From positions 21,708 to 85,707 of IMG/VR virus record IMGVR_UViG_3300009161_003648: DNA of 64,000 bases; one strand, given 5' to 3'. This stretch comes from a virus (lineage: Duplodnaviria; Caudoviricetes). Of this stretch, positions 1 to 64,000 are shown piece after piece (position 1 is the stretch's first letter; every line of letters begins with the position of its first letter). The notes under the pieces are model-generated. The model was not told the origin of the DNA. It made no database searches and saw only the letters and a program-made list of their open reading frames with translations. A program made the translations under genes and the position numbers.

Positions 1-436
1 TTATACCTCTACCTTCTCTTGTATATGGCCAACTTGATACTGGATAATAAGCTCTGGGGTGTAACCAATTAGGTAATGGTAACGATGGGTCACCATAATT
101 TGTAAAAACTATTGGATTATTAGGTGTACCACTTGGCGCTGTAAAGTAAGTACCGCCATCGTTCCAATAATACGCTGCGCAGTAATTATCATTTGGGTTA
201 CCATAAAAAACATCACCTCTTTTAAAACAAATCGTATCCCCAGCTCTAAAAGTTGAAGGTCCATTTGTCCCTGTTGACATGGAAGTTAATTTCCTCAAAG
301 TAGCCCATGGCGTTGCTTGATTTTGAGCTTGTGTTGTAGTGTAATTGTCGCTACCTGTTGAACTAAAATAAAATTTTCTAGCGTAAGTTGTTGTTAATGT
401 AATTAACAAAGTTAAAAGTAAAACTGTTTTTTTCAT
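1..436 (-). CDS. Secreted right-handed beta-helix (pectate-lyase/chondroitinase-like) protein, N-terminal part; runs off the left window edge
   Basis: Manual translation from ATG at 436: MKKTVLLLTLLITLTTTYA|RKFYFSSTGSD...PWATL...AGDTICFKRGDVF...SGTPNNPIVFTNYG. Sec-type signal peptide plus motifs typical of the N-termini of parallel beta-helix proteins. Absent from the supplied ORF track because it has no stop in the window. Confidence 0.7.
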   Translation of the reverse strand, partial: MKKTVLLLTLLITLTTTYARKFYFSSTGSDNYTTTQAQNQATPWATLRKLTSMSTGTNGPSTFRAGDTICFKRGDVFYGNPNDNYCAAYYWNDGGTYFTAPSGTPNNPIVFTNYGDPSLPLPNWLHPRAYYPVSSWPYTREGRGI

Positions 437-474
437 TTTTTTTTATTTTTTTTATTATTTATTAAAATATATTA

Positions 475-759
475 TTAAGCCGAAGGAATGGTAACCCAAG
501 AATAACCGTTCCATCTTTTTATTGTTGCCTTAACCCAAGAAGAACCATTCCATCTTTTAAATGCAATTAACTTAGAAACCCATGCTTTACCATTAAAAAT
601 TTTAGTTTGATAAGGTGTTGCTGGAATAGATAAAAAATAATCCGTCATTGCTGAGGTTATACTTTGTTGTTTTTGACCAAAAAAAATTTTGTTTTCTAAT
701 GACTCTGGTGTCACTAGTGATGACCTAAGCGGGTATTTACCTTGTCCAGTGTTTGGCAT
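475..759 (-). CDS. Small virion-associated protein with WNGxSWV repeats
   Basis: 94 aa, two KRWNGxSWV repeats at the C-terminus, co-oriented at the end of the fibre cluster. Confidence 0.5.
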   Translation of the reverse strand: MPNTGQGKYPLRSSLVTPESLENKIFFGQKQQSITSAMTDYFLSIPATPYQTKIFNGKAWVSKLIAFKRWNGSSWVKATIKRWNGYSWVTIPSA

Positions 760-769
760 ATTTTTGTTT

Positions 770-1561
770 TTATCCTTTTGTAAATATTATTTGTCCCGTG
801 ATTGCTGGTGCTGTGGTACCAACTGGCATAAAAATTAAAAACGGTACAGTATTGTCAAATAATCTTGGAAATCCAGATGTTATTGCATCAACTTGATTAC
901 CAAATCCAGCGCCTATATCTACACTAGCTAATATTCTATAACAAACTAAACTAAAATTTCCAGTAGTACCAATACTGCTAATTGAAAAATTTCTAACTTC
1001 TTTAGCGCCAGTATGACCACTAACAAATGCGATAGGGTAAATAGCCCCAATCAACGAAGTTGCACCAATACTTGTTGTACCCGTTGCTTGAACGTTATTA
1101 CTACTAGTATAACCAATACTTACCGTTGACCCAACAGAAGTTGTTGCTGACGTTACTTCAACACCAATCAAACAACCCTCACCATTTATTGATTGGTTAA
1201 TATCTCTAGCGGCAAACGCTACAGAATTTACTGTTTGTACTGTTGTCGTATTTGATAAAACACCAGAATTTTGCCATAATCTGTCGCATAATAACAATGT
1301 ACCCGCACTATTACTTAAAGCTGAAAATTTACTTAAATAAGTATTTTGTCCAGCTGTTGGATTAGTAAATGGTATTTGACCAGTATATGCTGTTAAAGCA
1401 GCACCAGCAATACCAATAGTTGTACCCGATGCCGAACCAGGTAGCCCACCCGCATATAATAAACTATATAATCTACCAGCTACAGTAGTAGTACCTGCTT
1501 TGTAAAAATTTACAGGTATTGTTGCACCTGATATTATTCCGTCTAATGTTGTTATTGCCAT
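770..1561 (-). CDS. Putative tail-fibre-associated/virion protein, paralog A
   Basis: 263 aa, G/T/S-rich beta-type sequence; paralog of 1574..2383 (shared AALTAYTGQIPFTNPTAGQNTYL, LCDRLW, SGFPR.FDNTVPFL). Confidence 0.55.
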   Translation of the reverse strand: MAITTLDGIISGATIPVNFYKAGTTTVAGRLYSLLYAGGLPGSASGTTIGIAGAALTAYTGQIPFTNPTAGQNTYLSKFSALSNSAGTLLLCDRLWQNSGVLSNTTTVQTVNSVAFAARDINQSINGEGCLIGVEVTSATTSVGSTVSIGYTSSNNVQATGTTSIGATSLIGAIYPIAFVSGHTGAKEVRNFSISSIGTTGNFSLVCYRILASVDIGAGFGNQVDAITSGFPRLFDNTVPFLIFMPVGTTAPAITGQIIFTKG

Positions 1562-1573
1562 ATTTTATTTTTT

Positions 1574-2383
1574 TTATCCTTGTGTATATATTATTTGTGC
1601 TGATAAAGTTGGTACACCTGCTGAAACATCGTGCCACATTAATAAAAATGGAACGGTATTATCAAACATTCTTGGAAATCCAGATGTAAATGCGTCAACA
1701 CTATTGGTTCTACCCATTCTATAATCCACCGATGACATTATCCTAAACGCAACTAATGAATAAGCCCCAGTATTACCTGTAGCACTATGTGTAATAGTAC
1801 CAATAGCCTTAACACCCGTATGACCCGATAATAACGGTACTATTCTAAACGTACCAGCCGATTGAGTGCTAGTCATAGTAACTGATGTTGAACCTGTTGT
1901 ATCTGTACTAGAGGTATATGTAATAGTTAAAGTGTTAGTTGCCGATAACGCCATAGTTGTTGAAATCTCAAACCCCAAGTAAATACCTTCACCATTTGTT
2001 GATTGATTAACATCTCTAGGTGGAAATGTAACTGAATTTACTGTTTGTGCGCTTAATGTTGTAAGCGAAATGGAAGAATTATGCCACAATCTGTCACATA
2101 AAAAAAGAGTACCATTTAAACTTGTGGTTGTAGATTGTACATATGCGGAGAATCTACCTAAATAAGTATTTTGTCCAGCTGTCGGATTAGTAAATGGTAT
2201 TTGACCAGTATATGCTGTTAAAGCAGCACCAGAAATACCTTCAGTATTTGCAGTAGCCCCACTAGGAAAACCAGCGGCATAAATTAAAGAATTAAGTTGA
2301 CCCTGAGTAGCATACCCTGTTTTAATTATTTGTATCGGTTGGGCCAACCCACTAATAACACCATCTAAACTATTGATTGCCAT
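1574..2383 (-). CDS. Putative tail-fibre-associated/virion protein, paralog B
   Basis: 269 aa tandem paralog of 770..1561. Confidence 0.55.
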   Translation of the reverse strand: MAINSLDGVISGLAQPIQIIKTGYATQGQLNSLIYAAGFPSGATANTEGISGAALTAYTGQIPFTNPTAGQNTYLGRFSAYVQSTTTSLNGTLFLCDRLWHNSSISLTTLSAQTVNSVTFPPRDVNQSTNGEGIYLGFEISTTMALSATNTLTITYTSSTDTTGSTSVTMTSTQSAGTFRIVPLLSGHTGVKAIGTITHSATGNTGAYSLVAFRIMSSVDYRMGRTNSVDAFTSGFPRMFDNTVPFLLMWHDVSAGVPTLSAQIIYTQG

Positions 2384-2402
2384 TTTTTATTTTTTTTATT
2401 TT

Positions 2403-5400
2403 TTATACACTTAAATCAATCCAAATATCATTAAGTTGCGGCGCAACAGGTGCTGTTGCGGACGCTGTTATTGTTGATATTCCATTAGCAATAACAACAT
2501 CTTGTCTATATGTTATAACACCATTTGAATCTGAGACTAAAAATTTATTATCATAATTTGTATTTTGTTGTAATCCCTCAATTCTTATTGGATTTGCTGT
2601 TGAATATACATGCAACGCATTTGTTATAGCTGAAGTAGCAACGTTAATACCAATTCTACCATTTGCTTGTGCTGTTGTAATTGGATTACCATCAATTGAA
2701 CTATATGTACCAGTACCTAATAGGACACCACCAATATTTATACTATTTGTTGTACCACTAGGTAAAGAAATATTGGTACCAATAATAATATTATTTGAAC
2801 CAATTTTATTACCTGTAACACCTTTACCAGCTTGGTAACCAATTAATGTTGAACCAGTAGTAGTGGTATTAAAACCTGCTTGAGTACCTATAAATACTGA
2901 ATTATTAGAGTTTGATGACTGATAACCAGCTTGATACCCCATAAATGTTGAACCGCTAGAATTTTTTGTACTAAAACCTGCTTGATAACCCAAGAAATTT
3001 GAATTCGTTGTTCCTGATGATGTATAACCAGCTTGATAACCTAAAAAATTTGTATTAGTAGAACCTGATGATGTATAACCAGCTTGATTACCTATAAAAA
3101 TTGCATTAGCTGCATAATTAGAAGCATATCCAGCTTGATAACCTAACATTACAGTATCGGTAACACCTATTACTCCCGTACCAGCCGCGCGACCAATAAA
3201 GGTCGAATTGGTAGCAGAATAAGCATCAGCACCACAATTCTGACCAATCATTACTGTATCATTTAAATTTTTGGTACGTTCACCAGCTGATTCATTTATA
3301 AATGTAGAATATGAATTACCTGTAGATGAATCACCAGCCAAACGACCAACAAACACGCTACGTGAACTATTTACAACACTAATTGCCGATTCAAATCCTA
3401 TCGCTGTATTTTGAAGATGTGTATAACCAGATGGATTACCCCATCCTAGTGAACCCAAAGCGTTCCAACCACTTCTATAACCAACATAAACGCCATAAGT
3501 ATCATTTGTCATACCATAACCAGCTTCATGCCCAATAATTGTCGAATTAAAATTATTTTTTCCAAACTTACTAGCTTGATAACCAATTGCAACTATTGAT
3601 GAATTATTTCCATAAGAAGAAATAGTTGTAGCTGTTATACCTGTACTACCATAATTAGCTTGGTAACCAATTATGGTAGAACCTGACATATTATTTAATG
3701 ATTGGTAATTAGCCTCATAACCTATAACATTTGAATAAGTTGATGCGCCATTAAATTGGTAATTAGCTCGATAACCTATTGCATATGAATGCGAAGAGCC
3801 GCTTGACTGATAACCAGCTTGCTCACCAATAAAAATAACATTTGTTGATTGCGCCCCACTAATTGATGACTGATAACCAGCTTGGGTACCAATAAAAATT
3901 GAATCTGTTGGTGTATGGTTATAACGACCAGCCTCAGACCCAATACCAATTGAAGCACCAAGCGTGTTACCATTACCACCAGCATTTGGCCCAATATATA
4001 CTGAAGATGATGCCCCATTTGTACTTGCGCCAGCACCAAGACCAATAAGAACAGAATTAGAAGAAGTGCCAGACATACGTTGAGCCGCTTGATAACCAAT
4101 AGCAACTGAACTATTTAAACTTGTACCAGTAGATGAAAATTGTCCTGCTGTTCGACCAATAATAACACTATTAGTGGCGGTACCACTAAAACTATCTACC
4201 GCATCATAACCTAAAATTACTGAGTTACCAATAGTCGAACCAGTATTAACATTCTTAGCTGCGTTTGGACCAATAATAATACTATTACTAGCGGTACCAC
4301 TAAAACCTTGTGCTGCGCCATTACCCATAACAACAGCAGATGAAATTGTCGAAGCAGTCCAAACAGCGTTACCTGCATTTTGACCAATAAAAACACTACC
4401 ACTAGCAGTACCAGCAAAATTTTGTGCTGCGCTAACACCCATAGCAACAGAATTAGTAAAACTTTTAGAATTATAACCAGCCAAACTGCCTATCAATACA
4501 GAACTACTAACATTATTTGCTAAATAACCAGCCGAAGAACCAACAATAACAGCGCTATTAGAAGAACCACTAATTCTTCTACCTGCATTATTACCAATAA
4601 AAACACTATTTGAAATAGTTGCAAGATTTGTTGTACCAGTAGTTGGGGTAAACGGTTGTGTTGCTGCAAGGCTACCAATCGCAATAACATTTGTAGCCTC
4701 ATTTGCTGTTCCAGCACTTATAAGTGTTTGATACCCAACAGATATACTGTAAGTTAATCCAGTAGACCTAGAACCAGAATCGGTACCAATTAAAACACTA
4801 CCGAATGAACCAATATTATTTAACCCAGCCCTATACCCTATATAATCGGAGTAATCATTTAAAGTTGCACCACTACCAGCTTGGTAGCCAATAAAATTAA
4901 AAAATTTGGTATCAGTAGCCCCACTACCAGCTTCATAACCAATTATATTACCATATTGTATATTACTAGACAATTTACCAGCTGAAGTACCAATAAGTGT
5001 TGTACCTGTTATGGCGGACGCTTGATAACCAGCTTGGTTACCAATAAAATTTAAATCACTATTTACGGTTACATCTGAAAAAAGAACACCCAAACCCGCA
5101 TTGTAACCAATAAAATTCGAGAAAGTTATACCAGTTGATGATTCACCAGCACTAGTACCAATAAAAGTTGAATTGCTTGTATTACTTGCACTATTACCAG
5201 CGTCAGAACCAATAAAATTTGAAGAGTCTACATTAGTAGTCACATTACCAGCACTAGTACCAATAAAATTTGAGTTTGGGGAACCACTTGCAAGATACCC
5301 AGCATTATTCCCGATAAAATTAGAACTATCAGAACCTCTTGCCCCCATACCAGCAGCGAGACCAATAAAATTAGTAACTACAGAGCCTGTGGTGCCACTA

Positions 5401-8400
5401 CCAGCATTCGTACCAATAAAATTTGAATTTGTAACACCTGTTGCCTCATAACCAGCATTAGCACCAATAAAATTTGAATTACTAGCATTAGTTGCTCCTT
5501 GACCAGCATAGGAGCCCATAAAGTTTGAATCACTAACATTAGTTGCACCATTACCAGCATTTAAACCAATAAAATTTGAACTACTACTACCACTTGCTTG
5601 ATTACCAGCATTAGGTCCTAGGAAATTTGAATAGTAAGCATCATTTGCTGACGTACCAGCACCAGACCCAAAAAAGTTTGAATTGTAAGCATCAGTTGCG
5701 TTATTACCAGCATTTTGACCCAAGAAATTTGAATTACTAGCACCCGTTGAACTCTGACCTGCATAACCACCTATAAAATTAGAATATGTTGCATTTGTTG
5801 AATACTTACCAGCATTATAGCCAATAAAATTTGAATAGCTTGAACTAGTTGCCTCACTACCAGCAAAACTACCAATAAAATTTGAACTGGATACGTCTGG
5901 GCTGTTAATACCAGCATTATTACCAATAAAATTTGAATTGCTTGAACCAGTTGCTAAATAACCAGCACTATTACCAATAAAATTTGAACCTTCAGAATTT
6001 GACGCAGACTGACCAGCACTAGGACCAATAAAATTTGAAAAACGTGAATTATTTGTGCTACTACCAGCCAAATTACCAACAACAAACATAAGTTCATCTA
6101 AAGCTTGAGCGCCATCACCAATAGCTATTGAATTTGCTGATAATACAACTGGTGGTGTTGTTGGGTCTCCTGCTGGTTCAGCGTAATATTTTAAAGAAAC
6201 TGTTGATGAGCCACCAGTTAAACCAGAAAGTGGATAAGCATGCAATACACCATCCAAACCAACACTCACAACATATGTATCAGCCGTTGTTGCTGTTAAC
6301 CCTTGGAATCTAACTGGGTTTGTTGCTGCTGATATATGTAATGTATTTGTTGCTGCAGTTGTACCTAAACCAGTATTTCCAGATGCGTCAATGTACAACC
6401 TAATTGTACCAGCACCATTAGCAATAACGATACTATCTGTTAATCCGCTTGTAAGTTGTGGTATATTGTGTCCAATGACAAGGTTATTGCTTCCTGTTAT
6501 AATACCTTTACCAGCATAATTACCGATATAAATATTATTATCACCACTTGTTTGTCCAGAACCAGCAATAAAACCAATTAGTATTGTATTGTTTAAAATA
6601 GAAGTACCAGTGTAAACGTTATTTAACAAACCAGTTGAAAAACCAACACTAGTATTACCAGTACCACTTGTATTATGATATAAAACGTAAGCACCAACGC
6701 CAGTATTAGCACTAGAAGTTGTATTATTAAATAGCGCTAAAGGACCAAAACCTGTATTATAAGAGCCTGTTGTATTATTTCTCATAGAATTAGTACCAAC
6801 AGCTGCATTTATTATACCTGTTGTATTTGCACCTAATGAAACAAAACCAATAGCTGTGTTTGACGTACCAGTAGTATTTGCATTTAAAGCACTCGCACCA
6901 ACTGCTGTATTATTATTACCGTTAGTAAAAACACTCAAAGCACCATTACCAATAGCAATATTACTACTACCACCTGTAAACCTATTTAATGCTAGATAAC
7001 CAATTGCAACACCTAAACTACCCGTTGTGTTTGCAGCCAGCGCACCCGAACCAATCGCCATGTTTCTAATACCAGTAGTGCTTAAAGATAAAGCACCAGC
7101 ACCAATAGCTGTATTTTCAGTACCTGTTGTATTATTAGTTAATGCGCTTGTGCCAATTGCATTATTACTGTGCCCACTTGTATTTTTTGCTAATGCTTGA
7201 TAACCAATTGCTGTATTACTATAGCCGCTTGTAATCGCTGATAATGAACCAGCACCAATACCCGTATTACCACCGAAATTAAGTCCTGAGTTAATTGTTG
7301 CGAAGTTACCAGCATTTGCACCTAAAAATAAGTTATTAGAACCATATGTATGTATAAATCTATTTGAATTTTGATTTATGACACCAGAACTTGCCGATGT
7401 TGTACTAGGTATATCAACAGTTGTTGCGGATAAACTACCATTAACTGTTAAGCCTGTTGTTGATTGTATTATTGCTGTAAAAGTACCACCTGTTGAAGTG
7501 TTTATTGTAAATGTATTTGATGTTGGTGAATATGAAAAATTAGATATACTTGTATCAGTATATCCACTTGTAAAACCCGACACATCAAATGTTCCACGAC
7601 CACTCAACGCCAACCAATTAGTTGTATCAGCTGTTGGAGGTATTGGACTAGGTCCAGCATTAGTAGATATTACAAAATAATCTTTATTATTACCGCTATA
7701 GGTAACAACCGTACTAGCAGTATATGCGGACACCGCTCTCCAATTACCAGCGTAATATAAACCAGTACGGCTATTGTTAACATTTGAATAGAATGTAACA
7801 ACACCATTGTTTTTATTATAGGTTCCACCAGTTACAGTCATATCCGTCGCTAATATACTTAGATTTACTGTTAATGGTGAGTTATTGTTTTGGTTAATAG
7901 TTAAATCATAATCACCCTGACTAAATGTAAACCCAGTAACATAAACGTCTTTCGGCAATCCATTATATTGTGTTGCTGATATTGTTGTTGCTGAAAAAGT
8001 ATTGGCAGACAATCCGTTGGTAAATAAAGTAGCACCATTAACTGTACCACCAGTAAACATGTCTATTGGTAAATTAAGATATTCATTAGCATATATTGTA
8101 CCACCACTTATTGTATTAGCAGACAAACCATTTGTAAATGTTGTAAGTCCATTAACCGTACCACCTGTAAAATTATCTACTGGTAAATTAAGGTATTCGT
8201 TAGCATATATTGTACCACCACTTATTGTATTTGCCGATAAACCATTTGTAAATGTTGTAAATCCACTAACAGTACCACCTGTAAAGTTACCAACAGGTAA
8301 ATTAAGATACTCGTTAGCATATATCGTACCACCACTTATTGTATTTGCTGATAAACCACCAGTAAATATTGTTTCACCATTAACAGTACCACCAGTAAAG

Positions 8401-8621
8401 TTACTAACAGTTTTTAATACTAAGTCATTATCGGCGATACCGCTATAATACCAATATTCAACCACACCAGAACCAGAGAAAATACCAACGGTTAGACCCT
8501 TTGTTCTTTGTAATGGTAGTATATTAGTATTGGCATCCGTAATACCACTCCATGGACCGTAACGGCTGTCCAATAATTTTGGTGAGATACTATTTATATT
8601 GTCACTAAGATTTATTGCCAT
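2403..8621 (-). CDS. Long tail fibre / adhesin with ~14-aa beta-roll (YadA-head-like) repeats
   Basis: 2072 aa; dozens of NTAIGxxAL / SNFIGxxAG / SVxIGxxAG repeats; N-terminal 38-aa repeats; C-terminal PxxNDIWID motif; located in the structural cluster. Confidence 0.8.
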   Translation of the reverse strand: MAINLSDNINSISPKLLDSRYGPWSGITDANTNILPLQRTKGLTVGIFSGSGVVEYWYYSGIADNDLVLKTVSNFTGGTVNGETIFTGGLSANTISGGTIYANEYLNLPVGNFTGGTVSGFTTFTNGLSANTISGGTIYANEYLNLPVDNFTGGTVNGLTTFTNGLSANTISGGTIYANEYLNLPIDMFTGGTVNGATLFTNGLSANTFSATTISATQYNGLPKDVYVTGFTFSQGDYDLTINQNNNSPLTVNLSILATDMTVTGGTYNKNNGVVTFYSNVNNSRTGLYYAGNWRAVSAYTASTVVTYSGNNKDYFVISTNAGPSPIPPTADTTNWLALSGRGTFDVSGFTSGYTDTSISNFSYSPTSNTFTINTSTGGTFTAIIQSTTGLTVNGSLSATTVDIPSTTSASSGVINQNSNRFIHTYGSNNLFLGANAGNFATINSGLNFGGNTGIGAGSLSAITSGYSNTAIGYQALAKNTSGHSNNAIGTSALTNNTTGTENTAIGAGALSLSTTGIRNMAIGSGALAANTTGSLGVAIGYLALNRFTGGSSNIAIGNGALSVFTNGNNNTAVGASALNANTTGTSNTAIGFVSLGANTTGIINAAVGTNSMRNNTTGSYNTGFGPLALFNNTTSSANTGVGAYVLYHNTSGTGNTSVGFSTGLLNNVYTGTSILNNTILIGFIAGSGQTSGDNNIYIGNYAGKGIITGSNNLVIGHNIPQLTSGLTDSIVIANGAGTIRLYIDASGNTGLGTTAATNTLHISAATNPVRFQGLTATTADTYVVSVGLDGVLHAYPLSGLTGGSSTVSLKYYAEPAGDPTTPPVVLSANSIAIGDGAQALDELMFVVGNLAGSSTNNSRFSNFIGPSAGQSASNSEGSNFIGNSAGYLATGSSNSNFIGNNAGINSPDVSSSNFIGSFAGSEATSSSYSNFIGYNAGKYSTNATYSNFIGGYAGQSSTGASNSNFLGQNAGNNATDAYNSNFFGSGAGTSANDAYYSNFLGPNAGNQASGSSSSNFIGLNAGNGATNVSDSNFMGSYAGQGATNASNSNFIGANAGYEATGVTNSNFIGTNAGSGTTGSVVTNFIGLAAGMGARGSDSSNFIGNNAGYLASGSPNSNFIGTSAGNVTTNVDSSNFIGSDAGNSASNTSNSTFIGTSAGESSTGITFSNFIGYNAGLGVLFSDVTVNSDLNFIGNQAGYQASAITGTTLIGTSAGKLSSNIQYGNIIGYEAGSGATDTKFFNFIGYQAGSGATLNDYSDYIGYRAGLNNIGSFGSVLIGTDSGSRSTGLTYSISVGYQTLISAGTANEATNVIAIGSLAATQPFTPTTGTTNLATISNSVFIGNNAGRRISGSSNSAVIVGSSAGYLANNVSSSVLIGSLAGYNSKSFTNSVAMGVSAAQNFAGTASGSVFIGQNAGNAVWTASTISSAVVMGNGAAQGFSGTASNSIIIGPNAAKNVNTGSTIGNSVILGYDAVDSFSGTATNSVIIGRTAGQFSSTGTSLNSSVAIGYQAAQRMSGTSSNSVLIGLGAGASTNGASSSVYIGPNAGGNGNTLGASIGIGSEAGRYNHTPTDSIFIGTQAGYQSSISGAQSTNVIFIGEQAGYQSSGSSHSYAIGYRANYQFNGASTYSNVIGYEANYQSLNNMSGSTIIGYQANYGSTGITATTISSYGNNSSIVAIGYQASKFGKNNFNSTIIGHEAGYGMTNDTYGVYVGYRSGWNALGSLGWGNPSGYTHLQNTAIGFESAISVVNSSRSVFVGRLAGDSSTGNSYSTFINESAGERTKNLNDTVMIGQNCGADAYSATNSTFIGRAAGTGVIGVTDTVMLGYQAGYASNYAANAIFIGNQAGYTSSGSTNTNFLGYQAGYTSSGTTNSNFLGYQAGFSTKNSSGSTFMGYQAGYQSSNSNNSVFIGTQAGFNTTTTGSTLIGYQAGKGVTGNKIGSNNIIIGTNISLPSGTTNSINIGGVLLGTGTYSSIDGNPITTAQANGRIGINVATSAITNALHVYSTANPIRIEGLQQNTNYDNKFLVSDSNGVITYRQDVVIANGISTITASATAPVAPQLNDIWIDLSV
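5030..6045 (-). repeat. 42-nt (14-aa) coding tandem repeat array, about 24 units
   Basis: accaataaaatttga-like core recurring about every 42 nt, encoding SNFIGxxAG. Confidence 0.9.
7992..8402 (-). repeat. 114-nt (38-aa) coding tandem repeat, 3 full copies plus a partial fourth
   Basis: ccaccacttattgtatt recurs at 8101, 8215 and 8329 (period 114); unit NFTGGTVxGxTxFTxGLSANTISGGTIYANEYLNLPx. Confidence 0.95.
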
Positions 8622-8626
8622 ATTAT

Positions 8627-10423
8627 TTAATTATTTATATATTCTAATGTTTGTTGGTCAGTAGCATAAAGACTCCAATGCACTTTATAATTAACCCCAG
8701 ACCAATAAGATTCTGGACTTTTAACAGGCTGTATAACAGCATCTGAAATAAAACCATATACATTACCAATATTGCCGTTATCCAAGACATCAGTACCCTG
8801 CCATTTTGTTTTTGTTGTATACCCAGAATAATAGGCAACCCAAATAAATTCACCAGTGTTTGGTGTATTATAAGGTACCGATATCGTACCAGACGCTGAT
8901 AATAAAACTTTATTTGCCGTACCAGCGGATATGGTATCTGCAATACTCTGAGCTGTTGGTAATGTATCTGACTTACCCCAGAAATATGGGTATATACCAG
9001 TTATAGTAAATGTTGTTGAAGAAAAATTACTACTAGCCGCTTGTGGTGCGTTAACAGAACGCACAGCTGGTGTTCTTGTATCGACAACCCCCTTGTTATT
9101 ATTTTTAGAAGACCCAGAAGCATAATTACCATCACCGTTATAAGTTGTTGTCGATGAATTACCCACTACAGGTGCTGGTATAGCATACGATTCGGAATAT
9201 GACGGTGTCATTGTATATCTAAAATTAGGGTTATTAGGATTTGGATATGTAAACTGATTTGGGATATTTGGTTCTTGTGATACAGTAAATGTTGTATCGG
9301 TAAACAATGAAGAACCATTCCTTAACACCCTTAATTGTAAAAAAGCACCAGCATCATTTTTAATACCAAAAACACTAATATTCGGTGAATAAGTCAAACC
9401 AACCTCTAACGTTTGTGTTGATGGTCCCGTCATTGTAATTGTTGGGATTGTATATGTTGGATTAGCAACAGGGAATAAAATATCGTCAAACAACTGAACC
9501 AATGTTCTACCAGTCAATGAAGAAACCACTGTACCAGCAGACAAACCACCAACAGTTGTGTTCATTGCTAATGTTCCATCTAAAGTAGTATTATAAAGAC
9601 TAAATAAACTATTACCATTTCTACCTAAACCAGTATTTGCTGATACTGTAATACCAACATTTGAAAGATTTGACCCATCACCATAATATGTTGACGCACT
9701 AACAGTTCTTGCCGATATTGTATTTGCTGTTAATGAATTAATATTAACAGTAGTTGCTGAAATTAAATTAGAACTAATTGAACTTGCATTTAAAGTATTA
9801 AATGTTGCACCACTATTAACGATTAAATTACCATTAATAGTTAATCCAGTCATTGAATTTATAATCGATGTAAATGTTCGACCGCTAGAATCATTAATCG
9901 TTAATGTGTTTGCTGAAGGTGTATAATTAAAATTAGTTATAACTGTATCCGTATAACCACTTGTAAAACCACTAACATTAAATGTACCACCGCTATTATC
10001 AATAAATGTTACAACACCAGTATTTTTATTGTATGTACCACCAGTTACCTTCATCTCTGTAGCTAATATTGCTAAAGATTGGGTTGTTGACCAATTATCA
10101 TTTCTACTAACTGTTAAATTATAATGAGCAACATTAAATGTAAGTCCTGTTACATAAATGTCATCAGATGGTTTAAAAAAACCAGTTACATTAAATGTGC
10201 CACCACTTACATTAACAAAAGTAATAATACCAGTAGTATTATTATATGTACCACCAGTTATTACGGTATTAACATTTAAACCGTTTGTAATAAAATTTGT
10301 TAAACCACTTAATGCTACTTTTTTTGTATCACCACCATTAACAATAGGCATAACATCATTATTAGTTAACGATGTGGCTAATGAAAATTGACTAATTTTT
10401 TTATTTTGACCTTGTACTGGCAT
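8627..10423 (-). CDS. Tail fibre / virion structural protein
   Basis: 598 aa; N-terminal KKISQF anchor-like motif, TGGTY repeats; shares a ~110-aa module with the 2072-aa fibre. Confidence 0.65.
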   Translation of the reverse strand: MPVQGQNKKISQFSLATSLTNNDVMPIVNGGDTKKVALSGLTNFITNGLNVNTVITGGTYNNTTGIITFVNVSGGTFNVTGFFKPSDDIYVTGLTFNVAHYNLTVSRNDNWSTTQSLAILATEMKVTGGTYNKNTGVVTFIDNSGGTFNVSGFTSGYTDTVITNFNYTPSANTLTINDSSGRTFTSIINSMTGLTINGNLIVNSGATFNTLNASSISSNLISATTVNINSLTANTISARTVSASTYYGDGSNLSNVGITVSANTGLGRNGNSLFSLYNTTLDGTLAMNTTVGGLSAGTVVSSLTGRTLVQLFDDILFPVANPTYTIPTITMTGPSTQTLEVGLTYSPNISVFGIKNDAGAFLQLRVLRNGSSLFTDTTFTVSQEPNIPNQFTYPNPNNPNFRYTMTPSYSESYAIPAPVVGNSSTTTYNGDGNYASGSSKNNNKGVVDTRTPAVRSVNAPQAASSNFSSTTFTITGIYPYFWGKSDTLPTAQSIADTISAGTANKVLLSASGTISVPYNTPNTGEFIWVAYYSGYTTKTKWQGTDVLDNGNIGNVYGFISDAVIQPVKSPESYWSGVNYKVHWSLYATDQQTLEYINN

Positions 10424-10434
10424 CTTTTTTTAAT

Positions 10435-12246
10435 TTATTCTTGTTCTATAGCGAAATAATTTTCTTGTAAAATCCAATAACCATTCTCTTGAAGAATCAA
10501 ATTAGCATTTAGTGGATAATACCTAGGTACTTCGTTTATATAAATATTCTGTATATCATTAAAATATAAATCACAGATATTAAATTTAAATTGGGATATC
10601 GCACCAACAAAGGTTCCAGCAAAATTTTCTTGTATTGGTAAACCTAAGTCTTTTTCGTCCCTACCATCAAACGTTTGTGTTTCAATTAATCCCTGAGAAC
10701 CCCCACCTAAACTAATGTTAAATGGCACACCAACTTGCTTTTCCATATGCTCTTCAAGTCTTCTTGCGATAAATTCGCTAAAATTATTAACAGTAAACTT
10801 AAGTCTACCGTTAATATAGAACATCAACTTACCAGTTCTTGGTTTTTTATATTTAAAATCACAAGCATCATAATATTCATCCATTGTATATCTTATGATA
10901 ACACTTGTCCATTGATTATCTGGTACCATTCCGCTTGATGAATAACCTTCTTGAACGGTTATACCACTAACATAAGTTGTTCCAGAACATTGGCCAGTCA
11001 CACTTAAAAGCCTGTAACCAATACTACCATCATCTTTAATTCTAAAACCTAAAGCGTTATCTAATATATCTAATTTATAATCTAAGTTATCAAATTCTAT
11101 TGATTCATTAAAACCAGAAAAACTACAAACAGTCTGATTACCAAAACCACTAGGGTTTCTAGCACCACAAGCATAACATCTTGTTGAGCCACTACCAGCT
11201 CTACCATATACTAAAAATGGGTTTTCAGTATTAGATATTACAGTTTTTGGCGTTGTAACAACTAATGGAGCGCCAGAATAAGTACAAACTGTCTTATCAC
11301 CAAAACCACTAGGATGCGCTGCACCACAGGAATGACATCTTCTTCTACCACTACCAGCCCTACCATATATTAAAAATGGGTTTGTTATATATTCAGTGTT
11401 AACTTGGTCAGGATATAGTGATATTATATCACCACTTGCACCAGTAATAAAAATATCGTTTTCTTTTGGTATTGTACACCAATCACTTAAGGTATCAGTA
11501 CAACCGACAGGAACCGTACAAGCGCTAGTACAACCAGTATCAGCACCTTCAAATAAATTCCAAAATTTATTTTCAGCTCTGGTACCCATATAAAAGAAAA
11601 ATCCTTTATTGCTTGGGTATGTTTCGTTTAATATTGTACCTGTATATCCAGTACATTCATCTTCTTGTCTTTTTAACCAAAATTGCGCTACCCAAGCCTT
11701 ATTAACTCTATTTGGTAAAACTTGGTAAGACGAACCATCGATTTTATAATAACCTTGATAAAAACCACCACATAATTGTGCATAATCACCACTAGCGTCG
11801 TTTAATATATCGATTGGGTATATATATTCATCAGTTGTTCCTGTGACTCTATTAAGATGTAATCTACTATCACCAGAAGGAATGATTAATGTTGTACCCG
11901 TTAATGCTGATAAAAGAGCTTGATTTGTTGGGTCTAATGGATTCTTATTAAAAGTAACTAAGCCATTGTCAATACCTGTAAGACCTATTGTACTAAATGT
12001 ATATCCAGTATTTGTTGCCCCTGTCCAATGATATAGGCTTGAAATCGTATTTGCTGATGTTGAACCTGAAGAATATATTGCAGGTTCATTAAAATCAAAC
12101 CAAACAACAGCACATTCACCAGTTATGGGAATAACAGGTATTAATGATTGATTATCATCGTCATTTGCTAGATAAAAATCCCAATAATCGCTATTAGATA
12201 ATCTTAAATCTAGCTTTTTATACTTATAGTTTTTTATATTTCCCAT
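10435..12246 (-). CDS. Virion protein with concanavalin A/LamG-like domain and duplicated Cys-rich motif
   Basis: 603 aa; WTSVIIRY...KLMFYINGRL...ISLGGG...FVGAISQFKF is LamG-like; two 53-aa NPFLxYGRAGSG..CxxCG..C repeats; C-terminal LILQENGYWILQEN. Confidence 0.6.
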   Translation of the reverse strand: MGNIKNYKYKKLDLRLSNSDYWDFYLANDDDNQSLIPVIPITGECAVVWFDFNEPAIYSSGSTSANTISSLYHWTGATNTGYTFSTIGLTGIDNGLVTFNKNPLDPTNQALLSALTGTTLIIPSGDSRLHLNRVTGTTDEYIYPIDILNDASGDYAQLCGGFYQGYYKIDGSSYQVLPNRVNKAWVAQFWLKRQEDECTGYTGTILNETYPSNKGFFFYMGTRAENKFWNLFEGADTGCTSACTVPVGCTDTLSDWCTIPKENDIFITGASGDIISLYPDQVNTEYITNPFLIYGRAGSGRRRCHSCGAAHPSGFGDKTVCTYSGAPLVVTTPKTVISNTENPFLVYGRAGSGSTRCYACGARNPSGFGNQTVCSFSGFNESIEFDNLDYKLDILDNALGFRIKDDGSIGYRLLSVTGQCSGTTYVSGITVQEGYSSSGMVPDNQWTSVIIRYTMDEYYDACDFKYKKPRTGKLMFYINGRLKFTVNNFSEFIARRLEEHMEKQVGVPFNISLGGGSQGLIETQTFDGRDEKDLGLPIQENFAGTFVGAISQFKFNICDLYFNDIQNIYINEVPRYYPLNANLILQENGYWILQENYFAIEQE

Positions 12247-12311
12247 TATAATATATAAATATCAATTTTTTATTTAGCCTTCAATTCTTTTATTTATATT
12301 ACCATTATATA

Positions 12312-13511
12312 TTAAAATGATTCTAAATTTATTCTTTTCCAACCATTTTCTGTTTTTAAATACAGATAATTCTCATCTCTTGTAAGGTTACCTAAACTAC
12401 CTGATAAATCTTGTGATGATATTGGTGTAAAAATTGGGATAATTAAACCATTTGGTTTTAGATTTGTATTTGTTGTCCAATCACCGTTTTCATCGGTCTC
12501 TAAAAATGCGTTTTGATTTTCAGATATTGCGTGTAAAACAATAATACCACCACCTATTGATGTTTGGTGATTACCATTATAATTTAATTCAATATTATTA
12601 TCTTCAGCAACAACAGTTTGTGTGTTTAAACTTTCTCTGTTCACATTTATTGTAACATCACCATTTACCAATTCTTTTATTGCCTCAACCAATAACGCTG
12701 TAACATCTTTATAATGAACACTCATGTATTTACCATCATAATGTGTTAATTCTGGAACAACCTCATTTACCTCCTGTGCAATAAAACCTATTTTTGTTGC
12801 GTCTCCACCACTATTTCTATCTTTCCAATTAAATGTTACACCTCTAAGATTTAAAACTTTAGTTAATGCATCATCAATATTATTGATATTTTCTTTTAGG
12901 TTGATATCCGATGCGTTATTTACCAAAAAACCGTTATTATCAATACCAACGTCACGTGTGCCTGGTCCTGCACCAAGATTTGTTATTATCATTCTTTCAG
13001 TTCTAGTAATACCAGAAACGTCAACCCAAATTGTTCTACCTGTATAATCTAATGTACCAGCACTTAAATAAGTTAAAAGCGATGTTGTTACGGTACCAGT
13101 AAAAACACCAGCTGACGGACTAACACAAATTTGTGGGGTGATATCAAAACTAACACCTGAGTAATTTAAATAATAACTGTTTCCATCGGTTGACCCACTT
13201 GTATTACCTGTATATACTTGACCTGTATTTTGTGTTAAACCACTATTTGTACTTGTTATTGCCGATATACGCGAGTTAGCAATATTCATTTTTGTATTAT
13301 ACCAAGTAAAAACTGTAACGCCAGTATTACCTGAAAAAGTACTAAGAACACCAGATACTGTTGAAGTAACAGCTGTTGTTGTTAAATCTGGGCCTGTAGT
13401 TAAAGAGCTAAAAGTAACGCCAAACGCTGTTCCACCAGATAAAACACTAAATGTTTCAGGTTGTTGTTTTACTTGCCTTGTCGAAAAGTCTAATTTTGTT
13501 CTAAATTCCAT
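12312..13511 (-). CDS. Tail fibre protein with peptidase S74 intramolecular chaperone domain
   Basis: ASDINLKENI (Ser-Lys dyad), LRGVTFNWKD, IGFIAQEV, LLVEAIKEL match the S74 chaperone signature. Confidence 0.85.
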   Translation of the reverse strand: MEFRTKLDFSTRQVKQQPETFSVLSGGTAFGVTFSSLTTGPDLTTTAVTSTVSGVLSTFSGNTGVTVFTWYNTKMNIANSRISAITSTNSGLTQNTGQVYTGNTSGSTDGNSYYLNYSGVSFDITPQICVSPSAGVFTGTVTTSLLTYLSAGTLDYTGRTIWVDVSGITRTERMIITNLGAGPGTRDVGIDNNGFLVNNASDINLKENINNIDDALTKVLNLRGVTFNWKDRNSGGDATKIGFIAQEVNEVVPELTHYDGKYMSVHYKDVTALLVEAIKELVNGDVTINVNRESLNTQTVVAEDNNIELNYNGNHQTSIGGGIIVLHAISENQNAFLETDENGDWTTNTNLKPNGLIIPIFTPISSQDLSGSLGNLTRDENYLYLKTENGWKRINLESF

Positions 13512-13520
13512 TTTTATTGG

Positions 13521-13564
13521 TTTTATAATAAATATTCTACGTTTCTAATATATTTATTATAAAA
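13521..13564. promoter_or_regulatory. Back-to-back candidate late promoters: perfect 15-bp inverted repeat ATATTTATTATAAAA
   Basis: 13521-13535 (ttttataataaatat) and 13550-13564 (atatttattataaaa) sit 10 and 9 nt upstream of the divergent ATGs at 13511 and 13574. Confidence 0.7.
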
Positions 13565-13573
13565 GAATTATTT

Positions 13574-14050
13574 ATGCCTATTATTAAAAAACATGAATTA
13601 GAAGAGCTTGTTGGTAGTGATGGTACTGTTATTGGGGGTGATAGAAATGTTACAAGTAATTCAGAAATTGAAACAGGGCCAGTACAAAAACCATGGAATG
13701 ACAATTCTGATTATGAAAAAGGTATGTCAACAACTACTGATAGAGCAACTAGATATAGACAAAATATTCCTTGGTTTGCAGTTTATAGCTATCGTAGCTC
13801 AAGTGGTCGTGGTTTACCAATAAATGAAACAAATAAAACCAAAAATATCAAAAAAAAGAGTGAAATTGAAAAAGATATCACAGAAGATTTAGTTAAAAAA
13901 TCAAAAAGAGACCACGATATGATGGAAAAAAATTTTGATACTAAGGTTGAAAAAATGGTTGATACAATAGAAGATATTGATTTAAGTAAAGAACAGCTTA
14001 ATAAAATAAAAACTGCAATTATTAATAAATTAAAAGGAACTAATGCCTAA
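13574..14050 (+). CDS. Hypothetical protein, probable head-associated
   Basis: 158 aa; first gene of the divergent late-type operon; PINE/ITED motifs. Confidence 0.45.
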   Translation: MPIIKKHELEELVGSDGTVIGGDRNVTSNSEIETGPVQKPWNDNSDYEKGMSTTTDRATRYRQNIPWFAVYSYRSSSGRGLPINETNKTKNIKKKSEIEKDITEDLVKKSKRDHDMMEKNFDTKVEKMVDTIEDIDLSKEQLNKIKTAIINKLKGTNA

Positions 14051-14495
14051 TTCTGAATTAAAAGATAAGATATATAACGTACCTGCCCAACATCAAAATT
14101 TTTTGGGTCAGACAATATCATATTATAATCTTAAAATGACAAAAAGCAGATTAAGTAAAGCCAAAAAAGAAAAAGATTTAGCAGAATTTAATAGAAAAGG
14201 TGGTGAAAACGTATTACAATGGATTGAAAATACATTAAAAACTGACCGTGACGCTATTTATGGTAAGAAAAAAACTGGTATGAATGCTGGAAGAGAAAAC
14301 GAGTTTATAAAAAACCACGAAAAAGATAAAAGCGCTAACCCAACAAGAGTAGGTGGAGTACCAAAAATAACAAAGGGTAGTGTATTTAGAAAAATAATGA
14401 CAAATAAAGAAGTTTATAATGAATCCATTAATAAAGAAATTAATGAAATTTTATATTTAATGGAATATATGAATAACAACAAAAAAAATATATAA
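14043..14495 (+). CDS. Hypothetical basic protein, probable head-associated
   Basis: 150 aa, Lys-rich, C-terminal VYNESINKEINEILYLMEY; overlaps the previous gene. Confidence 0.45.
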   Translation: MPNSELKDKIYNVPAQHQNFLGQTISYYNLKMTKSRLSKAKKEKDLAEFNRKGGENVLQWIENTLKTDRDAIYGKKKTGMNAGRENEFIKNHEKDKSANPTRVGGVPKITKGSVFRKIMTNKEVYNESINKEINEILYLMEYMNNNKKNI

Positions 14496-14498
14496 CTT

Positions 14499-14912
14499 AT
14501 GCCAAGTAATTACATCCCAAGACCCGTTCCAGGCCAAAACGTTGGAGGTCAATCCGATATGGAATACGCCGCAATTATTCAAAGAAATACTTTGATTCCT
14601 ATTAACACATATAATAGTTACGCTTCTGCGAATCAATATGGTCTTACACATACTAGAGCTTTAACTGACACACAAACACCAAATGCTGGTAGAGGCACTG
14701 GTGTGTTTTTAGATATTGAAAACTACGGCGCTGGTTTAGAGTGGGACACATTAGGTAACCCACAACCAGGCAGCATCGTAGGTGCTGGCGCTGGTAGGTT
14801 ACCGTCATTAACATACAATAACGCAACTTGGGGTATGGGGCCAGTCGGATTAGGTATGACAAATTATACACCACCAGACACAGCATTAAATGTTGGTCAA
14901 GTAACAATTTAA
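14499..14912 (+). CDS. Hypothetical G/T/N-rich protein
   Basis: 137 aa ORF tightly packed in the operon. Confidence 0.45.
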   Translation: MPSNYIPRPVPGQNVGGQSDMEYAAIIQRNTLIPINTYNSYASANQYGLTHTRALTDTQTPNAGRGTGVFLDIENYGAGLEWDTLGNPQPGSIVGAGAGRLPSLTYNNATWGMGPVGLGMTNYTPPDTALNVGQVTI

Positions 14913-14913
14913 T

Positions 14914-15342
14914 ATGAAACTTTACAATTTATTTGAAGAGATTATATTAGAAGAGAAAAGGTTATTAACTGAAAATGTTAGTGACCAAGAAATAAATGAT
15001 GCTATTAAGGGAAAATACAACATAAATATACTTTATGATGATTATCCAGATGCAGTGCCATCAGTTGCGCCTAGTAAAAGATATATACAAGTATATAATT
15101 TTGCTGAAACAAAAGCTGGTAACAAAGCAATTAGAGCATTTCAAATTTTTGGTGGTTCAAAAACGACACCAAAACAAGGTGCGTGGAAAATATTTAGAAT
15201 AGATAGGATTCGTGGTTGGTTCCCAACAAATATGGCATTTTACAAACCAGTTTCCGATTTAGACCAAAACATTCCAACGTACAATAAAAATGGTGATAGA
15301 GCAATGTCACGTGTTATGAATAAAGTAGATTTTAATAAATAA
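14914..15342 (+). CDS. WYL-like domain protein
   Basis: INILY...RYIQVY...IRAF...WKIFRIDRI resembles the WYL SH3-fold pattern (R.I.P...A.C..R.FRxDRI). Confidence 0.6.
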   Translation: MKLYNLFEEIILEEKRLLTENVSDQEINDAIKGKYNINILYDDYPDAVPSVAPSKRYIQVYNFAETKAGNKAIRAFQIFGGSKTTPKQGAWKIFRIDRIRGWFPTNMAFYKPVSDLDQNIPTYNKNGDRAMSRVMNKVDFNK

Positions 15343-15347
15343 TTTTT

Positions 15348-15920
15348 ATGGATACACCACAACCAGTAGATTTAAATAAATTAAAAAACATTCTTGGAAA
15401 TGCCAAGGCTGTAATGAATAAGGTTGAAAACAATAGTTTTAAAACGGGAAATATTGATGGAAGAGCATTAACAGAAGAAGGTGTTGCTGAATTACAATCA
15501 GAAGGTGTTAGACCAGCATCTACATCACCAATGACGTATAATGAAGAAATGATTAGAAATTCTAAACTACCTGCAGCAATTAAAAAAGCAATGTTAGAAA
15601 ATCCAATTCCACAATTATCTGGGCCAAGTCATACATTTAATATAAACGATGTATCTGATTTAATTGACGAAAAACCAATGTCATACCCTAAGACACCTAA
15701 AACAAAAGCTGTCAACGAAACATATAGCAATAATAAATCAGATACAATTACCGTAAGCAAATCCGAATTAAAAGAAATGGTTAACGATTTAGTTAATGAA
15801 AAATTATTAGAATTTTTTGTTAAAAACCATAACAAATCAATTACCGAAGATACTGTAAAAAGAACAATCACAACTTTAATAAAAGAGGGTAAAATACAAC
15901 AAAAGAAAAGAACGTTATAA
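15348..15920 (+). CDS. Hypothetical protein, probable head-associated
   Basis: 190 aa; AVNET/LVNE/ITED/IKEG motifs; last gene before a terminator. Confidence 0.45.
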   Translation: MDTPQPVDLNKLKNILGNAKAVMNKVENNSFKTGNIDGRALTEEGVAELQSEGVRPASTSPMTYNEEMIRNSKLPAAIKKAMLENPIPQLSGPSHTFNINDVSDLIDEKPMSYPKTPKTKAVNETYSNNKSDTITVSKSELKEMVNDLVNEKLLEFFVKNHNKSITEDTVKRTITTLIKEGKIQQKKRTL

Positions 15921-15941
15921 TACTAAAAAAAATATTTTATT

Positions 15942-15968
15942 AAAAGGGGATTAATTTCCCCTTTTTTT
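15942..15968 (+). terminator. Rho-independent terminator
   Basis: AAAAGGGGA-TTAATT-TCCCCTTTTTTT hairpin with T tract. Confidence 0.85.
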
Positions 15969-15969
15969 A

Positions 15970-15997
15970 TTGACTAATATTACATATTCATTATAAT
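15970..15997 (+). promoter_or_regulatory. Sigma70-like promoter
   Basis: TTGACT-N16-TATAAT upstream of 16027. Confidence 0.7.
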
Positions 15998-16026
15998 TGA
16001 CTCATAATTACATTTAAAAAATTAAT

Positions 16027-17292
16027 ATGAGTAAAATTAAAGTCTTGGTAGTACCATCTGACCGTACTGGTGTTGGATACTTTAGAAGCACAAAACCACA
16101 CATTGCGTTAGAAGAAAAATACCCAAATGAATTTCACGTAGATATTGAATACGAACCAGAGTTGAACAACGACGAATGGTTAAAACAATACGATATAATA
16201 CATTATCATAGAACCTTAGGCGCTTACGAACAACAAGAAAGCTTGTTGAATAAATTAGATAATTTAGGTATCGTAACAATAATGGACTTAGATGATTATT
16301 GGTCACCTGGTCAACATCATCCAGCTTTTTTATTAATTAAAAATAGTGGTTTAGATAAAATGATTCTAAATAATATTAGAATTGCTAAGAACGTAACAAC
16401 AACAACAAGTATATTTGCTGAAGAAATTGGAAAACATAATAAAAACGTATTTGTTTTACCAAATGCTATTGACCCAAATGAAAAACAATATACACCAACA
16501 CCAGAACCAAGTGAAAGATTAAGAATTGGATGGTTAGGTGGTTCATCACACTTAAAAGATTTAGAAATTTTAAAAGGTATTGTTGGTAGATTACATAATG
16601 ACGGACTATTAGAAAAAGTTCAATTTGTTTTGTGTGGTTATGATTTAAGAGGGACAATGACAATTATCGATGAAAAAACTGGACAACAAACACAAAGACC
16701 AATCAAACCAACAGAAAGCGTTTGGTACCATTACGAAAGAATTTTCACAGAAGATTATACAACAATTAGTCCAGAATATAAAGAATTTTTATTAAAATTC
16801 AAAAATGAGGAATATCCCAATGTTGCAAATGAACCATATAGAAGAGTTTGGACAAAACCAATTAGTACATACGCTTCAAACTATAATTTATTTGATATAT
16901 CATTAGCGCCAATTGAAGAAAATATCTTTAACAAGGTTAAGAGTCAACTTAAAGTTATTGAAGCTGGGTTTCATAAAAAAGCCCTAATTGCACAAGATTT
17001 CGGACCATATCAGATAGATATTAAAAATGCGCACCAATTTGGTGGTAGCTGGGATACTAATGGTAATGGTATTTTAATTGATACAAATAAAAACCATAAA
17101 GATTGGTATAAATTTATTAAAAAATTAATTGTTGAGCCAGAACTAGTTAAACAATTAAGTGAAAACTTACACAACACAGTTAAAAATTTATATTCTGTAC
17201 AAGCGGTTAGTGACAGCAGACGTGATTTATATAAAAAATTAAAATCACAAATGGATGAAAAACAATCAGCTAAAAAAATGGTTTTAAATTAG
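16027..17292 (+). CDS. GT-B fold glycosyltransferase (GT4-like)
   Basis: DLDDYW, VTTTT..FA, LPNAID, RIGWLGGSSH, FDISLAP...KSQLKVIEAG...IAQDFGPY. Confidence 0.85.
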   Translation: MSKIKVLVVPSDRTGVGYFRSTKPHIALEEKYPNEFHVDIEYEPELNNDEWLKQYDIIHYHRTLGAYEQQESLLNKLDNLGIVTIMDLDDYWSPGQHHPAFLLIKNSGLDKMILNNIRIAKNVTTTTSIFAEEIGKHNKNVFVLPNAIDPNEKQYTPTPEPSERLRIGWLGGSSHLKDLEILKGIVGRLHNDGLLEKVQFVLCGYDLRGTMTIIDEKTGQQTQRPIKPTESVWYHYERIFTEDYTTISPEYKEFLLKFKNEEYPNVANEPYRRVWTKPISTYASNYNLFDISLAPIEENIFNKVKSQLKVIEAGFHKKALIAQDFGPYQIDIKNAHQFGGSWDTNGNGILIDTNKNHKDWYKFIKKLIVEPELVKQLSENLHNTVKNLYSVQAVSDSRRDLYKKLKSQMDEKQSAKKMVLN

Positions 17293-17320
17293 ACTTTTTC
17301 ATTTGTTTTTGGTATATTTG
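17290..17320 (+). promoter_or_regulatory. Candidate promoter (sigma70-like / Bacteroidota -7 box)
   Basis: TAGACT-N17-TATATT; TATATTTG at 17313-17320 also matches the Bacteroidota TAnnTTTG element. Confidence 0.5.
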
Positions 17321-17328
17321 TAAAAAAT

Positions 17329-17904
17329 ATGATTATGATTAAACAAGAACAAATTGTAAAAAACACTAAAAAGTATTTCCAAACGGCTCAAGAACAAGGG
17401 TTTATGACTGAAGAGTTGATGTCTTTTTTAGGTGAAACTTTTATTAAAGCGCCTGCATCAACTATGGCCGATTTAAATAACGCATTTGAAGGTGGTTTAA
17501 TTGACCATCTTTTGCGTGTAACAAAATATGCTGTTTCAATAAATGAAACTATCCTACCAGAAAATCTTAGATTACCAAAAAAAGATATTATTAAAGTTTG
17601 CTTTTTACACCAAATTGGTAAAGCGCATCTTTATGTCCCATGCACATCCGAATGGCATATTAAAAATCAAGGTAAATTATACGAATTTAATGATGGGCTA
17701 ACATCTATGCGTGTTGGTGAACGTTCAGCTCATTACGTATTAAGTAATGGTGTTACACTCACTGAAGAAGAATACCAAGCAATTATAAATTTTGATAAGG
17801 ACGATAGTGATAAACAAGCAAAATATCACAATTCATTATTGGGTGACCTATTAAAAATGGCTAACCAATTAGCAATCATTGAAGAAAAAAATCAAAAAAA
17901 CTAA
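17329..17904 (+). CDS. HD-domain-like phosphohydrolase (HD replaced by HQ)
   Basis: AFEGGLIDHLLRV...CFLHQIGK; family pattern is GGL..H....LLHDxGK. Confidence 0.65.
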   Translation: MIMIKQEQIVKNTKKYFQTAQEQGFMTEELMSFLGETFIKAPASTMADLNNAFEGGLIDHLLRVTKYAVSINETILPENLRLPKKDIIKVCFLHQIGKAHLYVPCTSEWHIKNQGKLYEFNDGLTSMRVGERSAHYVLSNGVTLTEEEYQAIINFDKDDSDKQAKYHNSLLGDLLKMANQLAIIEEKNQKN

Positions 17905-17905
17905 T

Positions 17906-18484
17906 ATGGATATAGCTGAAAAAATGAGACAAAGGATATTTGATATAATTGACCCAAATATCGATTATACACAAGAAGATTTTGAAAAAGAATTTGGTAA
18001 TATTGATTATAGCAAAAACAATAATTCAAATTTTAAATTGAATATTAATTTTGTAAATGAATCCACAAACCCAAATCCAGAATACGCAACCGAGGGTTCA
18101 TCAGGATTTGATTTAAGGGCAAATTTACAAACCCCTATCGAAATACCTAGTGGCGATATTCAAACCATTCCAACAGGATTATATTTTGAAATTCCACAAG
18201 GTCTTGAAATTCAAGTTAGACCAAGAAGTGGTTTAGCCGCAAAAAATGGTGTAACTGTTTTAAACACACCAGGCACCGTTGATTCAGATTACCGTGGTGA
18301 AGTTAAAGTAATACTTATTAATCATGGTAATAGAATATTTACCGTTAATCATGGGGATAGAATTGCACAAGCAGTTATTGCGTCAGTAATGGGTAAAAAC
18401 GTTATTGAATTAAACAAAACTTCAAAAATTTCAAACGATACTGTTAGAGCATCTAATGGTTTTGGTAGTACTGGGTTACAATAA
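17906..18484 (+). CDS. dut: Trimeric dUTPase (likely start 17906)
   Basis: All five motifs present: SSGFDL, RPRSG, GTVDSDYRGE, GDRIAQ, RASNGFGSTG. Confidence 0.95.
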   Translation: MDIAEKMRQRIFDIIDPNIDYTQEDFEKEFGNIDYSKNNNSNFKLNINFVNESTNPNPEYATEGSSGFDLRANLQTPIEIPSGDIQTIPTGLYFEIPQGLEIQVRPRSGLAAKNGVTVLNTPGTVDSDYRGEVKVILINHGNRIFTVNHGDRIAQAVIASVMGKNVIELNKTSKISNDTVRASNGFGSTGLQ

Positions 18485-18494
18485 AATAAAAAAA

Positions 18495-19487
18495 ATGAAA
18501 TTAGATTTTAACGATTTGTTAATCGTACCAAAAGAAATAACAAATATAAATAGTCGAACTGAAATCAATCCGTACATTTTTGCGATGCTACCATTAATTA
18601 CCGCACCTATGGACACTGTTGTATCCAAAGAAAATGCGGGTTTATATATTATTAATAATATAAATGTATGCCTACCTAGAAACGTAGACTGTGATTTAGG
18701 GTTTAAAGCATATTCAATATCTCAGATGAATGATTTATTAAATTCTAATAGAGGTATTTTAGAAAATGGGTATTATTTAATTGATGTTGCTAATGGGCAT
18801 ATGGATTCGGTAATAAACATCACAAAAAAAATTAAAAAACAATATCCAATTTTAAAATTAATGGTTGGCAATGTTGCTAATCCAGAAACATATCGATTAC
18901 TGTCTGAAGCTGGTGCAGATTACGTCAGAGTTGGCATTGGCAATGGTGGTGGTTGTTTAACAACACAAAATACAGGTGTTGGGTATCCAATGGCGTCATT
19001 GATTAAAGAATGTTATGATATATCTGCAACATTAAACAACCCCGCATATATAGTTGCTGATGGTGGAATGCAAACATACAGCGACATAATTAAAGCTCTT
19101 GCATTAGGTGCTGACTATGTTATGCTTGGTAGTGTTCTAAATAAATCACTTGAATCTGCTGGTGATAATTATCTTTGGAAAAAAATAAAGGTATCACAAA
19201 CAATGGCTGAAAAAGCGTATAAACTAGGTATACCTGTTTATAAAATGTTTAGAGGTATGAGCACCAAAGAAGTTCAAAAAAAATGGGGTGCTAAAGTCAT
19301 TAAAACTTCTGAGGGTGTTGTAAGATATCGAAGAGTAGAATACACCTTATCTCAATGGTCCGAAAACTTTGAACATTACTTACGTTCAGCAATGAGCTAT
19401 ACAGGTTCACACAAACTAAGCGAATTTATCGGTAAAGCAAACTTAATACAAATAACAAATAACTCATATAAAAGATTTAACAAATGA
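18495..19487 (+). CDS. guaC: IMP dehydrogenase / GMP reductase family, no CBS domains (likely start 18495)
   Basis: FNDLLIVP, LITAPMDTV, LIDVANGH, VGNVA, VGIGNGGGCLTT (catalytic Cys), IVADGG, ALALGADYVMLG, FRGM, SEG, LRSAMSYTG; GuaC versus GuaB not resolved. Confidence 0.85.
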   Translation: MKLDFNDLLIVPKEITNINSRTEINPYIFAMLPLITAPMDTVVSKENAGLYIINNINVCLPRNVDCDLGFKAYSISQMNDLLNSNRGILENGYYLIDVANGHMDSVINITKKIKKQYPILKLMVGNVANPETYRLLSEAGADYVRVGIGNGGGCLTTQNTGVGYPMASLIKECYDISATLNNPAYIVADGGMQTYSDIIKALALGADYVMLGSVLNKSLESAGDNYLWKKIKVSQTMAEKAYKLGIPVYKMFRGMSTKEVQKKWGAKVIKTSEGVVRYRRVEYTLSQWSENFEHYLRSAMSYTGSHKLSEFIGKANLIQITNNSYKRFNK

Positions 19488-20947
19488 TAACAGTAGTATA
19501 TTGTACTAGAAACTCAAACCCTAAACACACAGAACATATTATTAAAATGTCTGGTTTAGGTAAACACATTGAAGTGATTGAAATTATAAATAATGGTGAA
19601 TCACTAACAAAATGTTATAACCGTGGATTAAAAGCTGCGAAAAACGATATTGTTGTATTTATGCACGACGATGTAATAATTGAAACTTCTGCTTGGGGTA
19701 GTAAAGTTATCAAACATTTTGAAAGCAACCCAGAATTTGGAATACTTGGTGTTGCTGGAACAACAGATATGCCATTAAGTGGCAGATGGTGGGAAGACAG
19801 AACGAAAATGGTTGGTATTGTTAACCACGAAAACGAAGGGAAAAAATGGGAGTCAAAATACTCTAAGAATTGGGCCAATGATATTGTAGAAGTACTTTCT
19901 GTTGATGGATTATTTTTTGCTGTTCATAAAAATAGAATTAAAAATAATTTTGATGAGAATGTGGAAGGGTTCCACTTTTATGAAATTGATTTTGTATTCT
20001 CTAACTACTTAGCTGGTGTTAAAGTTGGTGTTCTTTTTAATGTACGATTAACCCACAAGTCAATCGGTATGACAAATGAACAATGGGAAGAAAATAGACT
20101 TAACTTTGTTAAAAAATTTAATGATGATTTACCAGAAAAATTTGTACCAGCAACTTATCAGCCAAAAGAATCGAATAATAAAAATACAAAGGTTGGCGTT
20201 AAAATTGTGATACAATCACATGGTGATGTTAAGGTTTTTGAAACACTATATAATAAAATTAAATCTTTTAATTATCCTAATTTAACGATTTTTTTAATTA
20301 CAATCGAAAACTCATATGATAGATTTAAAGATTTAAATTATGAAGGTGTTAAAATTTATGAAGGGTTTTATGATAGCTTACCAAAAAATTTATCAATATT
20401 AAAATTTGAAGATGATTTTGTAACTAGCGACGACGATTTGATTTTTTTTATGAATGATGGTGTTGACATTATAAATAATATATTCTTAAGCTTTGCAAAA
20501 ATTTACGGAATAAATAAAAACACCTTTGGTTGTGGGTTTCCTTTATCTTACAATCAAAATAACACAGTTTTTTGTTCTAGCTTAGAAATATTTGTGAATA
20601 AAGAAGGTAAAGTTGCGATTAATATGAAAGATAGCAACACATATTACAATGTTTATTATGGTAATATATTAAATAGTTTTGGTAATCTTGCTGATTGTTT
20701 TGTAACAACATACACCAACTTAAAATCTTTAGATTGGTTTAAATTAAATTATGACACACCACTGTACTTTAATGAATTTTCGCTTAGATTATCACTGAAA
20801 AATAAATTGACTTATAACGATACCAATTCATTAACTGTTCAAAAATCTTTTTTGGGTGAATCACATATCCAACAAGATTTTCAAAATCTTATTAATTTTG
20901 TTAGTACGGATGATAAATTAAAAGCATTAGTTAAAAATATAGAATGA
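19484..20947 (+). CDS. Two-domain GT-A (GT2-like) glycosyltransferase
   Basis: YNRGL..AKNDIVVFMHDDV, GILGVAG, VDGLFFA, FDE...FHFYEIDF; the second half looks like a degenerate GT-A domain. Confidence 0.8.
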   Translation: MITVVYCTRNSNPKHTEHIIKMSGLGKHIEVIEIINNGESLTKCYNRGLKAAKNDIVVFMHDDVIIETSAWGSKVIKHFESNPEFGILGVAGTTDMPLSGRWWEDRTKMVGIVNHENEGKKWESKYSKNWANDIVEVLSVDGLFFAVHKNRIKNNFDENVEGFHFYEIDFVFSNYLAGVKVGVLFNVRLTHKSIGMTNEQWEENRLNFVKKFNDDLPEKFVPATYQPKESNNKNTKVGVKIVIQSHGDVKVFETLYNKIKSFNYPNLTIFLITIENSYDRFKDLNYEGVKIYEGFYDSLPKNLSILKFEDDFVTSDDDLIFFMNDGVDIINNIFLSFAKIYGINKNTFGCGFPLSYNQNNTVFCSSLEIFVNKEGKVAINMKDSNTYYNVYYGNILNSFGNLADCFVTTYTNLKSLDWFKLNYDTPLYFNEFSLRLSLKNKLTYNDTNSLTVQKSFLGESHIQQDFQNLINFVSTDDKLKALVKNIE

Positions 20948-21726
20948 TAAAGATAGTTTCTGGTTATACAAATAAAGGTGGGTCGACAATTGCATTTATT
21001 AACTTAACAAATGCTTTAAATAATGCTGGTTACGATTGTACACTTTATGGACCACACGAATGGCATTTAGACAAGTGTAAATCTGGTTTATTAAACCAGT
21101 TGTCTTTTGATAAAAATGATAGTGTTATATCACATTATTTAAATTTAGAACAAAGACCAGACGTAAAAAAAATTGTTTTATCGTGTCATGAAAAATGGTG
21201 GTTTAGCTTTAGTAAAACTAATAGATACTTTGATAGTGCAGTTTTTTTACATGAAGCGCACAGAAATTTTCATTCAGATTACTATGGTGATTATGTTATA
21301 ATACCAAATCTAAAAGAAAATTTAATACCAAAAGAAAAACCAGAATTAGATTTAGTTGCAGGTATAGTTGGCTCTATTGAAGATAGAAAACAAACACATG
21401 TTTCTATACAAAGAGCGATGAAAGATAAATGTAAAAAAATATACCTATTTGGTTCAATAAACGAAGAAGATTATTTCAACAACTACGTTAAACCATTATT
21501 AAATCCAAAAATAGAAATGCTTGGCCATACAACAAATAAACAAGAAATGTATGACATGATTGGTAGAGTATATCATTCATCAAAAGGGGAAGTTGCTTGC
21601 TTAGTTAAAGACGAGTGTTATCTAACAAATACAAAGTTTTTTGGTAATGAAGAAACTGAAAATGAAGTCTCAACATTAACCAATGAAGAAATAATAACAC
21701 TATGGAAAAAAACACTTGATTTATGA
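20944..21726 (+). CDS. GT-B-like glycosyltransferase
   Basis: GGST.AF.NL, GIVGSIEDRKQTH, VYHSSKGEVACLVKDEC. Confidence 0.6.
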   Translation: MIKIVSGYTNKGGSTIAFINLTNALNNAGYDCTLYGPHEWHLDKCKSGLLNQLSFDKNDSVISHYLNLEQRPDVKKIVLSCHEKWWFSFSKTNRYFDSAVFLHEAHRNFHSDYYGDYVIIPNLKENLIPKEKPELDLVAGIVGSIEDRKQTHVSIQRAMKDKCKKIYLFGSINEEDYFNNYVKPLLNPKIEMLGHTTNKQEMYDMIGRVYHSSKGEVACLVKDECYLTNTKFFGNEETENEVSTLTNEEIITLWKKTLDL

Positions 21727-22268
21727 GAAAAATTTTTATAGATGGCGGTGCAAGGATTGGAGAATCAATACAAGAACTATTGGATAAAAGAGAAGACTTA
21801 CAAGGTTGTGACGTATATCTTTTTGAATGTAATTCTGACCATCATAAAACACTTAATGATATTAAAGAAAACAATAAAAATTATAATTTTATTGTTAGAG
21901 AAGAAGCCCTGTGGAATAAAAATGGTGAACAATCATTTTATATATCCGTTGACCAATGGGGTGATTTAGGTTGTACATTAGATTCTAGCAAACGTGAAAA
22001 ACTTGATTTACAAAACCCTAGAACTGTTAAGACTTTAAGATTATCAGACTTTTTAGATGAGTTTAATGATGATGACTATATTGTTTTAAAATTAGATATT
22101 GAAGGTGGTGAGTACAAAGTTATTACTGATTTAATAAATACCGATAAAATCAAAAAGATTGATGAATTATTTGTTGAATGGCATGACCATTTTTTTAATA
22201 TGTCATCGCAACCATTAAAAAATGCTTTATCACAATATAATATAAAAGTTAACCATAATTGGATGTAA
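21723..22268 (+). CDS. FkbM-family SAM methyltransferase
   Basis: FIDGGARIG, VYLFEC, EALWNKNG, VLKLDIEGGE, LFVEWH. Confidence 0.85.
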   Translation: MRKIFIDGGARIGESIQELLDKREDLQGCDVYLFECNSDHHKTLNDIKENNKNYNFIVREEALWNKNGEQSFYISVDQWGDLGCTLDSSKREKLDLQNPRTVKTLRLSDFLDEFNDDDYIVLKLDIEGGEYKVITDLINTDKIKKIDELFVEWHDHFFNMSSQPLKNALSQYNIKVNHNWM

Positions 22269-22269
22269 T

Positions 22270-22992
22270 ATGAACATACACGCACACATACTTTCTTGGA
22301 ATGAAGAAAAAATATTACCATATACGTTAGACCATTATTCTAATATCTGCAGTAAAATTTTTATACACGATAATATGTCAACCGATAGTTCTGATGAGAT
22401 ATATAAAAAATATCCAAAGGTTACAGTATTAAAATGGGACAGTGGCAATGAAATCAATGAACTTAATTACACAAAAATAAAATCAGAGTCATATAAACAA
22501 TATAGCAGAGGCGAGGATGTTGATTGGGTTATTGTATGTGATTGTGATGAATTTTTATATCACGAAAATTTAATTGAAAAACTAAAAGAATATAAATCTA
22601 TTGGTGTTACTGTTCCAAGGATAGATGGACACGATATGGTTTCAGAAACTTTTCCCGACTACGATGGAATCCCATTAACAGAAAAAGTTAAAATTGGTTC
22701 AGATACTTATGGCCCAATGTGTAAGAATATTATCTTTAGCCCTAAGTTAGATGTACAATACGGTATTGGTGGTCATAGCTTTGGCTCAAATGGTACAGTA
22801 TACTCTGATTCTGCAGATTTAAAATTATTACACTATAAATTTTTGGGTAAAGATTACGTTAAACGAGCATATGTTGCTAGAGCTAAAAGATTATCATCAT
22901 TTAACAAACAACATAAATTTGGTGAACACTATTTTAATTTACCCTTTGAATATATGGATAACATGTTATCAGAAAAAAGACAAGTCATATGA
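22270..22992 (+). CDS. GT2-like glycosyltransferase
   Basis: WNEEKILP, IHDNMSTDSS, WVIVCDCDEF, LLHYKFLG. Confidence 0.8.
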   Translation: MNIHAHILSWNEEKILPYTLDHYSNICSKIFIHDNMSTDSSDEIYKKYPKVTVLKWDSGNEINELNYTKIKSESYKQYSRGEDVDWVIVCDCDEFLYHENLIEKLKEYKSIGVTVPRIDGHDMVSETFPDYDGIPLTEKVKIGSDTYGPMCKNIIFSPKLDVQYGIGGHSFGSNGTVYSDSADLKLLHYKFLGKDYVKRAYVARAKRLSSFNKQHKFGEHYFNLPFEYMDNMLSEKRQVI

Positions 22993-23813
22993 GAAAAATA
23001 TTAGTTTCTGATTTTACAACTAAAGAAGCGCCTCATGGTGGTTCAGAATGGGTTAACGAAGTTTTAATTAAGAAATTTAATTTAGAATTTGAATATTCGT
23101 CCCAGTTACAATCGTGGGATACGGAAAACTTTTATATAATTTCAAACATTTCATTGATGAACCCAACGTTAGTTAGAGAAATACCAAAGTTAAATTATAT
23201 AATTATTGAAAACGATTATAAAATATGCGAGAGTAGACACCCGTGGCGATATCCAAATTCAATAGTACCAAAAAACCAAAGAATAAACTACGATATTTAC
23301 AAAAATGCTAAAGCGGTATTTGTTCAAACGACAGACCATTTTAATGTATATAAAGCAAATGAGGTTGAGGGTAATTTTATAAATTTAAATTGCTCAATAT
23401 GGTCTGACGAAGATTTAGAAATGTTAAATAATTTTTTAATGAACAAACCAACAAAAAATGGTAAGACCGCTGTTTATTATACTAACAACTGGATAAAAAA
23501 TAGTGAAGGTGCTATTAAATATTGTAACGACAATGGATTAACACCTGAACTTATTGAAAACAATCCAAATAGACAAGATTTTTTAGACAAATTATCTAGT
23601 TGCTCACAATTAGTTTTTTTACCCATTGCTAGAGAAACTTTTTGTCGGTTAGTTGTTGAGGCTAAATGCATGGGGTTAGAAGTGATAACAACTAAAAATT
23701 ATGGTGCGTCTTTAGAAACTTGGTTTGATATGAAAGGTGCTGACATGCTTAAATTTTTAAGGTTTAAAACTGATAAGAATATAACAACCATAGGTCAATA
23801 TATAAATTTTTAA
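22989..23813 (+). CDS. GT-B-like glycosyltransferase
   Basis: HGGSE, LVFLP..RETFCRLVVEAKCMGLEVIT (GT4-type E-x7-E motif). Confidence 0.7.
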   Translation: MRKILVSDFTTKEAPHGGSEWVNEVLIKKFNLEFEYSSQLQSWDTENFYIISNISLMNPTLVREIPKLNYIIIENDYKICESRHPWRYPNSIVPKNQRINYDIYKNAKAVFVQTTDHFNVYKANEVEGNFINLNCSIWSDEDLEMLNNFLMNKPTKNGKTAVYYTNNWIKNSEGAIKYCNDNGLTPELIENNPNRQDFLDKLSSCSQLVFLPIARETFCRLVVEAKCMGLEVITTKNYGASLETWFDMKGADMLKFLRFKTDKNITTIGQYINF

Positions 23814-23815
23814 TT

Positions 23816-24730
23816 ATGTCGATTCAGAAATGGTTTAAAAATAAAATTACTGCACTATCAATAGCTTTTTCAAACGTTGAAAAAAATCTATTGAATCAAG
23901 ATGGTAAAAATTTAGGTGAAGATATTAAACAAACCAGAAGGCATCTACAGGGTACGCTTGTTGATTCTTTATTACATGGCGAGGTTACCCAAGAGGTGAA
24001 AAATTTACGATGGAGGACATATAAAATTTTAAAAGAAACACAAGCAGCTGAAATTATTTTTGAAGGTGTTGACGAAAATGGAATGCCAATTTATACTATC
24101 AGTAAAAAAAATACAAAAAAGGGTTTATCTAAAATTAAAATTGATAAATTTGACAATTATAAATTAGAATTAGTTGTTGACAATAGCGAAATATCAAATA
24201 GTGTTACTGAGGCTATAAATGATTTATTAAAAGACGGTATAATTAATGGTGCTGAATATTTTGCGACTAGTAAAGGCGATAACCCAATTAAAATTAAAAG
24301 GGCAACAATGCCAAAATTTTGTATTGAAAGATATACTAAAAAATTAAATATTAGAAAAATAAATAAAGACAAAAAACTATTAGAGTTTTATGTTAATAAA
24401 TATTCAAATGAATATAATGTAAATGCCAATTTATTTTTAAATGAAATTAATAAACTTATTAAAAACGGTCCTCATAATATTAACTTTTTAGAACTAGATG
24501 AGGTTAGCTTTATATCAAATAATACAATTGGAACCAGCGACTTTTTAAGTTATTCATATGGTAATATATCTTTTGATAAAGTTATTGAATTTAATGGTTA
24601 TTACGTTATAAAGTTTTTTGCTGAAGTAATTAATGATGGTGACGATATTCTTTCAGAATATATTGAACCTGAATTAGATGAAAAATATAAAAATAAAGAA
24701 TCTAAAATAAAAAGACCAAAAGATTATTAA
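23816..24730 (+). CDS. Hypothetical protein (no glycan-enzyme motifs)
   Basis: 304 aa ORF; no recognisable motif. Confidence 0.5.
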   Translation: MSIQKWFKNKITALSIAFSNVEKNLLNQDGKNLGEDIKQTRRHLQGTLVDSLLHGEVTQEVKNLRWRTYKILKETQAAEIIFEGVDENGMPIYTISKKNTKKGLSKIKIDKFDNYKLELVVDNSEISNSVTEAINDLLKDGIINGAEYFATSKGDNPIKIKRATMPKFCIERYTKKLNIRKINKDKKLLEFYVNKYSNEYNVNANLFLNEINKLIKNGPHNINFLELDEVSFISNNTIGTSDFLSYSYGNISFDKVIEFNGYYVIKFFAEVINDGDDILSEYIEPELDEKYKNKESKIKRPKDY

Positions 24731-24732
24731 AT

Positions 24733-25392
24733 ATGAACCTAATAATAAAATTTCCAACTAGAAATCGGGTAGAAAAATTTAAAAAAGTACTAGAAAGATA
24801 TATAAAATTTTTAGATGACAAAACAACTAAAATTATCGTTAGTTGCGATATTGATGATACTTCAATGAATAACGATAACATTATTGAATATATCCTGCAA
24901 TACCCAAATGTTGAGATTTTTTATAGCGATAATAAATCAAAAATAGATGCAGTAAACGCCGATTTAAAAAATGTTGATTTTGATATTGTTTTACTCGCAT
25001 CTGACGATATGATACCTATTAAAAAAGGTTTTGACACAATAATAAAAAATAAAATGTCTGAGGTATATCCAGATACCGACGGAATCTTATGGTTTAATGA
25101 CGGGTTTCAAGGTAATAAATTAAATACACTATCAATATTGGGAAAAAAATATTATGATAGGTTTGGTTATATATATTATCCCGAATATCTGTCAGCTTAT
25201 TGTGATAATGAGTTTATGGAAATTGGTAATATGTTAAATAAACAAACATATTTTGACGAAATAATAATTCAGCATCAACACCCAGATTGGGGGTTTGGTG
25301 ATACCGACTATATACATGTTTTAAATAGTATTAATGGTGGTCACGATAACACGTTGTATAACAACAGAAAAAAAAATAATTTTTATTTATGA
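24733..25392 (+). CDS. GT2-like glycosyltransferase
   Basis: FPTRNR, SCDIDD, SKIDAVN, LLASDDMIP, YCDNEF, HQHP. Confidence 0.8.
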   Translation: MNLIIKFPTRNRVEKFKKVLERYIKFLDDKTTKIIVSCDIDDTSMNNDNIIEYILQYPNVEIFYSDNKSKIDAVNADLKNVDFDIVLLASDDMIPIKKGFDTIIKNKMSEVYPDTDGILWFNDGFQGNKLNTLSILGKKYYDRFGYIYYPEYLSAYCDNEFMEIGNMLNKQTYFDEIIIQHQHPDWGFGDTDYIHVLNSINGGHDNTLYNNRKKNNFYL

Positions 25393-26213
25393 AAGTAGCA
25401 TTTAATACAATGTTTAAAAATGAAGAAATTTTATTAAACGAAGTTTTAAAAATATGGAAAAATTACCCAATTGATTTATTCATATTTTATGATGATAATT
25501 CAGTAGATTCATCTGTCGATGTAATTAAAAAAAATTTACCAAGCGATAAATTTATCATTATTAATGATAAATTAACTAGCTTTAATGAATCATATCAAAG
25601 ACAAAGAATGATTGATGTTGCTAAAATGAATGACATTGATTTTGTTTTTTCGATTGATTGTGACGAACTGCTAACCAGCAATATCGTATCAGATTTTAAT
25701 AGTTTTATAAACATATATAATACCTATGATATGCGATTATTTTGGTACAATTCTGTTAACAATATAAATGAATACAGAACCGACCCATTATATGCACATA
25801 ATTATCGAACGTTTGTAATACCATTAAATTTTTGTGGTACATTAAATAAAAATGATTTTAAATATCACACACCAAGAACACCACAAATTAATTTACCAGC
25901 AACACAGACTGCTGACTATGGTGTGATACATTTACAGGCGATTAATAAGAGATATTATGCAATAAAACAGCTTTGGTATAAGCATCATGAATTTGTTAAT
26001 TATGGTCATAGTGTTTCATTCATAAATGATAGATACGACCCAGTGGTAAATAATCTAACATTTAATGAAGTTAAAATACCAAATCATTTAATCGAAGGTA
26101 TTGAATTCAATATAGATGTTTTTAACGCTCTAGAAAAATCTAAAGGGTATTTACAATTTATAAAGGAAAATTATAATGGGGAACTAATAACATTTGGAAA
26201 AGAATATTTATAA
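25389..26213 (+). CDS. GT2-like glycosyltransferase
   Basis: MFKNEE, YDDNSVDSS, FSIDCDE. Confidence 0.75.
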   Translation: MKVAFNTMFKNEEILLNEVLKIWKNYPIDLFIFYDDNSVDSSVDVIKKNLPSDKFIIINDKLTSFNESYQRQRMIDVAKMNDIDFVFSIDCDELLTSNIVSDFNSFINIYNTYDMRLFWYNSVNNINEYRTDPLYAHNYRTFVIPLNFCGTLNKNDFKYHTPRTPQINLPATQTADYGVIHLQAINKRYYAIKQLWYKHHEFVNYGHSVSFINDRYDPVVNNLTFNEVKIPNHLIEGIEFNIDVFNALEKSKGYLQFIKENYNGELITFGKEYL

Positions 26214-26214
26214 T

Positions 26215-26958
26215 ATGAATAACTATACAATTGGTATAACAACATTTTCAAACAGATATCATTACATTGTAAAACTATTATCACAAATAAGAAAATTTAC
26301 AGACAAAAAAATTGTGTTGATAGTTAATGGTGAAAAAAATGGTGAGTTTGATGACGATTACAGAAATAACATTTTATTGTTATCCGCAAAATATTCACAT
26401 GTATACCCAATATTTTTTATTGAAACTAGAGGATTGTCAAAATTATGGAATACGGCACTAATAAATTCATACGATGATAATTTACTATTACTAAATGATG
26501 ATTTAGAAATACATTCATCTGACATTTTTGATAAAGTAGATGCTCACATAAATACAAACAACTTTAATGGTATAACAAAAATAAATAATTCTTTTTCACA
26601 TTTTATCGTAAATAAAACTGTGATTGACAGCATCGGATATTTTGATGAAAGGTTAATAGGTTTTGGTGAGGAAGATGGCGATATAACGTATCAATTATTA
26701 AAAATAGGTTTAAACATTAATAATTTATTTATTAATGGTGTAATTAATATCGTTTCAAATGTAAGACATGAGCATATTAAATCTGGGATTGGCAAATATT
26801 CACATTTTAATAGGGAGTTTATTTATAATCAAAAATATGAAAAAAACCTAGCAGGTAATTTAAGGGGCATGTTTGACACACCTATGAATCAAATTTTAAA
26901 CAATATAAAGCAATACCCATACGAAAACTTCTTTAGGGAAAACAAAACAAAATTATGA
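26215..26958 (+). CDS. GT2-like glycosyltransferase (likely start 26215)
   Basis: IGITTF, GLSKLWN, LLLNDD, IGYFDERLIGFGEEDGD. Confidence 0.8.
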   Translation: MNNYTIGITTFSNRYHYIVKLLSQIRKFTDKKIVLIVNGEKNGEFDDDYRNNILLLSAKYSHVYPIFFIETRGLSKLWNTALINSYDDNLLLLNDDLEIHSSDIFDKVDAHINTNNFNGITKINNSFSHFIVNKTVIDSIGYFDERLIGFGEEDGDITYQLLKIGLNINNLFINGVINIVSNVRHEHIKSGIGKYSHFNREFIYNQKYEKNLAGNLRGMFDTPMNQILNNIKQYPYENFFRENKTKL

Positions 26959-28184
26959 TGAAAATAACTAATTTAGAAAAATCCCCACTATACAGTAAAT
27001 TATTTGAAAAAGATTTAAATAATAGGGAAATTAATTTATATAAGTTATCCAATGTTATACCATGCGGTGAATCTTTATTTTACCCTAACCCTTTATTTTT
27101 TTCAAAAAAAGAAAATGTACTTTATTCTCCAATAAATGAAACAACAATGTCCTTAAAGGATATCACACATAAAAAAGAGTATTTCCTGCCAGATATTGAA
27201 TATACAAAAACAGAAAAACACCCGCTATTTTTTTTCGTGTACAACACAGATAATTACTATCATTTTATTTATGATACACTACCATACTTAATATCATTTT
27301 TTAAATTAAAAGAAACTATTCCAGACGTAAAACTTTTAATGAATTACCCCAACGAAACAAAAAAAGAATTTTATAAATTTATAATTGAGTTTTTAGATAT
27401 ATTAGGGATAAAAAATAACGATATCAAAATAATTAATGATAATACAGTATATGAAACATTATATATTTCTGATTCTTATACACACGGACACGACTCTAAT
27501 TTACCACCAAGGAATGAAATTTTTGATTTTTACAAAAGTATAGCCGATACCGTTAATATTGAAAGTGACAAAAAAGTTGACACTAAAAAAATATACATAT
27601 CTAGACGGTCTTGGAAACATGGTGATTTTTCAAATATTGGCACCAATTATACTACTAGAAGAAAAATGGTAAATGAAGATGACCTAGTTGAATATCTTGA
27701 AACGTTAGGGTATGTTGAAGTATTTGCTGAAACAATGTCAACTAAAGAAAAAATATTACTTTTCTCAAACGCAGATAAAATTGTTGGGGCGATAGGTGGT
27801 GGGTTATGTAATGTTGTTTTTTCAAGTAAAAAATGCGATTTAATTTCAATAGTTTCACCATATTTTTTACACATTAACAATAGATTTAAATATTCATTAA
27901 GTTGTGCAAACTTAAAACTTTTTGATATCGTTGAACACGTTGAAAAAACAGAATTTAAAAAATATATGCGTGTTAAATATAAAGACATCGTTGGTGAAAT
28001 TATCAATGTATATGATAACGAGGTTGAAATTGCATACGCTAATAAAACAATATCTGGCTGGAACAATGAAATTAATTTTAATAAAATAAATGTAAATAAA
28101 AACGACTGTACTAAACTAGACGATGGACTAAACTCTTCGTTTGAAATAAATTTAAATGAATTTAAAAAAGAAACGTTATTATGA
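26955..28184 (+). CDS. GT61/DUF563-like glycosyltransferase
   Basis: NYYHFIYDTLP, KKIYISRR, RKMVNE, VFAETMS...FSNADKIVGAIGGGLCNVVF. Confidence 0.8.
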   Translation: MMKITNLEKSPLYSKLFEKDLNNREINLYKLSNVIPCGESLFYPNPLFFSKKENVLYSPINETTMSLKDITHKKEYFLPDIEYTKTEKHPLFFFVYNTDNYYHFIYDTLPYLISFFKLKETIPDVKLLMNYPNETKKEFYKFIIEFLDILGIKNNDIKIINDNTVYETLYISDSYTHGHDSNLPPRNEIFDFYKSIADTVNIESDKKVDTKKIYISRRSWKHGDFSNIGTNYTTRRKMVNEDDLVEYLETLGYVEVFAETMSTKEKILLFSNADKIVGAIGGGLCNVVFSSKKCDLISIVSPYFLHINNRFKYSLSCANLKLFDIVEHVEKTEFKKYMRVKYKDIVGEIINVYDNEVEIAYANKTISGWNNEINFNKINVNKNDCTKLDDGLNSSFEINLNEFKKETLL

Positions 28185-28933
28185 TAAATTATATTGTATA
28201 TTCAAATACTGATTATTTAGACGTGCTTAAAATACAAACCGATTACATGCAGAATATCGGCAACCTATCACTTTTTATCAATAAAAACGATTTAGATTTA
28301 TCGGAAATATATTCAAAATATGATAATGTTATTTTTTATGATGGTAATGACACATATGCTAAAAGATTAATGACGTGTTTAAACCAGATTGATTTTGAAT
28401 ACTTTGTTTTAATACATGATATTGATATATTATTAAAAGTTAAAGATGAAACAATTATTAATTTTTTTGATTTTATTAAAAAAAATAATGTGGATAGGAT
28501 AGATTTAAAATACACTGAAAAAACAAATGATATTATTGAGTTTGATTTAAATGGTCTGTTTTTAGTACCACAAAAAAATGAAAATAATTTTATATATAAT
28601 GTAAATCCGTCAATATGGAAAAAATCTGCGTTATTAGACATCGTAACATCGTTTCAACATAAAACATATAGAACAATTGAAGATATCGATGTTCAAATTT
28701 TTGCTAAAAAATTTAATGTCTATAAATTAAACAAAGAACCTAAAATATCTTGTGGTTACTTTAATTGTGTTGATGATTTTATATTTTTACACATAAGCCA
28801 TAGCGGTAAATTTTTAACCTTACCAAGTAATTTTGTCACTGAATATGGGCAATCCTATGGTGATATCGCTAACGAATACGTTAAAATTGTTGAAAAGTAT
28901 AATCTAAAAAATAGTAACAAATGGAACAGATGA
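28181..28933 (+). CDS. Putative glycosyltransferase (GT-A-like)
   Basis: YFVLIHDIDI, YNVNPSIWKK; cluster context. Confidence 0.5.
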   Translation: MINYIVYSNTDYLDVLKIQTDYMQNIGNLSLFINKNDLDLSEIYSKYDNVIFYDGNDTYAKRLMTCLNQIDFEYFVLIHDIDILLKVKDETIINFFDFIKKNNVDRIDLKYTEKTNDIIEFDLNGLFLVPQKNENNFIYNVNPSIWKKSALLDIVTSFQHKTYRTIEDIDVQIFAKKFNVYKLNKEPKISCGYFNCVDDFIFLHISHSGKFLTLPSNFVTEYGQSYGDIANEYVKIVEKYNLKNSNKWNR

Positions 28934-29688
28934 ATAATGGTTACAAATTAGCGTTTATAATTGCGCATAAATATATCTCAGGATATCCGTCATATTTAAA
29001 ATATTATATTGATAATATAAACAATTTTTATACTGATTCACTAATAATTGTTGTTGACAACAACTCATTAAAACTAAATGAAATCACTGAGCAATTTTTA
29101 AATGAAAAAAATATTATTTTTTTAACCAATAACACAGATTGTAAATTCGAAATTGGTGCGTACAAAGTTGGTATTAACTATATGATTAATAATAGCTTAT
29201 TAAACAACTACGACTATTGCGTGTTCACACAAGATACATATGTATTAAAAAATAAATATGATTTTAATAATTTAAAAAAAGAAAATATCGAAGCGTCTTC
29301 GATTATTGGGTGGACGAATGACCTTGAAAAAATGGATGTCTGTATCCCAGTATTAAATAAGATTGGTTTACTTAACAGACTAAACGAAACCAATCTTTGC
29401 TGGTGTAATAGTTTTATTGTGTCTAAAAATAAAGTTTTAGACCTTTATAATTTATTATATAATATTATTATTGTAAACAGACATCAAAGCGAAGGCTCAG
29501 AACGTTATTTAGGCCGAATATTATTTGAATTAAATAACCATAAAAATTATGCTATCGATGGTAACGACAACAATTACGTTATTGACGGTGTAACACATAA
29601 TTGTTTAAGTGTTAACGTATTTGATAACATCAATAAATTTTTCTGTAAAACTTGTCAACAGAAAAATGAAAGAACAATTGAGAATTAA
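28930..29688 (+). CDS. Putative glycosyltransferase (likely start 28930, ATGA overlap)
   Basis: IIVVDNNS, FEIGAYK, VFTQDT, SERYLG; cluster context. Confidence 0.5.
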   Translation: MNNGYKLAFIIAHKYISGYPSYLKYYIDNINNFYTDSLIIVVDNNSLKLNEITEQFLNEKNIIFLTNNTDCKFEIGAYKVGINYMINNSLLNNYDYCVFTQDTYVLKNKYDFNNLKKENIEASSIIGWTNDLEKMDVCIPVLNKIGLLNRLNETNLCWCNSFIVSKNKVLDLYNLLYNIIIVNRHQSEGSERYLGRILFELNNHKNYAIDGNDNNYVIDGVTHNCLSVNVFDNINKFFCKTCQQKNERTIEN

Positions 29689-30512
29689 TGAACAAAAAAG
29701 CCTGCGTATACTTTCATCAAGGATGGACTGACATAATATTATGTTTTTCATTAATAAATTATTATAAAAAAAAATATGATGAAATTTACGTTTTAATACG
29801 TTCTGACGCAAAAAACCTTGTTGATTTCTACATTAGAAACATGAAAAACGTAAAGATTATATACATGGATACAGACAATGGTAGATACTATGGAAACATA
29901 GAAACAAATTCAAAAAATGATACGGTGGAATATTTTGGTAGTTTAATTACCGTACCAGAAAATTTTGATATTATGTTTCATGCTGAACATGATAAGTGGA
30001 GAAAAGATAACTATAAAAATTATTGGTACCAACCAGATTTTAATAAAAAAGCAGCAAGTCATTTTTCTGAAATGTTTTATATTTTTTATGATATTGACTT
30101 TATCACCAGAGTTATTGATTTTTCTTTAGACAGAGACTTAGAGTTGGAAGATAAAACATATAAAGATTTTTCCGAAAAATATGGTACTGAATATGTTATA
30201 TATCATGACGACAATAATAACCATATACACGGCACACATCACGTCTCAACTGAAATACAGTTTGAAAACAAATTAGAAAATCATTCATATGTTAATTTAA
30301 ATAAACTCTCAAGTGTTTTTTTTGACTATATTAAAGTAATACAAAATGCAAAAGAAATACATTTAGTGGACTCAATATGGGCGGCAATATGTTATCAGCT
30401 AGACGCCAAATATGGATTATTTTCAAATAAAGTTATAAACGTTTATTGTAAAAGGGACCACCAAAATATGTTCCTACATCCAGTAAAACTAGAAAATTGG
30501 AAATTAATATAA
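29688..30512 (+). CDS. Putative glycosyltransferase
   Basis: HQGWTDII, AKEIHLVDS; resembles GT-B-like proteins of glycan clusters. Confidence 0.45.
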   Translation: MNKKACVYFHQGWTDIILCFSLINYYKKKYDEIYVLIRSDAKNLVDFYIRNMKNVKIIYMDTDNGRYYGNIETNSKNDTVEYFGSLITVPENFDIMFHAEHDKWRKDNYKNYWYQPDFNKKAASHFSEMFYIFYDIDFITRVIDFSLDRDLELEDKTYKDFSEKYGTEYVIYHDDNNNHIHGTHHVSTEIQFENKLENHSYVNLNKLSSVFFDYIKVIQNAKEIHLVDSIWAAICYQLDAKYGLFSNKVINVYCKRDHQNMFLHPVKLENWKLI

Positions 30513-30513
30513 T

Positions 30514-31983
30514 ATGAAAGTTGCACTTCTAATATCAGGATATTTAAGAAATTATGAACCAAACTTAAACTTTATACAAAAAAAAATCGTTGATAAGTTT
30601 GATAACGTTGATGTGTATTTACACATAACAAAAAATGAAAATTCTGAAGATAAATACTTTAATTTAATCGATGAAGAAAAAGATTTCAAAAAAATCACAA
30701 GTGCGTTATCACCAACTGTAACACTAATAGAGAATAATGTTAAATATAGCGACAATACTATTATAAATGGTATCGCAAACCAATGGAATAAACTTTACAA
30801 GTTAAATAAATTAAAGCAAATTAACGAGAGCACATCAGGTGTAGAATACGATTTAGTTATACGCTATAGGCCAGACTTATCAATAAATAACTTAAATATT
30901 TTAGATTTTGATATTACTAAAAATACAATCTATATTCCAAAAGATAGTAAAATTGATAAACCAAAATTAAAATATTATAATGATGGATATCTATGCGATG
31001 CATTAGCGTTTGGACCCTCTAAATTAATGGACTTGTATTTTAATATTTACACAAGAATAAACGAATTAATAGAAAAATATGGTTCAGCGTCAGAAACGCT
31101 ATTGTATTATTATTTAAAAGATAATAATATTTCACATACATTAGTTGATATCGATTACAGCTTTATTTTATCAAAATGTAATGTTTTTGCAATATGCGGT
31201 GACTCTGGTTCGGGAAAAAGCACTTTAAGTAAAATACTTAAAGAATCTTTCTTTGATTCTTTTACCTTAGAATGCGATAGGTATCACAAATGGGAGAGAC
31301 ATAATGAAAATTGGGGCAAATTAACGCATCTAAATCCAGACGCAAACTATATCACAAAAATGAATGAAGATATTTTTAACTTAAAATTAGGTAAAGAAAT
31401 ATTTCAGGTTGACTATAATCACGAAAACGGAAAATTCACTGAAAAACAATTAATTAACCCGTCAAACAATTTAATTGTCTGCGGTCTACATAGTTTGTAC
31501 GATAAAAACTCTTCTTCTGTTTATGATATAAAAATTTTTATGGATACCGATGAAACATTAAAGAAAAAATGGAAAATAAAAAGAGATGTCACAGAAAGGG
31601 GTCATTCGGTTGAAAAAATACTAGACAGTATTAAAAAAAGAGAAGACGATTTTAAAGAATATATATTACCACAAAAAAACAACGCAGATGTTATTGTTAA
31701 TTTTTTTAGTAACGATGACATAGATTTAAATGATTTAAACCATGTTGAAAATCTTAGCCTTAAACTATCAATACATAAAAAATTTGAGATTAAAAATATT
31801 TTAAGTACATTTACAAATCAGAATATTAACTATTCAGTGGATAATTCAGACGAAAACTTTATAAAAATAGAATTTTTAGAATATAAACCAATTAATTTAT
31901 TTGGTGATGACACATCACTTAACACAAATACTTTTTATGATTATATAAAATATTTTATTTTTAATTTAATCTTTACAAATTAA
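30514..31983 (+). CDS. Fusion: putative glycosyltransferase (N-terminal) + phosphoribulokinase/uridine-kinase-like P-loop domain (C-terminal)
   Basis: N-terminal VALLISGYLR...YDLVIRYRPD; C-terminal GDSGSGKS Walker A, DRYHKWER, THLNPDAN, IVCGLH, KIFMDTDE..K.KWKIKRD..ERG. Confidence 0.8.
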   Translation: MKVALLISGYLRNYEPNLNFIQKKIVDKFDNVDVYLHITKNENSEDKYFNLIDEEKDFKKITSALSPTVTLIENNVKYSDNTIINGIANQWNKLYKLNKLKQINESTSGVEYDLVIRYRPDLSINNLNILDFDITKNTIYIPKDSKIDKPKLKYYNDGYLCDALAFGPSKLMDLYFNIYTRINELIEKYGSASETLLYYYLKDNNISHTLVDIDYSFILSKCNVFAICGDSGSGKSTLSKILKESFFDSFTLECDRYHKWERHNENWGKLTHLNPDANYITKMNEDIFNLKLGKEIFQVDYNHENGKFTEKQLINPSNNLIVCGLHSLYDKNSSSVYDIKIFMDTDETLKKKWKIKRDVTERGHSVEKILDSIKKREDDFKEYILPQKNNADVIVNFFSNDDIDLNDLNHVENLSLKLSIHKKFEIKNILSTFTNQNINYSVDNSDENFIKIEFLEYKPINLFGDDTSLNTNTFYDYIKYFIFNLIFTN

Positions 31984-32013
31984 CTTTTTTTTATTATTTT
32001 TTAAACAAAAACT

Positions 32014-32739
32014 ATGGATAAGCTATATCAAATTAGTAACGAAAACAAATTAAATATTATCGAACAAACAACATATGATAAATTTAATAATTTTATTTTT
32101 TCTGACGATTTAAAATTAACAGGTAAATTATTACACCGATTTGAACACTTTTTAAAAATTAAAGACCTACCTGGTGACATTGTTGAAATTGGTGTGTTTA
32201 AGGGCTCTGGTGTCTCTAGCTTCATGAAATTTATTGAAATCTATTGCCCCAACTCAAATAAAAAAGTTGTTGGTTTTGATATTTTTGACACTATTGAAGC
32301 TAAAGAAATTTTAGAAAAAGATAGCGATATCGATAAAGACAATATGTTGGTTGTCTATGATAGGGTTAAATCAGATGATTTAACAATTGAATCCGTAACT
32401 AAAAGACTCGAACAAACTAAAATAGATTCAAATAAATACAAATTAATAAAAGGGGATGTACAACATAGCATTCCAAAATTTTTAGATGAAAATTTAGGGT
32501 TTAGAATCTCATTATTATATATTGATGTAGATTTAGACAGACCAACGTATTATTCACTTAAATATTTGTGGGACCGAATCCTACCAGGTGGTGTAATTTT
32601 ATTTGATGAGTACGAATATCATAAATTTAGCGAAAGCACTGGTGTTGAAAGATTCTTAAAAGAAGTTGGACTTGATTATGATATAAAATCAACAAACTGG
32701 GTAGCACCAACAGCGTTTATGATTAAAAAAAGCTTTTAA
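32014..32739 (+). CDS. TylF/MycF/NovP-family sugar O-methyltransferase
   Basis: PGDIVEIGVFKG, VGFDIF, IKGDV, LLYIDVD, PGGVILFDEY. Confidence 0.85.
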   Translation: MDKLYQISNENKLNIIEQTTYDKFNNFIFSDDLKLTGKLLHRFEHFLKIKDLPGDIVEIGVFKGSGVSSFMKFIEIYCPNSNKKVVGFDIFDTIEAKEILEKDSDIDKDNMLVVYDRVKSDDLTIESVTKRLEQTKIDSNKYKLIKGDVQHSIPKFLDENLGFRISLLYIDVDLDRPTYYSLKYLWDRILPGGVILFDEYEYHKFSESTGVERFLKEVGLDYDIKSTNWVAPTAFMIKKSF

Positions 32740-32740
32740 C

Positions 32741-33421
32741 GTGGATGAGAAAGAAAAAAATATTAAAGAACTTATAGCCTTATCAACGCAGGTGTCAAAA
32801 TATTGTGTCGGTATGGAGGGTAATATATCCTCAAAAAATAAAGATACGTTGTTAATAAAAGCTAGCGGGGCTAAGTTATCTAATTTAACCGAAAGCGATT
32901 TAGTTGAATTTGATTTTAATGGACACCAACTTTCAAATTTTTCAAAAAAAGGGAGTATGGAATTAAGTTTTCATACTTTTTTATTGTCATTCAAAGATGT
33001 AAATTATATTTCACATACGCACCCAACAAACACTTTAAAAATATTATGTAGTTCGTTAGACAAAAAATTTGCAGTAAAAAGATTATTCCCAGACCAAGTT
33101 GTTTTTAATGGTGTGAAAGCATGTCTGGTACCATACGCAAAACCAGGTATTGAACTAACAAATTTAATAAAAAAACATGTGTCTGAATTTATTTCTGAAG
33201 AAAAGTACTTCCCAAAGTTGATTTTATTAAAAAATCATGGTATTATTGCATGTGGTAAGACAATTGACGAGTGTATCATAATAAGTGAAATTTGTGAAAA
33301 GTCTGCTGAAATATTTATCGGCGCTGTTAGCATTGATAATATAACATTTTTAACTGATGAATCGGTTAACGATTTATTAATTGATAAAAACGAAAAATAT
33401 AGACAAGAATTATTAAAATGA
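32741..33421 (+). CDS. Class II aldolase/epimerase (adducin family)
   Basis: EGNIS, IKASG, SMELSFH, HTHP, LKNHGIIACG (Zn-binding His residues). Confidence 0.85.
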   Translation: MDEKEKNIKELIALSTQVSKYCVGMEGNISSKNKDTLLIKASGAKLSNLTESDLVEFDFNGHQLSNFSKKGSMELSFHTFLLSFKDVNYISHTHPTNTLKILCSSLDKKFAVKRLFPDQVVFNGVKACLVPYAKPGIELTNLIKKHVSEFISEEKYFPKLILLKNHGIIACGKTIDECIIISEICEKSAEIFIGAVSIDNITFLTDESVNDLLIDKNEKYRQELLK

Positions 33422-33711
33422 AAGTTATTTACGTTGATATAGATGAGACTATATGTGAAACACCAGAACCAAGAAATTATTTTAATGCGAAACCAATATA
33501 CGAAAATATTTCTAAAATAAATAAATTATACGATGAAGGTAATACAATCGTATATTGGACGGCTAGAGGTAGCAGAACCCAAATAAATTGGTATGAATTA
33601 ACAAAAAAACAACTAATTGAATGGGGCGCAAAACATCATGAACTAAATGTTAGCAAACCGTATTATGATTTATTTATTGACGATAAAACAATTAGAATAG
33701 AAGAAATATGA
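33418..33711 (+). CDS. Small HAD-like phosphatase
   Basis: YVDIDET (motif I), YWTARG, KP.YDLFIDDK. Confidence 0.8.
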   Translation: MKVIYVDIDETICETPEPRNYFNAKPIYENISKINKLYDEGNTIVYWTARGSRTQINWYELTKKQLIEWGAKHHELNVSKPYYDLFIDDKTIRIEEI

Positions 33712-34199
33712 TATTAATATCACACAGAGGTAACATAGTCGGACCAAATAAACAAAGGGAAAACATGCCATCTTATATAGATACAGCCATATCAGCAGGA
33801 TATGAGGTAGAGGTGGATGTAAATTATATTAATGGCGTTTTTTATCTGGGCCATGACACACCAGATATCGAAATAAGCGAAGTTTGGATAAAAAAAAGAA
33901 AAAATAAAATATGGTTTCATTGTAAAAACATGCAAGCTGCTGCTAGATTTAAAGAGTTAGAAAATTTAACTGGTGAAAGTTATAAATTTTTTTGTCACAC
34001 ATCAGATACGTTTGTCTTAACCAGTACAAACCATATATGGGTTCACGACTTAAATTTAGATTTGAACGATAAATGCATAATTCCACTTTTAAGTGATAAA
34101 GATGTTACCAGTTATAATGGAAATATTGTACATGCTGTTTGTACAGATTACATTTCATTTGCCAAATTTAATTTAAAAGAAAAAGGCTTATATAAATAA
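33708..34199 (+). CDS. Glycerophosphodiester phosphodiesterase-like (PLC-like) protein
   Basis: ISHRGN, EVEVDV, LGHD, WFHCKN, VCTDY. Confidence 0.75.
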   Translation: MILISHRGNIVGPNKQRENMPSYIDTAISAGYEVEVDVNYINGVFYLGHDTPDIEISEVWIKKRKNKIWFHCKNMQAAARFKELENLTGESYKFFCHTSDTFVLTSTNHIWVHDLNLDLNDKCIIPLLSDKDVTSYNGNIVHAVCTDYISFAKFNLKEKGLYK

Positions 34200-34202
34200 A
34201 AT

Positions 34203-35093
34203 ATGAAAAACTCACTTATATGGACTAACCCATCTATCACTTGTTTAGGTGATAGACTAGTTGATACTATGATATTATCAACCTATGCTAAAATAATTGA
34301 TGCTGACCTATATTTTCCATGGAAAGACTGTCCATTTACAATAGGTGGCGGCAAAAACCCAACCTATTCTTATAAAGAAGATGAAAACAAAACGTGGGAT
34401 GCGGTTAGATTTGAAGATTATAAATTTGAAAATTATTCAAAATATTTTAACTTACCAAAAAATATTAAAATAAACGAAACAACAAATAATATAACACATT
34501 ATTTTAATGATGTTTTAGGTGGTTGTGTATCGCCACAACTTTTTTATAGAAAATATGTTTCTGATATATGTTCATTAGAAGAATTTAATAAAGTGTTTAA
34601 AGAAACAATGAATGAATTTAAACCAACAGAAAATTTATTAAAATTAGTTGGAAACAAACCAAAACCAAATGTTTCTGTTCATTTGAGAAGGACAGATAAA
34701 ATAAATGTTCGGGGCGATTATAGTAGCTTTATGACATATGAGGGATTAGACTATTTAAATGATATTACCAAAGAAGCTATAGGTAAATTAAACGGTGATG
34801 ATAAATTATTTTATTTTTCATCTGATGATAAAAATGAAAGAAATAAATACCATCTTTTATATTCAAATCATATCGAACACGAAACCAATTGTACCGATAT
34901 TGAAAAAACGTACATAGATTTATACATGTTGTCTATTAGTGAATATATAATATTATCACAAGTGCATTCAAATTTTTCTGTTTTTGCTTCATATATAAAT
35001 AATTCAAAATTAGTATATCTTTATGATAATTGCATGATTGTTACGCAAGAGTTTAATGGTAACGATAATTTTATATACTATAAAAATCTTTAA
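34203..35093 (+). CDS. Fucosyl/colitosyltransferase-like GT (GT11/GT23 clan)
   Basis: LGDRL, SVHLRRTDK, FSSDD, DLYMLS..EYII....SNFS. Confidence 0.7.
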   Translation: MKNSLIWTNPSITCLGDRLVDTMILSTYAKIIDADLYFPWKDCPFTIGGGKNPTYSYKEDENKTWDAVRFEDYKFENYSKYFNLPKNIKINETTNNITHYFNDVLGGCVSPQLFYRKYVSDICSLEEFNKVFKETMNEFKPTENLLKLVGNKPKPNVSVHLRRTDKINVRGDYSSFMTYEGLDYLNDITKEAIGKLNGDDKLFYFSSDDKNERNKYHLLYSNHIEHETNCTDIEKTYIDLYMLSISEYIILSQVHSNFSVFASYINNSKLVYLYDNCMIVTQEFNGNDNFIYYKNL

Positions 35094-35105
35094 AAACACA
35101 TACAC

Positions 35106-35708
35106 ATGACTTATACCAAACAAGATTTAATAAACTTTGAGGAAGACATTGCCGAATGTTTCAATAACGCATTAATTAAAGCACCTGTTCATTTATATTA
35201 TGGTAATGAAAAACAAATGTTAGATATTTTTAAAAATATAAAAAATGAAGACTGGGTTTTTTGTACATGGCGCTCACATTATCAGTGTTTATTAAAAGGT
35301 GTACCACAAGAAATTATTAAACAGGATATATTAAATGGAAAATCAATAACACTTTGTTATCCTGAATATAATATATATTCATCAGCAATTGTTGGCGGAA
35401 ATATCCCAATTGCAACTGGTGTTGCACTAGATATAAAAAGAAAAAATCAAGCAAATCACGTATGGTGTTTTGTTGGCGATATGGCTTCTGAAACGGGTAC
35501 ATTTTTTGAAAATTGGAAATACAGTATAAATCATGATTTACCAATTACTTATGTGATAGAAAATAACTCTAAATCCGTATGTACAGATACACTAAAAACA
35601 TGGAACACTAACGAATTATTTTTTAAGAATGAAACAAGAAAAATAATTTATTATGAATACGAAAATAAATACCCACATGCTGGTGCAGGTAAAAGAATAC
35701 AATTTTAA
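35106..35708 (+). CDS. TPP-dependent E1-alpha-like subunit (short)
   Basis: APVHL..GNE, TWRSHY, IVGGNIP.A.G, GDMASETG (GDG-type TPP motif)...ENN. Confidence 0.85.
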   Translation: MTYTKQDLINFEEDIAECFNNALIKAPVHLYYGNEKQMLDIFKNIKNEDWVFCTWRSHYQCLLKGVPQEIIKQDILNGKSITLCYPEYNIYSSAIVGGNIPIATGVALDIKRKNQANHVWCFVGDMASETGTFFENWKYSINHDLPITYVIENNSKSVCTDTLKTWNTNELFFKNETRKIIYYEYENKYPHAGAGKRIQF

Positions 35709-35710
35709 AT

Positions 35711-36247
35711 ATGAAATATTTTGACGAATTAAAACGCTCAATGGACTGGTTAGGCGAAAAGCCAGACACTTTATTTTTAGGTCAAGCTGTTGAATATGAC
35801 GGAACTGCAATAACAAATACATTAAAAGGTGTTAATAGAAATAAATTACTTGAAATGCCAGTCAATGAAGAAATGCAAATGGGGATGACGCTTGGTTTAG
35901 CACTGAACGGCACAGTACCTATTTCTATCTTTCCAAGATGGAATTTTCTTTTGTTAGGTGCAAATCAATTAATTAACCATATTGACAAAATAAAAATAAT
36001 GTCTAATGATGGCTACAAACCAAAGATAATTATTAGAACTGCTATTGGCTCACAAAGACCACTACATCCACAACATCAACACATTTCAGATTTTACCCCT
36101 TCATTTAAAGGCATGTGCGATTTTGTTGATATTATTAAACTAGACGAAGCAAACCAAATATTTGATGCGTTTAAATATGCATATGAAAGAACTGACAATA
36201 GACCTACGTTATTAGTTGAATGGGGTGATTATTATGGTGAAAAATAA
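35711..36247 (+). CDS. TPP-dependent E1-beta/transketolase pyrimidine-binding subunit (lacks C-terminal domain)
   Basis: LGQAV, LEMPVNEEMQMG..LGLAL.G, HPQH; only 178 aa. Confidence 0.8.
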   Translation: MKYFDELKRSMDWLGEKPDTLFLGQAVEYDGTAITNTLKGVNRNKLLEMPVNEEMQMGMTLGLALNGTVPISIFPRWNFLLLGANQLINHIDKIKIMSNDGYKPKIIIRTAIGSQRPLHPQHQHISDFTPSFKGMCDFVDIIKLDEANQIFDAFKYAYERTDNRPTLLVEWGDYYGEK

Positions 36248-36252
36248 AAATT

Positions 36253-37239
36253 ATGTTAGGAATAAATTCTAAATATGAAAATGTTAATTTTTTAAAGTTA
36301 AAAAATAAAACAATACTAATAACAGGTGCATCTGGTTTGGTCGGTATTAATTTATTATCGTCACTAAAACCAATACAAAAAGAATATAATATTACAATTT
36401 ATATCTGGGCTAAAAATGAAAATAAAATTTTTGATTCATTATTTGAAGACTGTGTAAAAATTGTTAATGATATCACAGATTTCAATGCCTTTACTAACCT
36501 TCCAAAATTTGACTATATTATTCATTCTTCAGGATATGGTCAACCCTTTAAATTTTTATCGGATAAATTAAAAACAATTCAAATTAATACCTCATCAACA
36601 ATAAAACTATTAGAATTATTGAAAGATGACGGTACTTTTTTGTTTATTAGCTCTAGCGAAGTTTATAATGGGTTATTTAAACACGAAATTAACGAGAATG
36701 AAATTGGTATGACAAATACACAACATCCAAGAGCACCATATATTGAAGGTAAAAAATGCGGAGAGGTAATATGTGACGCATATCGTGAAATGGGTAAAAA
36801 TATTAAAATTGCTAGATTAAGTATTGCTTATGGTCCAGGTACTAAAATTGGTGATACACGTGTTATTAATTCTTTAATAGATAAAGGGTTAAATAACGAC
36901 TCAATTGAATTAATGGATGATGGTAGCTCATTAAGAACATTTTGTTATATTTCCGATGTAATAGAAATGCTTTGGAATATAACATTAGATGGTAAAGACT
37001 TCATATATAATGTTGGTGGTATTGACACATTAAGTATTTTTGAGTTAGCGCATAAGATTGCAAAAATACTTGACAAAAGTGTTATTTTACCTATATTAAA
37101 CAAAGAATTAGTTGGTAGTCCAAAATTGGTAAATTTATCAATCCAAAAATACATAAATGAATTTGGTAAAGATAGTTTTACCCCAATTGATATTGGTTTG
37201 GCTGAAACAATTAATTGGCAAAAAAAATTAAATAGATGA
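36253..37239 (+). CDS. NAD-dependent epimerase/dehydratase/reductase (extended SDR, UXS-like)
   Basis: ITGASGLVG, ISSSEVY, YIEGK (YxxxK), ARL..AYGPG, DG...RTFCYISD. Confidence 0.85.
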   Translation: MLGINSKYENVNFLKLKNKTILITGASGLVGINLLSSLKPIQKEYNITIYIWAKNENKIFDSLFEDCVKIVNDITDFNAFTNLPKFDYIIHSSGYGQPFKFLSDKLKTIQINTSSTIKLLELLKDDGTFLFISSSEVYNGLFKHEINENEIGMTNTQHPRAPYIEGKKCGEVICDAYREMGKNIKIARLSIAYGPGTKIGDTRVINSLIDKGLNNDSIELMDDGSSLRTFCYISDVIEMLWNITLDGKDFIYNVGGIDTLSIFELAHKIAKILDKSVILPILNKELVGSPKLVNLSIQKYINEFGKDSFTPIDIGLAETINWQKKLNR

Positions 37240-38396
37240 AAGAAGTTAAATTAATCAATGATACAATTAACAAAACAGACATAACCGAATTAATTAAATG
37301 GTTAGAAACAAATCCAAGATTAACAAAAGGTGAATTAACAATTGAATTTGAAAAAAAATGGTCTAAATGGCTCGGTCGAAAATATTCTGTTTTTGTTAAC
37401 TCTGGGTCATCGGCTAATTTGGCTATGGTATATGCGCTAATGCTATCAAACAGATTAAAAAACAATAAAATTGTTATCCCATCAGTTTCATGGACAACAA
37501 CAGTAACGCCAGCAATTCAATTAGGTTTAGAACCAATATTGTGCGAATGCGATGACGAAACATTAGGTGTTGATATTGAAAATTTTAAAAAAATTATTAC
37601 CGAACATAAACCAGCCGCATTAATGTTGGTACATGTTTTAGCATTTCCTTGTAAAATGGACGAAATAATACAATTGTGTAATGACAATGATATTATTTTA
37701 ATTGAAGACTCTTGCGAATCAATCGGTTCAACATTTAACGGTATTAAAACTGGTAATTTTGGATTAATGAGTACCTTTTCGTTTTATTATGGACACCACA
37801 TATCAACGATTGAAGGTGGTATGATATCAACTGACGATAAAGAAATATATAATTTATTATTAGCAATAAGGTCACATGGATGGGATAGAGACTTTGATAA
37901 AGAATCACAATCACTTATTAGGTCTGAAAATAATATTGATGACTTTAGGGGTCTTTTTACATTTTATTACCCAGCCTTTAATTTAAGGTCAACCGACTTA
38001 CAAGCGTTTATTGGGTTAAGACAAATTGAAAAAATTGATAGCTTTTCTGAAATAAGAAATAAAAATTTTAAACTTTATAACTCGTTAGTTATAAATGATT
38101 TTTGGAAAATTAAAGACAATGATAATTGTTTTTATTCTAACTTTGCATATCCTGTAATAACACCTAATATAATTGAATTATCCAAAGAACTTCAATCAAA
38201 TAATATTGAATGCAGACCACTAGTTTGCGGCTCAATAGGATTACAACCGTTTTGGAAAAAACTTTATGGTGAAGTAAATTTTGAGTTTGCTAACAAAGTT
38301 CATAATTATGGCCTATATTTACCAAATCATATCGAGGTGATTGAAGATGATATAAAAAATATAACAAATATTATAAATAAACATACTAAAATTTAA
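37236..38396 (+). CDS. colD: GDP-4-keto-6-deoxymannose 3-dehydratase (ColD-type PLP enzyme of the DegT/DnrJ family)
   Basis: NSGSSANL, EDSCES.G, FSFYYGHHISTIEGG (His where aminotransferases have the Schiff-base Lys), RSHGW, ECRP; 386 aa with no evident Fe-S cysteine cluster of E1/DdhC. Confidence 0.75.
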   Translation: MKEVKLINDTINKTDITELIKWLETNPRLTKGELTIEFEKKWSKWLGRKYSVFVNSGSSANLAMVYALMLSNRLKNNKIVIPSVSWTTTVTPAIQLGLEPILCECDDETLGVDIENFKKIITEHKPAALMLVHVLAFPCKMDEIIQLCNDNDIILIEDSCESIGSTFNGIKTGNFGLMSTFSFYYGHHISTIEGGMISTDDKEIYNLLLAIRSHGWDRDFDKESQSLIRSENNIDDFRGLFTFYYPAFNLRSTDLQAFIGLRQIEKIDSFSEIRNKNFKLYNSLVINDFWKIKDNDNCFYSNFAYPVITPNIIELSKELQSNNIECRPLVCGSIGLQPFWKKLYGEVNFEFANKVHNYGLYLPNHIEVIEDDIKNITNIINKHTKI

Positions 38397-38399
38397 ATT

Positions 38400-38999
38400 A
38401 TGGAACATTGGTTAATTGATGAAGCAAATTATTTTAATACAATTAAAGACAATTGTAATATTATTTTTGACATTGGTGCGTCTTATTCACCATATGTTGA
38501 ATACCCACAAGAAGTACACTATTTTGACCCACAACCATCAGTTATTGAAAACCTAAAACAATTACCGAATAATAATATTAAAAGTTTTTTTAATGAGTTT
38601 GGTTTGAGCGATGAAGAAGCTATATTGCCATTTTATAGATACGGTGATTTTGTAACCGTTACGGAATATAAAATGGGTGATTTTAAATTAAAAGTTGGTA
38701 AAGACTATATGGTAGAAAATAATTTAACAAAAATTGATTTTTTAAAAATTGATGTTGAAGGTTTTGAATTAAAGGTTTTAAAAGGTTTTGGTGAATATCT
38801 TAATAATGTTAAATATATTCAATTTGAATACGGTACTGGCTTAAGAGATGCTGGTTCAAATTTATCAGAAGTTGTAACATATTTAAAATCTTTTGGTTTT
38901 GATAATTTTAGTATAATAAATTCAGGTGTTATTCTTACTGATTATACTGATAATTGGCAATTATGTAATATTGCGTGTATTAATAAAAAATTGGTTTAA
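38400..38999 (+). CDS. FkbM-family SAM methyltransferase
   Basis: IFDIGA, IDFLKIDVEGFE..VLKG, YIQFEYG. Confidence 0.85.
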   Translation: MEHWLIDEANYFNTIKDNCNIIFDIGASYSPYVEYPQEVHYFDPQPSVIENLKQLPNNNIKSFFNEFGLSDEEAILPFYRYGDFVTVTEYKMGDFKLKVGKDYMVENNLTKIDFLKIDVEGFELKVLKGFGEYLNNVKYIQFEYGTGLRDAGSNLSEVVTYLKSFGFDNFSIINSGVILTDYTDNWQLCNIACINKKLV

Positions 39000-39008
39000 A
39001 AATATATT

Positions 39009-39911
39009 ATGAATAAATTATTAGTAACAGGGGCAAATGGATTAGTCGGCTCTGCAATTAATGCCGATGTAAAGATTGGTAAAGAATACGATTTACGAGA
39101 CGCTAATGCGACAAATAAATTGTTTTTAGAACATAAACCAACACATGTAATTCATTGTGCTGGTAAAGTTGGCGGTCTTGGCGGTAACATGAATTTCAAG
39201 GGTGAATATTTCTATGACAATATTATGATTAATACAAATGTTATAGAGTCGGCAAGAAAAAACGGTGTTGAAAAATTAGTATCGTTTTTGTCGACTTGTA
39301 TTTTCCCAAATAATATTGAATACCCATTGACAGAATCGAAAATACATTTAGGTGAACCTAATTATACAAACTACCCATATGCTTATGCAAAAAGAATGGC
39401 CGACATTCAAATAAGAGCGTATCGTGAACAATACGGTATTAAATATACGTCTGTTATTCCAACCAATATTTATGGGCCAAATGATAAATTTTCATTAGAG
39501 CAAGGTCACGTTGTTCCGATGTTAATACATAAACTTTATTTATCATTAATGAACAATACTGATTTTATTGTTTGGGGGTCTGGAAAACCATTAAGAGAAT
39601 TTATTTATTCAAAAGATGTCGCTAAATTAGCTGAATGGGCAATTTATAATTATGATGAATCAGAACCAATAATTTTTAGTACATCAGAAGAAATTAGTAT
39701 TGTTGATTTGGTTGATTTATTAGTTAAAGAATTTAACTACAAGGGTAGGGTGATATTCGATTCAACCAAACCAGATGGACAATTAAGAAAACCATCTGAT
39801 AATAGCAAATTAAAAAAATATTTACCTAACTTTGAGTTCACGCCTATAGAAATTGGGATTAAAGAAACCGTTAACTGGTTTTTAGAAAATTATGAAACAA
39901 TAAGAAAATAA
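39009..39911 (+). CDS. fcl: GDP-L-fucose synthase / GDP-colitose synthase (epimerase-reductase)
   Basis: TGANGLVG, AGKVGG..GN, LSTCIFP, YAYAK, TNIYGPND, HVVPMLI, WGSGKPLREF. Confidence 0.9.
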   Translation: MNKLLVTGANGLVGSAINADVKIGKEYDLRDANATNKLFLEHKPTHVIHCAGKVGGLGGNMNFKGEYFYDNIMINTNVIESARKNGVEKLVSFLSTCIFPNNIEYPLTESKIHLGEPNYTNYPYAYAKRMADIQIRAYREQYGIKYTSVIPTNIYGPNDKFSLEQGHVVPMLIHKLYLSLMNNTDFIVWGSGKPLREFIYSKDVAKLAEWAIYNYDESEPIIFSTSEEISIVDLVDLLVKEFNYKGRVIFDSTKPDGQLRKPSDNSKLKKYLPNFEFTPIEIGIKETVNWFLENYETIRK

Positions 39912-39963
39912 AATTAAATAATAAAAAAAATTTTATTAATTATAACAGGCAAAATTTTTAGAA

Positions 39964-41541
39964 ATGTACGATAATATACAATTAATAATACCAATGTCTG
40001 GGGTTGGAAAAAGATTTATTGAATCTGGATATACAACACCAAAACCATTAATTGAAGTTGATAAAAAACCAATAATAGAACATGTTGTAAATTTGTTCCC
40101 AAATGTAAAAGATATTACATTTATATGTAATAAAAAACATTTAAATGAAACAAACATGCGTGAAATATTATTATCTATTGCACCGTCTTGTAAAATTATT
40201 GAAGTTCCAAATGAAAATAGACGCGGACCCGTAGATGCTGTTTGTCAAATAATCGATAATATTGACGAAAATAAAGAAACAATTATTAGTTATTGTGATT
40301 ATGGTACATATTGGAATTTTGATAAGTTTATTGAAACCGCTAGAAAAGGCGATTATCAAGGTTCAATATCTTGCTATAGGGGTTTTCATCCACATATGTT
40401 AGGTTCTGATAATTATGCTTTTTGTAAAGAAGAAAATAAAGAACTTATACAGATAAAAGAAAAAGAAGCATTTACCGATAACAAAATGAATGAATTTGCT
40501 TCAAACGGTACGTATTATTTTAAAAGTGGTTCAATCGTAAAAAAATACTTTAAAGAATTAATTGATTTAGACATTAATTTAAACGGTGAATATTATGTTA
40601 GTTTAGTTTATAATTTATTGGTAAAAGATAACTTAAAAGTTAATATTTTTGAAATTGAAAATATGTTACAATGGGGTACACCGTATGATTTAGAAGTTTA
40701 TAAAGGTTGGTCAAATTATTTTAATAAGGTAAATAATAAAAATACAACTAAACATTCTTATGAATATGATGTAACAATGATTTTACCAATGGCTGGTAGA
40801 GGTAGTAGATTTACAACTGACGGATACGAATTACCAAAACCATTAATTAATATTGATGGAAAACCAATGGTGGTACAAGCAATCAATAATTTACCTAAAA
40901 CAAAAGACCATATTTTTATTTGTTTAGACGAACACATTAACGAACACGCAATAGATGAAATTTTAAAAAACGAATACCCAAAATCAAAAATTGTTTCTTT
41001 AGATAAAACAACTGAAGGACAAGCATGTACATGTGAAATTGGTATGTTAGAAACAAATATTGATTTAGAAAAACCAATTTTAATTTCAGCATGCGATAAC
41101 GGTGTTTTATATAATGAAGATAAATTTAATGAACTATATTTAGACGAATCTATCGATGTTATTGTTTGGTCTTTTAGAAACAATCAGACTAGCAAAGTAA
41201 ACCCAAATATGTACGCTTGGTTAGACGTTGATAAAAATGACTTTATTAAATATGTTTCATGTAAAAATTTTATATATGATGACCCATTAAAAACACACGC
41301 AATTATTGGTACAATGTTTTTTAGAAAAGGTAAATATTTTATAGATAATTTAAAATTAAATTACGAAAAAAATATAAGGGTTAATAATGAATTTTATGTT
41401 GATGACGTATTAAATCGTTGTATTGAAAACAATTTAAAAGTTAAGGTTTTTGAGGTTGAAAACTATATTTGTTGGGGCACACCAGACGATTATAAAACAT
41501 ACAATTATTGGAAAGATTATTTTAACAAAATTAAAAAATAA
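39964..41541 (+). CDS. Tandem two-domain NDP-sugar nucleotidyltransferase
   Basis: Two copies of the signature: IPMSGVGKRF..GY..PKPLI and LPMAGRGSRF..GY..PKPLI; each ends in WGTP.D. Confidence 0.85.
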   Translation: MYDNIQLIIPMSGVGKRFIESGYTTPKPLIEVDKKPIIEHVVNLFPNVKDITFICNKKHLNETNMREILLSIAPSCKIIEVPNENRRGPVDAVCQIIDNIDENKETIISYCDYGTYWNFDKFIETARKGDYQGSISCYRGFHPHMLGSDNYAFCKEENKELIQIKEKEAFTDNKMNEFASNGTYYFKSGSIVKKYFKELIDLDINLNGEYYVSLVYNLLVKDNLKVNIFEIENMLQWGTPYDLEVYKGWSNYFNKVNNKNTTKHSYEYDVTMILPMAGRGSRFTTDGYELPKPLINIDGKPMVVQAINNLPKTKDHIFICLDEHINEHAIDEILKNEYPKSKIVSLDKTTEGQACTCEIGMLETNIDLEKPILISACDNGVLYNEDKFNELYLDESIDVIVWSFRNNQTSKVNPNMYAWLDVDKNDFIKYVSCKNFIYDDPLKTHAIIGTMFFRKGKYFIDNLKLNYEKNIRVNNEFYVDDVLNRCIENNLKVKVFEVENYICWGTPDDYKTYNYWKDYFNKIKK

Positions 41542-41547
41542 AAAAAA

Positions 41548-42531
41548 ATGGATAAAAAAATTGGATTAATTATTGGTGCCAACGGGCAAGATGCATCATA
41601 CTTAGCTGAATTTTTGATTGAAAAAGATTATATTGTTCATGGAACAATAAGAAGAAATTCAGTACCTGAATCACAAACAACAAGAATTCAACATTTACAC
41701 AATACACAAGCTATATCATTACACTATATGGATTTAACAGACCCACTTAGTGTTGAGAAAATTATAAGTGATATTAAACCAGATGAAATATATCATCTTG
41801 CGGCGCAAAGTCATGTACAAATAAGTTTTGAGTTACCAAAATACACTTTAGATGTTAATGCTGGTGGTACATTAGCAATACTTGAGGCTGTTAGAAAGTT
41901 TTCACCTAATTCAAAAGTTTATCACGCGGCAACCTCAGAAATGTTTGGTAATGCATGTGATACGGATGGGTATCAAAGAGAAACAACACCTATGATGCCT
42001 GTATCACCATATGGTTGTAGTAAACTATATGCACATACTCTTTGTCATAATTATAGAAATGCTTACGATTTATTTATCTGTTCTGGAATTTTGTTCAATC
42101 ACGAAAGCCCAAGAAGAGGTATTAATTTTGTCACAAATAAAGTAGTTTTAGAAGCGGTAAAAATAAAATTAGGGTTATCAAATGAATTAGTTTTAGGTAA
42201 TTTAAGCTCAATGAGAGATTGGGGTCATGCTAAGGATTATATCAAAGGAATGTGGTTAATGTTACAACAAGAGACACCAGATGACTACGTATTGGCTACT
42301 GGAATATCTAAAAGTGTAAATGAATTAATCGATTATGTTTTTAACAAATTGGAATTAAATCGTGAAAAGTATGTAAAAACTGATAAAAAATTTGAAAGGG
42401 CGGAAGAATTAAATTATTTAAGAGGTGATGCTAGCAAAGCGATTACCAAACTAGGCTGGAAATATGAATATACCTTTGAATTAATGATGGATGAAATGAT
42501 TAATTATTGGCTTGAAAAATTAAAAAAATAA
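41548..42531 (+). CDS. gmd: GDP-mannose 4,6-dehydratase
   Basis: GANGQDASYL, LAAQSHVQISF, TSEMFG, PVSPYGCSK, GILFNHESPRRG..FVT.K, RDWGHAKDY. Confidence 0.95.
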   Translation: MDKKIGLIIGANGQDASYLAEFLIEKDYIVHGTIRRNSVPESQTTRIQHLHNTQAISLHYMDLTDPLSVEKIISDIKPDEIYHLAAQSHVQISFELPKYTLDVNAGGTLAILEAVRKFSPNSKVYHAATSEMFGNACDTDGYQRETTPMMPVSPYGCSKLYAHTLCHNYRNAYDLFICSGILFNHESPRRGINFVTNKVVLEAVKIKLGLSNELVLGNLSSMRDWGHAKDYIKGMWLMLQQETPDDYVLATGISKSVNELIDYVFNKLELNREKYVKTDKKFERAEELNYLRGDASKAITKLGWKYEYTFELMMDEMINYWLEKLKK

Positions 42532-42568
42532 TAAATCGGTTATATTAAGATATTTATTGTTAAAATAC

Positions 42569-43435
42569 ATGAACAAAAAAACCACAGATAGAAAACCAAA
42601 AACAAGAAGAAATGCCGATATTGAACTATCGGCATTTTCTGAATCTAACGGTGAAACAACCCCAAAAAAAGAAGTTTTATCAACAATAAGACTTGAAATA
42701 AAACATAAAAACGAAACACAAAAAAAGTTAACACAAGCAATAAAAAAGAACGATGTTACAATATGTGCTGGTCCCGCTGGTACAGGAAAAACCCTACTTA
42801 GTGTATTTGAGGCGTTGTTATTATTGAAAACCTATCCAGAAATATATAAAGAAATCAAGTTGGTTAAATCAATAACACAACTTAAAAATGAAGACCTTGG
42901 TATACTGCCTGGCGATGAGAAAGAAAAAATGAAATTTCTTATGATGTCTTATTTAGACGCTTTTTATAAAATTATTGGTGAGGGTCTTACAAATAGACTA
43001 ATTGATTCTGGATTAATTAAAATGGAGGTCTTTGGCGCTATACGTGGTAGGTCTTTTACAAATTGTATTATATTAATTGATGAATTTCAGAACATTAACC
43101 ACGATAATGCAAAAACATTCCTAACTAGATTTTCAGACGATACTAAGGTTATTGTTTTAGGTGATACGGGACAAATTGATTTAAAAAATAAAAAAGATAG
43201 TTCATTAGAAAGGCTAATTGAAAGAGTAAAATCAACACCAATTGACGGTGTTGGGGTTATTGAATTTAACGAATCTGAAACAGTTAGGCATAGACTTACT
43301 AGCTACTTTATTAATGTATTTAAAGAACCAGAACAACCCAAACCGCAACCACAACAAAATAAAAAAAATACAAAAAAATCTATTTTTAAAAGTTTTATCG
43401 ATTTATTTAAAAATAACTTGACTTTATTCTTATAA
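42569..43435 (+). CDS. phoH: PhoH-family ATPase (likely start 42569)
   Basis: GPAGTGKT, LGILPGD..EK, IRGRSF, IDEFQN, LTR...KVIVLGD..QID, VRH. Confidence 0.9.
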   Translation: MNKKTTDRKPKTRRNADIELSAFSESNGETTPKKEVLSTIRLEIKHKNETQKKLTQAIKKNDVTICAGPAGTGKTLLSVFEALLLLKTYPEIYKEIKLVKSITQLKNEDLGILPGDEKEKMKFLMMSYLDAFYKIIGEGLTNRLIDSGLIKMEVFGAIRGRSFTNCIILIDEFQNINHDNAKTFLTRFSDDTKVIVLGDTGQIDLKNKKDSSLERLIERVKSTPIDGVGVIEFNESETVRHRLTSYFINVFKEPEQPKPQPQQNKKNTKKSIFKSFIDLFKNNLTLFL

Positions 43436-43445
43436 TTGCTATTAT
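43418..43445 (+). promoter_or_regulatory. Sigma70-like promoter
   Basis: TTGACT-N16-TATTAT upstream of 43452. Confidence 0.55.
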
Positions 43446-43451
43446 TCTACC

Positions 43452-44054
43452 ATGAATATAGGTATATCAATAAATGAAGTTTTAAGAGATTTTTTAGGTC
43501 AGTTATTATACACATATGACAAGTATATTGAAAAAACTGATATTAAAGAAACAGAAATTACTAGTCTAAACTTAACAGAATTTTTAAAATTCGAAAACGT
43601 AGACGAATGTAATAAGTTTCTATATTTAGAAGCACCCCTAGAAATCTTTGGCCATGCAGATTTAAAATTTGATGGCGTAATGGCTCACTTTAATAATCTT
43701 TTAATGGATATTAAAGACGAGGAAGAACACCAAATTATTTTGGTTAGTAAAGAAATAAATAAAAGTATTCCATCAACATTTTTCTTTTTATCTAAAACTG
43801 GATGCAGGGCCGAAAAAATAAATTTTGTTCAAAATGCAATGAACGAATGGGACAATGTTGATTTACTAATTACCGCCAACCCAGATGCGCTTAAAAATAA
43901 ACCAAACGGAAAAATCAGTGTAAAGGTTAAAGCGCCATACAACGAAAATGTATCTGCCGATTACGAAATCGATTCTATTTTAGATTTTATTAAAGACCAA
44001 GAATTAAGAGATAAAATCATAAATTCAAAAATAACAACTTACGAAGAAATTTAA
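43452..44054 (+). CDS. Degenerate HAD / 5'(3')-deoxyribonucleotidase-like protein
   Basis: IGISINEVLRDF resembles GxDxDGVLRDF but lacks the catalytic Asp pair; C-terminal PYNE motif. Confidence 0.5.
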   Translation: MNIGISINEVLRDFLGQLLYTYDKYIEKTDIKETEITSLNLTEFLKFENVDECNKFLYLEAPLEIFGHADLKFDGVMAHFNNLLMDIKDEEEHQIILVSKEINKSIPSTFFFLSKTGCRAEKINFVQNAMNEWDNVDLLITANPDALKNKPNGKISVKVKAPYNENVSADYEIDSILDFIKDQELRDKIINSKITTYEEI

Positions 44055-44057
44055 ACT

Positions 44058-44417
44058 ATGTTAGAATTTGGAGACTCAGTCTTTTATATAGACTTAAAAG
44101 CTTTTGATAAAGCCATTACAATTATTGACGGCAAAAACCCAGAAGACTTAAATGTTGAAACAGAAACAAAAACAACACTAAATGAAAAAGGTGAGGTTTT
44201 AATGAGCGAAATATTTCAACGAACAAGTCAAAGAGGTAAAGAAATTGATGCAACAAAATATGATTTACTTAAAACATTCATTGAGTATATTATAGATTAC
44301 GAAGACGAAAGCGACGATACACTAGGTGCCGATAGAGCTTTATCTCAATCACCTCTAGGATATAAAATAGTATTTAATACCTTATTAAAGGAAAACATAT
44401 TAAAAGAAAAACCATAA
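44058..44417 (+). CDS. Hypothetical protein
   Basis: 119 aa acidic ORF in the operon. Confidence 0.5.
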   Translation: MLEFGDSVFYIDLKAFDKAITIIDGKNPEDLNVETETKTTLNEKGEVLMSEIFQRTSQRGKEIDATKYDLLKTFIEYIIDYEDESDDTLGADRALSQSPLGYKIVFNTLLKENILKEKP

Positions 44418-44441
44418 TAAAAAATAAAAATAAAAAAACAA

Positions 44442-45563
44442 ATGGTAGACGAAAAAACAAAACAAGTTAATGAAATTATTGAGAAATTAGACAAAAAAGA
44501 TTTTAGTCTATATTTTTTCACACTTGACACAAAGGGTAACCCAACTGCAGGTATTGCAAACATTTACGAACACGTTAAAGTATTAAACGAATTGGGTTAC
44601 AATGCAAAAATTTTGCATGAGAAAAATGATTATAAATTAAAAGGTGATGAATCTGGCATGGGTATTGCCGATTGGTTAGGTGAAGAATACGCTGCGTTAC
44701 CACACGCATCTATTGAAAACCAAAATTTAAATGTTTCACCAGCTGATTTTATTGTAATTCCAGAAATATTCCCAACACTAATGGACCAAATTAAAGGGTT
44801 TCCGTGTAGAAAAATTGTATTGTCTCAGTGTTATGATTATTTATTGGACCTTTTACCAATCGGTAAAAGATGGGAAACCGATTATGGTTTTGGGCATGTA
44901 ATTACAACTAGTGATAAACAAGCTAATTACCTAAAAAGTCTTTTCCCAGCAATTAAAACACACACAGTACCTGTATCAATCCCTAGTTATTTTAAACAAA
45001 ATGAAAAACCAAAAATTCCTGTAATCGCAATCTTAACAAGAAACCAAGGCGATGCAGCTAAGCTGGCTAAATCATTTTATTTGCAATACCCTATCTACAA
45101 ATGGGTTAGCTTTAAAGAATTAAGAGGCCTATCTAGACAACAATTTGCGGATGAATTATCTAAATGTTGTTTAGCTGTTTGGGTTGATGACAATTCTGGA
45201 TTTGGAACATTCCCAATTGAATCAATGGAATGTGGTACGCCAGTTATTGGTAAAATACCAAACATGGTTCCAGAATGGATGGAAACAATTGACGAAACTG
45301 GAAACCAAATTATTAATAATAATGGGGTTTGGACAAATACAACAATTAATATCCCTGAATTGATTGCAACATATATGAAAGTTTGGTTTGAGGACTCAGT
45401 ACCATCAGAACTAATGGAATCAATAAAAAAATCTACAGGGTTATATACACCTGAAAAACAAAGACAAGCAATTGAAAGTGTATACGCTAAATTGATTGCG
45501 GAAAGAAAAGAAGAATTTAATAACATTTTAAAAGCTCAAGAAGCTGTAACAGAAAACAAATAA
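44442..45563 (+). CDS. GT-B-like glycosyltransferase
   Basis: IYEHVKVL..LGY.A, FIVIPE, FGTFPIESMECGTPVIG. Confidence 0.75.
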   Translation: MVDEKTKQVNEIIEKLDKKDFSLYFFTLDTKGNPTAGIANIYEHVKVLNELGYNAKILHEKNDYKLKGDESGMGIADWLGEEYAALPHASIENQNLNVSPADFIVIPEIFPTLMDQIKGFPCRKIVLSQCYDYLLDLLPIGKRWETDYGFGHVITTSDKQANYLKSLFPAIKTHTVPVSIPSYFKQNEKPKIPVIAILTRNQGDAAKLAKSFYLQYPIYKWVSFKELRGLSRQQFADELSKCCLAVWVDDNSGFGTFPIESMECGTPVIGKIPNMVPEWMETIDETGNQIINNNGVWTNTTINIPELIATYMKVWFEDSVPSELMESIKKSTGLYTPEKQRQAIESVYAKLIAERKEEFNNILKAQEAVTENK

Positions 45564-45572
45564 TTTAAAAAT

Positions 45573-46376
45573 ATGGAAAAAAATAAATCAAACATTTCAG
45601 TAATTCTACCAGTACACGAATTAACAGAAGAAACAAAACCAATGTTTTTAAACGCCGTAAAAAGCGTTGAACAACAAACAGTAACACCTGACGAATTACT
45701 TATTGTAATTCCAAAAGGAAGTGATGTTGCTAAGTATCTTAAAACAGTAGATTTTGGTGAAATAAAAAGTATTGTATCTATCCATGAAAATGACGGAGAA
45801 ACTGATTTTGCTAGCCAAGTAAATTTTGGTGCATCTAAAGCAAAATCTGAATGGATTTCACTTTTAGAATTGGATGACGAATATTCTAGCATTTGGTTTA
45901 AAAATGTTGTTGAGTACAGAAAGACTCATCCAAATGTTGAACTTTTCATGCCACTTGTTGTTGACGTTGATTCAAATGGTTCTTTTATTGGTTTTACTAA
46001 TGAAGCTGTTTGGGCCACAGGTTTTTCAGATGAGTTAGGTGTATTAGATTTGAATGCTTTATTAATGTACCAGAATTTTAATATTGATGGTATCGTTGTT
46101 AAAAAATCTACATTTGAAACTTATGGTGGATTTAAACCTAGTATTAAATTAACATTTATTTATGAGTTCTTATTAAGAATGACATTTAAAGATGTTAAAG
46201 TTATGACAATCCCTAGATTCGGATACAAACACGTAAATCAAAGACCTGGTTCTTTATTTGATAGCTATAAAAATACAATTGACCCAGCCGAAGCAAGATG
46301 GTGGTTAAGTCAAGCAAAAAAAGAATATTATTTTGAAAAAGACAGGAAAATAACATATGAAACACAAAAAGTGTAA
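45573..46376 (+). CDS. GT2-family glycosyltransferase
   Basis: ISVILPV, A..SV..Q, VNFGA..AKSEWISLLELDDE, EFLLRM. Confidence 0.85.
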   Translation: MEKNKSNISVILPVHELTEETKPMFLNAVKSVEQQTVTPDELLIVIPKGSDVAKYLKTVDFGEIKSIVSIHENDGETDFASQVNFGASKAKSEWISLLELDDEYSSIWFKNVVEYRKTHPNVELFMPLVVDVDSNGSFIGFTNEAVWATGFSDELGVLDLNALLMYQNFNIDGIVVKKSTFETYGGFKPSIKLTFIYEFLLRMTFKDVKVMTIPRFGYKHVNQRPGSLFDSYKNTIDPAEARWWLSQAKKEYYFEKDRKITYETQKV

Positions 46377-47105
46377 ATGGTTAACAAAAGAGGACGCAAA
46401 AGAAAAAACGAAATGTATTTTGGTCCAGATGAAGAAAGAGCCGTTAACGAATATTTAGCATCTACTGATGACACAGAAAGAAACTTAATTTACAATCAAT
46501 GGTTAAAAGAACCATTAGATAAAATGATAGAATCTATTATTAGAAAGTATAAATTATATAGAAAGGGTGAAACGTTTGAGGATTTACATAGCGACACCCT
46601 TTCTTTTCTAATGACAAAAGCTCATAAGTTTGAAAATGCTAGAGGTAAAAAAGCTTATTCTTACTATGGGACAATATGCAAACATTACATATTGGGGTTA
46701 TTAATCAAGGATGAAAAACATACCAAACAAACAGCATCCTATGAAGATATATCTTCCGACATAGAACAACGTAAAGACCTAAGCTATGTTATTGATGAAG
46801 ATGATTTTTCAATGGATGAGTTTTTTAAAAAACTTACGAATGGTATTAAAGATGAATTAAATGATGAAAATTTACCACCCAAGAAAAAGCTAACCGATAA
46901 TGAAAAAAAAGTTGGCCAGTCATTAATCGAAATATTACAACATTGGGAAACATCATTTGATGCTATGAGCGGTGGTTCAAAATATAATAAAAACTCCGTA
47001 CTAGAGACCATGAGAAATTATACCAATTTATCAACAAAAGATATACGATTGGCTATGAGAAGATTTAAAGATTTATATGAATTTTTAAAATACCAAAATC
47101 CGTAA
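46377..47105 (+). CDS. gp55: Phage sigma factor, T4 gp55-like (late transcription)
   Basis: FEDLHSD...AHKF...KKAYSYYGTICKHYILGLLIKDEK parallels the region-2 pattern F...K.KNPF.YFT.I...F.R.I.KEK of gp55 homologs. Confidence 0.65.
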   Translation: MVNKRGRKRKNEMYFGPDEERAVNEYLASTDDTERNLIYNQWLKEPLDKMIESIIRKYKLYRKGETFEDLHSDTLSFLMTKAHKFENARGKKAYSYYGTICKHYILGLLIKDEKHTKQTASYEDISSDIEQRKDLSYVIDEDDFSMDEFFKKLTNGIKDELNDENLPPKKKLTDNEKKVGQSLIEILQHWETSFDAMSGGSKYNKNSVLETMRNYTNLSTKDIRLAMRRFKDLYEFLKYQNP

Positions 47106-47153
47106 GTTTAGTAAAAAAAGTCTTTTGTTAGGTATTTATATAAAAATATAACT

Positions 47154-47537
47154 ATGCCAAGAAAGAAAAAACAAGACGTAAAAGTAAATGACGTCGAAAG
47201 CCTAGAAGGTTTAATGCAAGAAACTTACAATGATGCATGCCTACAAATAAATGATGCTCAACGCGGTATAAACGAATTAGCATCAAGCGCAGTACCTCAA
47301 GACGTAGATGATTTAACAAAAATAGCCAAAGAAAAAGGTGGTTTATTAAAGGTTAAAGACTCTGCAATTAGAATTAAACTAGAATTAGCAAAATTACAAA
47401 GCGATATACTTAAAAATAGAGGTGATGCCGAAACCGCAATTCAAGAAAGAACTGACGGTAAAGCATCTCTAAATGATTTTAAATCAATTAGAGAAATGCT
47501 TAAAAACGATAAAGATATTGAAAATCAACAAGATTAA
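47154..47537 (+). CDS. Helical coiled-coil protein (possibly small terminase-like)
   Basis: 127 aa, amphipathic helices, preceded by GTATTTAT; function speculative. Confidence 0.35.
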   Translation: MPRKKKQDVKVNDVESLEGLMQETYNDACLQINDAQRGINELASSAVPQDVDDLTKIAKEKGGLLKVKDSAIRIKLELAKLQSDILKNRGDAETAIQERTDGKASLNDFKSIREMLKNDKDIENQQD

Positions 47538-47539
47538 TT

Positions 47540-49054
47540 ATGTCTGTTTTAGTTAAAAAGAAGCAAATTTTTGGGAACATAGCGGCAGACAGGACGATTA
47601 CGGAGGGTATGCCAAAATTAAAGCTAAGTTCTTCAATGCCATCTATTAATAATGGTGGTAACGTTGTTGCTTTTTTAACAGATTTAATTAAATCATTAGA
47701 AGGTTACGAATCACTTGTTGATACCGTAATCGAAACGCTTACAAAATATCTTGGTAAGCTTGAAACTGAGATTAAAAATGCGTTGCAACTAGAATTAAAA
47801 GCTATTGTAAGTTGCGGGGTAAATCCAAGCTTACCTGATTATATTAAATCAACAGGTACTGGTATAAAATTTACTGTTGATAAAATAGATTTTACACACA
47901 TATTAAAAGTTGACCCAAATTCAGAAACTGGTCAATTTATTTACACCGACTTAACACCAAACTTAATTAATAGTAAAGATTTTAATACTTTCCTATACCA
48001 AGTAATACAAAATGACGGTTCTGTTCATGGATGGGGTAATCAAACATCTGGTGCTGATATTTTAACCTTTCAATTTAAATCTGTTGACGTTAGCGGTGTT
48101 GACCCAAATAATACATTAACAATTAAAGCTGACCCAGCGTATGATAATAAATCATTAAGCGATTTAAATAATAATTTTATTAATAGTATTACACTATTCG
48201 ATTCGGCAAAATTGTTGACTAATCTTGTTGATAATATATTTGGTACTGTATCTAATATAGCAAAAACATCTAAAAACTTTTTAGAGAGCAAATCAAAAAC
48301 AAATTTTATTATAAATAAAATTACAAACACCGAAGGCAACGATATACTTTCAGATAAATTTTTTGATTTCACAAATAAAGAAAAAAAACTTTTTGAAGAA
48401 GAAGCAAATTTATTGAAACAAGGTAAAGCAATATATAAAACTGGTGGTGAATTTTATGCAAATATATCATCCGTGTCGCTAAAAAACATGACCAATTCTG
48501 TATCTGGTGCAACAACAGAAGTACAGAAAAAAGAAGCGATTAAAACCTCATTAAATAATTTAAGTAGTCAAATATCAAGCGCATCAAATAACGCTAATAA
48601 CTTAATTAATAATCGTAATAATCAGTTAAAAAAATTAAGTAATAAACTTGACTCTTTTACTAATATTAGGGTTGACCACAAAGCATTAAGTTTAAATTTT
48701 ATACAACAAATCATAAATGATTTTGTTAAAGTTATTGTTAATGTTTTATTATCGCCAAAAATTGTAACAATTTTTCTTTTAAATTTTAAAATCATATATG
48801 GCCCAAATGAAACATTTTCAGACCCTGTTGATTTTATAAAAAAGAATAGAAATTTAGTTAAAAATGTTATTAAAAGAGTGAGTGGTATAATAATAAAAAT
48901 ATTATTAGAAAAGGCTATAAAAAGAATAACACAGTTAATTGCAGAATCACAATTAAAAAAACAAATTGATAAAAACAAATCAAATGTAACACAATTGCTA
49001 AGTTTAGTTGGCGTTCCGCAAGATGTACTTAGACAAATAAAAGGACTTATATGA
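47540..49054 (+). CDS. Hypothetical virion/baseplate-region protein
   Basis: 504 aa, upstream of the gp5-like gene. Confidence 0.45.
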   Translation: MSVLVKKKQIFGNIAADRTITEGMPKLKLSSSMPSINNGGNVVAFLTDLIKSLEGYESLVDTVIETLTKYLGKLETEIKNALQLELKAIVSCGVNPSLPDYIKSTGTGIKFTVDKIDFTHILKVDPNSETGQFIYTDLTPNLINSKDFNTFLYQVIQNDGSVHGWGNQTSGADILTFQFKSVDVSGVDPNNTLTIKADPAYDNKSLSDLNNNFINSITLFDSAKLLTNLVDNIFGTVSNIAKTSKNFLESKSKTNFIINKITNTEGNDILSDKFFDFTNKEKKLFEEEANLLKQGKAIYKTGGEFYANISSVSLKNMTNSVSGATTEVQKKEAIKTSLNNLSSQISSASNNANNLINNRNNQLKKLSNKLDSFTNIRVDHKALSLNFIQQIINDFVKVIVNVLLSPKIVTIFLLNFKIIYGPNETFSDPVDFIKKNRNLVKNVIKRVSGIIIKILLEKAIKRITQLIAESQLKKQIDKNKSNVTQLLSLVGVPQDVLRQIKGLI

Positions 49055-49500
49055 GCGACGTTAATACAGGTAAAAAATCAGAATTTACTACAGATAACTT
49101 GAATTTCAATTCAATTAATAGTGTTTTAAATTTAATATTGGCAGCATTTAAAATACCTAAACCACCAGTTACACCATTACCACCACCATTATTATTAAGT
49201 GGTGGTCAATTACGCCCAGGCGTAACCTCAACCGAAATTGCATCTAGAATAATATCTAGACAATCTGAATCTGGTGCTGTTGTTGGTGATGTTTTTGCTG
49301 ACGGTAACAATATTGCGGAAGCAATGGAATTAATTAGAATTGAAGAAATAATGAACGCGCTACTAACCGAAGGCAAAATAGAAATTGTGATACCTCCTGG
49401 GATACCAGTTGTAACAACGGGAATTGGAAACCTAGGTGCACCTGTTGTTTCATTTGGCATTACAACATCTTTTGCATCTGGATGGGGTGTTTTACGTTAA
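49051..49500 (+). CDS. Hypothetical baseplate-region protein
   Basis: 149 aa, Pro/Gly-rich termini. Confidence 0.4.
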   Translation: MSDVNTGKKSEFTTDNLNFNSINSVLNLILAAFKIPKPPVTPLPPPLLLSGGQLRPGVTSTEIASRIISRQSESGAVVGDVFADGNNIAEAMELIRIEEIMNALLTEGKIEIVIPPGIPVVTTGIGNLGAPVVSFGITTSFASGWGVLR

Positions 49501-49510
49501 AAAATTTTTT

Positions 49511-49714
49511 ATGAATATAAATGAAAAAAAATCTTTTTTTGATGAATTAGATGAGAAATCTAATAATGAAATTCTATTTGAAATTAAACAAATGGAAGCT
49601 GACCATGAAGCATTAAAATTAAAGATGATAAAAGACTACGATAAATTAGTCGAAATAGAAAAAAAATTTGAAAAAGCAAATTTAATTTTACTTAAAAGAT
49701 TAAAAGGAGAATAA
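49511..49714 (+). CDS. Small coiled-coil protein (likely start 49511)
   Basis: MNINEKKSFF..., 67 aa heptad pattern. Confidence 0.5.
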   Translation: MNINEKKSFFDELDEKSNNEILFEIKQMEADHEALKLKMIKDYDKLVEIEKKFEKANLILLKRLKGE

Positions 49715-49715
49715 T

Positions 49716-50681
49716 ATGGGTGCTGAAAATAAATATATCACCAATAAACTTAGCACATCTAAAGAAGTAGATAAGGTAAAAACGGTACAACTAGGTCTTG
49801 TTGTAAGTGTTGATGACCCTTATGGTTTAGGTAGAATTAAAGTTAGAATTCCAGGTAATGCAAACGTTGGTGGTGACTCAGATGCTACCGTAGATGAATT
49901 ACCATGGTCATATCCAATGGTTTCTAAATTTTTTACTGGTCAACCAAAAGTAAATGAAGGTGTTTTTATATTGACTTTTACTAATCAAAAATCACATAGT
50001 GATAGATTATATTTTGGTCCTATAATATCACAATTAGATAAATTAAATTTTGACGCTTTAAATGTAAGTGCGCTAAATGCCTTTACATTTGCGAATGTAA
50101 ATCCAAGTGTTGATATGAATAGAATCCCAGCATTAAATGGGGTTTTTCCAAAACTAGATGACATAGCGATACAAGGTAGAGATAATACAGATATAATATT
50201 AAGAAAGAACGAAATATTAATAAGAGCTGGTAAATTTGTTGAATCAAAACCTAATGAAAATAACCCATATAAATTTCAATTCAATAACACAACACAGGGA
50301 TTCATACAAATTAAAAACAATGTTAATCTAGTTAGAGATGGCCAAGATTTGGGTAGCGTAACCAATATTGTTGGTAATAAAATTAACTTAATAACACATA
50401 AAGATGGTGCGCCTAGATTTAATGTAATGAATCAAGAAACACAAATTAGTGATGAAGAAATTCTAAATATTCTTGAACAAGCACATCCGTTACCTTTTGG
50501 TGACTTACTTGTTCAATATTTAATACTTCTAAAAAATGCCTTCTTAAACCACGTACACAATTATAATGGTATTCCACCAACCGATTTAACAGTTGGAACA
50601 ACACTTCCAGTTAAAGAATTTAACGATAAAGCTGAAGACTTAGAAAACAGAATGTTATCCAAAAACATCCGTATAAATTAA
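49716..50681 (+). CDS. Baseplate hub/spike protein, gp5/VgrG OB-fold-like
   Basis: GLVVSVDDPYGLGRIKVRIPG...ELPWSYP...P.VNEGV; C-terminal NHVHNY. Confidence 0.75.
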   Translation: MGAENKYITNKLSTSKEVDKVKTVQLGLVVSVDDPYGLGRIKVRIPGNANVGGDSDATVDELPWSYPMVSKFFTGQPKVNEGVFILTFTNQKSHSDRLYFGPIISQLDKLNFDALNVSALNAFTFANVNPSVDMNRIPALNGVFPKLDDIAIQGRDNTDIILRKNEILIRAGKFVESKPNENNPYKFQFNNTTQGFIQIKNNVNLVRDGQDLGSVTNIVGNKINLITHKDGAPRFNVMNQETQISDEEILNILEQAHPLPFGDLLVQYLILLKNAFLNHVHNYNGIPPTDLTVGTTLPVKEFNDKAEDLENRMLSKNIRIN

Positions 50682-50710
50682 TATTACCAGATATTTATTA
50701 ATAAAAAGAA

Positions 50711-52117
50711 ATGGTAATTAGAACATTTTTCGACAAAAATAATACCATAGTTAGAAATGAAGTTGTTAATACAGCCAGAAATCCTGTAACTGAGTTGTTT
50801 TACGGTGGACCTTCTGGTGAAAACAAATATAGCCGTTATTTATTTCATTTTGATGAAACTAGATTGGTCAACATGTATGATAATGGTACATTTACTGATT
50901 TAACCAAACTAAAACACACATTAAAACTAACTAATACAGCATCATTTGATGAAGGCCTTTTAAACGGCTCATACCAATCAAAAGATAGGGCATGTTCATT
51001 TGATTTAATTGTTTTTAGAGTTAATCAAGAATGGGATGAAGGTGTTGGTTATGATTATCTATCTTGTAATCTATTAACTGGCGATTGTGCAATATCAACA
51101 AAACCATCAACTTGGGTTAATCCACAAACTGGTATCTTCTGGACTGGCGGCTCTGGCGTTTACTCAGGTACACCTAGCGGTATAACAATAGCAACTCAGC
51201 ATTTTGATTTGGGTAATGAAAACATGGAAGTAGATATTACGAATTATGTTAATGGTGTTATAACTGGTAATACAAATAATGGATTGGGTATAGCGTATGC
51301 ACTACCATATGAATTAACAAGTACACAAAATCTACAATACGTTGGGTTTTTTACCAAATATACCCAAACATTTTACGAACCATATATTGAAACGGTATAT
51401 AGCAATCACATAACTGACGATAGAAACAATTTCTTCCTAGATAAACCAAATAAACTTTATCTATATGTTAATTTAGCTGGAAACCCAACAAATTTGGATA
51501 CATTACCAGCCGTAACAATATTTGACGAAAACGGTTCAATATATAGTGTTTATAATTCATCTGAAGTTGAACATGTAACTAAAGGCGTTTATTCAATAGA
51601 CATAAATATTCCAACAGGTGATGGCGAAATAGGTACTCTATTCAATGATGTTTGGGAAGACTTAGTGATTAATGGTATTTCTAGACCAGACGCTAGTCTT
51701 TATTTCGAATTAAAAGATAGCTTTGGTTACTATAACCTCGGGGATAGCGATTCATTACCACAAAAAGTTGCTGTATCGATATCTGGCGTTAGAAACCAAG
51801 AAAAAATAAAAAGGGGTGACATTAGAAAAGTGATTGTATCTACCAGAATACCATATACAGTAGAACAAACACAAAACATATCAAATATACAATATAGATT
51901 ATATGTAACTGAAGGTAAAAATGAACTAACTGTAGTTGATTTTCAACCTGTTGAACTAGCATCTAATTATAATTATTTTTTATTAGACACCCTAAGTCTA
52001 ATTCCAAATGTATATTATTTAGACATACTAGTTGAATCTAATTTAGAAGTAACAACGTTAAAAAATATTTTAAATTTTACTGTTGTTAGCGAATCAAACC
52101 TAAGACAATCACAATAA
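50711..52117 (+). CDS. Hypothetical virion structural protein
   Basis: 468 aa beta-rich, preceded by ATATTTAT. Confidence 0.5.
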   Translation: MVIRTFFDKNNTIVRNEVVNTARNPVTELFYGGPSGENKYSRYLFHFDETRLVNMYDNGTFTDLTKLKHTLKLTNTASFDEGLLNGSYQSKDRACSFDLIVFRVNQEWDEGVGYDYLSCNLLTGDCAISTKPSTWVNPQTGIFWTGGSGVYSGTPSGITIATQHFDLGNENMEVDITNYVNGVITGNTNNGLGIAYALPYELTSTQNLQYVGFFTKYTQTFYEPYIETVYSNHITDDRNNFFLDKPNKLYLYVNLAGNPTNLDTLPAVTIFDENGSIYSVYNSSEVEHVTKGVYSIDINIPTGDGEIGTLFNDVWEDLVINGISRPDASLYFELKDSFGYYNLGDSDSLPQKVAVSISGVRNQEKIKRGDIRKVIVSTRIPYTVEQTQNISNIQYRLYVTEGKNELTVVDFQPVELASNYNYFLLDTLSLIPNVYYLDILVESNLEVTTLKNILNFTVVSESNLRQSQ

Positions 52118-52449
52118 TGAAACAATTTATAAAAGAAAACCTAAGACTTAATACCGTTATAACTGAAGAAGTTATTGATGGGCAAGAAATGAATGCTGGA
52201 ACACAATCTTTATGTAATACAATGAGTGTAAAGAGCTATCATGAAGTTTTGGGTAGAATCATTGCAGCTATTGGACACCCAGAAGAAAACCATGAATTAT
52301 GGGCTAAGATAAAAAAACCCCTAGATATGCTTGAAAAAGCTAGTAAAAATTTAAATAAAGAAAAAAAAGAAATTGGTATGACAGGTGATTCAGAAGTAGA
52401 CGAAGCAAATACTTGGTGGGCTGCAATACAATCAACAATTTGTAAATAA
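52117..52449 (+). CDS. Small putative internal head protein
   Basis: N-terminal MKQFIKENLRLNTVITEE leader. Confidence 0.4.
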   Translation: MKQFIKENLRLNTVITEEVIDGQEMNAGTQSLCNTMSVKSYHEVLGRIIAAIGHPEENHELWAKIKKPLDMLEKASKNLNKEKKEIGMTGDSEVDEANTWWAAIQSTICK

Positions 52450-52454
52450 ATTAT

Positions 52455-52838
52455 ATGAAAAAATTTTTAAGCATATTATTATCCGATAGTAACAAATACT
52501 CAACAAAGAGATTTATTGGTTTATTATGCCTACTTATGTTTATTGCTTATGGTATAGTTGGATTATGTAGACCATTTAATGTTAATTTCTGGATTTTTTA
52601 TGTTTCACTTTGTAACATTACTATGTGGATAGCATTTAGATTTATGTCAGCTGATAAATTATTAAAATACGATGTAATTAGTAAATTAACTAAGTTTGCA
52701 CCCCTACAACAAGCCGTCGATGGTTTCATACAAACAGAAACAATGCTAGATGGTCAAATACAGCCAATCCCAGACCCATTATCTGAGGAAATAACAGAAC
52801 AATTACCAGAAGACGCAGAGGCTGAAAAAAAGCCTTAA
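52455..52838 (+). CDS. Membrane protein, possible holin
   Basis: Two hydrophobic segments after an SxKR motif; acidic C-terminal tail. Confidence 0.4.
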   Translation: MKKFLSILLSDSNKYSTKRFIGLLCLLMFIAYGIVGLCRPFNVNFWIFYVSLCNITMWIAFRFMSADKLLKYDVISKLTKFAPLQQAVDGFIQTETMLDGQIQPIPDPLSEEITEQLPEDAEAEKKP

Positions 52839-52855
52839 AACAGCTAATAATTAAC

Positions 52856-52886
52856 TTGACATTTTTTTCTTTTTTATTATATTTAT
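52856..52886 (+). promoter_or_regulatory. Overlapping sigma70-like and ATATTTAT candidate promoters
   Basis: TTGACA (52856-52861)-N16-TATATT; ATATTTAT at 52879-52886. Confidence 0.6.
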
Positions 52887-52902
52887 TTATACGTTAACTC
52901 AC

Positions 52903-52961
52903 GTATTAGTATCGAGCTGAAATAAGCTTTAGAGTTGTCTAGGCAACAAAGATATTAGTAC
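52903..52961 (+). ncRNA. Candidate three-way-junction structured RNA in a 5' leader
   Basis: P1 GTATTAGTATC/GATATTAGTAC (11 bp, 2 G-U), P2 GAGCT-GAAATA-AGCTT, P3 GTTGT-CTAG-GCAAC; folded by eye only. Confidence 0.45.
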
Positions 52962-52989
52962 ATAATAACAAAAATTAAAAGTTAAAAAA

Positions 52990-53772
52990 ATGAAAGTATT
53001 AATCAACACGGGTACCGCTGTACCCCAAGCACAGATTTGTATAAACAAATCTAGACTTAAAGTCTACAACAAAGAAACCTCACCAACTTATTATTTAGAA
53101 AAAGGCCAAGAGTTTCAAATCGAATTATTTAATCCAACAAAAAACACAGTTCTAGCCAAGATTCAATTAAATGGAAATGTTATATCACAAGGTGGTTTAG
53201 TGTTAAAACCTGGCCAACGTGTGTTTCTAGAACGCTATTTAGATGTCGCTAAAAAATTCATGTTTGATACATACGAAGTATCAAATACTGAAGAAGTTAA
53301 AAAAGCAATCGAAGACAACGGTGATTTTAAAGTTGAATTTTATAGGGAATCAACATCTTTTTTTGGTTTAGGGATAAACACAACCTACATAACCCAACCA
53401 TCAACACTAACAATTCACGGTACACCAAATTATAATTCGTATGTTAATTTACCAATTGCTGGTTCATTAACTACAAGCAATAGCGCTACATATAGTTTGA
53501 GTAACAGCGCAGTATTATATAATACAAACAATGTTTCTAAAAGCATTGAAACTGGCCGAGTTGAAGCTGGAAGCGACTCAAACCAAACATTTCAAACAGT
53601 TAATAAATCATTTGATTATTATGCTTTCCATACCGTAGAATGTAAACTTTTACCAGTATCACAAAAAATAAACACCACAGAAGATATCAATGTAAAAAGA
53701 TATTGTACAAATTGTGGAACAAAACAAAAACCAGAATTTAAATTCTGCCCTAGCTGCGGAAAAAAATGCTAA
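52990..53772 (+). CDS. Hypothetical protein with C-terminal zinc ribbon
   Basis: C-terminal YCTNCG...FKFCPSCG (two CxxC pairs). Confidence 0.65.
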   Translation: MKVLINTGTAVPQAQICINKSRLKVYNKETSPTYYLEKGQEFQIELFNPTKNTVLAKIQLNGNVISQGGLVLKPGQRVFLERYLDVAKKFMFDTYEVSNTEEVKKAIEDNGDFKVEFYRESTSFFGLGINTTYITQPSTLTIHGTPNYNSYVNLPIAGSLTTSNSATYSLSNSAVLYNTNNVSKSIETGRVEAGSDSNQTFQTVNKSFDYYAFHTVECKLLPVSQKINTTEDINVKRYCTNCGTKQKPEFKFCPSCGKKC

Positions 53773-53795
53773 AATAATAACTAGAGTTAACGTAT

Positions 53796-53824
53796 AAAAA
53801 ATGGGGCTTATTGGCCCCATTTTT
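53796..53824. terminator. Bidirectional rho-independent terminator
   Basis: AAAAAATGGGGC-TTATTG-GCCCCATTTTT between convergent genes. Confidence 0.85.
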
Positions 53825-53825
53825 A

Positions 53826-54590
53826 TTAATTTTTCATATTTTTACCTAGTAGACCTTCTCTGTACATTCTAAGCTTTAATTCTTTACGCCATTTAGCTTT
53901 TGTTTCACCAGTAAATTTATTATTAACACTCATTAACGATGGTGACAAATCTAACATGTCTTGAAATGTCATTTCATTCCACTTATCTTTATATTTGTTA
54001 TATACTTGTTTTACATTATGAATTTGAGCTTGAATTTCCATTTTTGTTGCGTCCACTGGTATACCACCTAAACTAGTTGTATTACGCTCCCTTGCCTTAT
54101 CAACTCTAGCTTCAATATGTTTATTATTTAATGTGTCATCAATCCAATGTGCTAACTCATGGTGAATACTACCTTTAATTCTAGCTTCAGTAAATTCTTT
54201 AATCATAGTTTTTTGTTGCCTCTCATCATTTAAATGCTTCAATGCTGTTTCTATATTACCATTGGCATTATTTATAACAAAATCATAAGCATTTTTAGAA
54301 TAACCAATACCAATTATTTTATTTTTTGGGTTATAGAAATTAAGACCTGGGTTTATTTTTATAACGCATGGGTTTAATTCATGACATTTAATTGAATCTG
54401 GGGATGTTAAAATTGATGTGTCAATTTCAAGTTTTGGGAACATAGCAGTTGTTACAAACCCAGTTCTTTCAATAGCGTCAACATCATCTTTAAAATATCT
54501 ATCATACAACAAATCAACATCTGTATCAACATCTGTTAATTTTTCAGATAAAATACCTTCACGCAATAATTTTCTAATCAGTAATTTCAT
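53826..54590 (-). CDS. Putative zinc metallopeptidase with head-targeting-like N-terminus
   Basis: IHHELAHW (HExxH) plus downstream MEIQAQ (third ligand); N-terminus MKLLIRKLLREGILSE. Confidence 0.65.
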   Translation of the reverse strand: MKLLIRKLLREGILSEKLTDVDTDVDLLYDRYFKDDVDAIERTGFVTTAMFPKLEIDTSILTSPDSIKCHELNPCVIKINPGLNFYNPKNKIIGIGYSKNAYDFVINNANGNIETALKHLNDERQQKTMIKEFTEARIKGSIHHELAHWIDDTLNNKHIEARVDKARERNTTSLGGIPVDATKMEIQAQIHNVKQVYNKYKDKWNEMTFQDMLDLSPSLMSVNNKFTGETKAKWRKELKLRMYREGLLGKNMKN

Positions 54591-54611
54591 ATTAATAAAT
54601 ATCTAATTACA

Positions 54612-54642
54612 ACAAAAAACCCCAGCTAAAAAGCTAGGGTTT
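54612..54642 (-). terminator. Terminator downstream of the major capsid gene
   Basis: Minus strand AAACCCTAGCT-TTTT-AGCTGGGGTTTTTTGTT. Confidence 0.8.
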
Positions 54643-54663
54643 AATGTTTTATATAAGATTAGA

Positions 54664-56532
54664 TTATCTTAATTCTGCTACGTTAAATGTAGGAATACCA
54701 TCAACTCTTACGTGACCGTAGAATCTGTTATTCACTGACTTCTTAGCGTAACGAGTCATGATACCTTTAACTGGAGCAAAGTTAAATGGATTGTACATGG
54801 TTGGAGTTAACTGCAACGGCACGTATGGTGCGTAGATGTAACCTGTATCCAACAATGATTTACCTTTATGTCCAATAACTACAGAGTATGATGGAGAATA
54901 CGGGTCACGATAAACTTGATATCTACCGCCTAATGTACCGATTCTTTCAATACCCATGTTATATTGGTCTTGCTCAGGATTAGCATCACTTACGTGGAAA
55001 TATTCTAAATCATCGAATACTGCAGATACTTCTGAAGATACAACGATAAAGTTAGCACCACCACGAAGAGTTGACTTGTGGATTTGAGCAGAAATTTGGT
55101 TAACTTTAGTAATTAAAGTTTGGTTCCAATCTTTCTGTGTGTAAGGACTAGCAGCGTTAGCAGAAGCTTTTCTCCAACCGTTATAATCCCAACGTAATTG
55201 CCATGCAGCAACTTTACGCAAATCTCTCAAGATTTCTCTATCGATTTCCGCAGCAACTTGCTCAGATAACATTGCTGTTAATTCAGCTTCAGCATCGATG
55301 TTGTGGAATGCACTAACGTCTTGCGCCAATTCTGGAGACCAAGTAGCTCTTAATTTTCTTTCTTCTACAGAAACTACAACGTCAGTTAAAGTGAAAGAAA
55401 CTTCACCCATTTCAGTTTCAAGTTCCAATGTAGAGTATTCAGCCCATGCAGCAGTAAATGCAGAGAATGATGCTAATGTAGTTGCAGACGCACCGATGTA
55501 ACCATCAAATGTAGCCGTACCAGCAAAAGCAGAACCAGATGCAGTTGTACCAATTGGGTGAGTTAAATCAAGACCCAAGAAGATATAACCAACGTTATTA
55601 GTTAAATCAGTTGTAGTATTATATTGTACGATACCTTGACCATATACCTGTGTAATAACACGGAAAGGAATAGCTCTATTAGCAGCAACAATAACGTTAC
55701 CTGCGCTATCTAAGATATTATTAGGTGTAGTAACTTGCAAAGACGCTAAGAAAGATTCTGTATCCATTGGGTTACCATCAGGACCAGTTAAAATAGCTTT
55801 GTTAGAATTACCACCTGTGAAACCAGATACAGCAACAACTAATTGTCTTAATGAACCGTCAGCAGCAACTGGACCTACAGTAGATGCAGTACTAGTAGCC
55901 ACACGTGTGTATGAACCATCACCATTACCAGAAAAAACTGGAACGTTAGGCATAGTACGAATAGTTAATGTACCTTTTGAGTTATCAAACAAACCATCAT
56001 CATAGAATAAATCATAAAGATTTTTAGCTAAGAATGGAGTTACAGCGCAAGTACCAGCAGCTGGTAATACGCAACTAGGAATACCAGAAGATGCAAAGCT
56101 AGTTTGAGCTGAGTAAATTGGTGGATTTAAATACACATCAGAACCAGGTTGGTTAGCTGTATAGTTATTACCAGGATTTCCAGCAGCATCTACACGGCTA
56201 GATGTTTGAGGTACAAAATAGAACAATTTACCAATTGGCATGTTCATAGCTTGTACAGACACGATGTCGTTAGCTAATAATTTAGAGAATACTCTTCTCA
56301 CGATAGGGAATACAACAGTTTCGAATGAACCTGAAGAGTATGAAGTTGTTGATTCAGTTAATAATGAAGAAGCTTGGTTCTCATATAATTGAGCGATGTT
56401 TTCTTTTACGTGTCCTTTAAGACCTTCAAGAAAACCTAAGCTTTCCCATTTTGCTTGGGTTTCTTTACGGATAGCCTTCATGTGGTTTAATCCGATGTTC
56501 CCAACTTGTCCAGATGTTAATAAATGTGACAT
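54664..56532 (-). CDS. gp23: Major capsid protein, T4 gp23-like
   Basis: FPIVRRVF..L.A.DIVSVQAM..P, RKLRATWSPELAQD..AFH.IDAE.EL..MLSEQVAAEIDREI, YAPYVPL, P..GIMTRY. Confidence 0.95.
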   Translation of the reverse strand: MSHLLTSGQVGNIGLNHMKAIRKETQAKWESLGFLEGLKGHVKENIAQLYENQASSLLTESTTSYSSGSFETVVFPIVRRVFSKLLANDIVSVQAMNMPIGKLFYFVPQTSSRVDAAGNPGNNYTANQPGSDVYLNPPIYSAQTSFASSGIPSCVLPAAGTCAVTPFLAKNLYDLFYDDGLFDNSKGTLTIRTMPNVPVFSGNGDGSYTRVATSTASTVGPVAADGSLRQLVVAVSGFTGGNSNKAILTGPDGNPMDTESFLASLQVTTPNNILDSAGNVIVAANRAIPFRVITQVYGQGIVQYNTTTDLTNNVGYIFLGLDLTHPIGTTASGSAFAGTATFDGYIGASATTLASFSAFTAAWAEYSTLELETEMGEVSFTLTDVVVSVEERKLRATWSPELAQDVSAFHNIDAEAELTAMLSEQVAAEIDREILRDLRKVAAWQLRWDYNGWRKASANAASPYTQKDWNQTLITKVNQISAQIHKSTLRGGANFIVVSSEVSAVFDDLEYFHVSDANPEQDQYNMGIERIGTLGGRYQVYRDPYSPSYSVVIGHKGKSLLDTGYIYAPYVPLQLTPTMYNPFNFAPVKGIMTRYAKKSVNNRFYGHVRVDGIPTFNVAELR

Positions 56533-56554
56533 AATTTTTTTAGGTTTTTATTTT

Positions 56555-57856
56555 TTAATATTTATCTTTATTTTCAACTCTATTAATCAAATCTTTAATT
56601 CTTTGAGTTGAAGGGTCAACATACGCAGTAGCTTCGTTTAATTGTTTTGAGCTACTTGTTGCAACCTCTTTGATTATTTTACTACCGATTGATTCGTTAA
56701 CTGGCTTTCTGCTAGATAATTCGTTAATGATAGTTTTGTATAACTTTTTAGATTCTTTAAGGTTAGTTACTTCCTCATCAAATCTTTGAATTATTTTTTT
56801 CTTTTCTTCTTTAGTAGTAGAATGTTCCATGAATAACTTAGTTACGTAACTTAAATTTGAATTGAAAACTACAGTTTCTACTAACATGCCTCTGAATTTC
56901 TTAAGAGCTTTTCTAAAGTCTTCATTTTCGGCTTTTAATTGTGTTGCTTCGTTTAACAATTTCTTGTACTTAACCTCAGCTTCGATGATAACATTTTTAG
57001 AAGATACAGATTCAGATTGAACACCTTGAAATTTAGCACCTTGTTTAGCGCCAGGACCTTTAATTTTAGTTAAATTACCACCAGCTAAATTTTGTTGAAC
57101 TCTATTTTTAGCTTCGAATTCTTCTAGGTTAGCACTTTCTTCAGCATCTTCGTCTTCTTCTTTCACGATTTCTTCATCATCTTCTTCTTTTTCTTCATCT
57201 TCCATCACTGTTGAATCTTTATCCATAGCTATTTCATAAGTTAATCCTTCTTCTTCATAGCCTTCTTCCATACTATCCCATCCTTCTTCCATATACTCTT
57301 CATTTGTTTCATCCATAGATTCGTACATAGATTCGTCCATTCCAAGTGCACCTTTTTTAACGATGTACTCTCCTGGTTCTGAGATATTAAGGTGGATTTC
57401 ATCACCAACAATTTCGATTTCATCATCACCACTCAATTTCTTGTAAATAGCGATAACGTCATCATCCGATGCGTCAGTCATATCCAAATCATCTCCTGCT
57501 AGTGCGTCATCTGCACCCATTCCCATTTCTTGGTCGTCTTCTGGACCAACTTCTGGAGATTCTTCGTCTTCTTCATCAGATTCGTCGCCTCCGATTTCAA
57601 TATCAGTCTCATCACCTTCGATATCCCCTTCCTCACCTTCAGGTGATTCAGTTTCATCTCCAGATTCAGGACCTTCAATTTCATCTTCAACGGCTTCTTC
57701 TTCGTAACCACCTTCTTCAAGTGATTCTTTCACCAGACCATCAATTTCTTCTCTCGCAACGGAGCGAAGTATTTCTTTGGTATTGGCATTTAAAGCTTCT
57801 TGGATAACTTTGATATCCAAAAGAGCTCCTTCATAAATTGATTTTTTTTCAGCCAT
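56555..57856 (-). CDS. Prohead scaffolding/core protein
   Basis: Highly acidic N-terminal two-thirds plus a C-terminal coiled coil; lies between protease and MCP. Confidence 0.8.
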   Translation of the reverse strand: MAEKKSIYEGALLDIKVIQEALNANTKEILRSVAREEIDGLVKESLEEGGYEEEAVEDEIEGPESGDETESPEGEEGDIEGDETDIEIGGDESDEEDEESPEVGPEDDQEMGMGADDALAGDDLDMTDASDDDVIAIYKKLSGDDEIEIVGDEIHLNISEPGEYIVKKGALGMDESMYESMDETNEEYMEEGWDSMEEGYEEEGLTYEIAMDKDSTVMEDEEKEEDDEEIVKEEDEDAEESANLEEFEAKNRVQQNLAGGNLTKIKGPGAKQGAKFQGVQSESVSSKNVIIEAEVKYKKLLNEATQLKAENEDFRKALKKFRGMLVETVVFNSNLSYVTKLFMEHSTTKEEKKKIIQRFDEEVTNLKESKKLYKTIINELSSRKPVNESIGSKIIKEVATSSSKQLNEATAYVDPSTQRIKDLINRVENKDKY

Positions 57857-57924
57857 TTGTATTTTTTTTTGTTATTTTAAATTATTATTAAAGAATAATA
57901 TAGTGAGTACAACCCACTTACATA

Positions 57925-57944
57925 ATAAATATGTACATATTTAT
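57925..57944. promoter_or_regulatory. Perfect 20-bp palindrome made of two ATATTTAT motifs
   Basis: ATAAATATGTACATATTTAT upstream of the scaffold/MCP operon. Confidence 0.6.
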
Positions 57945-57980
57945 AAAAATTCAATTTTAACTAAAAATTTTAGGATTATT

Positions 57981-58670
57981 TTAATCGATTAAGAATTTAT
58001 CTAAGCCCTCATTAAGATTTGGCTTTTTAATAATTCTGTTCTCAACATATGGTTTTGCTTCTTCTTTGTTTTTAAACATCCAAGAACCTGGAGTACTAGG
58101 TGCGGTAACAACGTCCCAACATATTAATTCAAAGTCGTCTTGAACAATAAAATCACCCTTGATTTCTTTTAAAGAACCAACACCCCTAGACGATACACCA
58201 ATCATGATATTGTTTCTTAATAAATTTGCAACTTCATCACCCTTTGTTGATACGATACCGTAGTTTATATAACCCTTGGTCATTAAGATTTCCATCTTAC
58301 CCATCAAGGTTTTTCCTTCCCACCATGTTTGTATAATATTATGAGATACTCTATCACCAGCAATAACACTAGATTCAGGATGGTCTAATTCACCAATCGC
58401 TCTTCTTTCTCTAATTGCTTGTTGATAAATTTCGTTTTGTGTTTTAAGTATTTCTTCAGGATATATTCTTCCGTTTCTATTTTTTACACCGTACTTTTGA
58501 AGTACAACATAAACAACTAGGCTATCTGGACTATCTTGACCTAAATCTAGTTTTTTAAACTCCCTAATTAAGGATTGATTTTTAGGGTCGCTAGGGGATA
58601 TAAATCCAGCATCATGCTCAATTAAATAACCAAATCCAGCTTGCCCAGCTTTTACTAATGTTAAATCCAT
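57981..58670 (-). CDS. gp21: Prohead protease, T4 gp21-like
   Basis: KNRNGRIYP, AIGELDHP, RVSH, GKMEIL, IGVSSRGVGS, WDVVTAPSTPGS. Confidence 0.95.
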   Translation of the reverse strand: MDLTLVKAGQAGFGYLIEHDAGFISPSDPKNQSLIREFKKLDLGQDSPDSLVVYVVLQKYGVKNRNGRIYPEEILKTQNEIYQQAIRERRAIGELDHPESSVIAGDRVSHNIIQTWWEGKTLMGKMEILMTKGYINYGIVSTKGDEVANLLRNNIMIGVSSRGVGSLKEIKGDFIVQDDFELICWDVVTAPSTPGSWMFKNKEEAKPYVENRIIKKPNLNEGLDKFLID

Positions 58671-58706
58671 ATCTATCGTTTATTACAATAAATATGTTAG
58701 AACAAT

Positions 58707-58735
58707 AAAAAAACCCCGAACTATCTCGGGGTTTT
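58707..58735. terminator. Rho-independent terminator (probably bidirectional)
   Basis: AAAAAAACCCCGA-ACTATC-TCGGGGTTTT. Confidence 0.85.
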
Positions 58736-58738
58736 AAT

Positions 58739-58897
58739 TTATCTTTTATTTTTATCGTTTTTATGGAAAGAATCAATCAACTCATTAATTGATATTAACT
58801 TATCTTCTGTACTAAGTAACGAATTCTGTAATATTTCACTTATTGGTAAAATGTAATTATAATACATTTCAGTTCTTGTATACGTAAAATAGTTCAT
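58739..58897 (-). CDS. Small hypothetical protein (likely start 58897)
   Basis: MNYFTYTRTEMYYNY..., 52 aa, starting right after the stop of the upstream gene. Confidence 0.4.
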   Translation of the reverse strand: MNYFTYTRTEMYYNYILPISEILQNSLLSTEDKLISINELIDSFHKNDKNKR

Positions 58898-58898
58898 A

Positions 58899-59342
58899 TT
58901 ATTTTTTTGTTTTATAAAACTTAAAAAATTCGTTATTTTCAAATACTGAGTTAATCGAATCTTCAATTAAATTATATATTGTTGGTTTTAAACTATCTGA
59001 ATTAACTGGGATTTCATTCTTCATGTAAAGAGTCATTTCACAATTTGTAAAACTTCTTTTTCCGTATTTTACACCTGACTGCCTAATATCAAAGTCTACG
59101 ATTGTTTTATCTTTAAAAAATGGGATAATATTATTTGAATCAATAGAGTTATAGATTGTTTGTCTTATACTTTTATCTGTATCTCGTATTATTCTATTGT
59201 AATTTACTAAACCATCAATTTTTGGTTCAGCCCAAGCCGAAATATTAATATAAATTGCTTTTGGGTTTTTATTATTTACACTACCGTAAACAACATTATA
59301 GTTTTTAAATTGATTGACTTTTAATTCTTTTCCTTTTTTCAT
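58899..59342 (-). CDS. Hypothetical protein
   Basis: 147 aa, preceded by a consensus promoter. Confidence 0.55.
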   Translation of the reverse strand: MKKGKELKVNQFKNYNVVYGSVNNKNPKAIYINISAWAEPKIDGLVNYNRIIRDTDKSIRQTIYNSIDSNNIIPFFKDKTIVDFDIRQSGVKYGKRSFTNCEMTLYMKNEIPVNSDSLKPTIYNLIEDSINSVFENNEFFKFYKTKK

Positions 59343-59361
59343 ACCTGGTGTTTTTTATCCA

Positions 59362-59390
59362 AGTATAGTAAAAAATAATTAATGTGTCAA
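59362..59390 (-). promoter_or_regulatory. Sigma70-like promoter
   Basis: Minus strand TTGACA-N17-TATACT. Confidence 0.7.
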
Positions 59391-59401
59391 TACCCTATGG
59401 C

Positions 59402-59734
59402 TTATTTTTTAATAAAAAATATAACGAATCCTAACACAATTTGCAAAAATGTGACAATAGCAACAGTGGCAACCCATTTATTCTTCTGACTGTAAATTTC
59501 ATCTTTGGCTTCCTTCATTTGCTGTGGTGACCAAACGTCATTAACCTTCTCAATCCAAGTCTTGTGGTCTGAAACTAATCTTTCAGTATTTTTAAAATCG
59601 GATAACGTATTTTGCATTTCTTGAAAGCGAGAATCAATATCTTGTCTCATTCTTTCGTAGTTGTCATTTAATCTTTCTAATTCTTTAAGGACTAACTTAC
59701 TGTAGTCACCCCAAGTTTCATTTTGTGGATTCAT
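59402..59734 (-). CDS. Coiled-coil protein with C-terminal TM helix (possible lysis accessory)
   Basis: 110 aa; C-terminal WVATVAIVTFLQIVLGFVIFFIKK. Confidence 0.45.
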   Translation of the reverse strand: MNPQNETWGDYSKLVLKELERLNDNYERMRQDIDSRFQEMQNTLSDFKNTERLVSDHKTWIEKVNDVWSPQQMKEAKDEIYSQKNKWVATVAIVTFLQIVLGFVIFFIKK

Positions 59735-59737
59735 TTT

Positions 59738-59989
59738 TTAACAAAATTTAAATTGACTTACCATTATTTTTAAATTTTGAAACATTTCTTTATAACACTT
59801 TAACTTCTCGTCTTTATCTTTTTGATTCTCAATTTCAGACGCTTCAAATTCCATTATTTTATTAATTTCTGATACAATAACTTTGTTATTATTATCATCA
59901 ACCTCTACCTCAAAACTATCTAAACAAAGCTTATCACTTAGTTCCTTAAGTTTTATCAAATTTTCGTTGGTTTCAATAGAACTATGCAT
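59738..59989 (-). CDS. Hypothetical protein
   Basis: 83 aa ORF in the head operon. Confidence 0.45.
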   Translation of the reverse strand: MHSSIETNENLIKLKELSDKLCLDSFEVEVDDNNNKVIVSEINKIMEFEASEIENQKDKDEKLKCYKEMFQNLKIMVSQFKFC

Positions 59990-60011
59990 TTTAATTGTAA
60001 ATTAAGTTATC

Positions 60012-60791
60012 TTAATTATCTATTAAGTTATTTTTTAATTCCATGAGTTTAGAAATCTTCTCTAGAAATATTTCATTATCAATTTCTTGCTCTTCTAATA
60101 GTTTACCCTTAACTTTTAATAATTTTTCTTTTGATTCACCTGTCTCCTCGCTAATTAATTTATCCACAATTTTAATACATTCATTAACTTCTGTTTGATA
60201 AAACTCTTTTTTTGCGTCAAGACTTGGGCTCATTAAAACTTTAATCACTTTTTTATCCGAATCAGTCAAAGTAGCATATTTTTCATTGTATTTTTCAACC
60301 ATTAATTTTGAAATCATACTTAATGGTAAATCAAAACTCTCATTGACTTCTTTTGGTTTGTTTGCTAAAATATAATCAGTTATTTTTTTTACTTCTGTCG
60401 TTACTGTTTCAATATTCTGGGGTGTTTTATTGATAAATGTCAATTTTGTAATTGATTCATGCAGGTTCAATAAATCATAGCTATCACTAATATTAAAATT
60501 GACTTTTTTTAACATTGAAGTTAATTTTGTGTTTTCTTTTAATATGTCTTTCTGACTATATTTCTCTAATAATCTTAAGTTTTCTGAAACAAAAGAAAAA
60601 ACAGATAACGAATCGTCGCTTATTTTGTTTTCTATATTACTATAAATTAAAAATTGCGTTCTTAATATTTCACTTTCTTTAATTGCTTTAATATATTGTT
60701 TAAACAATTTTTTAGTCTTTTCGTCTTTTTTTGCAATCGCTTCAACTAGTAAATTATTGAACGTATTTTTAATTTTACCAAAATTTTGCAT
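60012..60791 (-). CDS. Helical head-assembly-associated protein
   Basis: 259 aa, immediately after the portal, preceded by ATATTTAT; LLVE/LHE/VNE motifs. Confidence 0.45.
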   Translation of the reverse strand: MQNFGKIKNTFNNLLVEAIAKKDEKTKKLFKQYIKAIKESEILRTQFLIYSNIENKISDDSLSVFSFVSENLRLLEKYSQKDILKENTKLTSMLKKVNFNISDSYDLLNLHESITKLTFINKTPQNIETVTTEVKKITDYILANKPKEVNESFDLPLSMISKLMVEKYNEKYATLTDSDKKVIKVLMSPSLDAKKEFYQTEVNECIKIVDKLISEETGESKEKLLKVKGKLLEEQEIDNEIFLEKISKLMELKNNLIDN

Positions 60792-60843
60792 TAGTACTAT
60801 TTTACTTTATAAATATCATTATTTGTTCAAAAATCTTAAATTA

Positions 60844-62898
60844 TTATTTCAACATATCATCAATATCATTAATCATAGTGTTAATACCTTCATTTATTTT
60901 TATATTTTTATTATAAATTTTAGTATTTTCTATTGGTTTTGGTTCGTTATCAACCATATCAATTAATTTGTTAATAAATAATCCTTTATATTTTTCGGAC
61001 CTTTCGTTTAATTTATTTTGAATTTTTTTCTTCTCTTCAACTAATAAATTATCAATTTTTTTAATTTCTTCGGCTGTTGTTTCAGCAGCTGTTTCTTCCG
61101 CACCAGCAACTTCACCAGCAGCCGCTGCCTCACCACCTGCTTCAGTAGCTGCTGCTGATTCTTCACCTTCAGCACCAGCTTCAGCACCACCCTCACCACC
61201 ACTAAAATCTAAATCGGTTTCAGTTGTACCACCACCACCAAATCCACCACCTAATCCAGACGTGCTACCACCACCGCCGCCTCCACCTGCAGGGGCTGCA
61301 CCACCATCAGCTGCCGCGCCACCGCCACCTTCCATTGCAGCATCAATATCACCGTAAATTCTATCAACAGTATCAAACATACCTGTATGTTTAATAACTT
61401 GTGCTGTGTTTGCAATTTCAGCAGCTGCCGCTTTTTCCATTCTTTGTTCAAGAAGGTCTTGTTTAATATCATCATCAGACCATCCAAGAATTTCTCTTTT
61501 AGCTCTTGTCATTGACATAGCACCAAAACCATTACCAGCATCAGATACTGCATCTTTGTACAACGTAACTTTTAATTGTGTGTGTTCAACTTTAAGCATT
61601 TCAGCTTGTGTTGATGGATTATTTAATGTTAATGTAAAGTTATCTAAATCATCTTCAAAACCTAATACATACAAATGAATAATTACAATTTTATTTAATT
61701 CCTGTAACATTGCTTGTTGTATTCTGTTAACAGTTCTAGAAAATCTAATATCTTGAAGTGCAAGATTTTTACCATCGCCAGTTGTTTCATCAAAACCTAA
61801 AAATGGTTTTGGAACTCTTAACGCAGTAAATAATTTTTTCTGTAAGTATTCAATATCCGCAATCTGGTCTAGATTTGCAGCACCTGGTAATGTATCGATT
61901 GGATTAGGTGCGTCTTCACTTCTTACAGGAATAAAATAATCTTGGTCGTTTGACAATTGATTATATCTCAAATCAATCTGACCTGTTGCTGGGTCAACAA
62001 TTGGTGCTCTTTTAAATCTATTGGCTATTTCATTTACGTATGCTTCAACATCTTTATCATCAATATTACCAACATAGATTTTATATATTCTTCTTTCTGG
62101 TGCTCTGGTAACACGATAAACCAACATAGCATCTTCAGAAAGAATTAATTGTTTCCAAATTCTTCTAGCCTTTTCTAAAACAGATGTACCATATGGTAAT
62201 CTTCTATCATCACCTAATAATCTAAAGTGAGCCATTTGCCAAGAATTAAACTCAACATCACGGCCTCTCCAATAAAATTTAACCTTATCTGTTATATAAT
62301 TTTCGTCTGTTTTTTGAGTTAACATATCGAACAAACCACCATCACGTCTTTCCATTTCATAGTTTGGCATTTGTTTAACACTAACAACACCATTCTTATC
62401 ATCGATATTAAGGTAGACAAAATTATCACCGTACTTACAAGTATTTCTTGTCCACATGGGTAAAGATGTATGTATATCTAATCTGTTAAACAACAAATCT
62501 TCAACAATGGTTTTAACTCTTTTGCTTTCAGAATAAACATTAATCATTCTACCATTAGAATTTAATGTTGTTGATTCTTCCATCATAATATCTAAAGCGG
62601 CCGCTATTTCTGGATAAAATTCCATAGCTTCAAAATCTGAATACGAACCAATTCTAGTTGTTTCATAATTTACAGCTTGTTGAAATAAGCCTGTCTCAAC
62701 TTTTTTCCATACTTGACCTAAGTATCTATTTTGTTGTGCTTGTAATTTTGCAATCTCAAATTCCTGCTTATCAGTTGTTTTTAATAAAACATCTTTATTG
62801 ATATTAAATCTTTGAGGTGCGGGTTCATTAACTTTAAACCCATCAGGCCCTAATATTTTGCCTAATTTCTGAAATATGGTTAAATTATTTTTTGCCAT
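60844..62898 (-). CDS. gp20: Portal protein, T4 gp20-like
   Basis: MEFYPEIAAALD, CKYGD, AHFRL, YGTSVLEKARRIWKQL.L.EDAML.YR..RAPERRIY.I.VG, QDYFIP.R, TLPG, YLQKKLF.ALRVP. Confidence 0.95.
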   Translation of the reverse strand: MAKNNLTIFQKLGKILGPDGFKVNEPAPQRFNINKDVLLKTTDKQEFEIAKLQAQQNRYLGQVWKKVETGLFQQAVNYETTRIGSYSDFEAMEFYPEIAAALDIMMEESTTLNSNGRMINVYSESKRVKTIVEDLLFNRLDIHTSLPMWTRNTCKYGDNFVYLNIDDKNGVVSVKQMPNYEMERRDGGLFDMLTQKTDENYITDKVKFYWRGRDVEFNSWQMAHFRLLGDDRRLPYGTSVLEKARRIWKQLILSEDAMLVYRVTRAPERRIYKIYVGNIDDKDVEAYVNEIANRFKRAPIVDPATGQIDLRYNQLSNDQDYFIPVRSEDAPNPIDTLPGAANLDQIADIEYLQKKLFTALRVPKPFLGFDETTGDGKNLALQDIRFSRTVNRIQQAMLQELNKIVIIHLYVLGFEDDLDNFTLTLNNPSTQAEMLKVEHTQLKVTLYKDAVSDAGNGFGAMSMTRAKREILGWSDDDIKQDLLEQRMEKAAAAEIANTAQVIKHTGMFDTVDRIYGDIDAAMEGGGGAAADGGAAPAGGGGGGGSTSGLGGGFGGGGTTETDLDFSGGEGGAEAGAEGEESAAATEAGGEAAAAGEVAGAEETAAETTAEEIKKIDNLLVEEKKKIQNKLNERSEKYKGLFINKLIDMVDNEPKPIENTKIYNKNIKINEGINTMINDIDDMLK

Positions 62899-62910
62899 TT
62901 TTTTTATTTA

Positions 62911-62938
62911 ATTATAACGATTTTTTAATTTAAATCAA
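62911..62938 (-). promoter_or_regulatory. Sigma70-like promoter upstream of the portal
   Basis: Minus strand TTGATT-N16-TATAAT. Confidence 0.5.
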
Positions 62939-62940
62939 GT

Positions 62941-63189
62941 TTATTTGACATAATCACATTCTACGTATGCTAATCTTTCTTGCACACCATTTAATACTGA
63001 TATGTCATAAACATAAGTACAAATCCAATCTTGACCCTGTGTCCCAGGCAAAGCATTACAATAAGAATTTTTATCACCCCTATTTCGTATTTTGTTATTA
63101 TATGTTGGCGCTTCGGGGGTCCAAGTATATAAAAAATTACCGTAAGTTTTTAGAGCGTATTTGCCTCTAGATTGTGGTTGAACTGCCAT
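62941..63189 (-). CDS. Small hypothetical protein between terminase and portal
   Basis: 82 aa, three Cys, tightly packed. Confidence 0.5.
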   Translation of the reverse strand: MAVQPQSRGKYALKTYGNFLYTWTPEAPTYNNKIRNRGDKNSYCNALPGTQGQDWICTYVYDISVLNGVQERLAYVECDYVK

Positions 63190-63200
63190 TTTATATTTTT

Positions 63201-64000
63201 TTATTTTGAGCCGCTAAATAACCACATATACTGACCTTTTGGGTCTTGCATATTTCTAGCCACAGTTGGGCTAAAATTTGGTTTTGGTGCGGCAGCTTTA
63301 TGTCTATTTTCTTTTGAAACAAAACCAGTACCCCTTTGTGCCTCAGTATCAGTTTGAACTGTACTTGCAACCCAACTATTTAACATAGCTTTAGTTTGCT
63401 TTTCTAATCTTTCAAGGTTTTTAAATGAATGTTCTAAAACCCACAAACACATTCCCATTGCCATCAACAAATCATCATGATAACCATCCATATGGTCAGC
63501 ACGACCATTTTTATAAACAAATGTTTTCATTTCAGATATCATTCTGGCAGACCTTATCTTAACAATATTATTTCTAATTTTTTCTTCTAAATTAGCAACT
63601 AATTGTGCTCTAAGTGAACTTACTTGAAGGCCTGGGACTTTATTATCTTTTTTATATGCCTCCATTTGTTTTTGTTTAGTTGATAATATTTTACCGTTTG
63701 GTGTATCATAGTGTAACCTTTTGTAATCAAATTCTAATAACTTTAAAACTGTTGCTACACCCATACCACCTGTAATATCGACAACGGTATATGCTTTGTA
63801 TAATTCACCATACTCCTCAACAATTTGGGCCAATAAATCTGGTTGAATCTTACCTTGATATTCCATTACCTGTTCCATTGTTGTAAAATCTAACATAACA
63901 ATAGTAGATGAATCCTCACTATCACCTCTAGAAACGTCAACACCCATAATATATTGGTGACCTTCTTCAGGTTGTTTCCAAATCCAAATTTCATTTTCAG
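63201..64000 (-). CDS. terL: Terminase large subunit, C-terminal nuclease domain (partial; frame open to the window edge)
   Basis: ...WKQPEEGHQYIMGVDVSRG...DSS, ISEMKTFVY, HDDLLMA (RNase H-like acidic residues). Confidence 0.9.
   Translation of the reverse strand, partial: ENEIWIWKQPEEGHQYIMGVDVSRGDSEDSSTIVMLDFTTMEQVMEYQGKIQPDLLAQIVEEYGELYKAYTVVDITGGMGVATVLKLLEFDYKRLHYDTPNGKILSTKQKQMEAYKKDNKVPGLQVSSLRAQLVANLEEKIRNNIVKIRSARMISEMKTFVYKNGRADHMDGYHDDLLMAMGMCLWVLEHSFKNLERLEKQTKAMLNSWVASTVQTDTEAQRGTGFVSKENRHKAAAPKPNFSPTVARNMQDPKGQYMWLFSGSK

Follow-up and report, generated by a model that had tools for sequence, protein, structure and literature searches.

A lineage-conserved, soluble glycan-assembly locus with two swappable cassettes in a large T4-like phage

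The analysed window, 64,000 nucleotides of an IMG/VR virus record, harbors between positions 16027 and 46376 a lineage-conserved, wholly soluble glycan-assembly locus, in which a conserved core is combined with two swappable cassettes. The locus resides in a large T4-like phage. Its glycan may be attached to virion proteins, a target that we propose tentatively, with a likelihood somewhat short of even. The original prediction, a soluble assembly line for a methylated glycan on virion proteins, stands as regards solubility, residence in the phage and a complex methylated product, here a deoxy-sugar glycan, whereas the virion acceptor is at present one candidate among several.

Organization of the Locus

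The region contains 36 ORFs in the window's ORF list, all on the + strand and mostly with overlapping stop and start codons. Tail-fibre genes lie on one side and baseplate/head genes on the other, in agreement with the co-oriented block of ~30 kb first described. The description as a glycan island applies to the glycosyltransferase (GT), methyltransferase and sugar-nucleotide genes, but at least 8 ORFs within it are non-glycan (17329, 17879, 18456, 23816, 42557, 43452, 44058 and the kinase part of 30514). The locus was compared with 12 IMG/VR relatives, of which two are complete (345 and 363 kb). These two genomes are the basis for calling the phage "jumbo", its own record being known only as at least 85.7 kb. 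The major capsid protein (MCP) is 56–79% identical among the compared relatives and at most 43% identical to that of any GenBank phage, and it matches the uncultured huge-phage records LR756508 and LR756511. The spacing from the MCP gene to 16027 is 38.6 kb here vs. 18.7–33.2 kb in the relatives. The enlarged, Ser/Thr-rich MCP insertion noted earlier as a plausible acceptor is real (approximately residues 101–375) and hypervariable, but its Ser/Thr enrichment is mild (~20 vs. ~12% in the MCP core).

Conserved Backbone and Core Glycosyltransferases

The backbone kept across the relatives comprises four core GTs (16027, 19484, 44442, and 45573), a dUTPase, an IMPDH/GMP-reductase-like gene, PhoH and a HAD/NT5C-like gene. 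The core GTs are fixed beside structural genes and are 38–73% identical across relatives. The first (16027..17292) is a GT4-like enzyme of GT-B fold, syntenic in all 12 relatives (45–72% identity), that matches phrog_7162 with 132 bits; the best Foldseek matches of its AF2 model (pLDDT 91.3) are GlgM, MshA, PglA, and BshA (E 1e-14 to 1e-11). Homologues are also carried by phi92-like and other phages. Pfam and PHROG identify the genes that follow (17329, 17879, and 18456, spanning 17329..19487) as an HD-like phosphohydrolase, a dUTPase and an IMPDH/GMP-reductase-like protein; these nucleotide-metabolism genes are kept in most relatives and are not glycan genes. The second core GT (19484..20947; homologues in 10/12 relatives) consists of an N-terminal GT-A domain (PF13712, Glyco_tranf_2_5, 109 bits) and a C-terminal half of ~270 aa without assignment.

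Between the two cassettes lies a conserved non-GT protein (23816..24730; 9/12 relatives) with a coiled N-terminus and a β-domain, for which no sequence match was found in Pfam, PHROG or PDB. Its AF2 model (pLDDT 69) weakly resembles tube and neck proteins (Foldseek E ~0.01–0.05, VIA-align Z 5.3–5.9), a hint that the β-domain might be tail-tube/Hcp-like.

Beyond the second cassette, the backbone resumes with PhoH (42557), the HAD/NT5C-like gene (43452) and ORF 44058, ending at 44417. They are followed by the third core GT (44442..45563), a GT-B enzyme present in 12/12 relatives. A profile built from 16 homologues matches PDB 8xsg over positions 40–342 (E 2.7e-15), whereas the next GT4 structures reach only E 0.016. 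Structure 8XSG was identified through the work on the Agt/AmGGT α-1,6-glucosyltransferase family (PMC12159676). By profile comparison, 44442 is specifically related to this family, at low identity (26 bits with the single sequence, 60 bits with the profile). The fourth core GT (45573..46376; 12/12 relatives) is a GT-A (GT2) enzyme with an invariant DD motif. Directly beyond the island as first delimited, a sigma70-region-2-like protein (46377..47105, + strand; PF04542 E 4e-4, below cut-off) occurs in 12/12 relatives and might be a late transcription factor.

Two Hypervariable Slots

Across the 12 relatives, the backbone is interrupted by two hypervariable slots, A (20944–23813) and B (24733–42531), whose gene families in the relatives are all glycan enzymes. 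The hypervariability that synteny with related contigs was expected to reveal is thus found. Slot A encodes ORF 20944, an FkbM methyltransferase (21723), a GT2_4 enzyme (22270) and a weak GT-B-like protein (22989). Its genes are absent from all 12 relatives except for 20944 in G003, and its position is filled by other genes, such as Gmd in G008 and G009.

Slot B opens with a run of GT genes (24733..30512): 24733 (phrog_14945), GT2_4 25389 (PF13704, as is 22270), GT2_2-like 26194 (PF10111, under the curated cut-off), GT61 26955, and the ORFs 28181, 28921, and 29688, of 250–274 aa each. This run is common to G006 only (54–68% identity), with 24733 also in G010. The 28181 family comprises 168 metagenomic homologues and has no Pfam domain; its conserved HDIDILL motif is DxD-like and suggests a GT-A-like enzyme. 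A candidate sugar-activation module (30514..34199), common to G006 at 60–89% identity, includes a PRK/uridine-kinase-like fusion (30514), a TylF O-methyltransferase (32014), a class II aldolase/epimerase (32741), a HAD-like protein (33418) and a phrog_34507 protein (33708). The product of 34203..35093 had no match in the Pfam search; ESM Atlas features (score 0.95–0.97) link it to clusters partly carrying PF01531 and to Nucleocytoviricota proteins, which is a lead toward a GT11-like transferase.

A split TPP enzyme (E1α-like 35106, 200 aa; E1β-like 35711, 178 aa) and an extended SDR (36253) occupy 35106..37239 and may carry out branched-chain or keto-sugar chemistry; no E2/E3 partner was found within the window. 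The product of 37236..38396 is a ColD-type GDP-4-keto-6-deoxymannose 3-dehydratase (best PDB match E. coli ColD, 2gms, 234 bits), in which GHHIST aligns to SHHIAT of ColD, the site where ColD has its catalytic His in place of the PLP lysine. The run 38400..42531 encodes an FkbM methyltransferase (38400), an Fcl/ColC-like reductase (39009; 235 bits to the Fcl model, under the cut-off of 500), a tandem sugar-1-phosphate nucleotidyltransferase (39964) and the GDP-mannose 4,6-dehydratase Gmd (41548; 377 bits). Together, the Gmd, ColD, and ColC-like genes suggest a GDP-colitose-type route to a 3,6-dideoxyhexose. G006 carries half of slot B and is missing the colitose/TPP module.

In total, 10 GTs are supported, one is weak (22989), and 4–5 GT-sized ORFs have no assignment (20944, 28181, 28921, and 29688), so that the earlier figure of about 13 is fair as an estimate, not as a count. 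The three methyltransferases are confirmed, all being O-methyltransferases (FkbM 21723 and 38400, TylF 32014), as is the set of nucleotide-sugar enzymes (Gmd, ColD, Fcl/ColC-like, SDR, tandem nucleotidyltransferase, TPP E1 pair and aldolase).

Membrane Proteins and Promoters

No membrane span is predicted in any ORF of the island, none of which reaches a Kyte-Doolittle mean of 1.6 over 19 residues. The lack of multi-pass or export proteins noted earlier is borne out by hydropathy, and the relatives agree: none of the 110 ORFs in their slots has two or more spans, the complete 345-kb genome (G001) has no ORF resembling a Wzx/Wzy-type multi-pass protein, and no flippase, polymerase, ligase or priming transferase was found in any cassette or in the complete relative.

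An intrinsic terminator (15942–15965, + strand) lies upstream of the first GT gene and is followed, before 16027, by a sigma70-like promoter (TTGACT-N16-TATAAT, 15970–15997, + strand). A terminator with TTTAC(A/T)-N16/17-TATA(C/A)T also precedes the 16027 homologues in five relatives (G001, G003, G006, G015, and G011). A late-type promoter-like motif, ATATTTAT, occurs at 42550 (+ strand) before PhoH. In 10/12 relatives it lies 20–28 nt ahead of the counterpart of structural gene 50711, in 8/12 at this distance ahead of the prohead protease gene, and in 3/11 it precedes PhoH. Upstream of the first core GT and of the cassette, the promoters are sigma70-like or otherwise non-late, a timing that fits a virion target and a host-surface target alike.

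Possible Acceptors of the Glycan

If virion proteins are the target, the core enzymes would start and extend the glycan on an acceptor conserved across the lineage, the simplest being phage-encoded, namely virion proteins, which are produced in that cytoplasm too. A variable, methylated outer part rich in deoxy-sugars would then be appended by the cassette enzymes, so that every strain would have a surface "serotype" of its own, much as in chloroviruses, mimiviruses and some mycobacteriophages. The enzymes would probably be made early or mid-infection from host-type promoters, the distal core GTs being additionally placed behind the late-type promoter by the motif ahead of the PhoH-to-45573 genes. 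The core GTs are conserved despite divergent MCPs and distal fibres (the latter differ even between relatives with common cassettes), and this conservation pattern argues for a phage-borne acceptor. The kinship of 44442 to Agt/AmGGT also counts for virion proteins, since ApAgt extends Asn-linked glucose on adhesins in the cytoplasm (PMC12159676). AmGGT itself, however, prefers free oligosaccharides and does not accept glycopeptides (PMC12159676). Searches of the relatives for the initiating protein glycosyltransferases GT41/NGT and Maf found none, nor was any enzyme with demonstrated protein-acceptor specificity found.

The GT11, GT6, and GT2 families together with colitose are classic LPS/O-antigen features and count against a virion target; with Gmd and DegT, they are typical of O-antigen loci, which the cassettes also resemble in being low-GC and mosaic. 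The phage GTs may instead act at the inner membrane face on undecaprenyl-linked O-antigen, LOS or capsule intermediates of the host, with priming transferase, flippase, polymerase, and ligase all supplied by the host. Since the GTs of O-antigen synthesis are as a rule soluble too, the missing membrane genes are compatible with such use of the Und-P carrier, flippase and ligase of the host. Among bacteria, the closest counterparts of ColD, SDR, and Gmd (52–63% identity) belong to a low-GC locus in a MAG, and the sigma70-like promoter ahead of the island suggests early expression. An altered host surface could provide superinfection exclusion, reduce the loss of progeny on debris or change recognition by grazers. 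Nevertheless, we consider host-surface remodelling somewhat less likely than a virion target. A new repeat unit normally needs matching Wzx/Wzy, and cassettes and complete relative alike contain no export or priming genes; the membrane proteins (Gtr or O-acetyltransferase) by which phages are known to bring about seroconversion are likewise missing here. Enzymes tied to host-specific lipid-linked acceptors would not be expected to persist, as the four core GTs do, in a lineage whose fibres diverge and whose hosts presumably differ. In addition, one module is common to a cyanophage of an unrelated host. Remodelling is the usual interpretation of the analogous cyanophage clusters (P-SSM2, S-SCSM1, S-SCSM2R; PMC12801897).

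Another cytoplasmic acceptor (free oligosaccharide, glycolipid, small molecule, host protein or non-virion phage protein), serving as decoy, metabolic sink or defence inhibitor, seems unlikely. The activity of AmGGT on free oligosaccharides favours it, as do at least 5 ORFs without assignment and the similarity of 16027 to small-molecule GTs (MshA, BshA, GlgM, TreT), as close as to protein or lipid GTs; but 10–15 GTs and three methyltransferases imply a large defined heteroglycan, and hypervariability between strains points to a surface that is exposed and under selection more than to a metabolite inside the cell. DNA hypermodification is highly improbable. T-even phages and 5mYOX/TET systems glycosylate hydroxymethylated pyrimidines against restriction, and the core GTs here are interleaved with dUTPase, HD hydrolase, NT5C-like and IMPDH/GMPR-like genes. 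Multi-sugar DNA glycans exist, reportedly described in a 2023 bioRxiv preprint, and the counterparts of 16027 carried by phi92-like phages and others also count for this reading. In the two complete relatives (G001, G002), however, no hydroxymethylase, C5-cytosine methylase or Tet/JBP was found (the Tet/JBP search being run without a positive control), which weakens DNA glycosylation; their sole thymidylate-synthase homologue is canonical (315–330 bits to PF00303, best PDB match E. coli ThyA). The GT number, O-methyltransferases, and 3,6-dideoxy and branched sugars go far beyond known DNA glycans, and the genomes assemble normally from metagenomes. Only the low GC of the cassettes (25–29 vs. 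30–37% in the flanks) would suit a bacterial polysaccharide locus mis-assembled into the contig, the chance of which is negligible: 12 independent contigs have variable cassettes bordered by the same backbone genes, the cassette genes recur at the matching position in G006, and strand and gene packing are unbroken. The tetranucleotide break proposed as a sign of mis-assembly was not found, the cassette-backbone correlation being 0.6–0.87 vs. 0.03–0.45 for unrelated loci; shared synteny and tetranucleotide signature rule this artefact out.

Comparison with Known Systems

Chloroviruses (PBCV-1), Mimiviridae and some mycobacteriophages glycosylate their own virions with virus-encoded GTs; for mycobacteriophages this was reportedly described by Freeman et al. 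in 2023. In these viruses, soluble GTs, sugar-nucleotide enzymes and methyltransferases build strain-variable capsid or fibril glycans in the cytoplasm or virus factory, with no lipid carriers. The locus in the window would follow the same logic, with 10–15 GTs vs. 1–3 in mycobacteriophages; the only sequence pointer to the giant-virus systems is the Atlas match of 34203 to Nucleocytoviricota clusters.

E. coli O55/O111-type GDP-colitose loci share with the window Gmd, ColD with its catalytic His, a ColC/Fcl-like and a GT11-like gene, and the low-GC mosaic cassette structure. In contrast to them, the window has no wzx, wzy, wzz, waaL or priming transferase, lies in a phage structural region and has extra O-methyltransferases and a TPP enzyme. 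Its link to the Actinobacillus NGT/Agt system is 44442, a specific sequence relative of AmGGT/Agt (GT4 α-1,6-glucosyltransferase), whereas no NGT (GT41) was found in the window's relatives. Moraphages are aquatic metagenomic phages of 200–307 kb, distant from T4 and Lak, whose core genome includes four putative GT orthogroups; DNA, host serotype and virion were suggested as targets, and no cassettes were described (Perez-Hernandez et al., 2025, PMC12619734). Compared by description, they and the window's lineage both have four core GTs, the relatives here being larger (345–363 kb).

Membrane-free phage glycan clusters are already known in large cyanophages, and this locus is not the first. Kyanoviridae (P-SSM2, S-SM2, S-SCSM1, S-SCSM2R, Bellamy, ACG-2014f) are likewise T4-like, and long stretches of co-oriented genes encode their GTs, SDR epimerase/dehydratases, aminotransferase-family enzymes, nucleotidyltransferases, kinases, aldolases, and methyltransferases. 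For S-SCSM2R, 13 GTs and 22 such genes are reported (PMC12801897), S-SM2 has a GT61-like gene and ACG-2014f a DegT/ColD-like gene. The window belongs to another phage lineage (MCP at most 43% identical to GenBank phages), places the locus between tail-fibre and baseplate/head genes, and has the ColD-type colitose route and the split TPP enzyme; the arrangement of a core and two slots was examined in this lineage only. Membrane-free clusters of at least 23 kb occur in cultured cyanomyoviruses such as Bellamy, in which no ORF of a 29-kb stretch is predicted to span the membrane twice or more, as here. Bellamy genes 209–213 form a syntenic five-gene module matching 39964, 26955, 32741, 33418, and 33708 at 39–62% identity. 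Gene 209 is 46% identical to the nucleotidyltransferase 39964 over its full length, and the order of the aldolase, HAD and 33708-like genes is that seen in the window (42–62% identity). That this module is common to a Synechococcus phage suggests that such modules move between phages whose hosts differ greatly.

Genome setting and relatives

The window comes from a T4-like myovirus. Its first part (1-13.5 kb) holds tail-fibre and baseplate-wedge-like genes, including one for a 2072-aa structural protein, and its last part (53.8-64 kb, minus strand) encodes a gp23-type major capsid protein (MCP, phrog_138), a prohead protease, a portal protein and a terminase fragment. These genes for MCP, portal, protease, terminase and tail fibres flank the glycan island (16027-46376). 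No near match to the window was found among GenBank phages: the best capsid matches, in Microcystis phage Mel-JY01, Flavobacterium 'immuto' phages and uncultured huge phages, are 38-43% identical. Within IMG/VR, the 622-aa capsid protein has at least 598 relatives at 55-79% identity. One related record (G001), 345 kb long, is complete and carries terminal repeats, and another (G002), of 363 kb, is rated 100% complete. Because these complete relatives measure 345 and 363 kb, kinship makes the label of jumbo phage in the original prediction plausible; of the contig that holds the window, a length of at least 85.7 kb is all that is established. In the MCP (54664-56532), column conservation across 80 relatives is 0.27-0.65 in the insertion (residues about 101-375) vs. 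0.85-0.97 in the HK97-like core. The insertion, described beforehand as enlarged and rich in Ser/Thr, is therefore far more variable than the core, but its Ser/Thr enrichment is only mild.

Gene content of the island

All 36 ORFs of the island, named here by their start positions, are on the plus strand and tightly packed. Their layout and their Pfam and PHROG matches bear out the prediction of several glycosyltransferases (GTs), NDP-sugar-modifying enzymes and three methyltransferases in one co-oriented block. Ten GTs are supported: 16027 (PHROG GT; a confident AF2 model with a GT-B/GT4-like fold), 19484 (PF13712), 22270 and 25389 (both PF13704), 24733 (PHROG GT), 26194 (PF10111, sub-threshold), 26955 (GT61), 34203 (GT11-like, by Atlas features only), 44442 (profile match to a solved GT4 structure) and 45573 (GT2). 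To these are added a weak GT-B candidate (22989) and four GT-sized ORFs with no family assignment (20944, 28181, 28921, 29688). For 34203, the weak candidate and the unassigned four, an all-against-all phmmer comparison detected no paralogy and a permissive Pfam search added nothing; PDB profile searches with 16027, 23816 and the 28181 family gave no match. The three clear O-methyltransferases comprise two FkbM and one TylF. The genes assigned to sugar-nucleotide metabolism encode Gmd, a ColD-type 3-dehydratase, an Fcl/ColC-like reductase and one more SDR, together with a tandem nucleotidyltransferase, the two parts of a split TPP E1-like enzyme and a class II aldolase. The island of glycan genes is thus confirmed, but at least eight ORFs inside it are of another kind: an HD-like hydrolase, a dUTPase, an IMPDH/GMP-reductase-like protein, PhoH, an HAD/NT5C-like protein, 23816, 44058 and the kinase part of 30514.

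For the GT11-like 34203 (34203-35093), giant viruses (Nucleocytoviricota) supply most of the nearest ESM Atlas clusters (scores 0.95-0.97). ORF 28181 (28181-28933) belongs to a family without annotation, whose 168 metagenomic homologues include some from contigs of 331-343 kb. The ORF has neither a Pfam domain nor a PDB sequence relative and conserves an HDIDILL motif, which resembles the DxD motif of GT-A enzymes.

A conserved core with two hypervariable slots

Twelve related contigs were extended over the equivalent region and compared gene by gene with the window. GTs 16027, 44442 and 45573 and a sigma-like protein each occur in all 12, and the HD-like gene, dUTPase, GT 19484, protein 23816, PhoH, the HAD-like gene and 44058 in most of them; baseplate-hub-like genes come after 45573 and the sigma-like protein. 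This backbone is interrupted by two variable slots, slot A (20944-23813), between 19484 and 23816, and slot B (24733-42531, 17.8 kb), between 23816 and PhoH, an arrangement that substantiates the suspected hypervariability of the cassette. Capsid gene and 16027 are 38.6 kb apart in the window, the widest spacing seen, vs. 18.7-33.2 kb in the relatives. One relative (G006) has counterparts of 24733-28921, 30514-33708, 38400 and 39964 at 54-89% identity and lacks the GT11-like/TPP/SDR/ColD block, Fcl and Gmd. In two others (G008 and G009) Gmd is located in slot A, and in the 363-kb relative the cassette is nearly absent. A Pfam tally of 96 slot ORFs of the relatives has only glycan enzymes among the 25 most frequent of 77 families; these 25 include GT2, GT11, GT6, GT7N, GT-D, FkbM, CmcI, Gmd, DegT, UDP-GlcNAc 2-epimerase and hexapeptide acyltransferases.

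Exactly between both slots lies 23816 (23816-24730), a conserved non-GT protein with a helical N-terminus and a beta-domain. Fold searches give a weak but recurring likeness to tail-tube, Hcp and neck proteins (VIA-align Z 5.3-5.9), and Atlas matches are noise; a structural role is possible for 23816, as is that of the glycan acceptor itself. As for 16027, its homologue in one relative (G011, contig 45960-47171) contains a single in-frame TAG, which may reflect an error of sequencing, a pseudogene or recoding of the stop codon. More distant homologues of 16027 occur at 23-25% identity in phi92-like (Justusliebigvirus), Phapecoctavirus, Klebsiella and Campylobacter phages, several of these records having two matching places, and at 36% in the 735-kb uncultured megaphage LR756501.

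Compositional and membrane-span analysis

Cassette GC is 25-29%, below that of the flanks. The tetranucleotide correlation between cassette and backbone is 0.6-0.87, and unrelated loci give 0.03-0.45. Because of this backbone-like signature and the synteny in 12 phage contigs, a mis-assembled bacterial fragment is ruled out and the island is phage-borne.

Hydropathy scanning detected no membrane-span peak in any of the 36 ORFs; the peaks present in the island are confined to short ORFs nested in other reading frames. Among 110 slot ORFs from the relatives, not one has two or more predicted membrane spans, and the complete 345-kb genome contains no Wzx/Wzy-like multi-pass ORF anywhere. The predicted lack of multi-pass membrane or export genes thus extends from the island to the slots of its relatives. 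Neither a priming phosphoglycosyltransferase nor a flippase, ABC transporter, polymerase or ligase was found in the locus, as judged by hydropathy, Pfam and the 25 most frequent of 77 families in the relatives. A Wzx/Wzy- or ABC-dependent O-antigen or capsule locus was rejected, with no multi-pass membrane ORF and no such Pfam family among the matches listed.

A putative GDP-colitose route

The Gmd of the window scores 376.6 bits with TIGR01472 (cut-off 415) and 375 bits with PF16363. The ColD-type protein has ColD itself (2gms, 234 bits) as its best PDB match, and its GHHIST aligns opposite SHHIAT, where the H188N mutant entry 3b8x pinpoints the catalytic His. With E. coli ColD as the closest solved relative and His replacing the PLP lysine, the assignment, made by alignment, is firm. 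With ORF 39009 the GDP-L-fucose synthase model scores 235 bits, under its cut-off of 500, and the ORF could encode ColC or Fcl. No usable literature on colitose in phages was found.

A contig of a bacterial 'Cellvibrionaceae' MAG (CAZCJR010000003.1, 7149-9449) carries a 24%-GC locus with an SDR (61% identical), ColD (63%) and a Gmd ORF. The latter is 766 aa long, with two homologous halves about 400 aa apart, and the extra ~400 aa may be an intein or an inserted domain. The sole capsid-like match in this MAG is remote (23% identity) and on a different contig. Host inference from a ColD search of genome contigs was dropped, since it was dominated by 35-38% matches to Pelagibacter, probably AT-rich peptide patterns.

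Promoters and timing

The motif ATATTTAT occurs in the window at 12262, 13535, 13550, 42550, 50691, 54602, 58695 and 60816, 7-25 nt 5' of structural-gene starts. Its form ATATTTA(T), 20-28 nt upstream of structural genes, is kept before 50711 homologues in 10 of 12 relatives and before prohead protease homologues in 8 of 12; upstream of PhoH it is present in the window and in 3 of 11 relatives. In view of its conservation before 50711 and the protease, ATATTTAT is probably the late promoter of the lineage, the counterpart of T4 TATAAATA. It is absent directly before 16027, 19484, 23816, 44442 and 45573 in the relatives. Upstream of 16027 there is a strong terminator followed by a sigma70-like promoter, an arrangement kept in relatives. 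A scan for the sigma70 consensus was overall no better than chance, and only this conserved site was therefore used. A second motif, TATATTTG(T/C)A, lies upstream of 17329 and of several of its homologues. Judged from these motifs, the cassette enzymes are probably made early or in mid-infection, and late transcription may reach the distal core GTs as well. Such timing fits virion, host-surface and DNA targets alike and does not discriminate between them.

Target of the glycan

A phage-borne acceptor is slightly favoured over other targets, and virion proteins, taken as the specific target, have a chance somewhat short of even. The four core GTs (16027, 19484, 44442, 45573) are kept across phages with divergent capsids and with distal fibres that are unrelated, even in phages with cassettes in common; the island sits within the morphogenetic region; and no flippase, polymerase or ligase stands beside any cassette (by hydropathy, in the relatives' slots and the complete 345-kb genome). 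Core GT 44442, which has no homologue among GenBank phages, is specifically related to the Agt/AmGGT family of alpha-1,6-glucosyltransferases (E 2.7e-15 vs. 0.016 for other GT4 structures), whose member ApAgt lengthens protein-linked glucose in the cytoplasm (PMC12159676). On the other side, AmGGT refuses glycopeptides as acceptors (PMC12159676), and no initiating protein-GT was identified, with no GT41/NGT or Maf family match in five relatives. The core GTs have generic GT-A or GT-B folds. In a test for co-variation of cassette and fibres, the relative that shares much of slot B (G006) does not share the distal fibre proteins 2403 and 8627, so that no cassette-fibre linkage emerges.

The host envelope is a serious rival, if on balance an unlikely target. 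The gene families and colitose are O-antigen-like, the closest bacterial homologues of SDR, ColD and Gmd (52-63% identity) lie in the low-GC locus of a bacterial MAG, and similar cyanophage clusters are usually read in this way. O-antigen GTs are soluble, so that the missing membrane genes say little against this target and an all-soluble machinery does not discriminate between virion and host surface. Another cytoplasmic acceptor is less probable still, at perhaps one chance in five. DNA is the weakest option and a very improbable one: the single thymidylate-synthase homologue of the complete relatives is a canonical ThyA; these genomes have no C5-methylase (PF00145) and no Tet/JBP (PF12851, searched with no positive control); no route to 5-hydroxymethylpyrimidine, by dCMP/dUMP hydroxymethylase or by C5-methylase plus Tet/JBP, was found in the relatives' genomes; and at least 10 GTs with O-methyl and 3,6-dideoxy sugars far exceed known DNA glycans.

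The feature itself is real and well delimited. Of the soluble assembly line originally proposed to glycosylate virion proteins, the phage-encoded enzymes free of membrane spans stand, and the virion mechanism is a plausible proposal; its novelty was overstated. Spelled out in full, the preferred virion reading is tentative: in a widespread lineage of T4-like aquatic phages of ~350 kb, virions would bear an O-antigen-like glycan coat that differs between strains and contains colitose, O-methyl and possibly branched sugars, made by enzymes that are all cytoplasmic and phage-encoded, the conserved core GTs priming a conserved virion protein and the cassettes, swapped among phages including cyanophages, diversifying the outer part. 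If so, this would be a bacteriophage 'serotype' system comparable to giant-virus glycosylation, and such a self-encoded surface would matter for the recognition of hosts, the binding of decoys, grazing and immune recognition. Were the host envelope the target, the locus would represent a membrane-protein-free hijack of the host O-antigen machinery.

Comparison with known systems

Ever since the first genomes of cyanomyoviruses, big T4-like phages have been known to carry large sugar-chain gene clusters; to our knowledge, the target of these clusters has never been established. The window shares five genes with Synechococcus phage Bellamy (MF351863) at 39-62% identity: those for the tandem nucleotidyltransferase, GT61-like protein, aldolase, HAD protein and 33708-like protein. 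In Bellamy they are genes 209-213 (12434-16523), homologues of 39964, 26955, 32741, 33418 and 33708, and form a sugar-activation and GT61 module. Its recurrence indicates that such modules circulate among phages of unrelated hosts, which was counted in favour of a phage-borne acceptor. As in the window, the Bellamy cluster is co-oriented, over at least 23 kb, and free of multi-pass membrane ORFs. Given the phage setting, the co-oriented GTs and NDP-sugar enzymes and the synteny with Bellamy, the locus is assigned by gene content to the cyanomyovirus-type multi-GT glycan clusters. In phage S-SCSM2R, 13 GTs and 22 cell-wall-type genes were reported, with homologues in P-SSM2 and S-SCSM1 (PMC12801897); a search for literature on the hypervariable LPS clusters of P-SSM2 yielded nothing usable. 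Four core GT orthogroups were also reported for the 'moraphages', large aquatic phages (PMC12619734), which may be the same lineage as the window phage or a neighbouring one.

What is new is the core and two-slot architecture, with a lineage-wide core of four GTs set against two hypervariable cassettes, the absence of any membrane or export component across 13 phages, and the synteny of a module with cultured Synechococcus phages; the putative ColD-type colitose route and the split TPP enzyme are new in this phage context. Cultivable relatives, Bellamy and S-SM2 among them, now make the question of virion vs. host envelope approachable. For chloroviruses, mimiviruses and mycobacteriophages it is established that virus-encoded enzymes glycosylate virions, and the present locus would resemble these systems by inference.

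Follow-up and report, generated by a model that had tools for sequence, protein, structure and literature searches.

The stretch of DNA examined here (the window, 64,000 nt) comes from a marine phage and carries four plus-strand genes at 35106-38396 that are translationally coupled, neighbours being 2-5 nt apart or overlapping by 4 nt. The first two encode putative subunits of a ThDP enzyme: an E1-alpha-like protein consisting of the PP domain only (35106..35708, 200 aa) and an E1-beta-like protein consisting of the Pyr domain only (35711..36247, 178 aa). They are followed by genes for an extended SDR (36253..37239, 328 aa; Epimerase, 115 bits) and a predicted ColD-type PMP/PLP-dependent GDP-4-keto-6-deoxymannose 3-dehydratase (37236..38396, 386 aa). 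An initial annotation had placed the same four reading frames at exactly these positions and, since alpha has 7703 matches among database proteins at E<=1e-5, these are real genes and not chance ORFs. The capsid protein of the phage is T4-like (34-43% identity), and the phage has no cultured close relative: the region and window positions 1-14000 had no match as DNA among 50,697 phage records, and a protein search with a 603-aa ORF of the window likewise returned no match.

GDP-sugar genes surrounding the pair

The four genes lie among further plus-strand genes with probable roles in nucleotide-sugar metabolism. The DegT protein scores 219 bits in Pfam, and although its best NCBIfam match is RfbH, it is nearer to ColD than to the Fe-S-containing RfbH both by score (234 bits to E. 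coli ColD, 2gms, versus 135 bits to the Fe-S CDP-sugar dehydrase E1, 3bcx) and by length (386 aa versus 437 for CDP-sugar dehydrase E1). In the segment FYYGHHISTIEGG, a His replaces the PLP-binding Lys at the position of ColD H188, where GHH of the query lies over SHH of ColD with the first His corresponding to H188, the residue altered in the H188N/H188K entries 3b8x and 2r0t. Score and residue thus both bear out the original ColD-type assignment. A Gmd (GDP-mannose 4,6-dehydratase) gene is found at 41548..42531 (GDP_Man_Dehyd 375 bits; TIGR01472 377 bits against a cutoff of 415; 327 bits to Arabidopsis MUR1, 1n7g), and the presence of both genes in one cluster supports the proposal that Gmd and ColD together could supply GDP-4-keto-3,6-dideoxymannose. 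From this gene content, the product of the operon is very probably a GDP-linked 3,6-dideoxy sugar.

Between the 3-dehydratase and Gmd genes are an FkbM-family methyltransferase (38400..38999; TIGR01444 52.8 bits, above cutoff; Methyltransf_21) with a probable role in sugar O-methylation, a GDP-L-fucose synthase or ColC-like 3,5-epimerase-4-reductase (39009..39911; 310 bits to the GDP-fucose synthase 6aqy, GDPFucSynFcl 235 bits, under the cutoff of 500), and a tandem double nucleotidyltransferase (39964..41541, 525 aa) with two NTP_transferase-type stretches, a candidate sugar-1-phosphate guanylyltransferase that is 46% identical to SSM2_204 of cyanophage S-SM2. Upstream of alpha lies a 296-aa GT11-like protein (34203..35093), a candidate GDP-sugar glycosyltransferase with an HLRRTDK motif; it has no Pfam match, and its look-alikes in the ESM Atlas include a cluster with 27% Glyco_transf_11 members, which is taken as a lead only. 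This gene is in the frame of alpha, from which it is separated by a stop and 4 codons, and its relatives P0271-P0275 are natural fusions of the 296-aa protein with alpha (422-502 aa). Natural SDR-alpha (P0277) and alpha-beta (P0169/P0279) fusions also occur, and together these fusions tie the alpha/beta pair to nucleotide-sugar enzymes.

A reduced E1-type thiamine enzyme

Alpha matches E1_dh in Pfam with 61 bits, covering profile positions 6-179 of 300, and PDH_E1_alph_y in NCBIfam with 96 bits; a weak TPP_enzyme_C match (26 bits) lies beneath the E1_dh match, while the TPP_enzyme N and M domains are absent. Its GDM...ENN sequence aligns with GDG...ENN of human E1 alpha as the ThDP/Mg motif, and among 28 family members the invariant residues include H29, D49, G124, N154, and H191, with D125 conserved in at least 90%. 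Beta matches Transket_pyr only (residues 15-170, 28 bits; Transketolase_C absent in Pfam), with 38.7 bits to PDH E1 beta against an NCBIfam cutoff of 321 and 44 bits to Pyrobaculum E1 beta (1ik6). Its cofactor-activating Glu (E53) and active-site Gln-His (Q123-H124) are each conserved in at least 95% of 125 distinct homologs, and E53 aligns with the Glu of the P-I-S-E-M motif in human E1 beta, presumably Glu59, which activates the cofactor. The pair therefore resembles the alpha2beta2 E1 of pyruvate and branched-chain 2-oxoacid dehydrogenases in its PP and Pyr folds, ThDP/Mg motif, activating Glu, and beta active-site His.

Given that the top family matches are PDH E1 alpha and beta, the pair might be read as an auxiliary metabolic gene set for central carbon, a pyruvate or acetoin dehydrogenase E1 that uses the E2 and E3 of the host. 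However, alpha ends early and lacks its C-terminal third, including the region used for lipoyl acylation in E1, the E2-binding C-terminal domain is missing from beta, and the family scores are far under the equivalog cutoffs (96 versus 394 bits for alpha). The ORFs scanned at 16-54 kb included no E2, E3, or lipoyl family, and a glycan operon surrounds the pair in all examined loci. On account of the missing domains and partners, we consider a dehydrogenase role extremely improbable, in agreement with the initial annotation. By its sequence, the pair appears to be a stripped-down E1-type ThDP enzyme (alpha-keto acid dehydrogenase 2 superfamily) that has kept the cofactor-binding and cofactor-activating residues and lost everything serving a dehydrogenase complex.

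It is also conceivable, if quite unlikely, that the pair is a small transketolase/DXS-like enzyme or 2-oxoacid decarboxylase rather than a keto-sugar carboligase, providing a chain-extended sugar phosphate or aldehyde as precursor for a kinase/class II aldolase/HAD/nucleotidyltransferase module. Such a module adjoins the pair in both the window and cyanophage S-SM2, which have the aldolase II, p97, p163, GT61, and the double nucleotidyltransferase in common (41-65% identity), and the fused cyanophage homologs of the pair lie amid SIS, PfkB kinase, aldolase II, and nucleotidyltransferase genes without a 3-dehydratase. An AlphaFold prediction for a natural alpha-beta fusion (pLDDT 74.5, pTM 0.80) aligns with DXS and transketolase over both domains, but it matches E1 beta alike; because the PP-Pyr fold is common to all, a fold search cannot tell E1, TK, and DXS apart, so the predicted model supports the fold without discriminating between functions. 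Sequence comparison places the subunits with E1 (96 bits to PDH E1 alpha) and not with transketolase (21 bits), and the pair is retained in two Gmd-type cassettes, L158 and L036, that have no sugar-phosphate genes.

Distribution and association with 3-dehydratases

Relatives of the pair were identified on at least 586 IMG/VR viral contigs and, using a profile from a 12-sequence alignment to scan bacterial genomes, in 349 bacterial species. The initial annotation's remark that such a route was not known in a phage does not hold as a statement of rarity, particularly as cyanophages S-SM2 and P-TIM68 also encode a fused, distant homolog. Carriers occur among abundant phages of marine and fresh waters and in Nitrospira, Verrucomicrobiota, SAR11, and other groups. 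Searches of the literature on heptoses with radical SAM enzymes and thiamine, and on O-antigens with E1, turned up no account of the cassette, and the pair has no described product.

Co-occurrence was surveyed in 85 loci (36 viral and 49 bacterial), each with at least 6 kb of flank on both sides, using a distance limit of 10 kb. A His-type DegT gene was found near the minimal alpha/beta pair in 81 of the 85 loci (35 of 36 viral and 46 of 49 bacterial, the bacterial exceptions being L112, L121, and L154), and all inspected DegT proteins near the pair have His at the Lys position. The pair thus does co-occur with 4-keto-sugar genes, as the original proposal requires. Most cassettes are GDP-heptose based, containing a Cj1427-like C4-dehydrogenase (346 bits to 6vo6, an entry we take to be Cj1427) and a B12 radical SAM enzyme, the nearest families of which are HpnJ and BchE, builders of five-membered carbocycles. 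The window represents a rare Gmd/hexose variant, shared with L003, L036, and L158, in which the SDR takes the place of the heptose-type genes. Since the 3-dehydratase almost always adjoins the pair, in heptose- and Gmd-based cassettes alike, the pair seems to track a 3-deoxy-4-keto intermediate and not sugar-phosphate supply, which argues against the precursor role outlined above. In 21 of the 36 viral loci the C4-dehydrogenase is the sole extended SDR within 10 kb, leaving no visible C4 reductase; the 4-keto group must therefore be consumed otherwise.

Homologs below about 40% identity fall outside this association. The distant homologs in S-SM2, P-TIM68, and a 735-kb phage are 35-39% identical, and no 3-dehydratase was found genome-wide in the two cyanophages or around the homolog in the 735-kb phage. 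The SAR11 locus L141 contains an AHAS/YerE-like ThDP enzyme besides the pair, so any branching there could belong to that enzyme. A role for the pair in regenerating PMP or feeding electrons to the radical SAM enzyme was also considered and was dropped because in the window the pair occurs with no radical SAM gene anywhere in the 64 kb, and because ColD-type enzymes recycle PMP with glutamate (PMC10680097).

Proposed pathway and its alternatives

Taken as a whole, the best reading, which we consider somewhat better than evenly probable, is that of one phage-encoded GDP-sugar operon in which the pair puts an acetyl branch on C4, because E1-like pairs of actinomycetes add a pyruvate-derived acetyl branch to keto-sugars. 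By this analogy, a two-carbon branch on the GDP-linked 3,6-dideoxy sugar is likely the work of this unusually small thiamine enzyme of two subunits. Based on strong family membership, the nucleotidyltransferase and Gmd would produce GDP-4-keto-6-deoxy-D-mannose, from which the ColD-type enzyme, with PMP regenerated from glutamate, would remove the 3-OH to give GDP-4-keto-3,6-dideoxy-D-mannose. The alpha/beta pair may then decarboxylate pyruvate to hydroxyethyl-ThDP and transfer this acyl-anion equivalent onto the C4 carbonyl, yielding a 4-C-acetyl tertiary alcohol. More tentatively, the SDR might reduce the branch ketone to a 1-hydroxyethyl group, in which case the product would be a GDP-linked isomer of yersiniose. 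Methylation of the sugar may fall to the FkbM enzyme, and its transfer to the GT11-like protein. Against a C2 branch, the subunits are much shorter than those of characterised pairs, and Gmd, ColD, and the Fcl-like enzyme alone constitute a complete colitose-type route in which no branch is needed.

What the SDR does is ambiguous: NADPH-dependent reduction of the branch ketone is one candidate role, and a UXS/ArnA-like or dehydratase-like activity is the alternative. Its gene lies directly 3' of beta in every Gmd-type cassette, forming a contiguous alpha-beta-SDR triplet in the window, L003, L036, and L158. Among solved structures it scores highest against human UXS (100 bits); SSSEVY, PYIEGKK (YxxxK), and GSSLR (the Arg of GSxxR) align with hUXS residues and are conserved in L003, L036, and L158. 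Since its closest solved relatives are UDP-glucuronate decarboxylases, the branch-reductase role assigned in the initial annotation is kept as only one option and is weakened to that extent. Two independent routes could accordingly be envisaged, although we judge this unlikely: Gmd, ColD, and the Fcl/ColC-like enzyme would make plain GDP-L-colitose (and GDP-fucose), while the SDR, as a UXS/ArnA-type decarboxylase or dehydratase, would make another NDP-4-keto sugar, such as UDP-4-keto-xylose, to be branched by the pair. A precedent exists in the eurekanate proposal, with EvdS6 and EvdU5/EvdS3 (PMC10338323). No Gmd-type cassette is without an Fcl-like gene, and under the C4-branch reading too this constant presence points to a parallel route to plain colitose or fucose; the enzyme would form GDP-fucose and/or GDP-colitose from the same intermediates. 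However, no UDP-glucose dehydrogenase (Ugd) gene is detectable within the 64-kb window, and the SDR scores only 44 bits against the NCBIfam UDP-xylose synthase model (cutoff 294). It also lacks the acidic residue at the end of beta2 through which UXS holds tightly bound NAD+, having an Ile-Trp type sequence instead of V-D-N; in L102 this residue is present in a true UXS-like protein. The SDR looks NADP-type. Over the 85 loci, moreover, the pair tracks the His-type 3-dehydratase and not the SDR, a family present in about 5 loci only.

Returning to the single operon with a C4 branch, the closest known parallels are the actinomycete branching pairs AviB1/AviB2, Pau11/12 (= Plm8/9), AlmDI/DII, EvdU5/EvdS3, and KbDH-alpha/beta, in which adjacent E1-alpha-like and E1-beta-like genes without E2/E3 likewise occur in a deoxysugar cluster making an NDP-keto-sugar. 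Addition of a C2 branch from pyruvate to keto-sugars is supported by genetics for AviB1/B2 and Plm8/9 (PMC4802897, PMC4753412) and was shown in vitro for KbDH-alpha/beta, and the branch ketone is often reduced afterwards (PMC12247030). In contrast to these pairs, each subunit in the window is cut to one domain, and the pair belongs to GDP-sugar (Gmd/ColD or GDP-heptose) glycan operons of phages and mostly Gram-negative bacteria rather than to dTDP- or UDP-sugar antibiotic clusters. The window-type pair is also tightly coupled to a His-type 3-dehydratase. A second parallel is YerE/YerF of Yersinia pseudotuberculosis (yersiniose A), where a 4-keto-3,6-dideoxy sugar derived from a PMP-dependent 3-dehydratase receives an acyl group at C4 from ThDP and is then reduced with NAD(P)H, as proposed for the window (PMC9306805). 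However, YerE is a single-chain flavoenzyme of the acetolactate-synthase type (TPP_enzyme_N/M/C) that acts on a CDP-sugar, while the window pair is an E1-type heteromer in a GDP-sugar context and, judging from its domains, an analogue of YerE rather than a family member. ErwE and MygE are further YerE-like enzymes.

The window also resembles the GDP-L-colitose pathway of E. coli O55/O111 in having Gmd, a ColD with His for Lys, and an Fcl-like epimerase/reductase, and the heptose-type sister cassettes match the Cj1427 and C3-dehydratase chemistry of GDP-3,6-dideoxy-heptose shown in vitro for C. jejuni (PMC10680097). Both pathways end in a C4 reductase and have no ThDP enzyme, whereas in the window a ThDP pair and an extra SDR are inserted beside ColD. 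A broader reading, possible but doubtful, combines three elements: the pair would belong to a large uncharacterised family that C-acylates GDP-keto-sugars in phages and more than 300 bacterial species, the window product would be a new GDP-linked 4-C-(1-hydroxyethyl)-3,6-dideoxyhexose, and the heptose cassettes would lead to a caryose-type carbocyclic nonose. In the last case, the C4 acetyl branch could close onto C7 to form a 4,8-cyclo-3,9-dideoxy-nonose; caryose biosynthesis has been reported as unknown (PMC9092360).

The resulting glycan probably alters the surface of the host, possibly SAR11, and a parallel proposal exists for other large marine phages. To our knowledge, YerE-type enzymes have been the explanation given so far for C-branched sugars in the surface glycans of Gram-negative bacteria, and we know of E1-type branching pairs from actinomycete antibiotics only. 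If the proposed reaction is correct, a much smaller E1-type carboligase would be the usual partner of GDP-sugar 3-dehydratases, and such pairs would constitute compact ThDP catalysts for tertiary alcohols. It would further predict that environmentally dominant cells bear branched, possibly carbocyclic, sugars not yet described, and would mean that large marine phages carry complete rare-sugar routes, presumably for remodelling the host surface.

A reduced E1-like pair in a phage glycan island

The four consecutive genes proposed in the initial annotation were found as open reading frames (ORFs) at exactly the positions claimed, all on the + strand, and family searches backed each assignment made there: an E1-alpha-like subunit, an E1-beta-like subunit without a C-terminal domain, an extended SDR and a ColD-type 3-dehydratase. 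In Pfam and NCBIfam searches, alpha (35106-35708, +) carries an E1_dh domain (PDH-E1-alpha-like PP domain) and beta (35711-36247, +) a Transket_pyr, E1-beta-like domain; the extended SDR (36253-37239, +) was assigned by family search and the ColD-type DegT enzyme (37236-38396, +) by family search and solved-structure comparison. The ORFs are tightly packed, separated by 2-5 nt or overlapping by 4 nt, within a 40-kb same-strand gene block of 25-30% G+C.

Both subunits are short: the alpha match to the E1_dh profile ends at position 179 of 300, and no C-terminal domain was found in beta by family searches. The cofactor motif GDM...ENN is kept in alpha, while beta keeps the activating Glu and the active-site Gln-His, each at least 95% conserved in 125 distinct homologs. 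None of the ORFs scanned from 16 to 54 kb of the window encodes an E2, E3 or lipoyl protein, in line with the earlier claim for E2 and E3; since both domains and partners are missing, the pair was rejected as the E1 component of a dehydrogenase complex. Among solved structures the DegT enzyme scored 234 bits to E. coli ColD, and its FYYGHHISTIEGG stretch has a His aligned with ColD His188, the residue changed in the H188N and H188K entries.

The window is of phage origin, encoding tail-fibre-like and T4-type major-head proteins, and no close cultured relative was found in DNA and protein searches of phage records. Downstream of the four genes lie an FkbM methyltransferase, an Fcl/ColC-like protein (310 bits to a eukaryotic GDP-fucose synthase), a tandem nucleotidyltransferase of 525 aa starting at 39964, Gmd (327 bits to MUR1) and finally PhoH. 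The upstream flank contains many glycosyltransferases and, at 30514-34199, a PRK-type kinase fusion, a TylF methyltransferase, a class II aldolase and two small proteins (a weakly HAD-like one of 97 aa and one of 163 aa, PHROG 34507), followed by a 296-aa protein with an HLRRTDK motif. The language-model look-alikes of this last protein include GT11 members, which is no more than a lead; it is referred to below as GT11-like. The aldolase, the two small proteins, a GT61 gene (26955) and the nucleotidyltransferase at 39964 share 41-65% identity with SSM2_204-208 of cyanophage S-SM2. At the head of the island, dUTPase-like and IMPDH/GMP-reductase-like genes (17879-19487) may be nucleotide-pool genes feeding GDP-sugar synthesis, and just downstream of it a 242-aa protein (46377-47105) with a weak, below-cutoff Sigma70_r2 match (20.5 bits) is a possible phage sigma factor.

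Association of the pair with a 3-dehydratase

Homologs of the pair occurring apart from 4-keto-sugar genes had been named in the initial annotation as evidence against a sugar-branching role. Neighbours within 10 kb of the pair were recorded in 160 fetched loci, and only the 85 loci flanked by 6 kb or more in each direction were counted (36 viral, 49 bacterial). A DegT homolog in which His replaces the Lys was found near the pair in 35/36 viral and 46/49 bacterial loci, alongside a 312-aa SDR (35/36 and 43/49), heptose-activation genes, namely an HddA-like GHMP kinase, PfkB or SIS (33/36 and 44/49), and a B12-binding radical SAM enzyme (29/36 and 38/49). All DegT proteins inspected individually have this His, usually within an FxxYxxHH...EGG motif. 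The test did not refute the branching role. The 3-dehydratase was missing in three bacterial loci of the well-flanked set, and the link does not reach homologs below approximately 40% identity.

The 312-aa SDR scored 346 bits to PDB 6vo6, which we take to be Cj1427. In vitro, GDP-3-deoxy-4-keto-heptose is the joint product of Cj1427 and the C3-dehydratase of C. jejuni HS:5 (PMC10680097), and we accordingly read the common cassette as GDP-heptose based. This widespread heptose-type cassette, seen among sister loci L005-L088 and L089-L168, comprises the Cj1427-like C4-dehydrogenase, the B12 radical SAM enzyme, alpha, beta, the His-type DegT, the HddA-like kinase and often an RmlC-like cupin. The window represents a rare variant, in which Gmd is the 4-keto-sugar supplier, a 328-aa SDR directly follows beta, and heptose genes and the radical SAM enzyme are absent; the same gene set recurs in sister loci L003/L004 and L036 and in a Bacteroidetes MAG (L158). 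The radical SAM enzyme was present in 66/83 heptose-type compared to 0/3 Gmd-only loci (Fisher p = 0.011, for a small number of loci that are not phylogenetically independent). Whichever of the two sugar backbones is used, the pair accompanies the 3-dehydratase; its most likely target is therefore a 3-deoxy-4-keto nucleotide sugar rather than sugar-phosphate supply.

Two of the sister loci have further features. In L004 (JGI contig Ga0634395_00012, 277 kb), which has the same cluster as L003, the DegT, SDR and PhoH genes are fragmented in what look like long-read assembly frameshift errors rather than real pseudogenes. A glycan cluster in the SAR11 single-cell genome AG-470-I11 (Pelagibacteraceae; L141:5033-10597) has three different ThDP enzymes: a protein of 566 aa of the acetolactate-synthase/YerE type, an E1-like pair of 279 and 305 aa, and the minimal pair of 200 and 178 aa. 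The same cluster also encodes two DegT proteins as well as a B12 radical SAM enzyme.

Candidate pathway and the role of the SDR

Family membership supports the first two steps, in which Gmd forms GDP-4-keto-6-deoxymannose and the ColD-type enzyme strips the 3-OH from it. The pair would then decarboxylate pyruvate, with the hydroxyethyl-ThDP carbanion attacking C4, and the SDR would reduce the branch using NADPH. Within 10 kb, 21/36 viral loci have no extended SDR besides the Cj1427-like enzyme and no visible C4 reductase, although a C4 reductase is the final enzyme of all known 3-deoxy and 3,6-dideoxy routes (PMC10680097); the missing reductase fits a C4 carbonyl consumed by C-C bond formation.

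The SDR is the least secure component of this scheme. The main rival explanation is that the window SDR is a decarboxylase or dehydratase, as among solved structures it comes closest to UDP-glucuronate decarboxylases, whose S-S-E, YxxxK and Arg residues it keeps. However, it lacks the acidic residue that holds NAD+ at the end of strand beta2 in those enzymes, a residue present in a genuine UXS-like protein in sister locus L102, and no UDP-glucose dehydrogenase was detectable in the 64-kb window. For these two reasons we lean towards an NADPH-dependent branch reductase. Additionally, colitose and/or fucose are probably made as well, given the constant presence of the Fcl/ColC-like gene.

Distribution and relation to known branching enzymes

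For alpha, 7703 relatives were retrieved from the database at E<=1e-5, the best 120 of which all share at least 79% identity with it, and approximately 118 clusters (50% identity level), mostly of ~200 aa, match at E<=1e-30. Pattern scans identified at least 586 relatives among the viral contigs of IMG/VR. A further 349 came from genomes representing bacterial species, in some cases on contigs of Mb size; the bacterial carriers include Nitrospira, Verrucomicrobiota, Pelagibacteraceae, SAR116, Planctomycetes, Massilia, Piscinibacter and Spirulina. Massilia sp. LXY-6, Massilia sp. 2TAF26, Piscinibacter sp. MQ-18 and Spirulina sp. CCY15215 are carriers available in culture. Distant versions (35-39% identity) occur in the cultured cyanophages S-SM2 and P-TIM68, where alpha and beta are fused (PHROG 34187), and in one 735-kb phage.

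Natural fusions join alpha to beta, to the SDR (P0277) or to the GT11-like protein (P0271-P0275). In the window, the GT11-like gene (296 aa) and alpha share a frame (34203-35708), with only a stop codon and four further codons between them; P0271-P0275 (422-502 aa; up to 10 member sequences and 8 contigs) are read-through fusions with 73% and 85% identity to the two window proteins. An AlphaFold model of a natural fusion has a PP-Pyr fold matching DXS, transketolase and E1 beta alike. One alpha homolog (P0150, 553 aa, locus L169) is extended at its N-terminus by 338 aa that give a faint LAGLIDADG match, and may be a homing-endonuclease- or intein-related fusion.

The radical SAM enzyme of the heptose-type cassettes has HpnJ, PhpK and BchE as its nearest families, and HpnJ and BchE both build five-membered carbocycles. 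We speculate that in these cassettes, the window itself excluded, the acetyl branch at C4 might be joined to C7, yielding a caryose-type sugar; a nonose, either branched or carbocyclic (caryose-like), is a possible product. Caryose biosynthesis has been reported as unknown (PMC9092360).

Literature searches for this cassette found no description; LPS-related gene islands are mentioned in a survey of pelagimyophages, but this enzyme does not appear there (PMC7029224). YerE performs an analogous step on a 4-keto-3,6-dideoxy CDP-sugar (PMC9306805), and the window pair was rejected as a YerE homolog. Among C2-branching E1-like pairs, AviB1/B2 and Plm8/9 (= Pau11/12) are known by genetics (PMC4753412, PMC4802897), EvdU5/EvdS3 by proposal (PMC10338323), and KbDH-alpha/beta by in vitro activity with pyruvate and cyclic ketones (PMC12247030). 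Such pairs seem restricted to C2 branches, whose ketone is afterwards reduced, methylated, oxidised or transaminated (PMC12247030). The window pair falls within the genomic definition of these sugar-branching pairs; compared to them, it is much reduced, lies in a GDP-sugar context, and occurs in phages and in bacteria that are mainly Gram-negative or uncultured.
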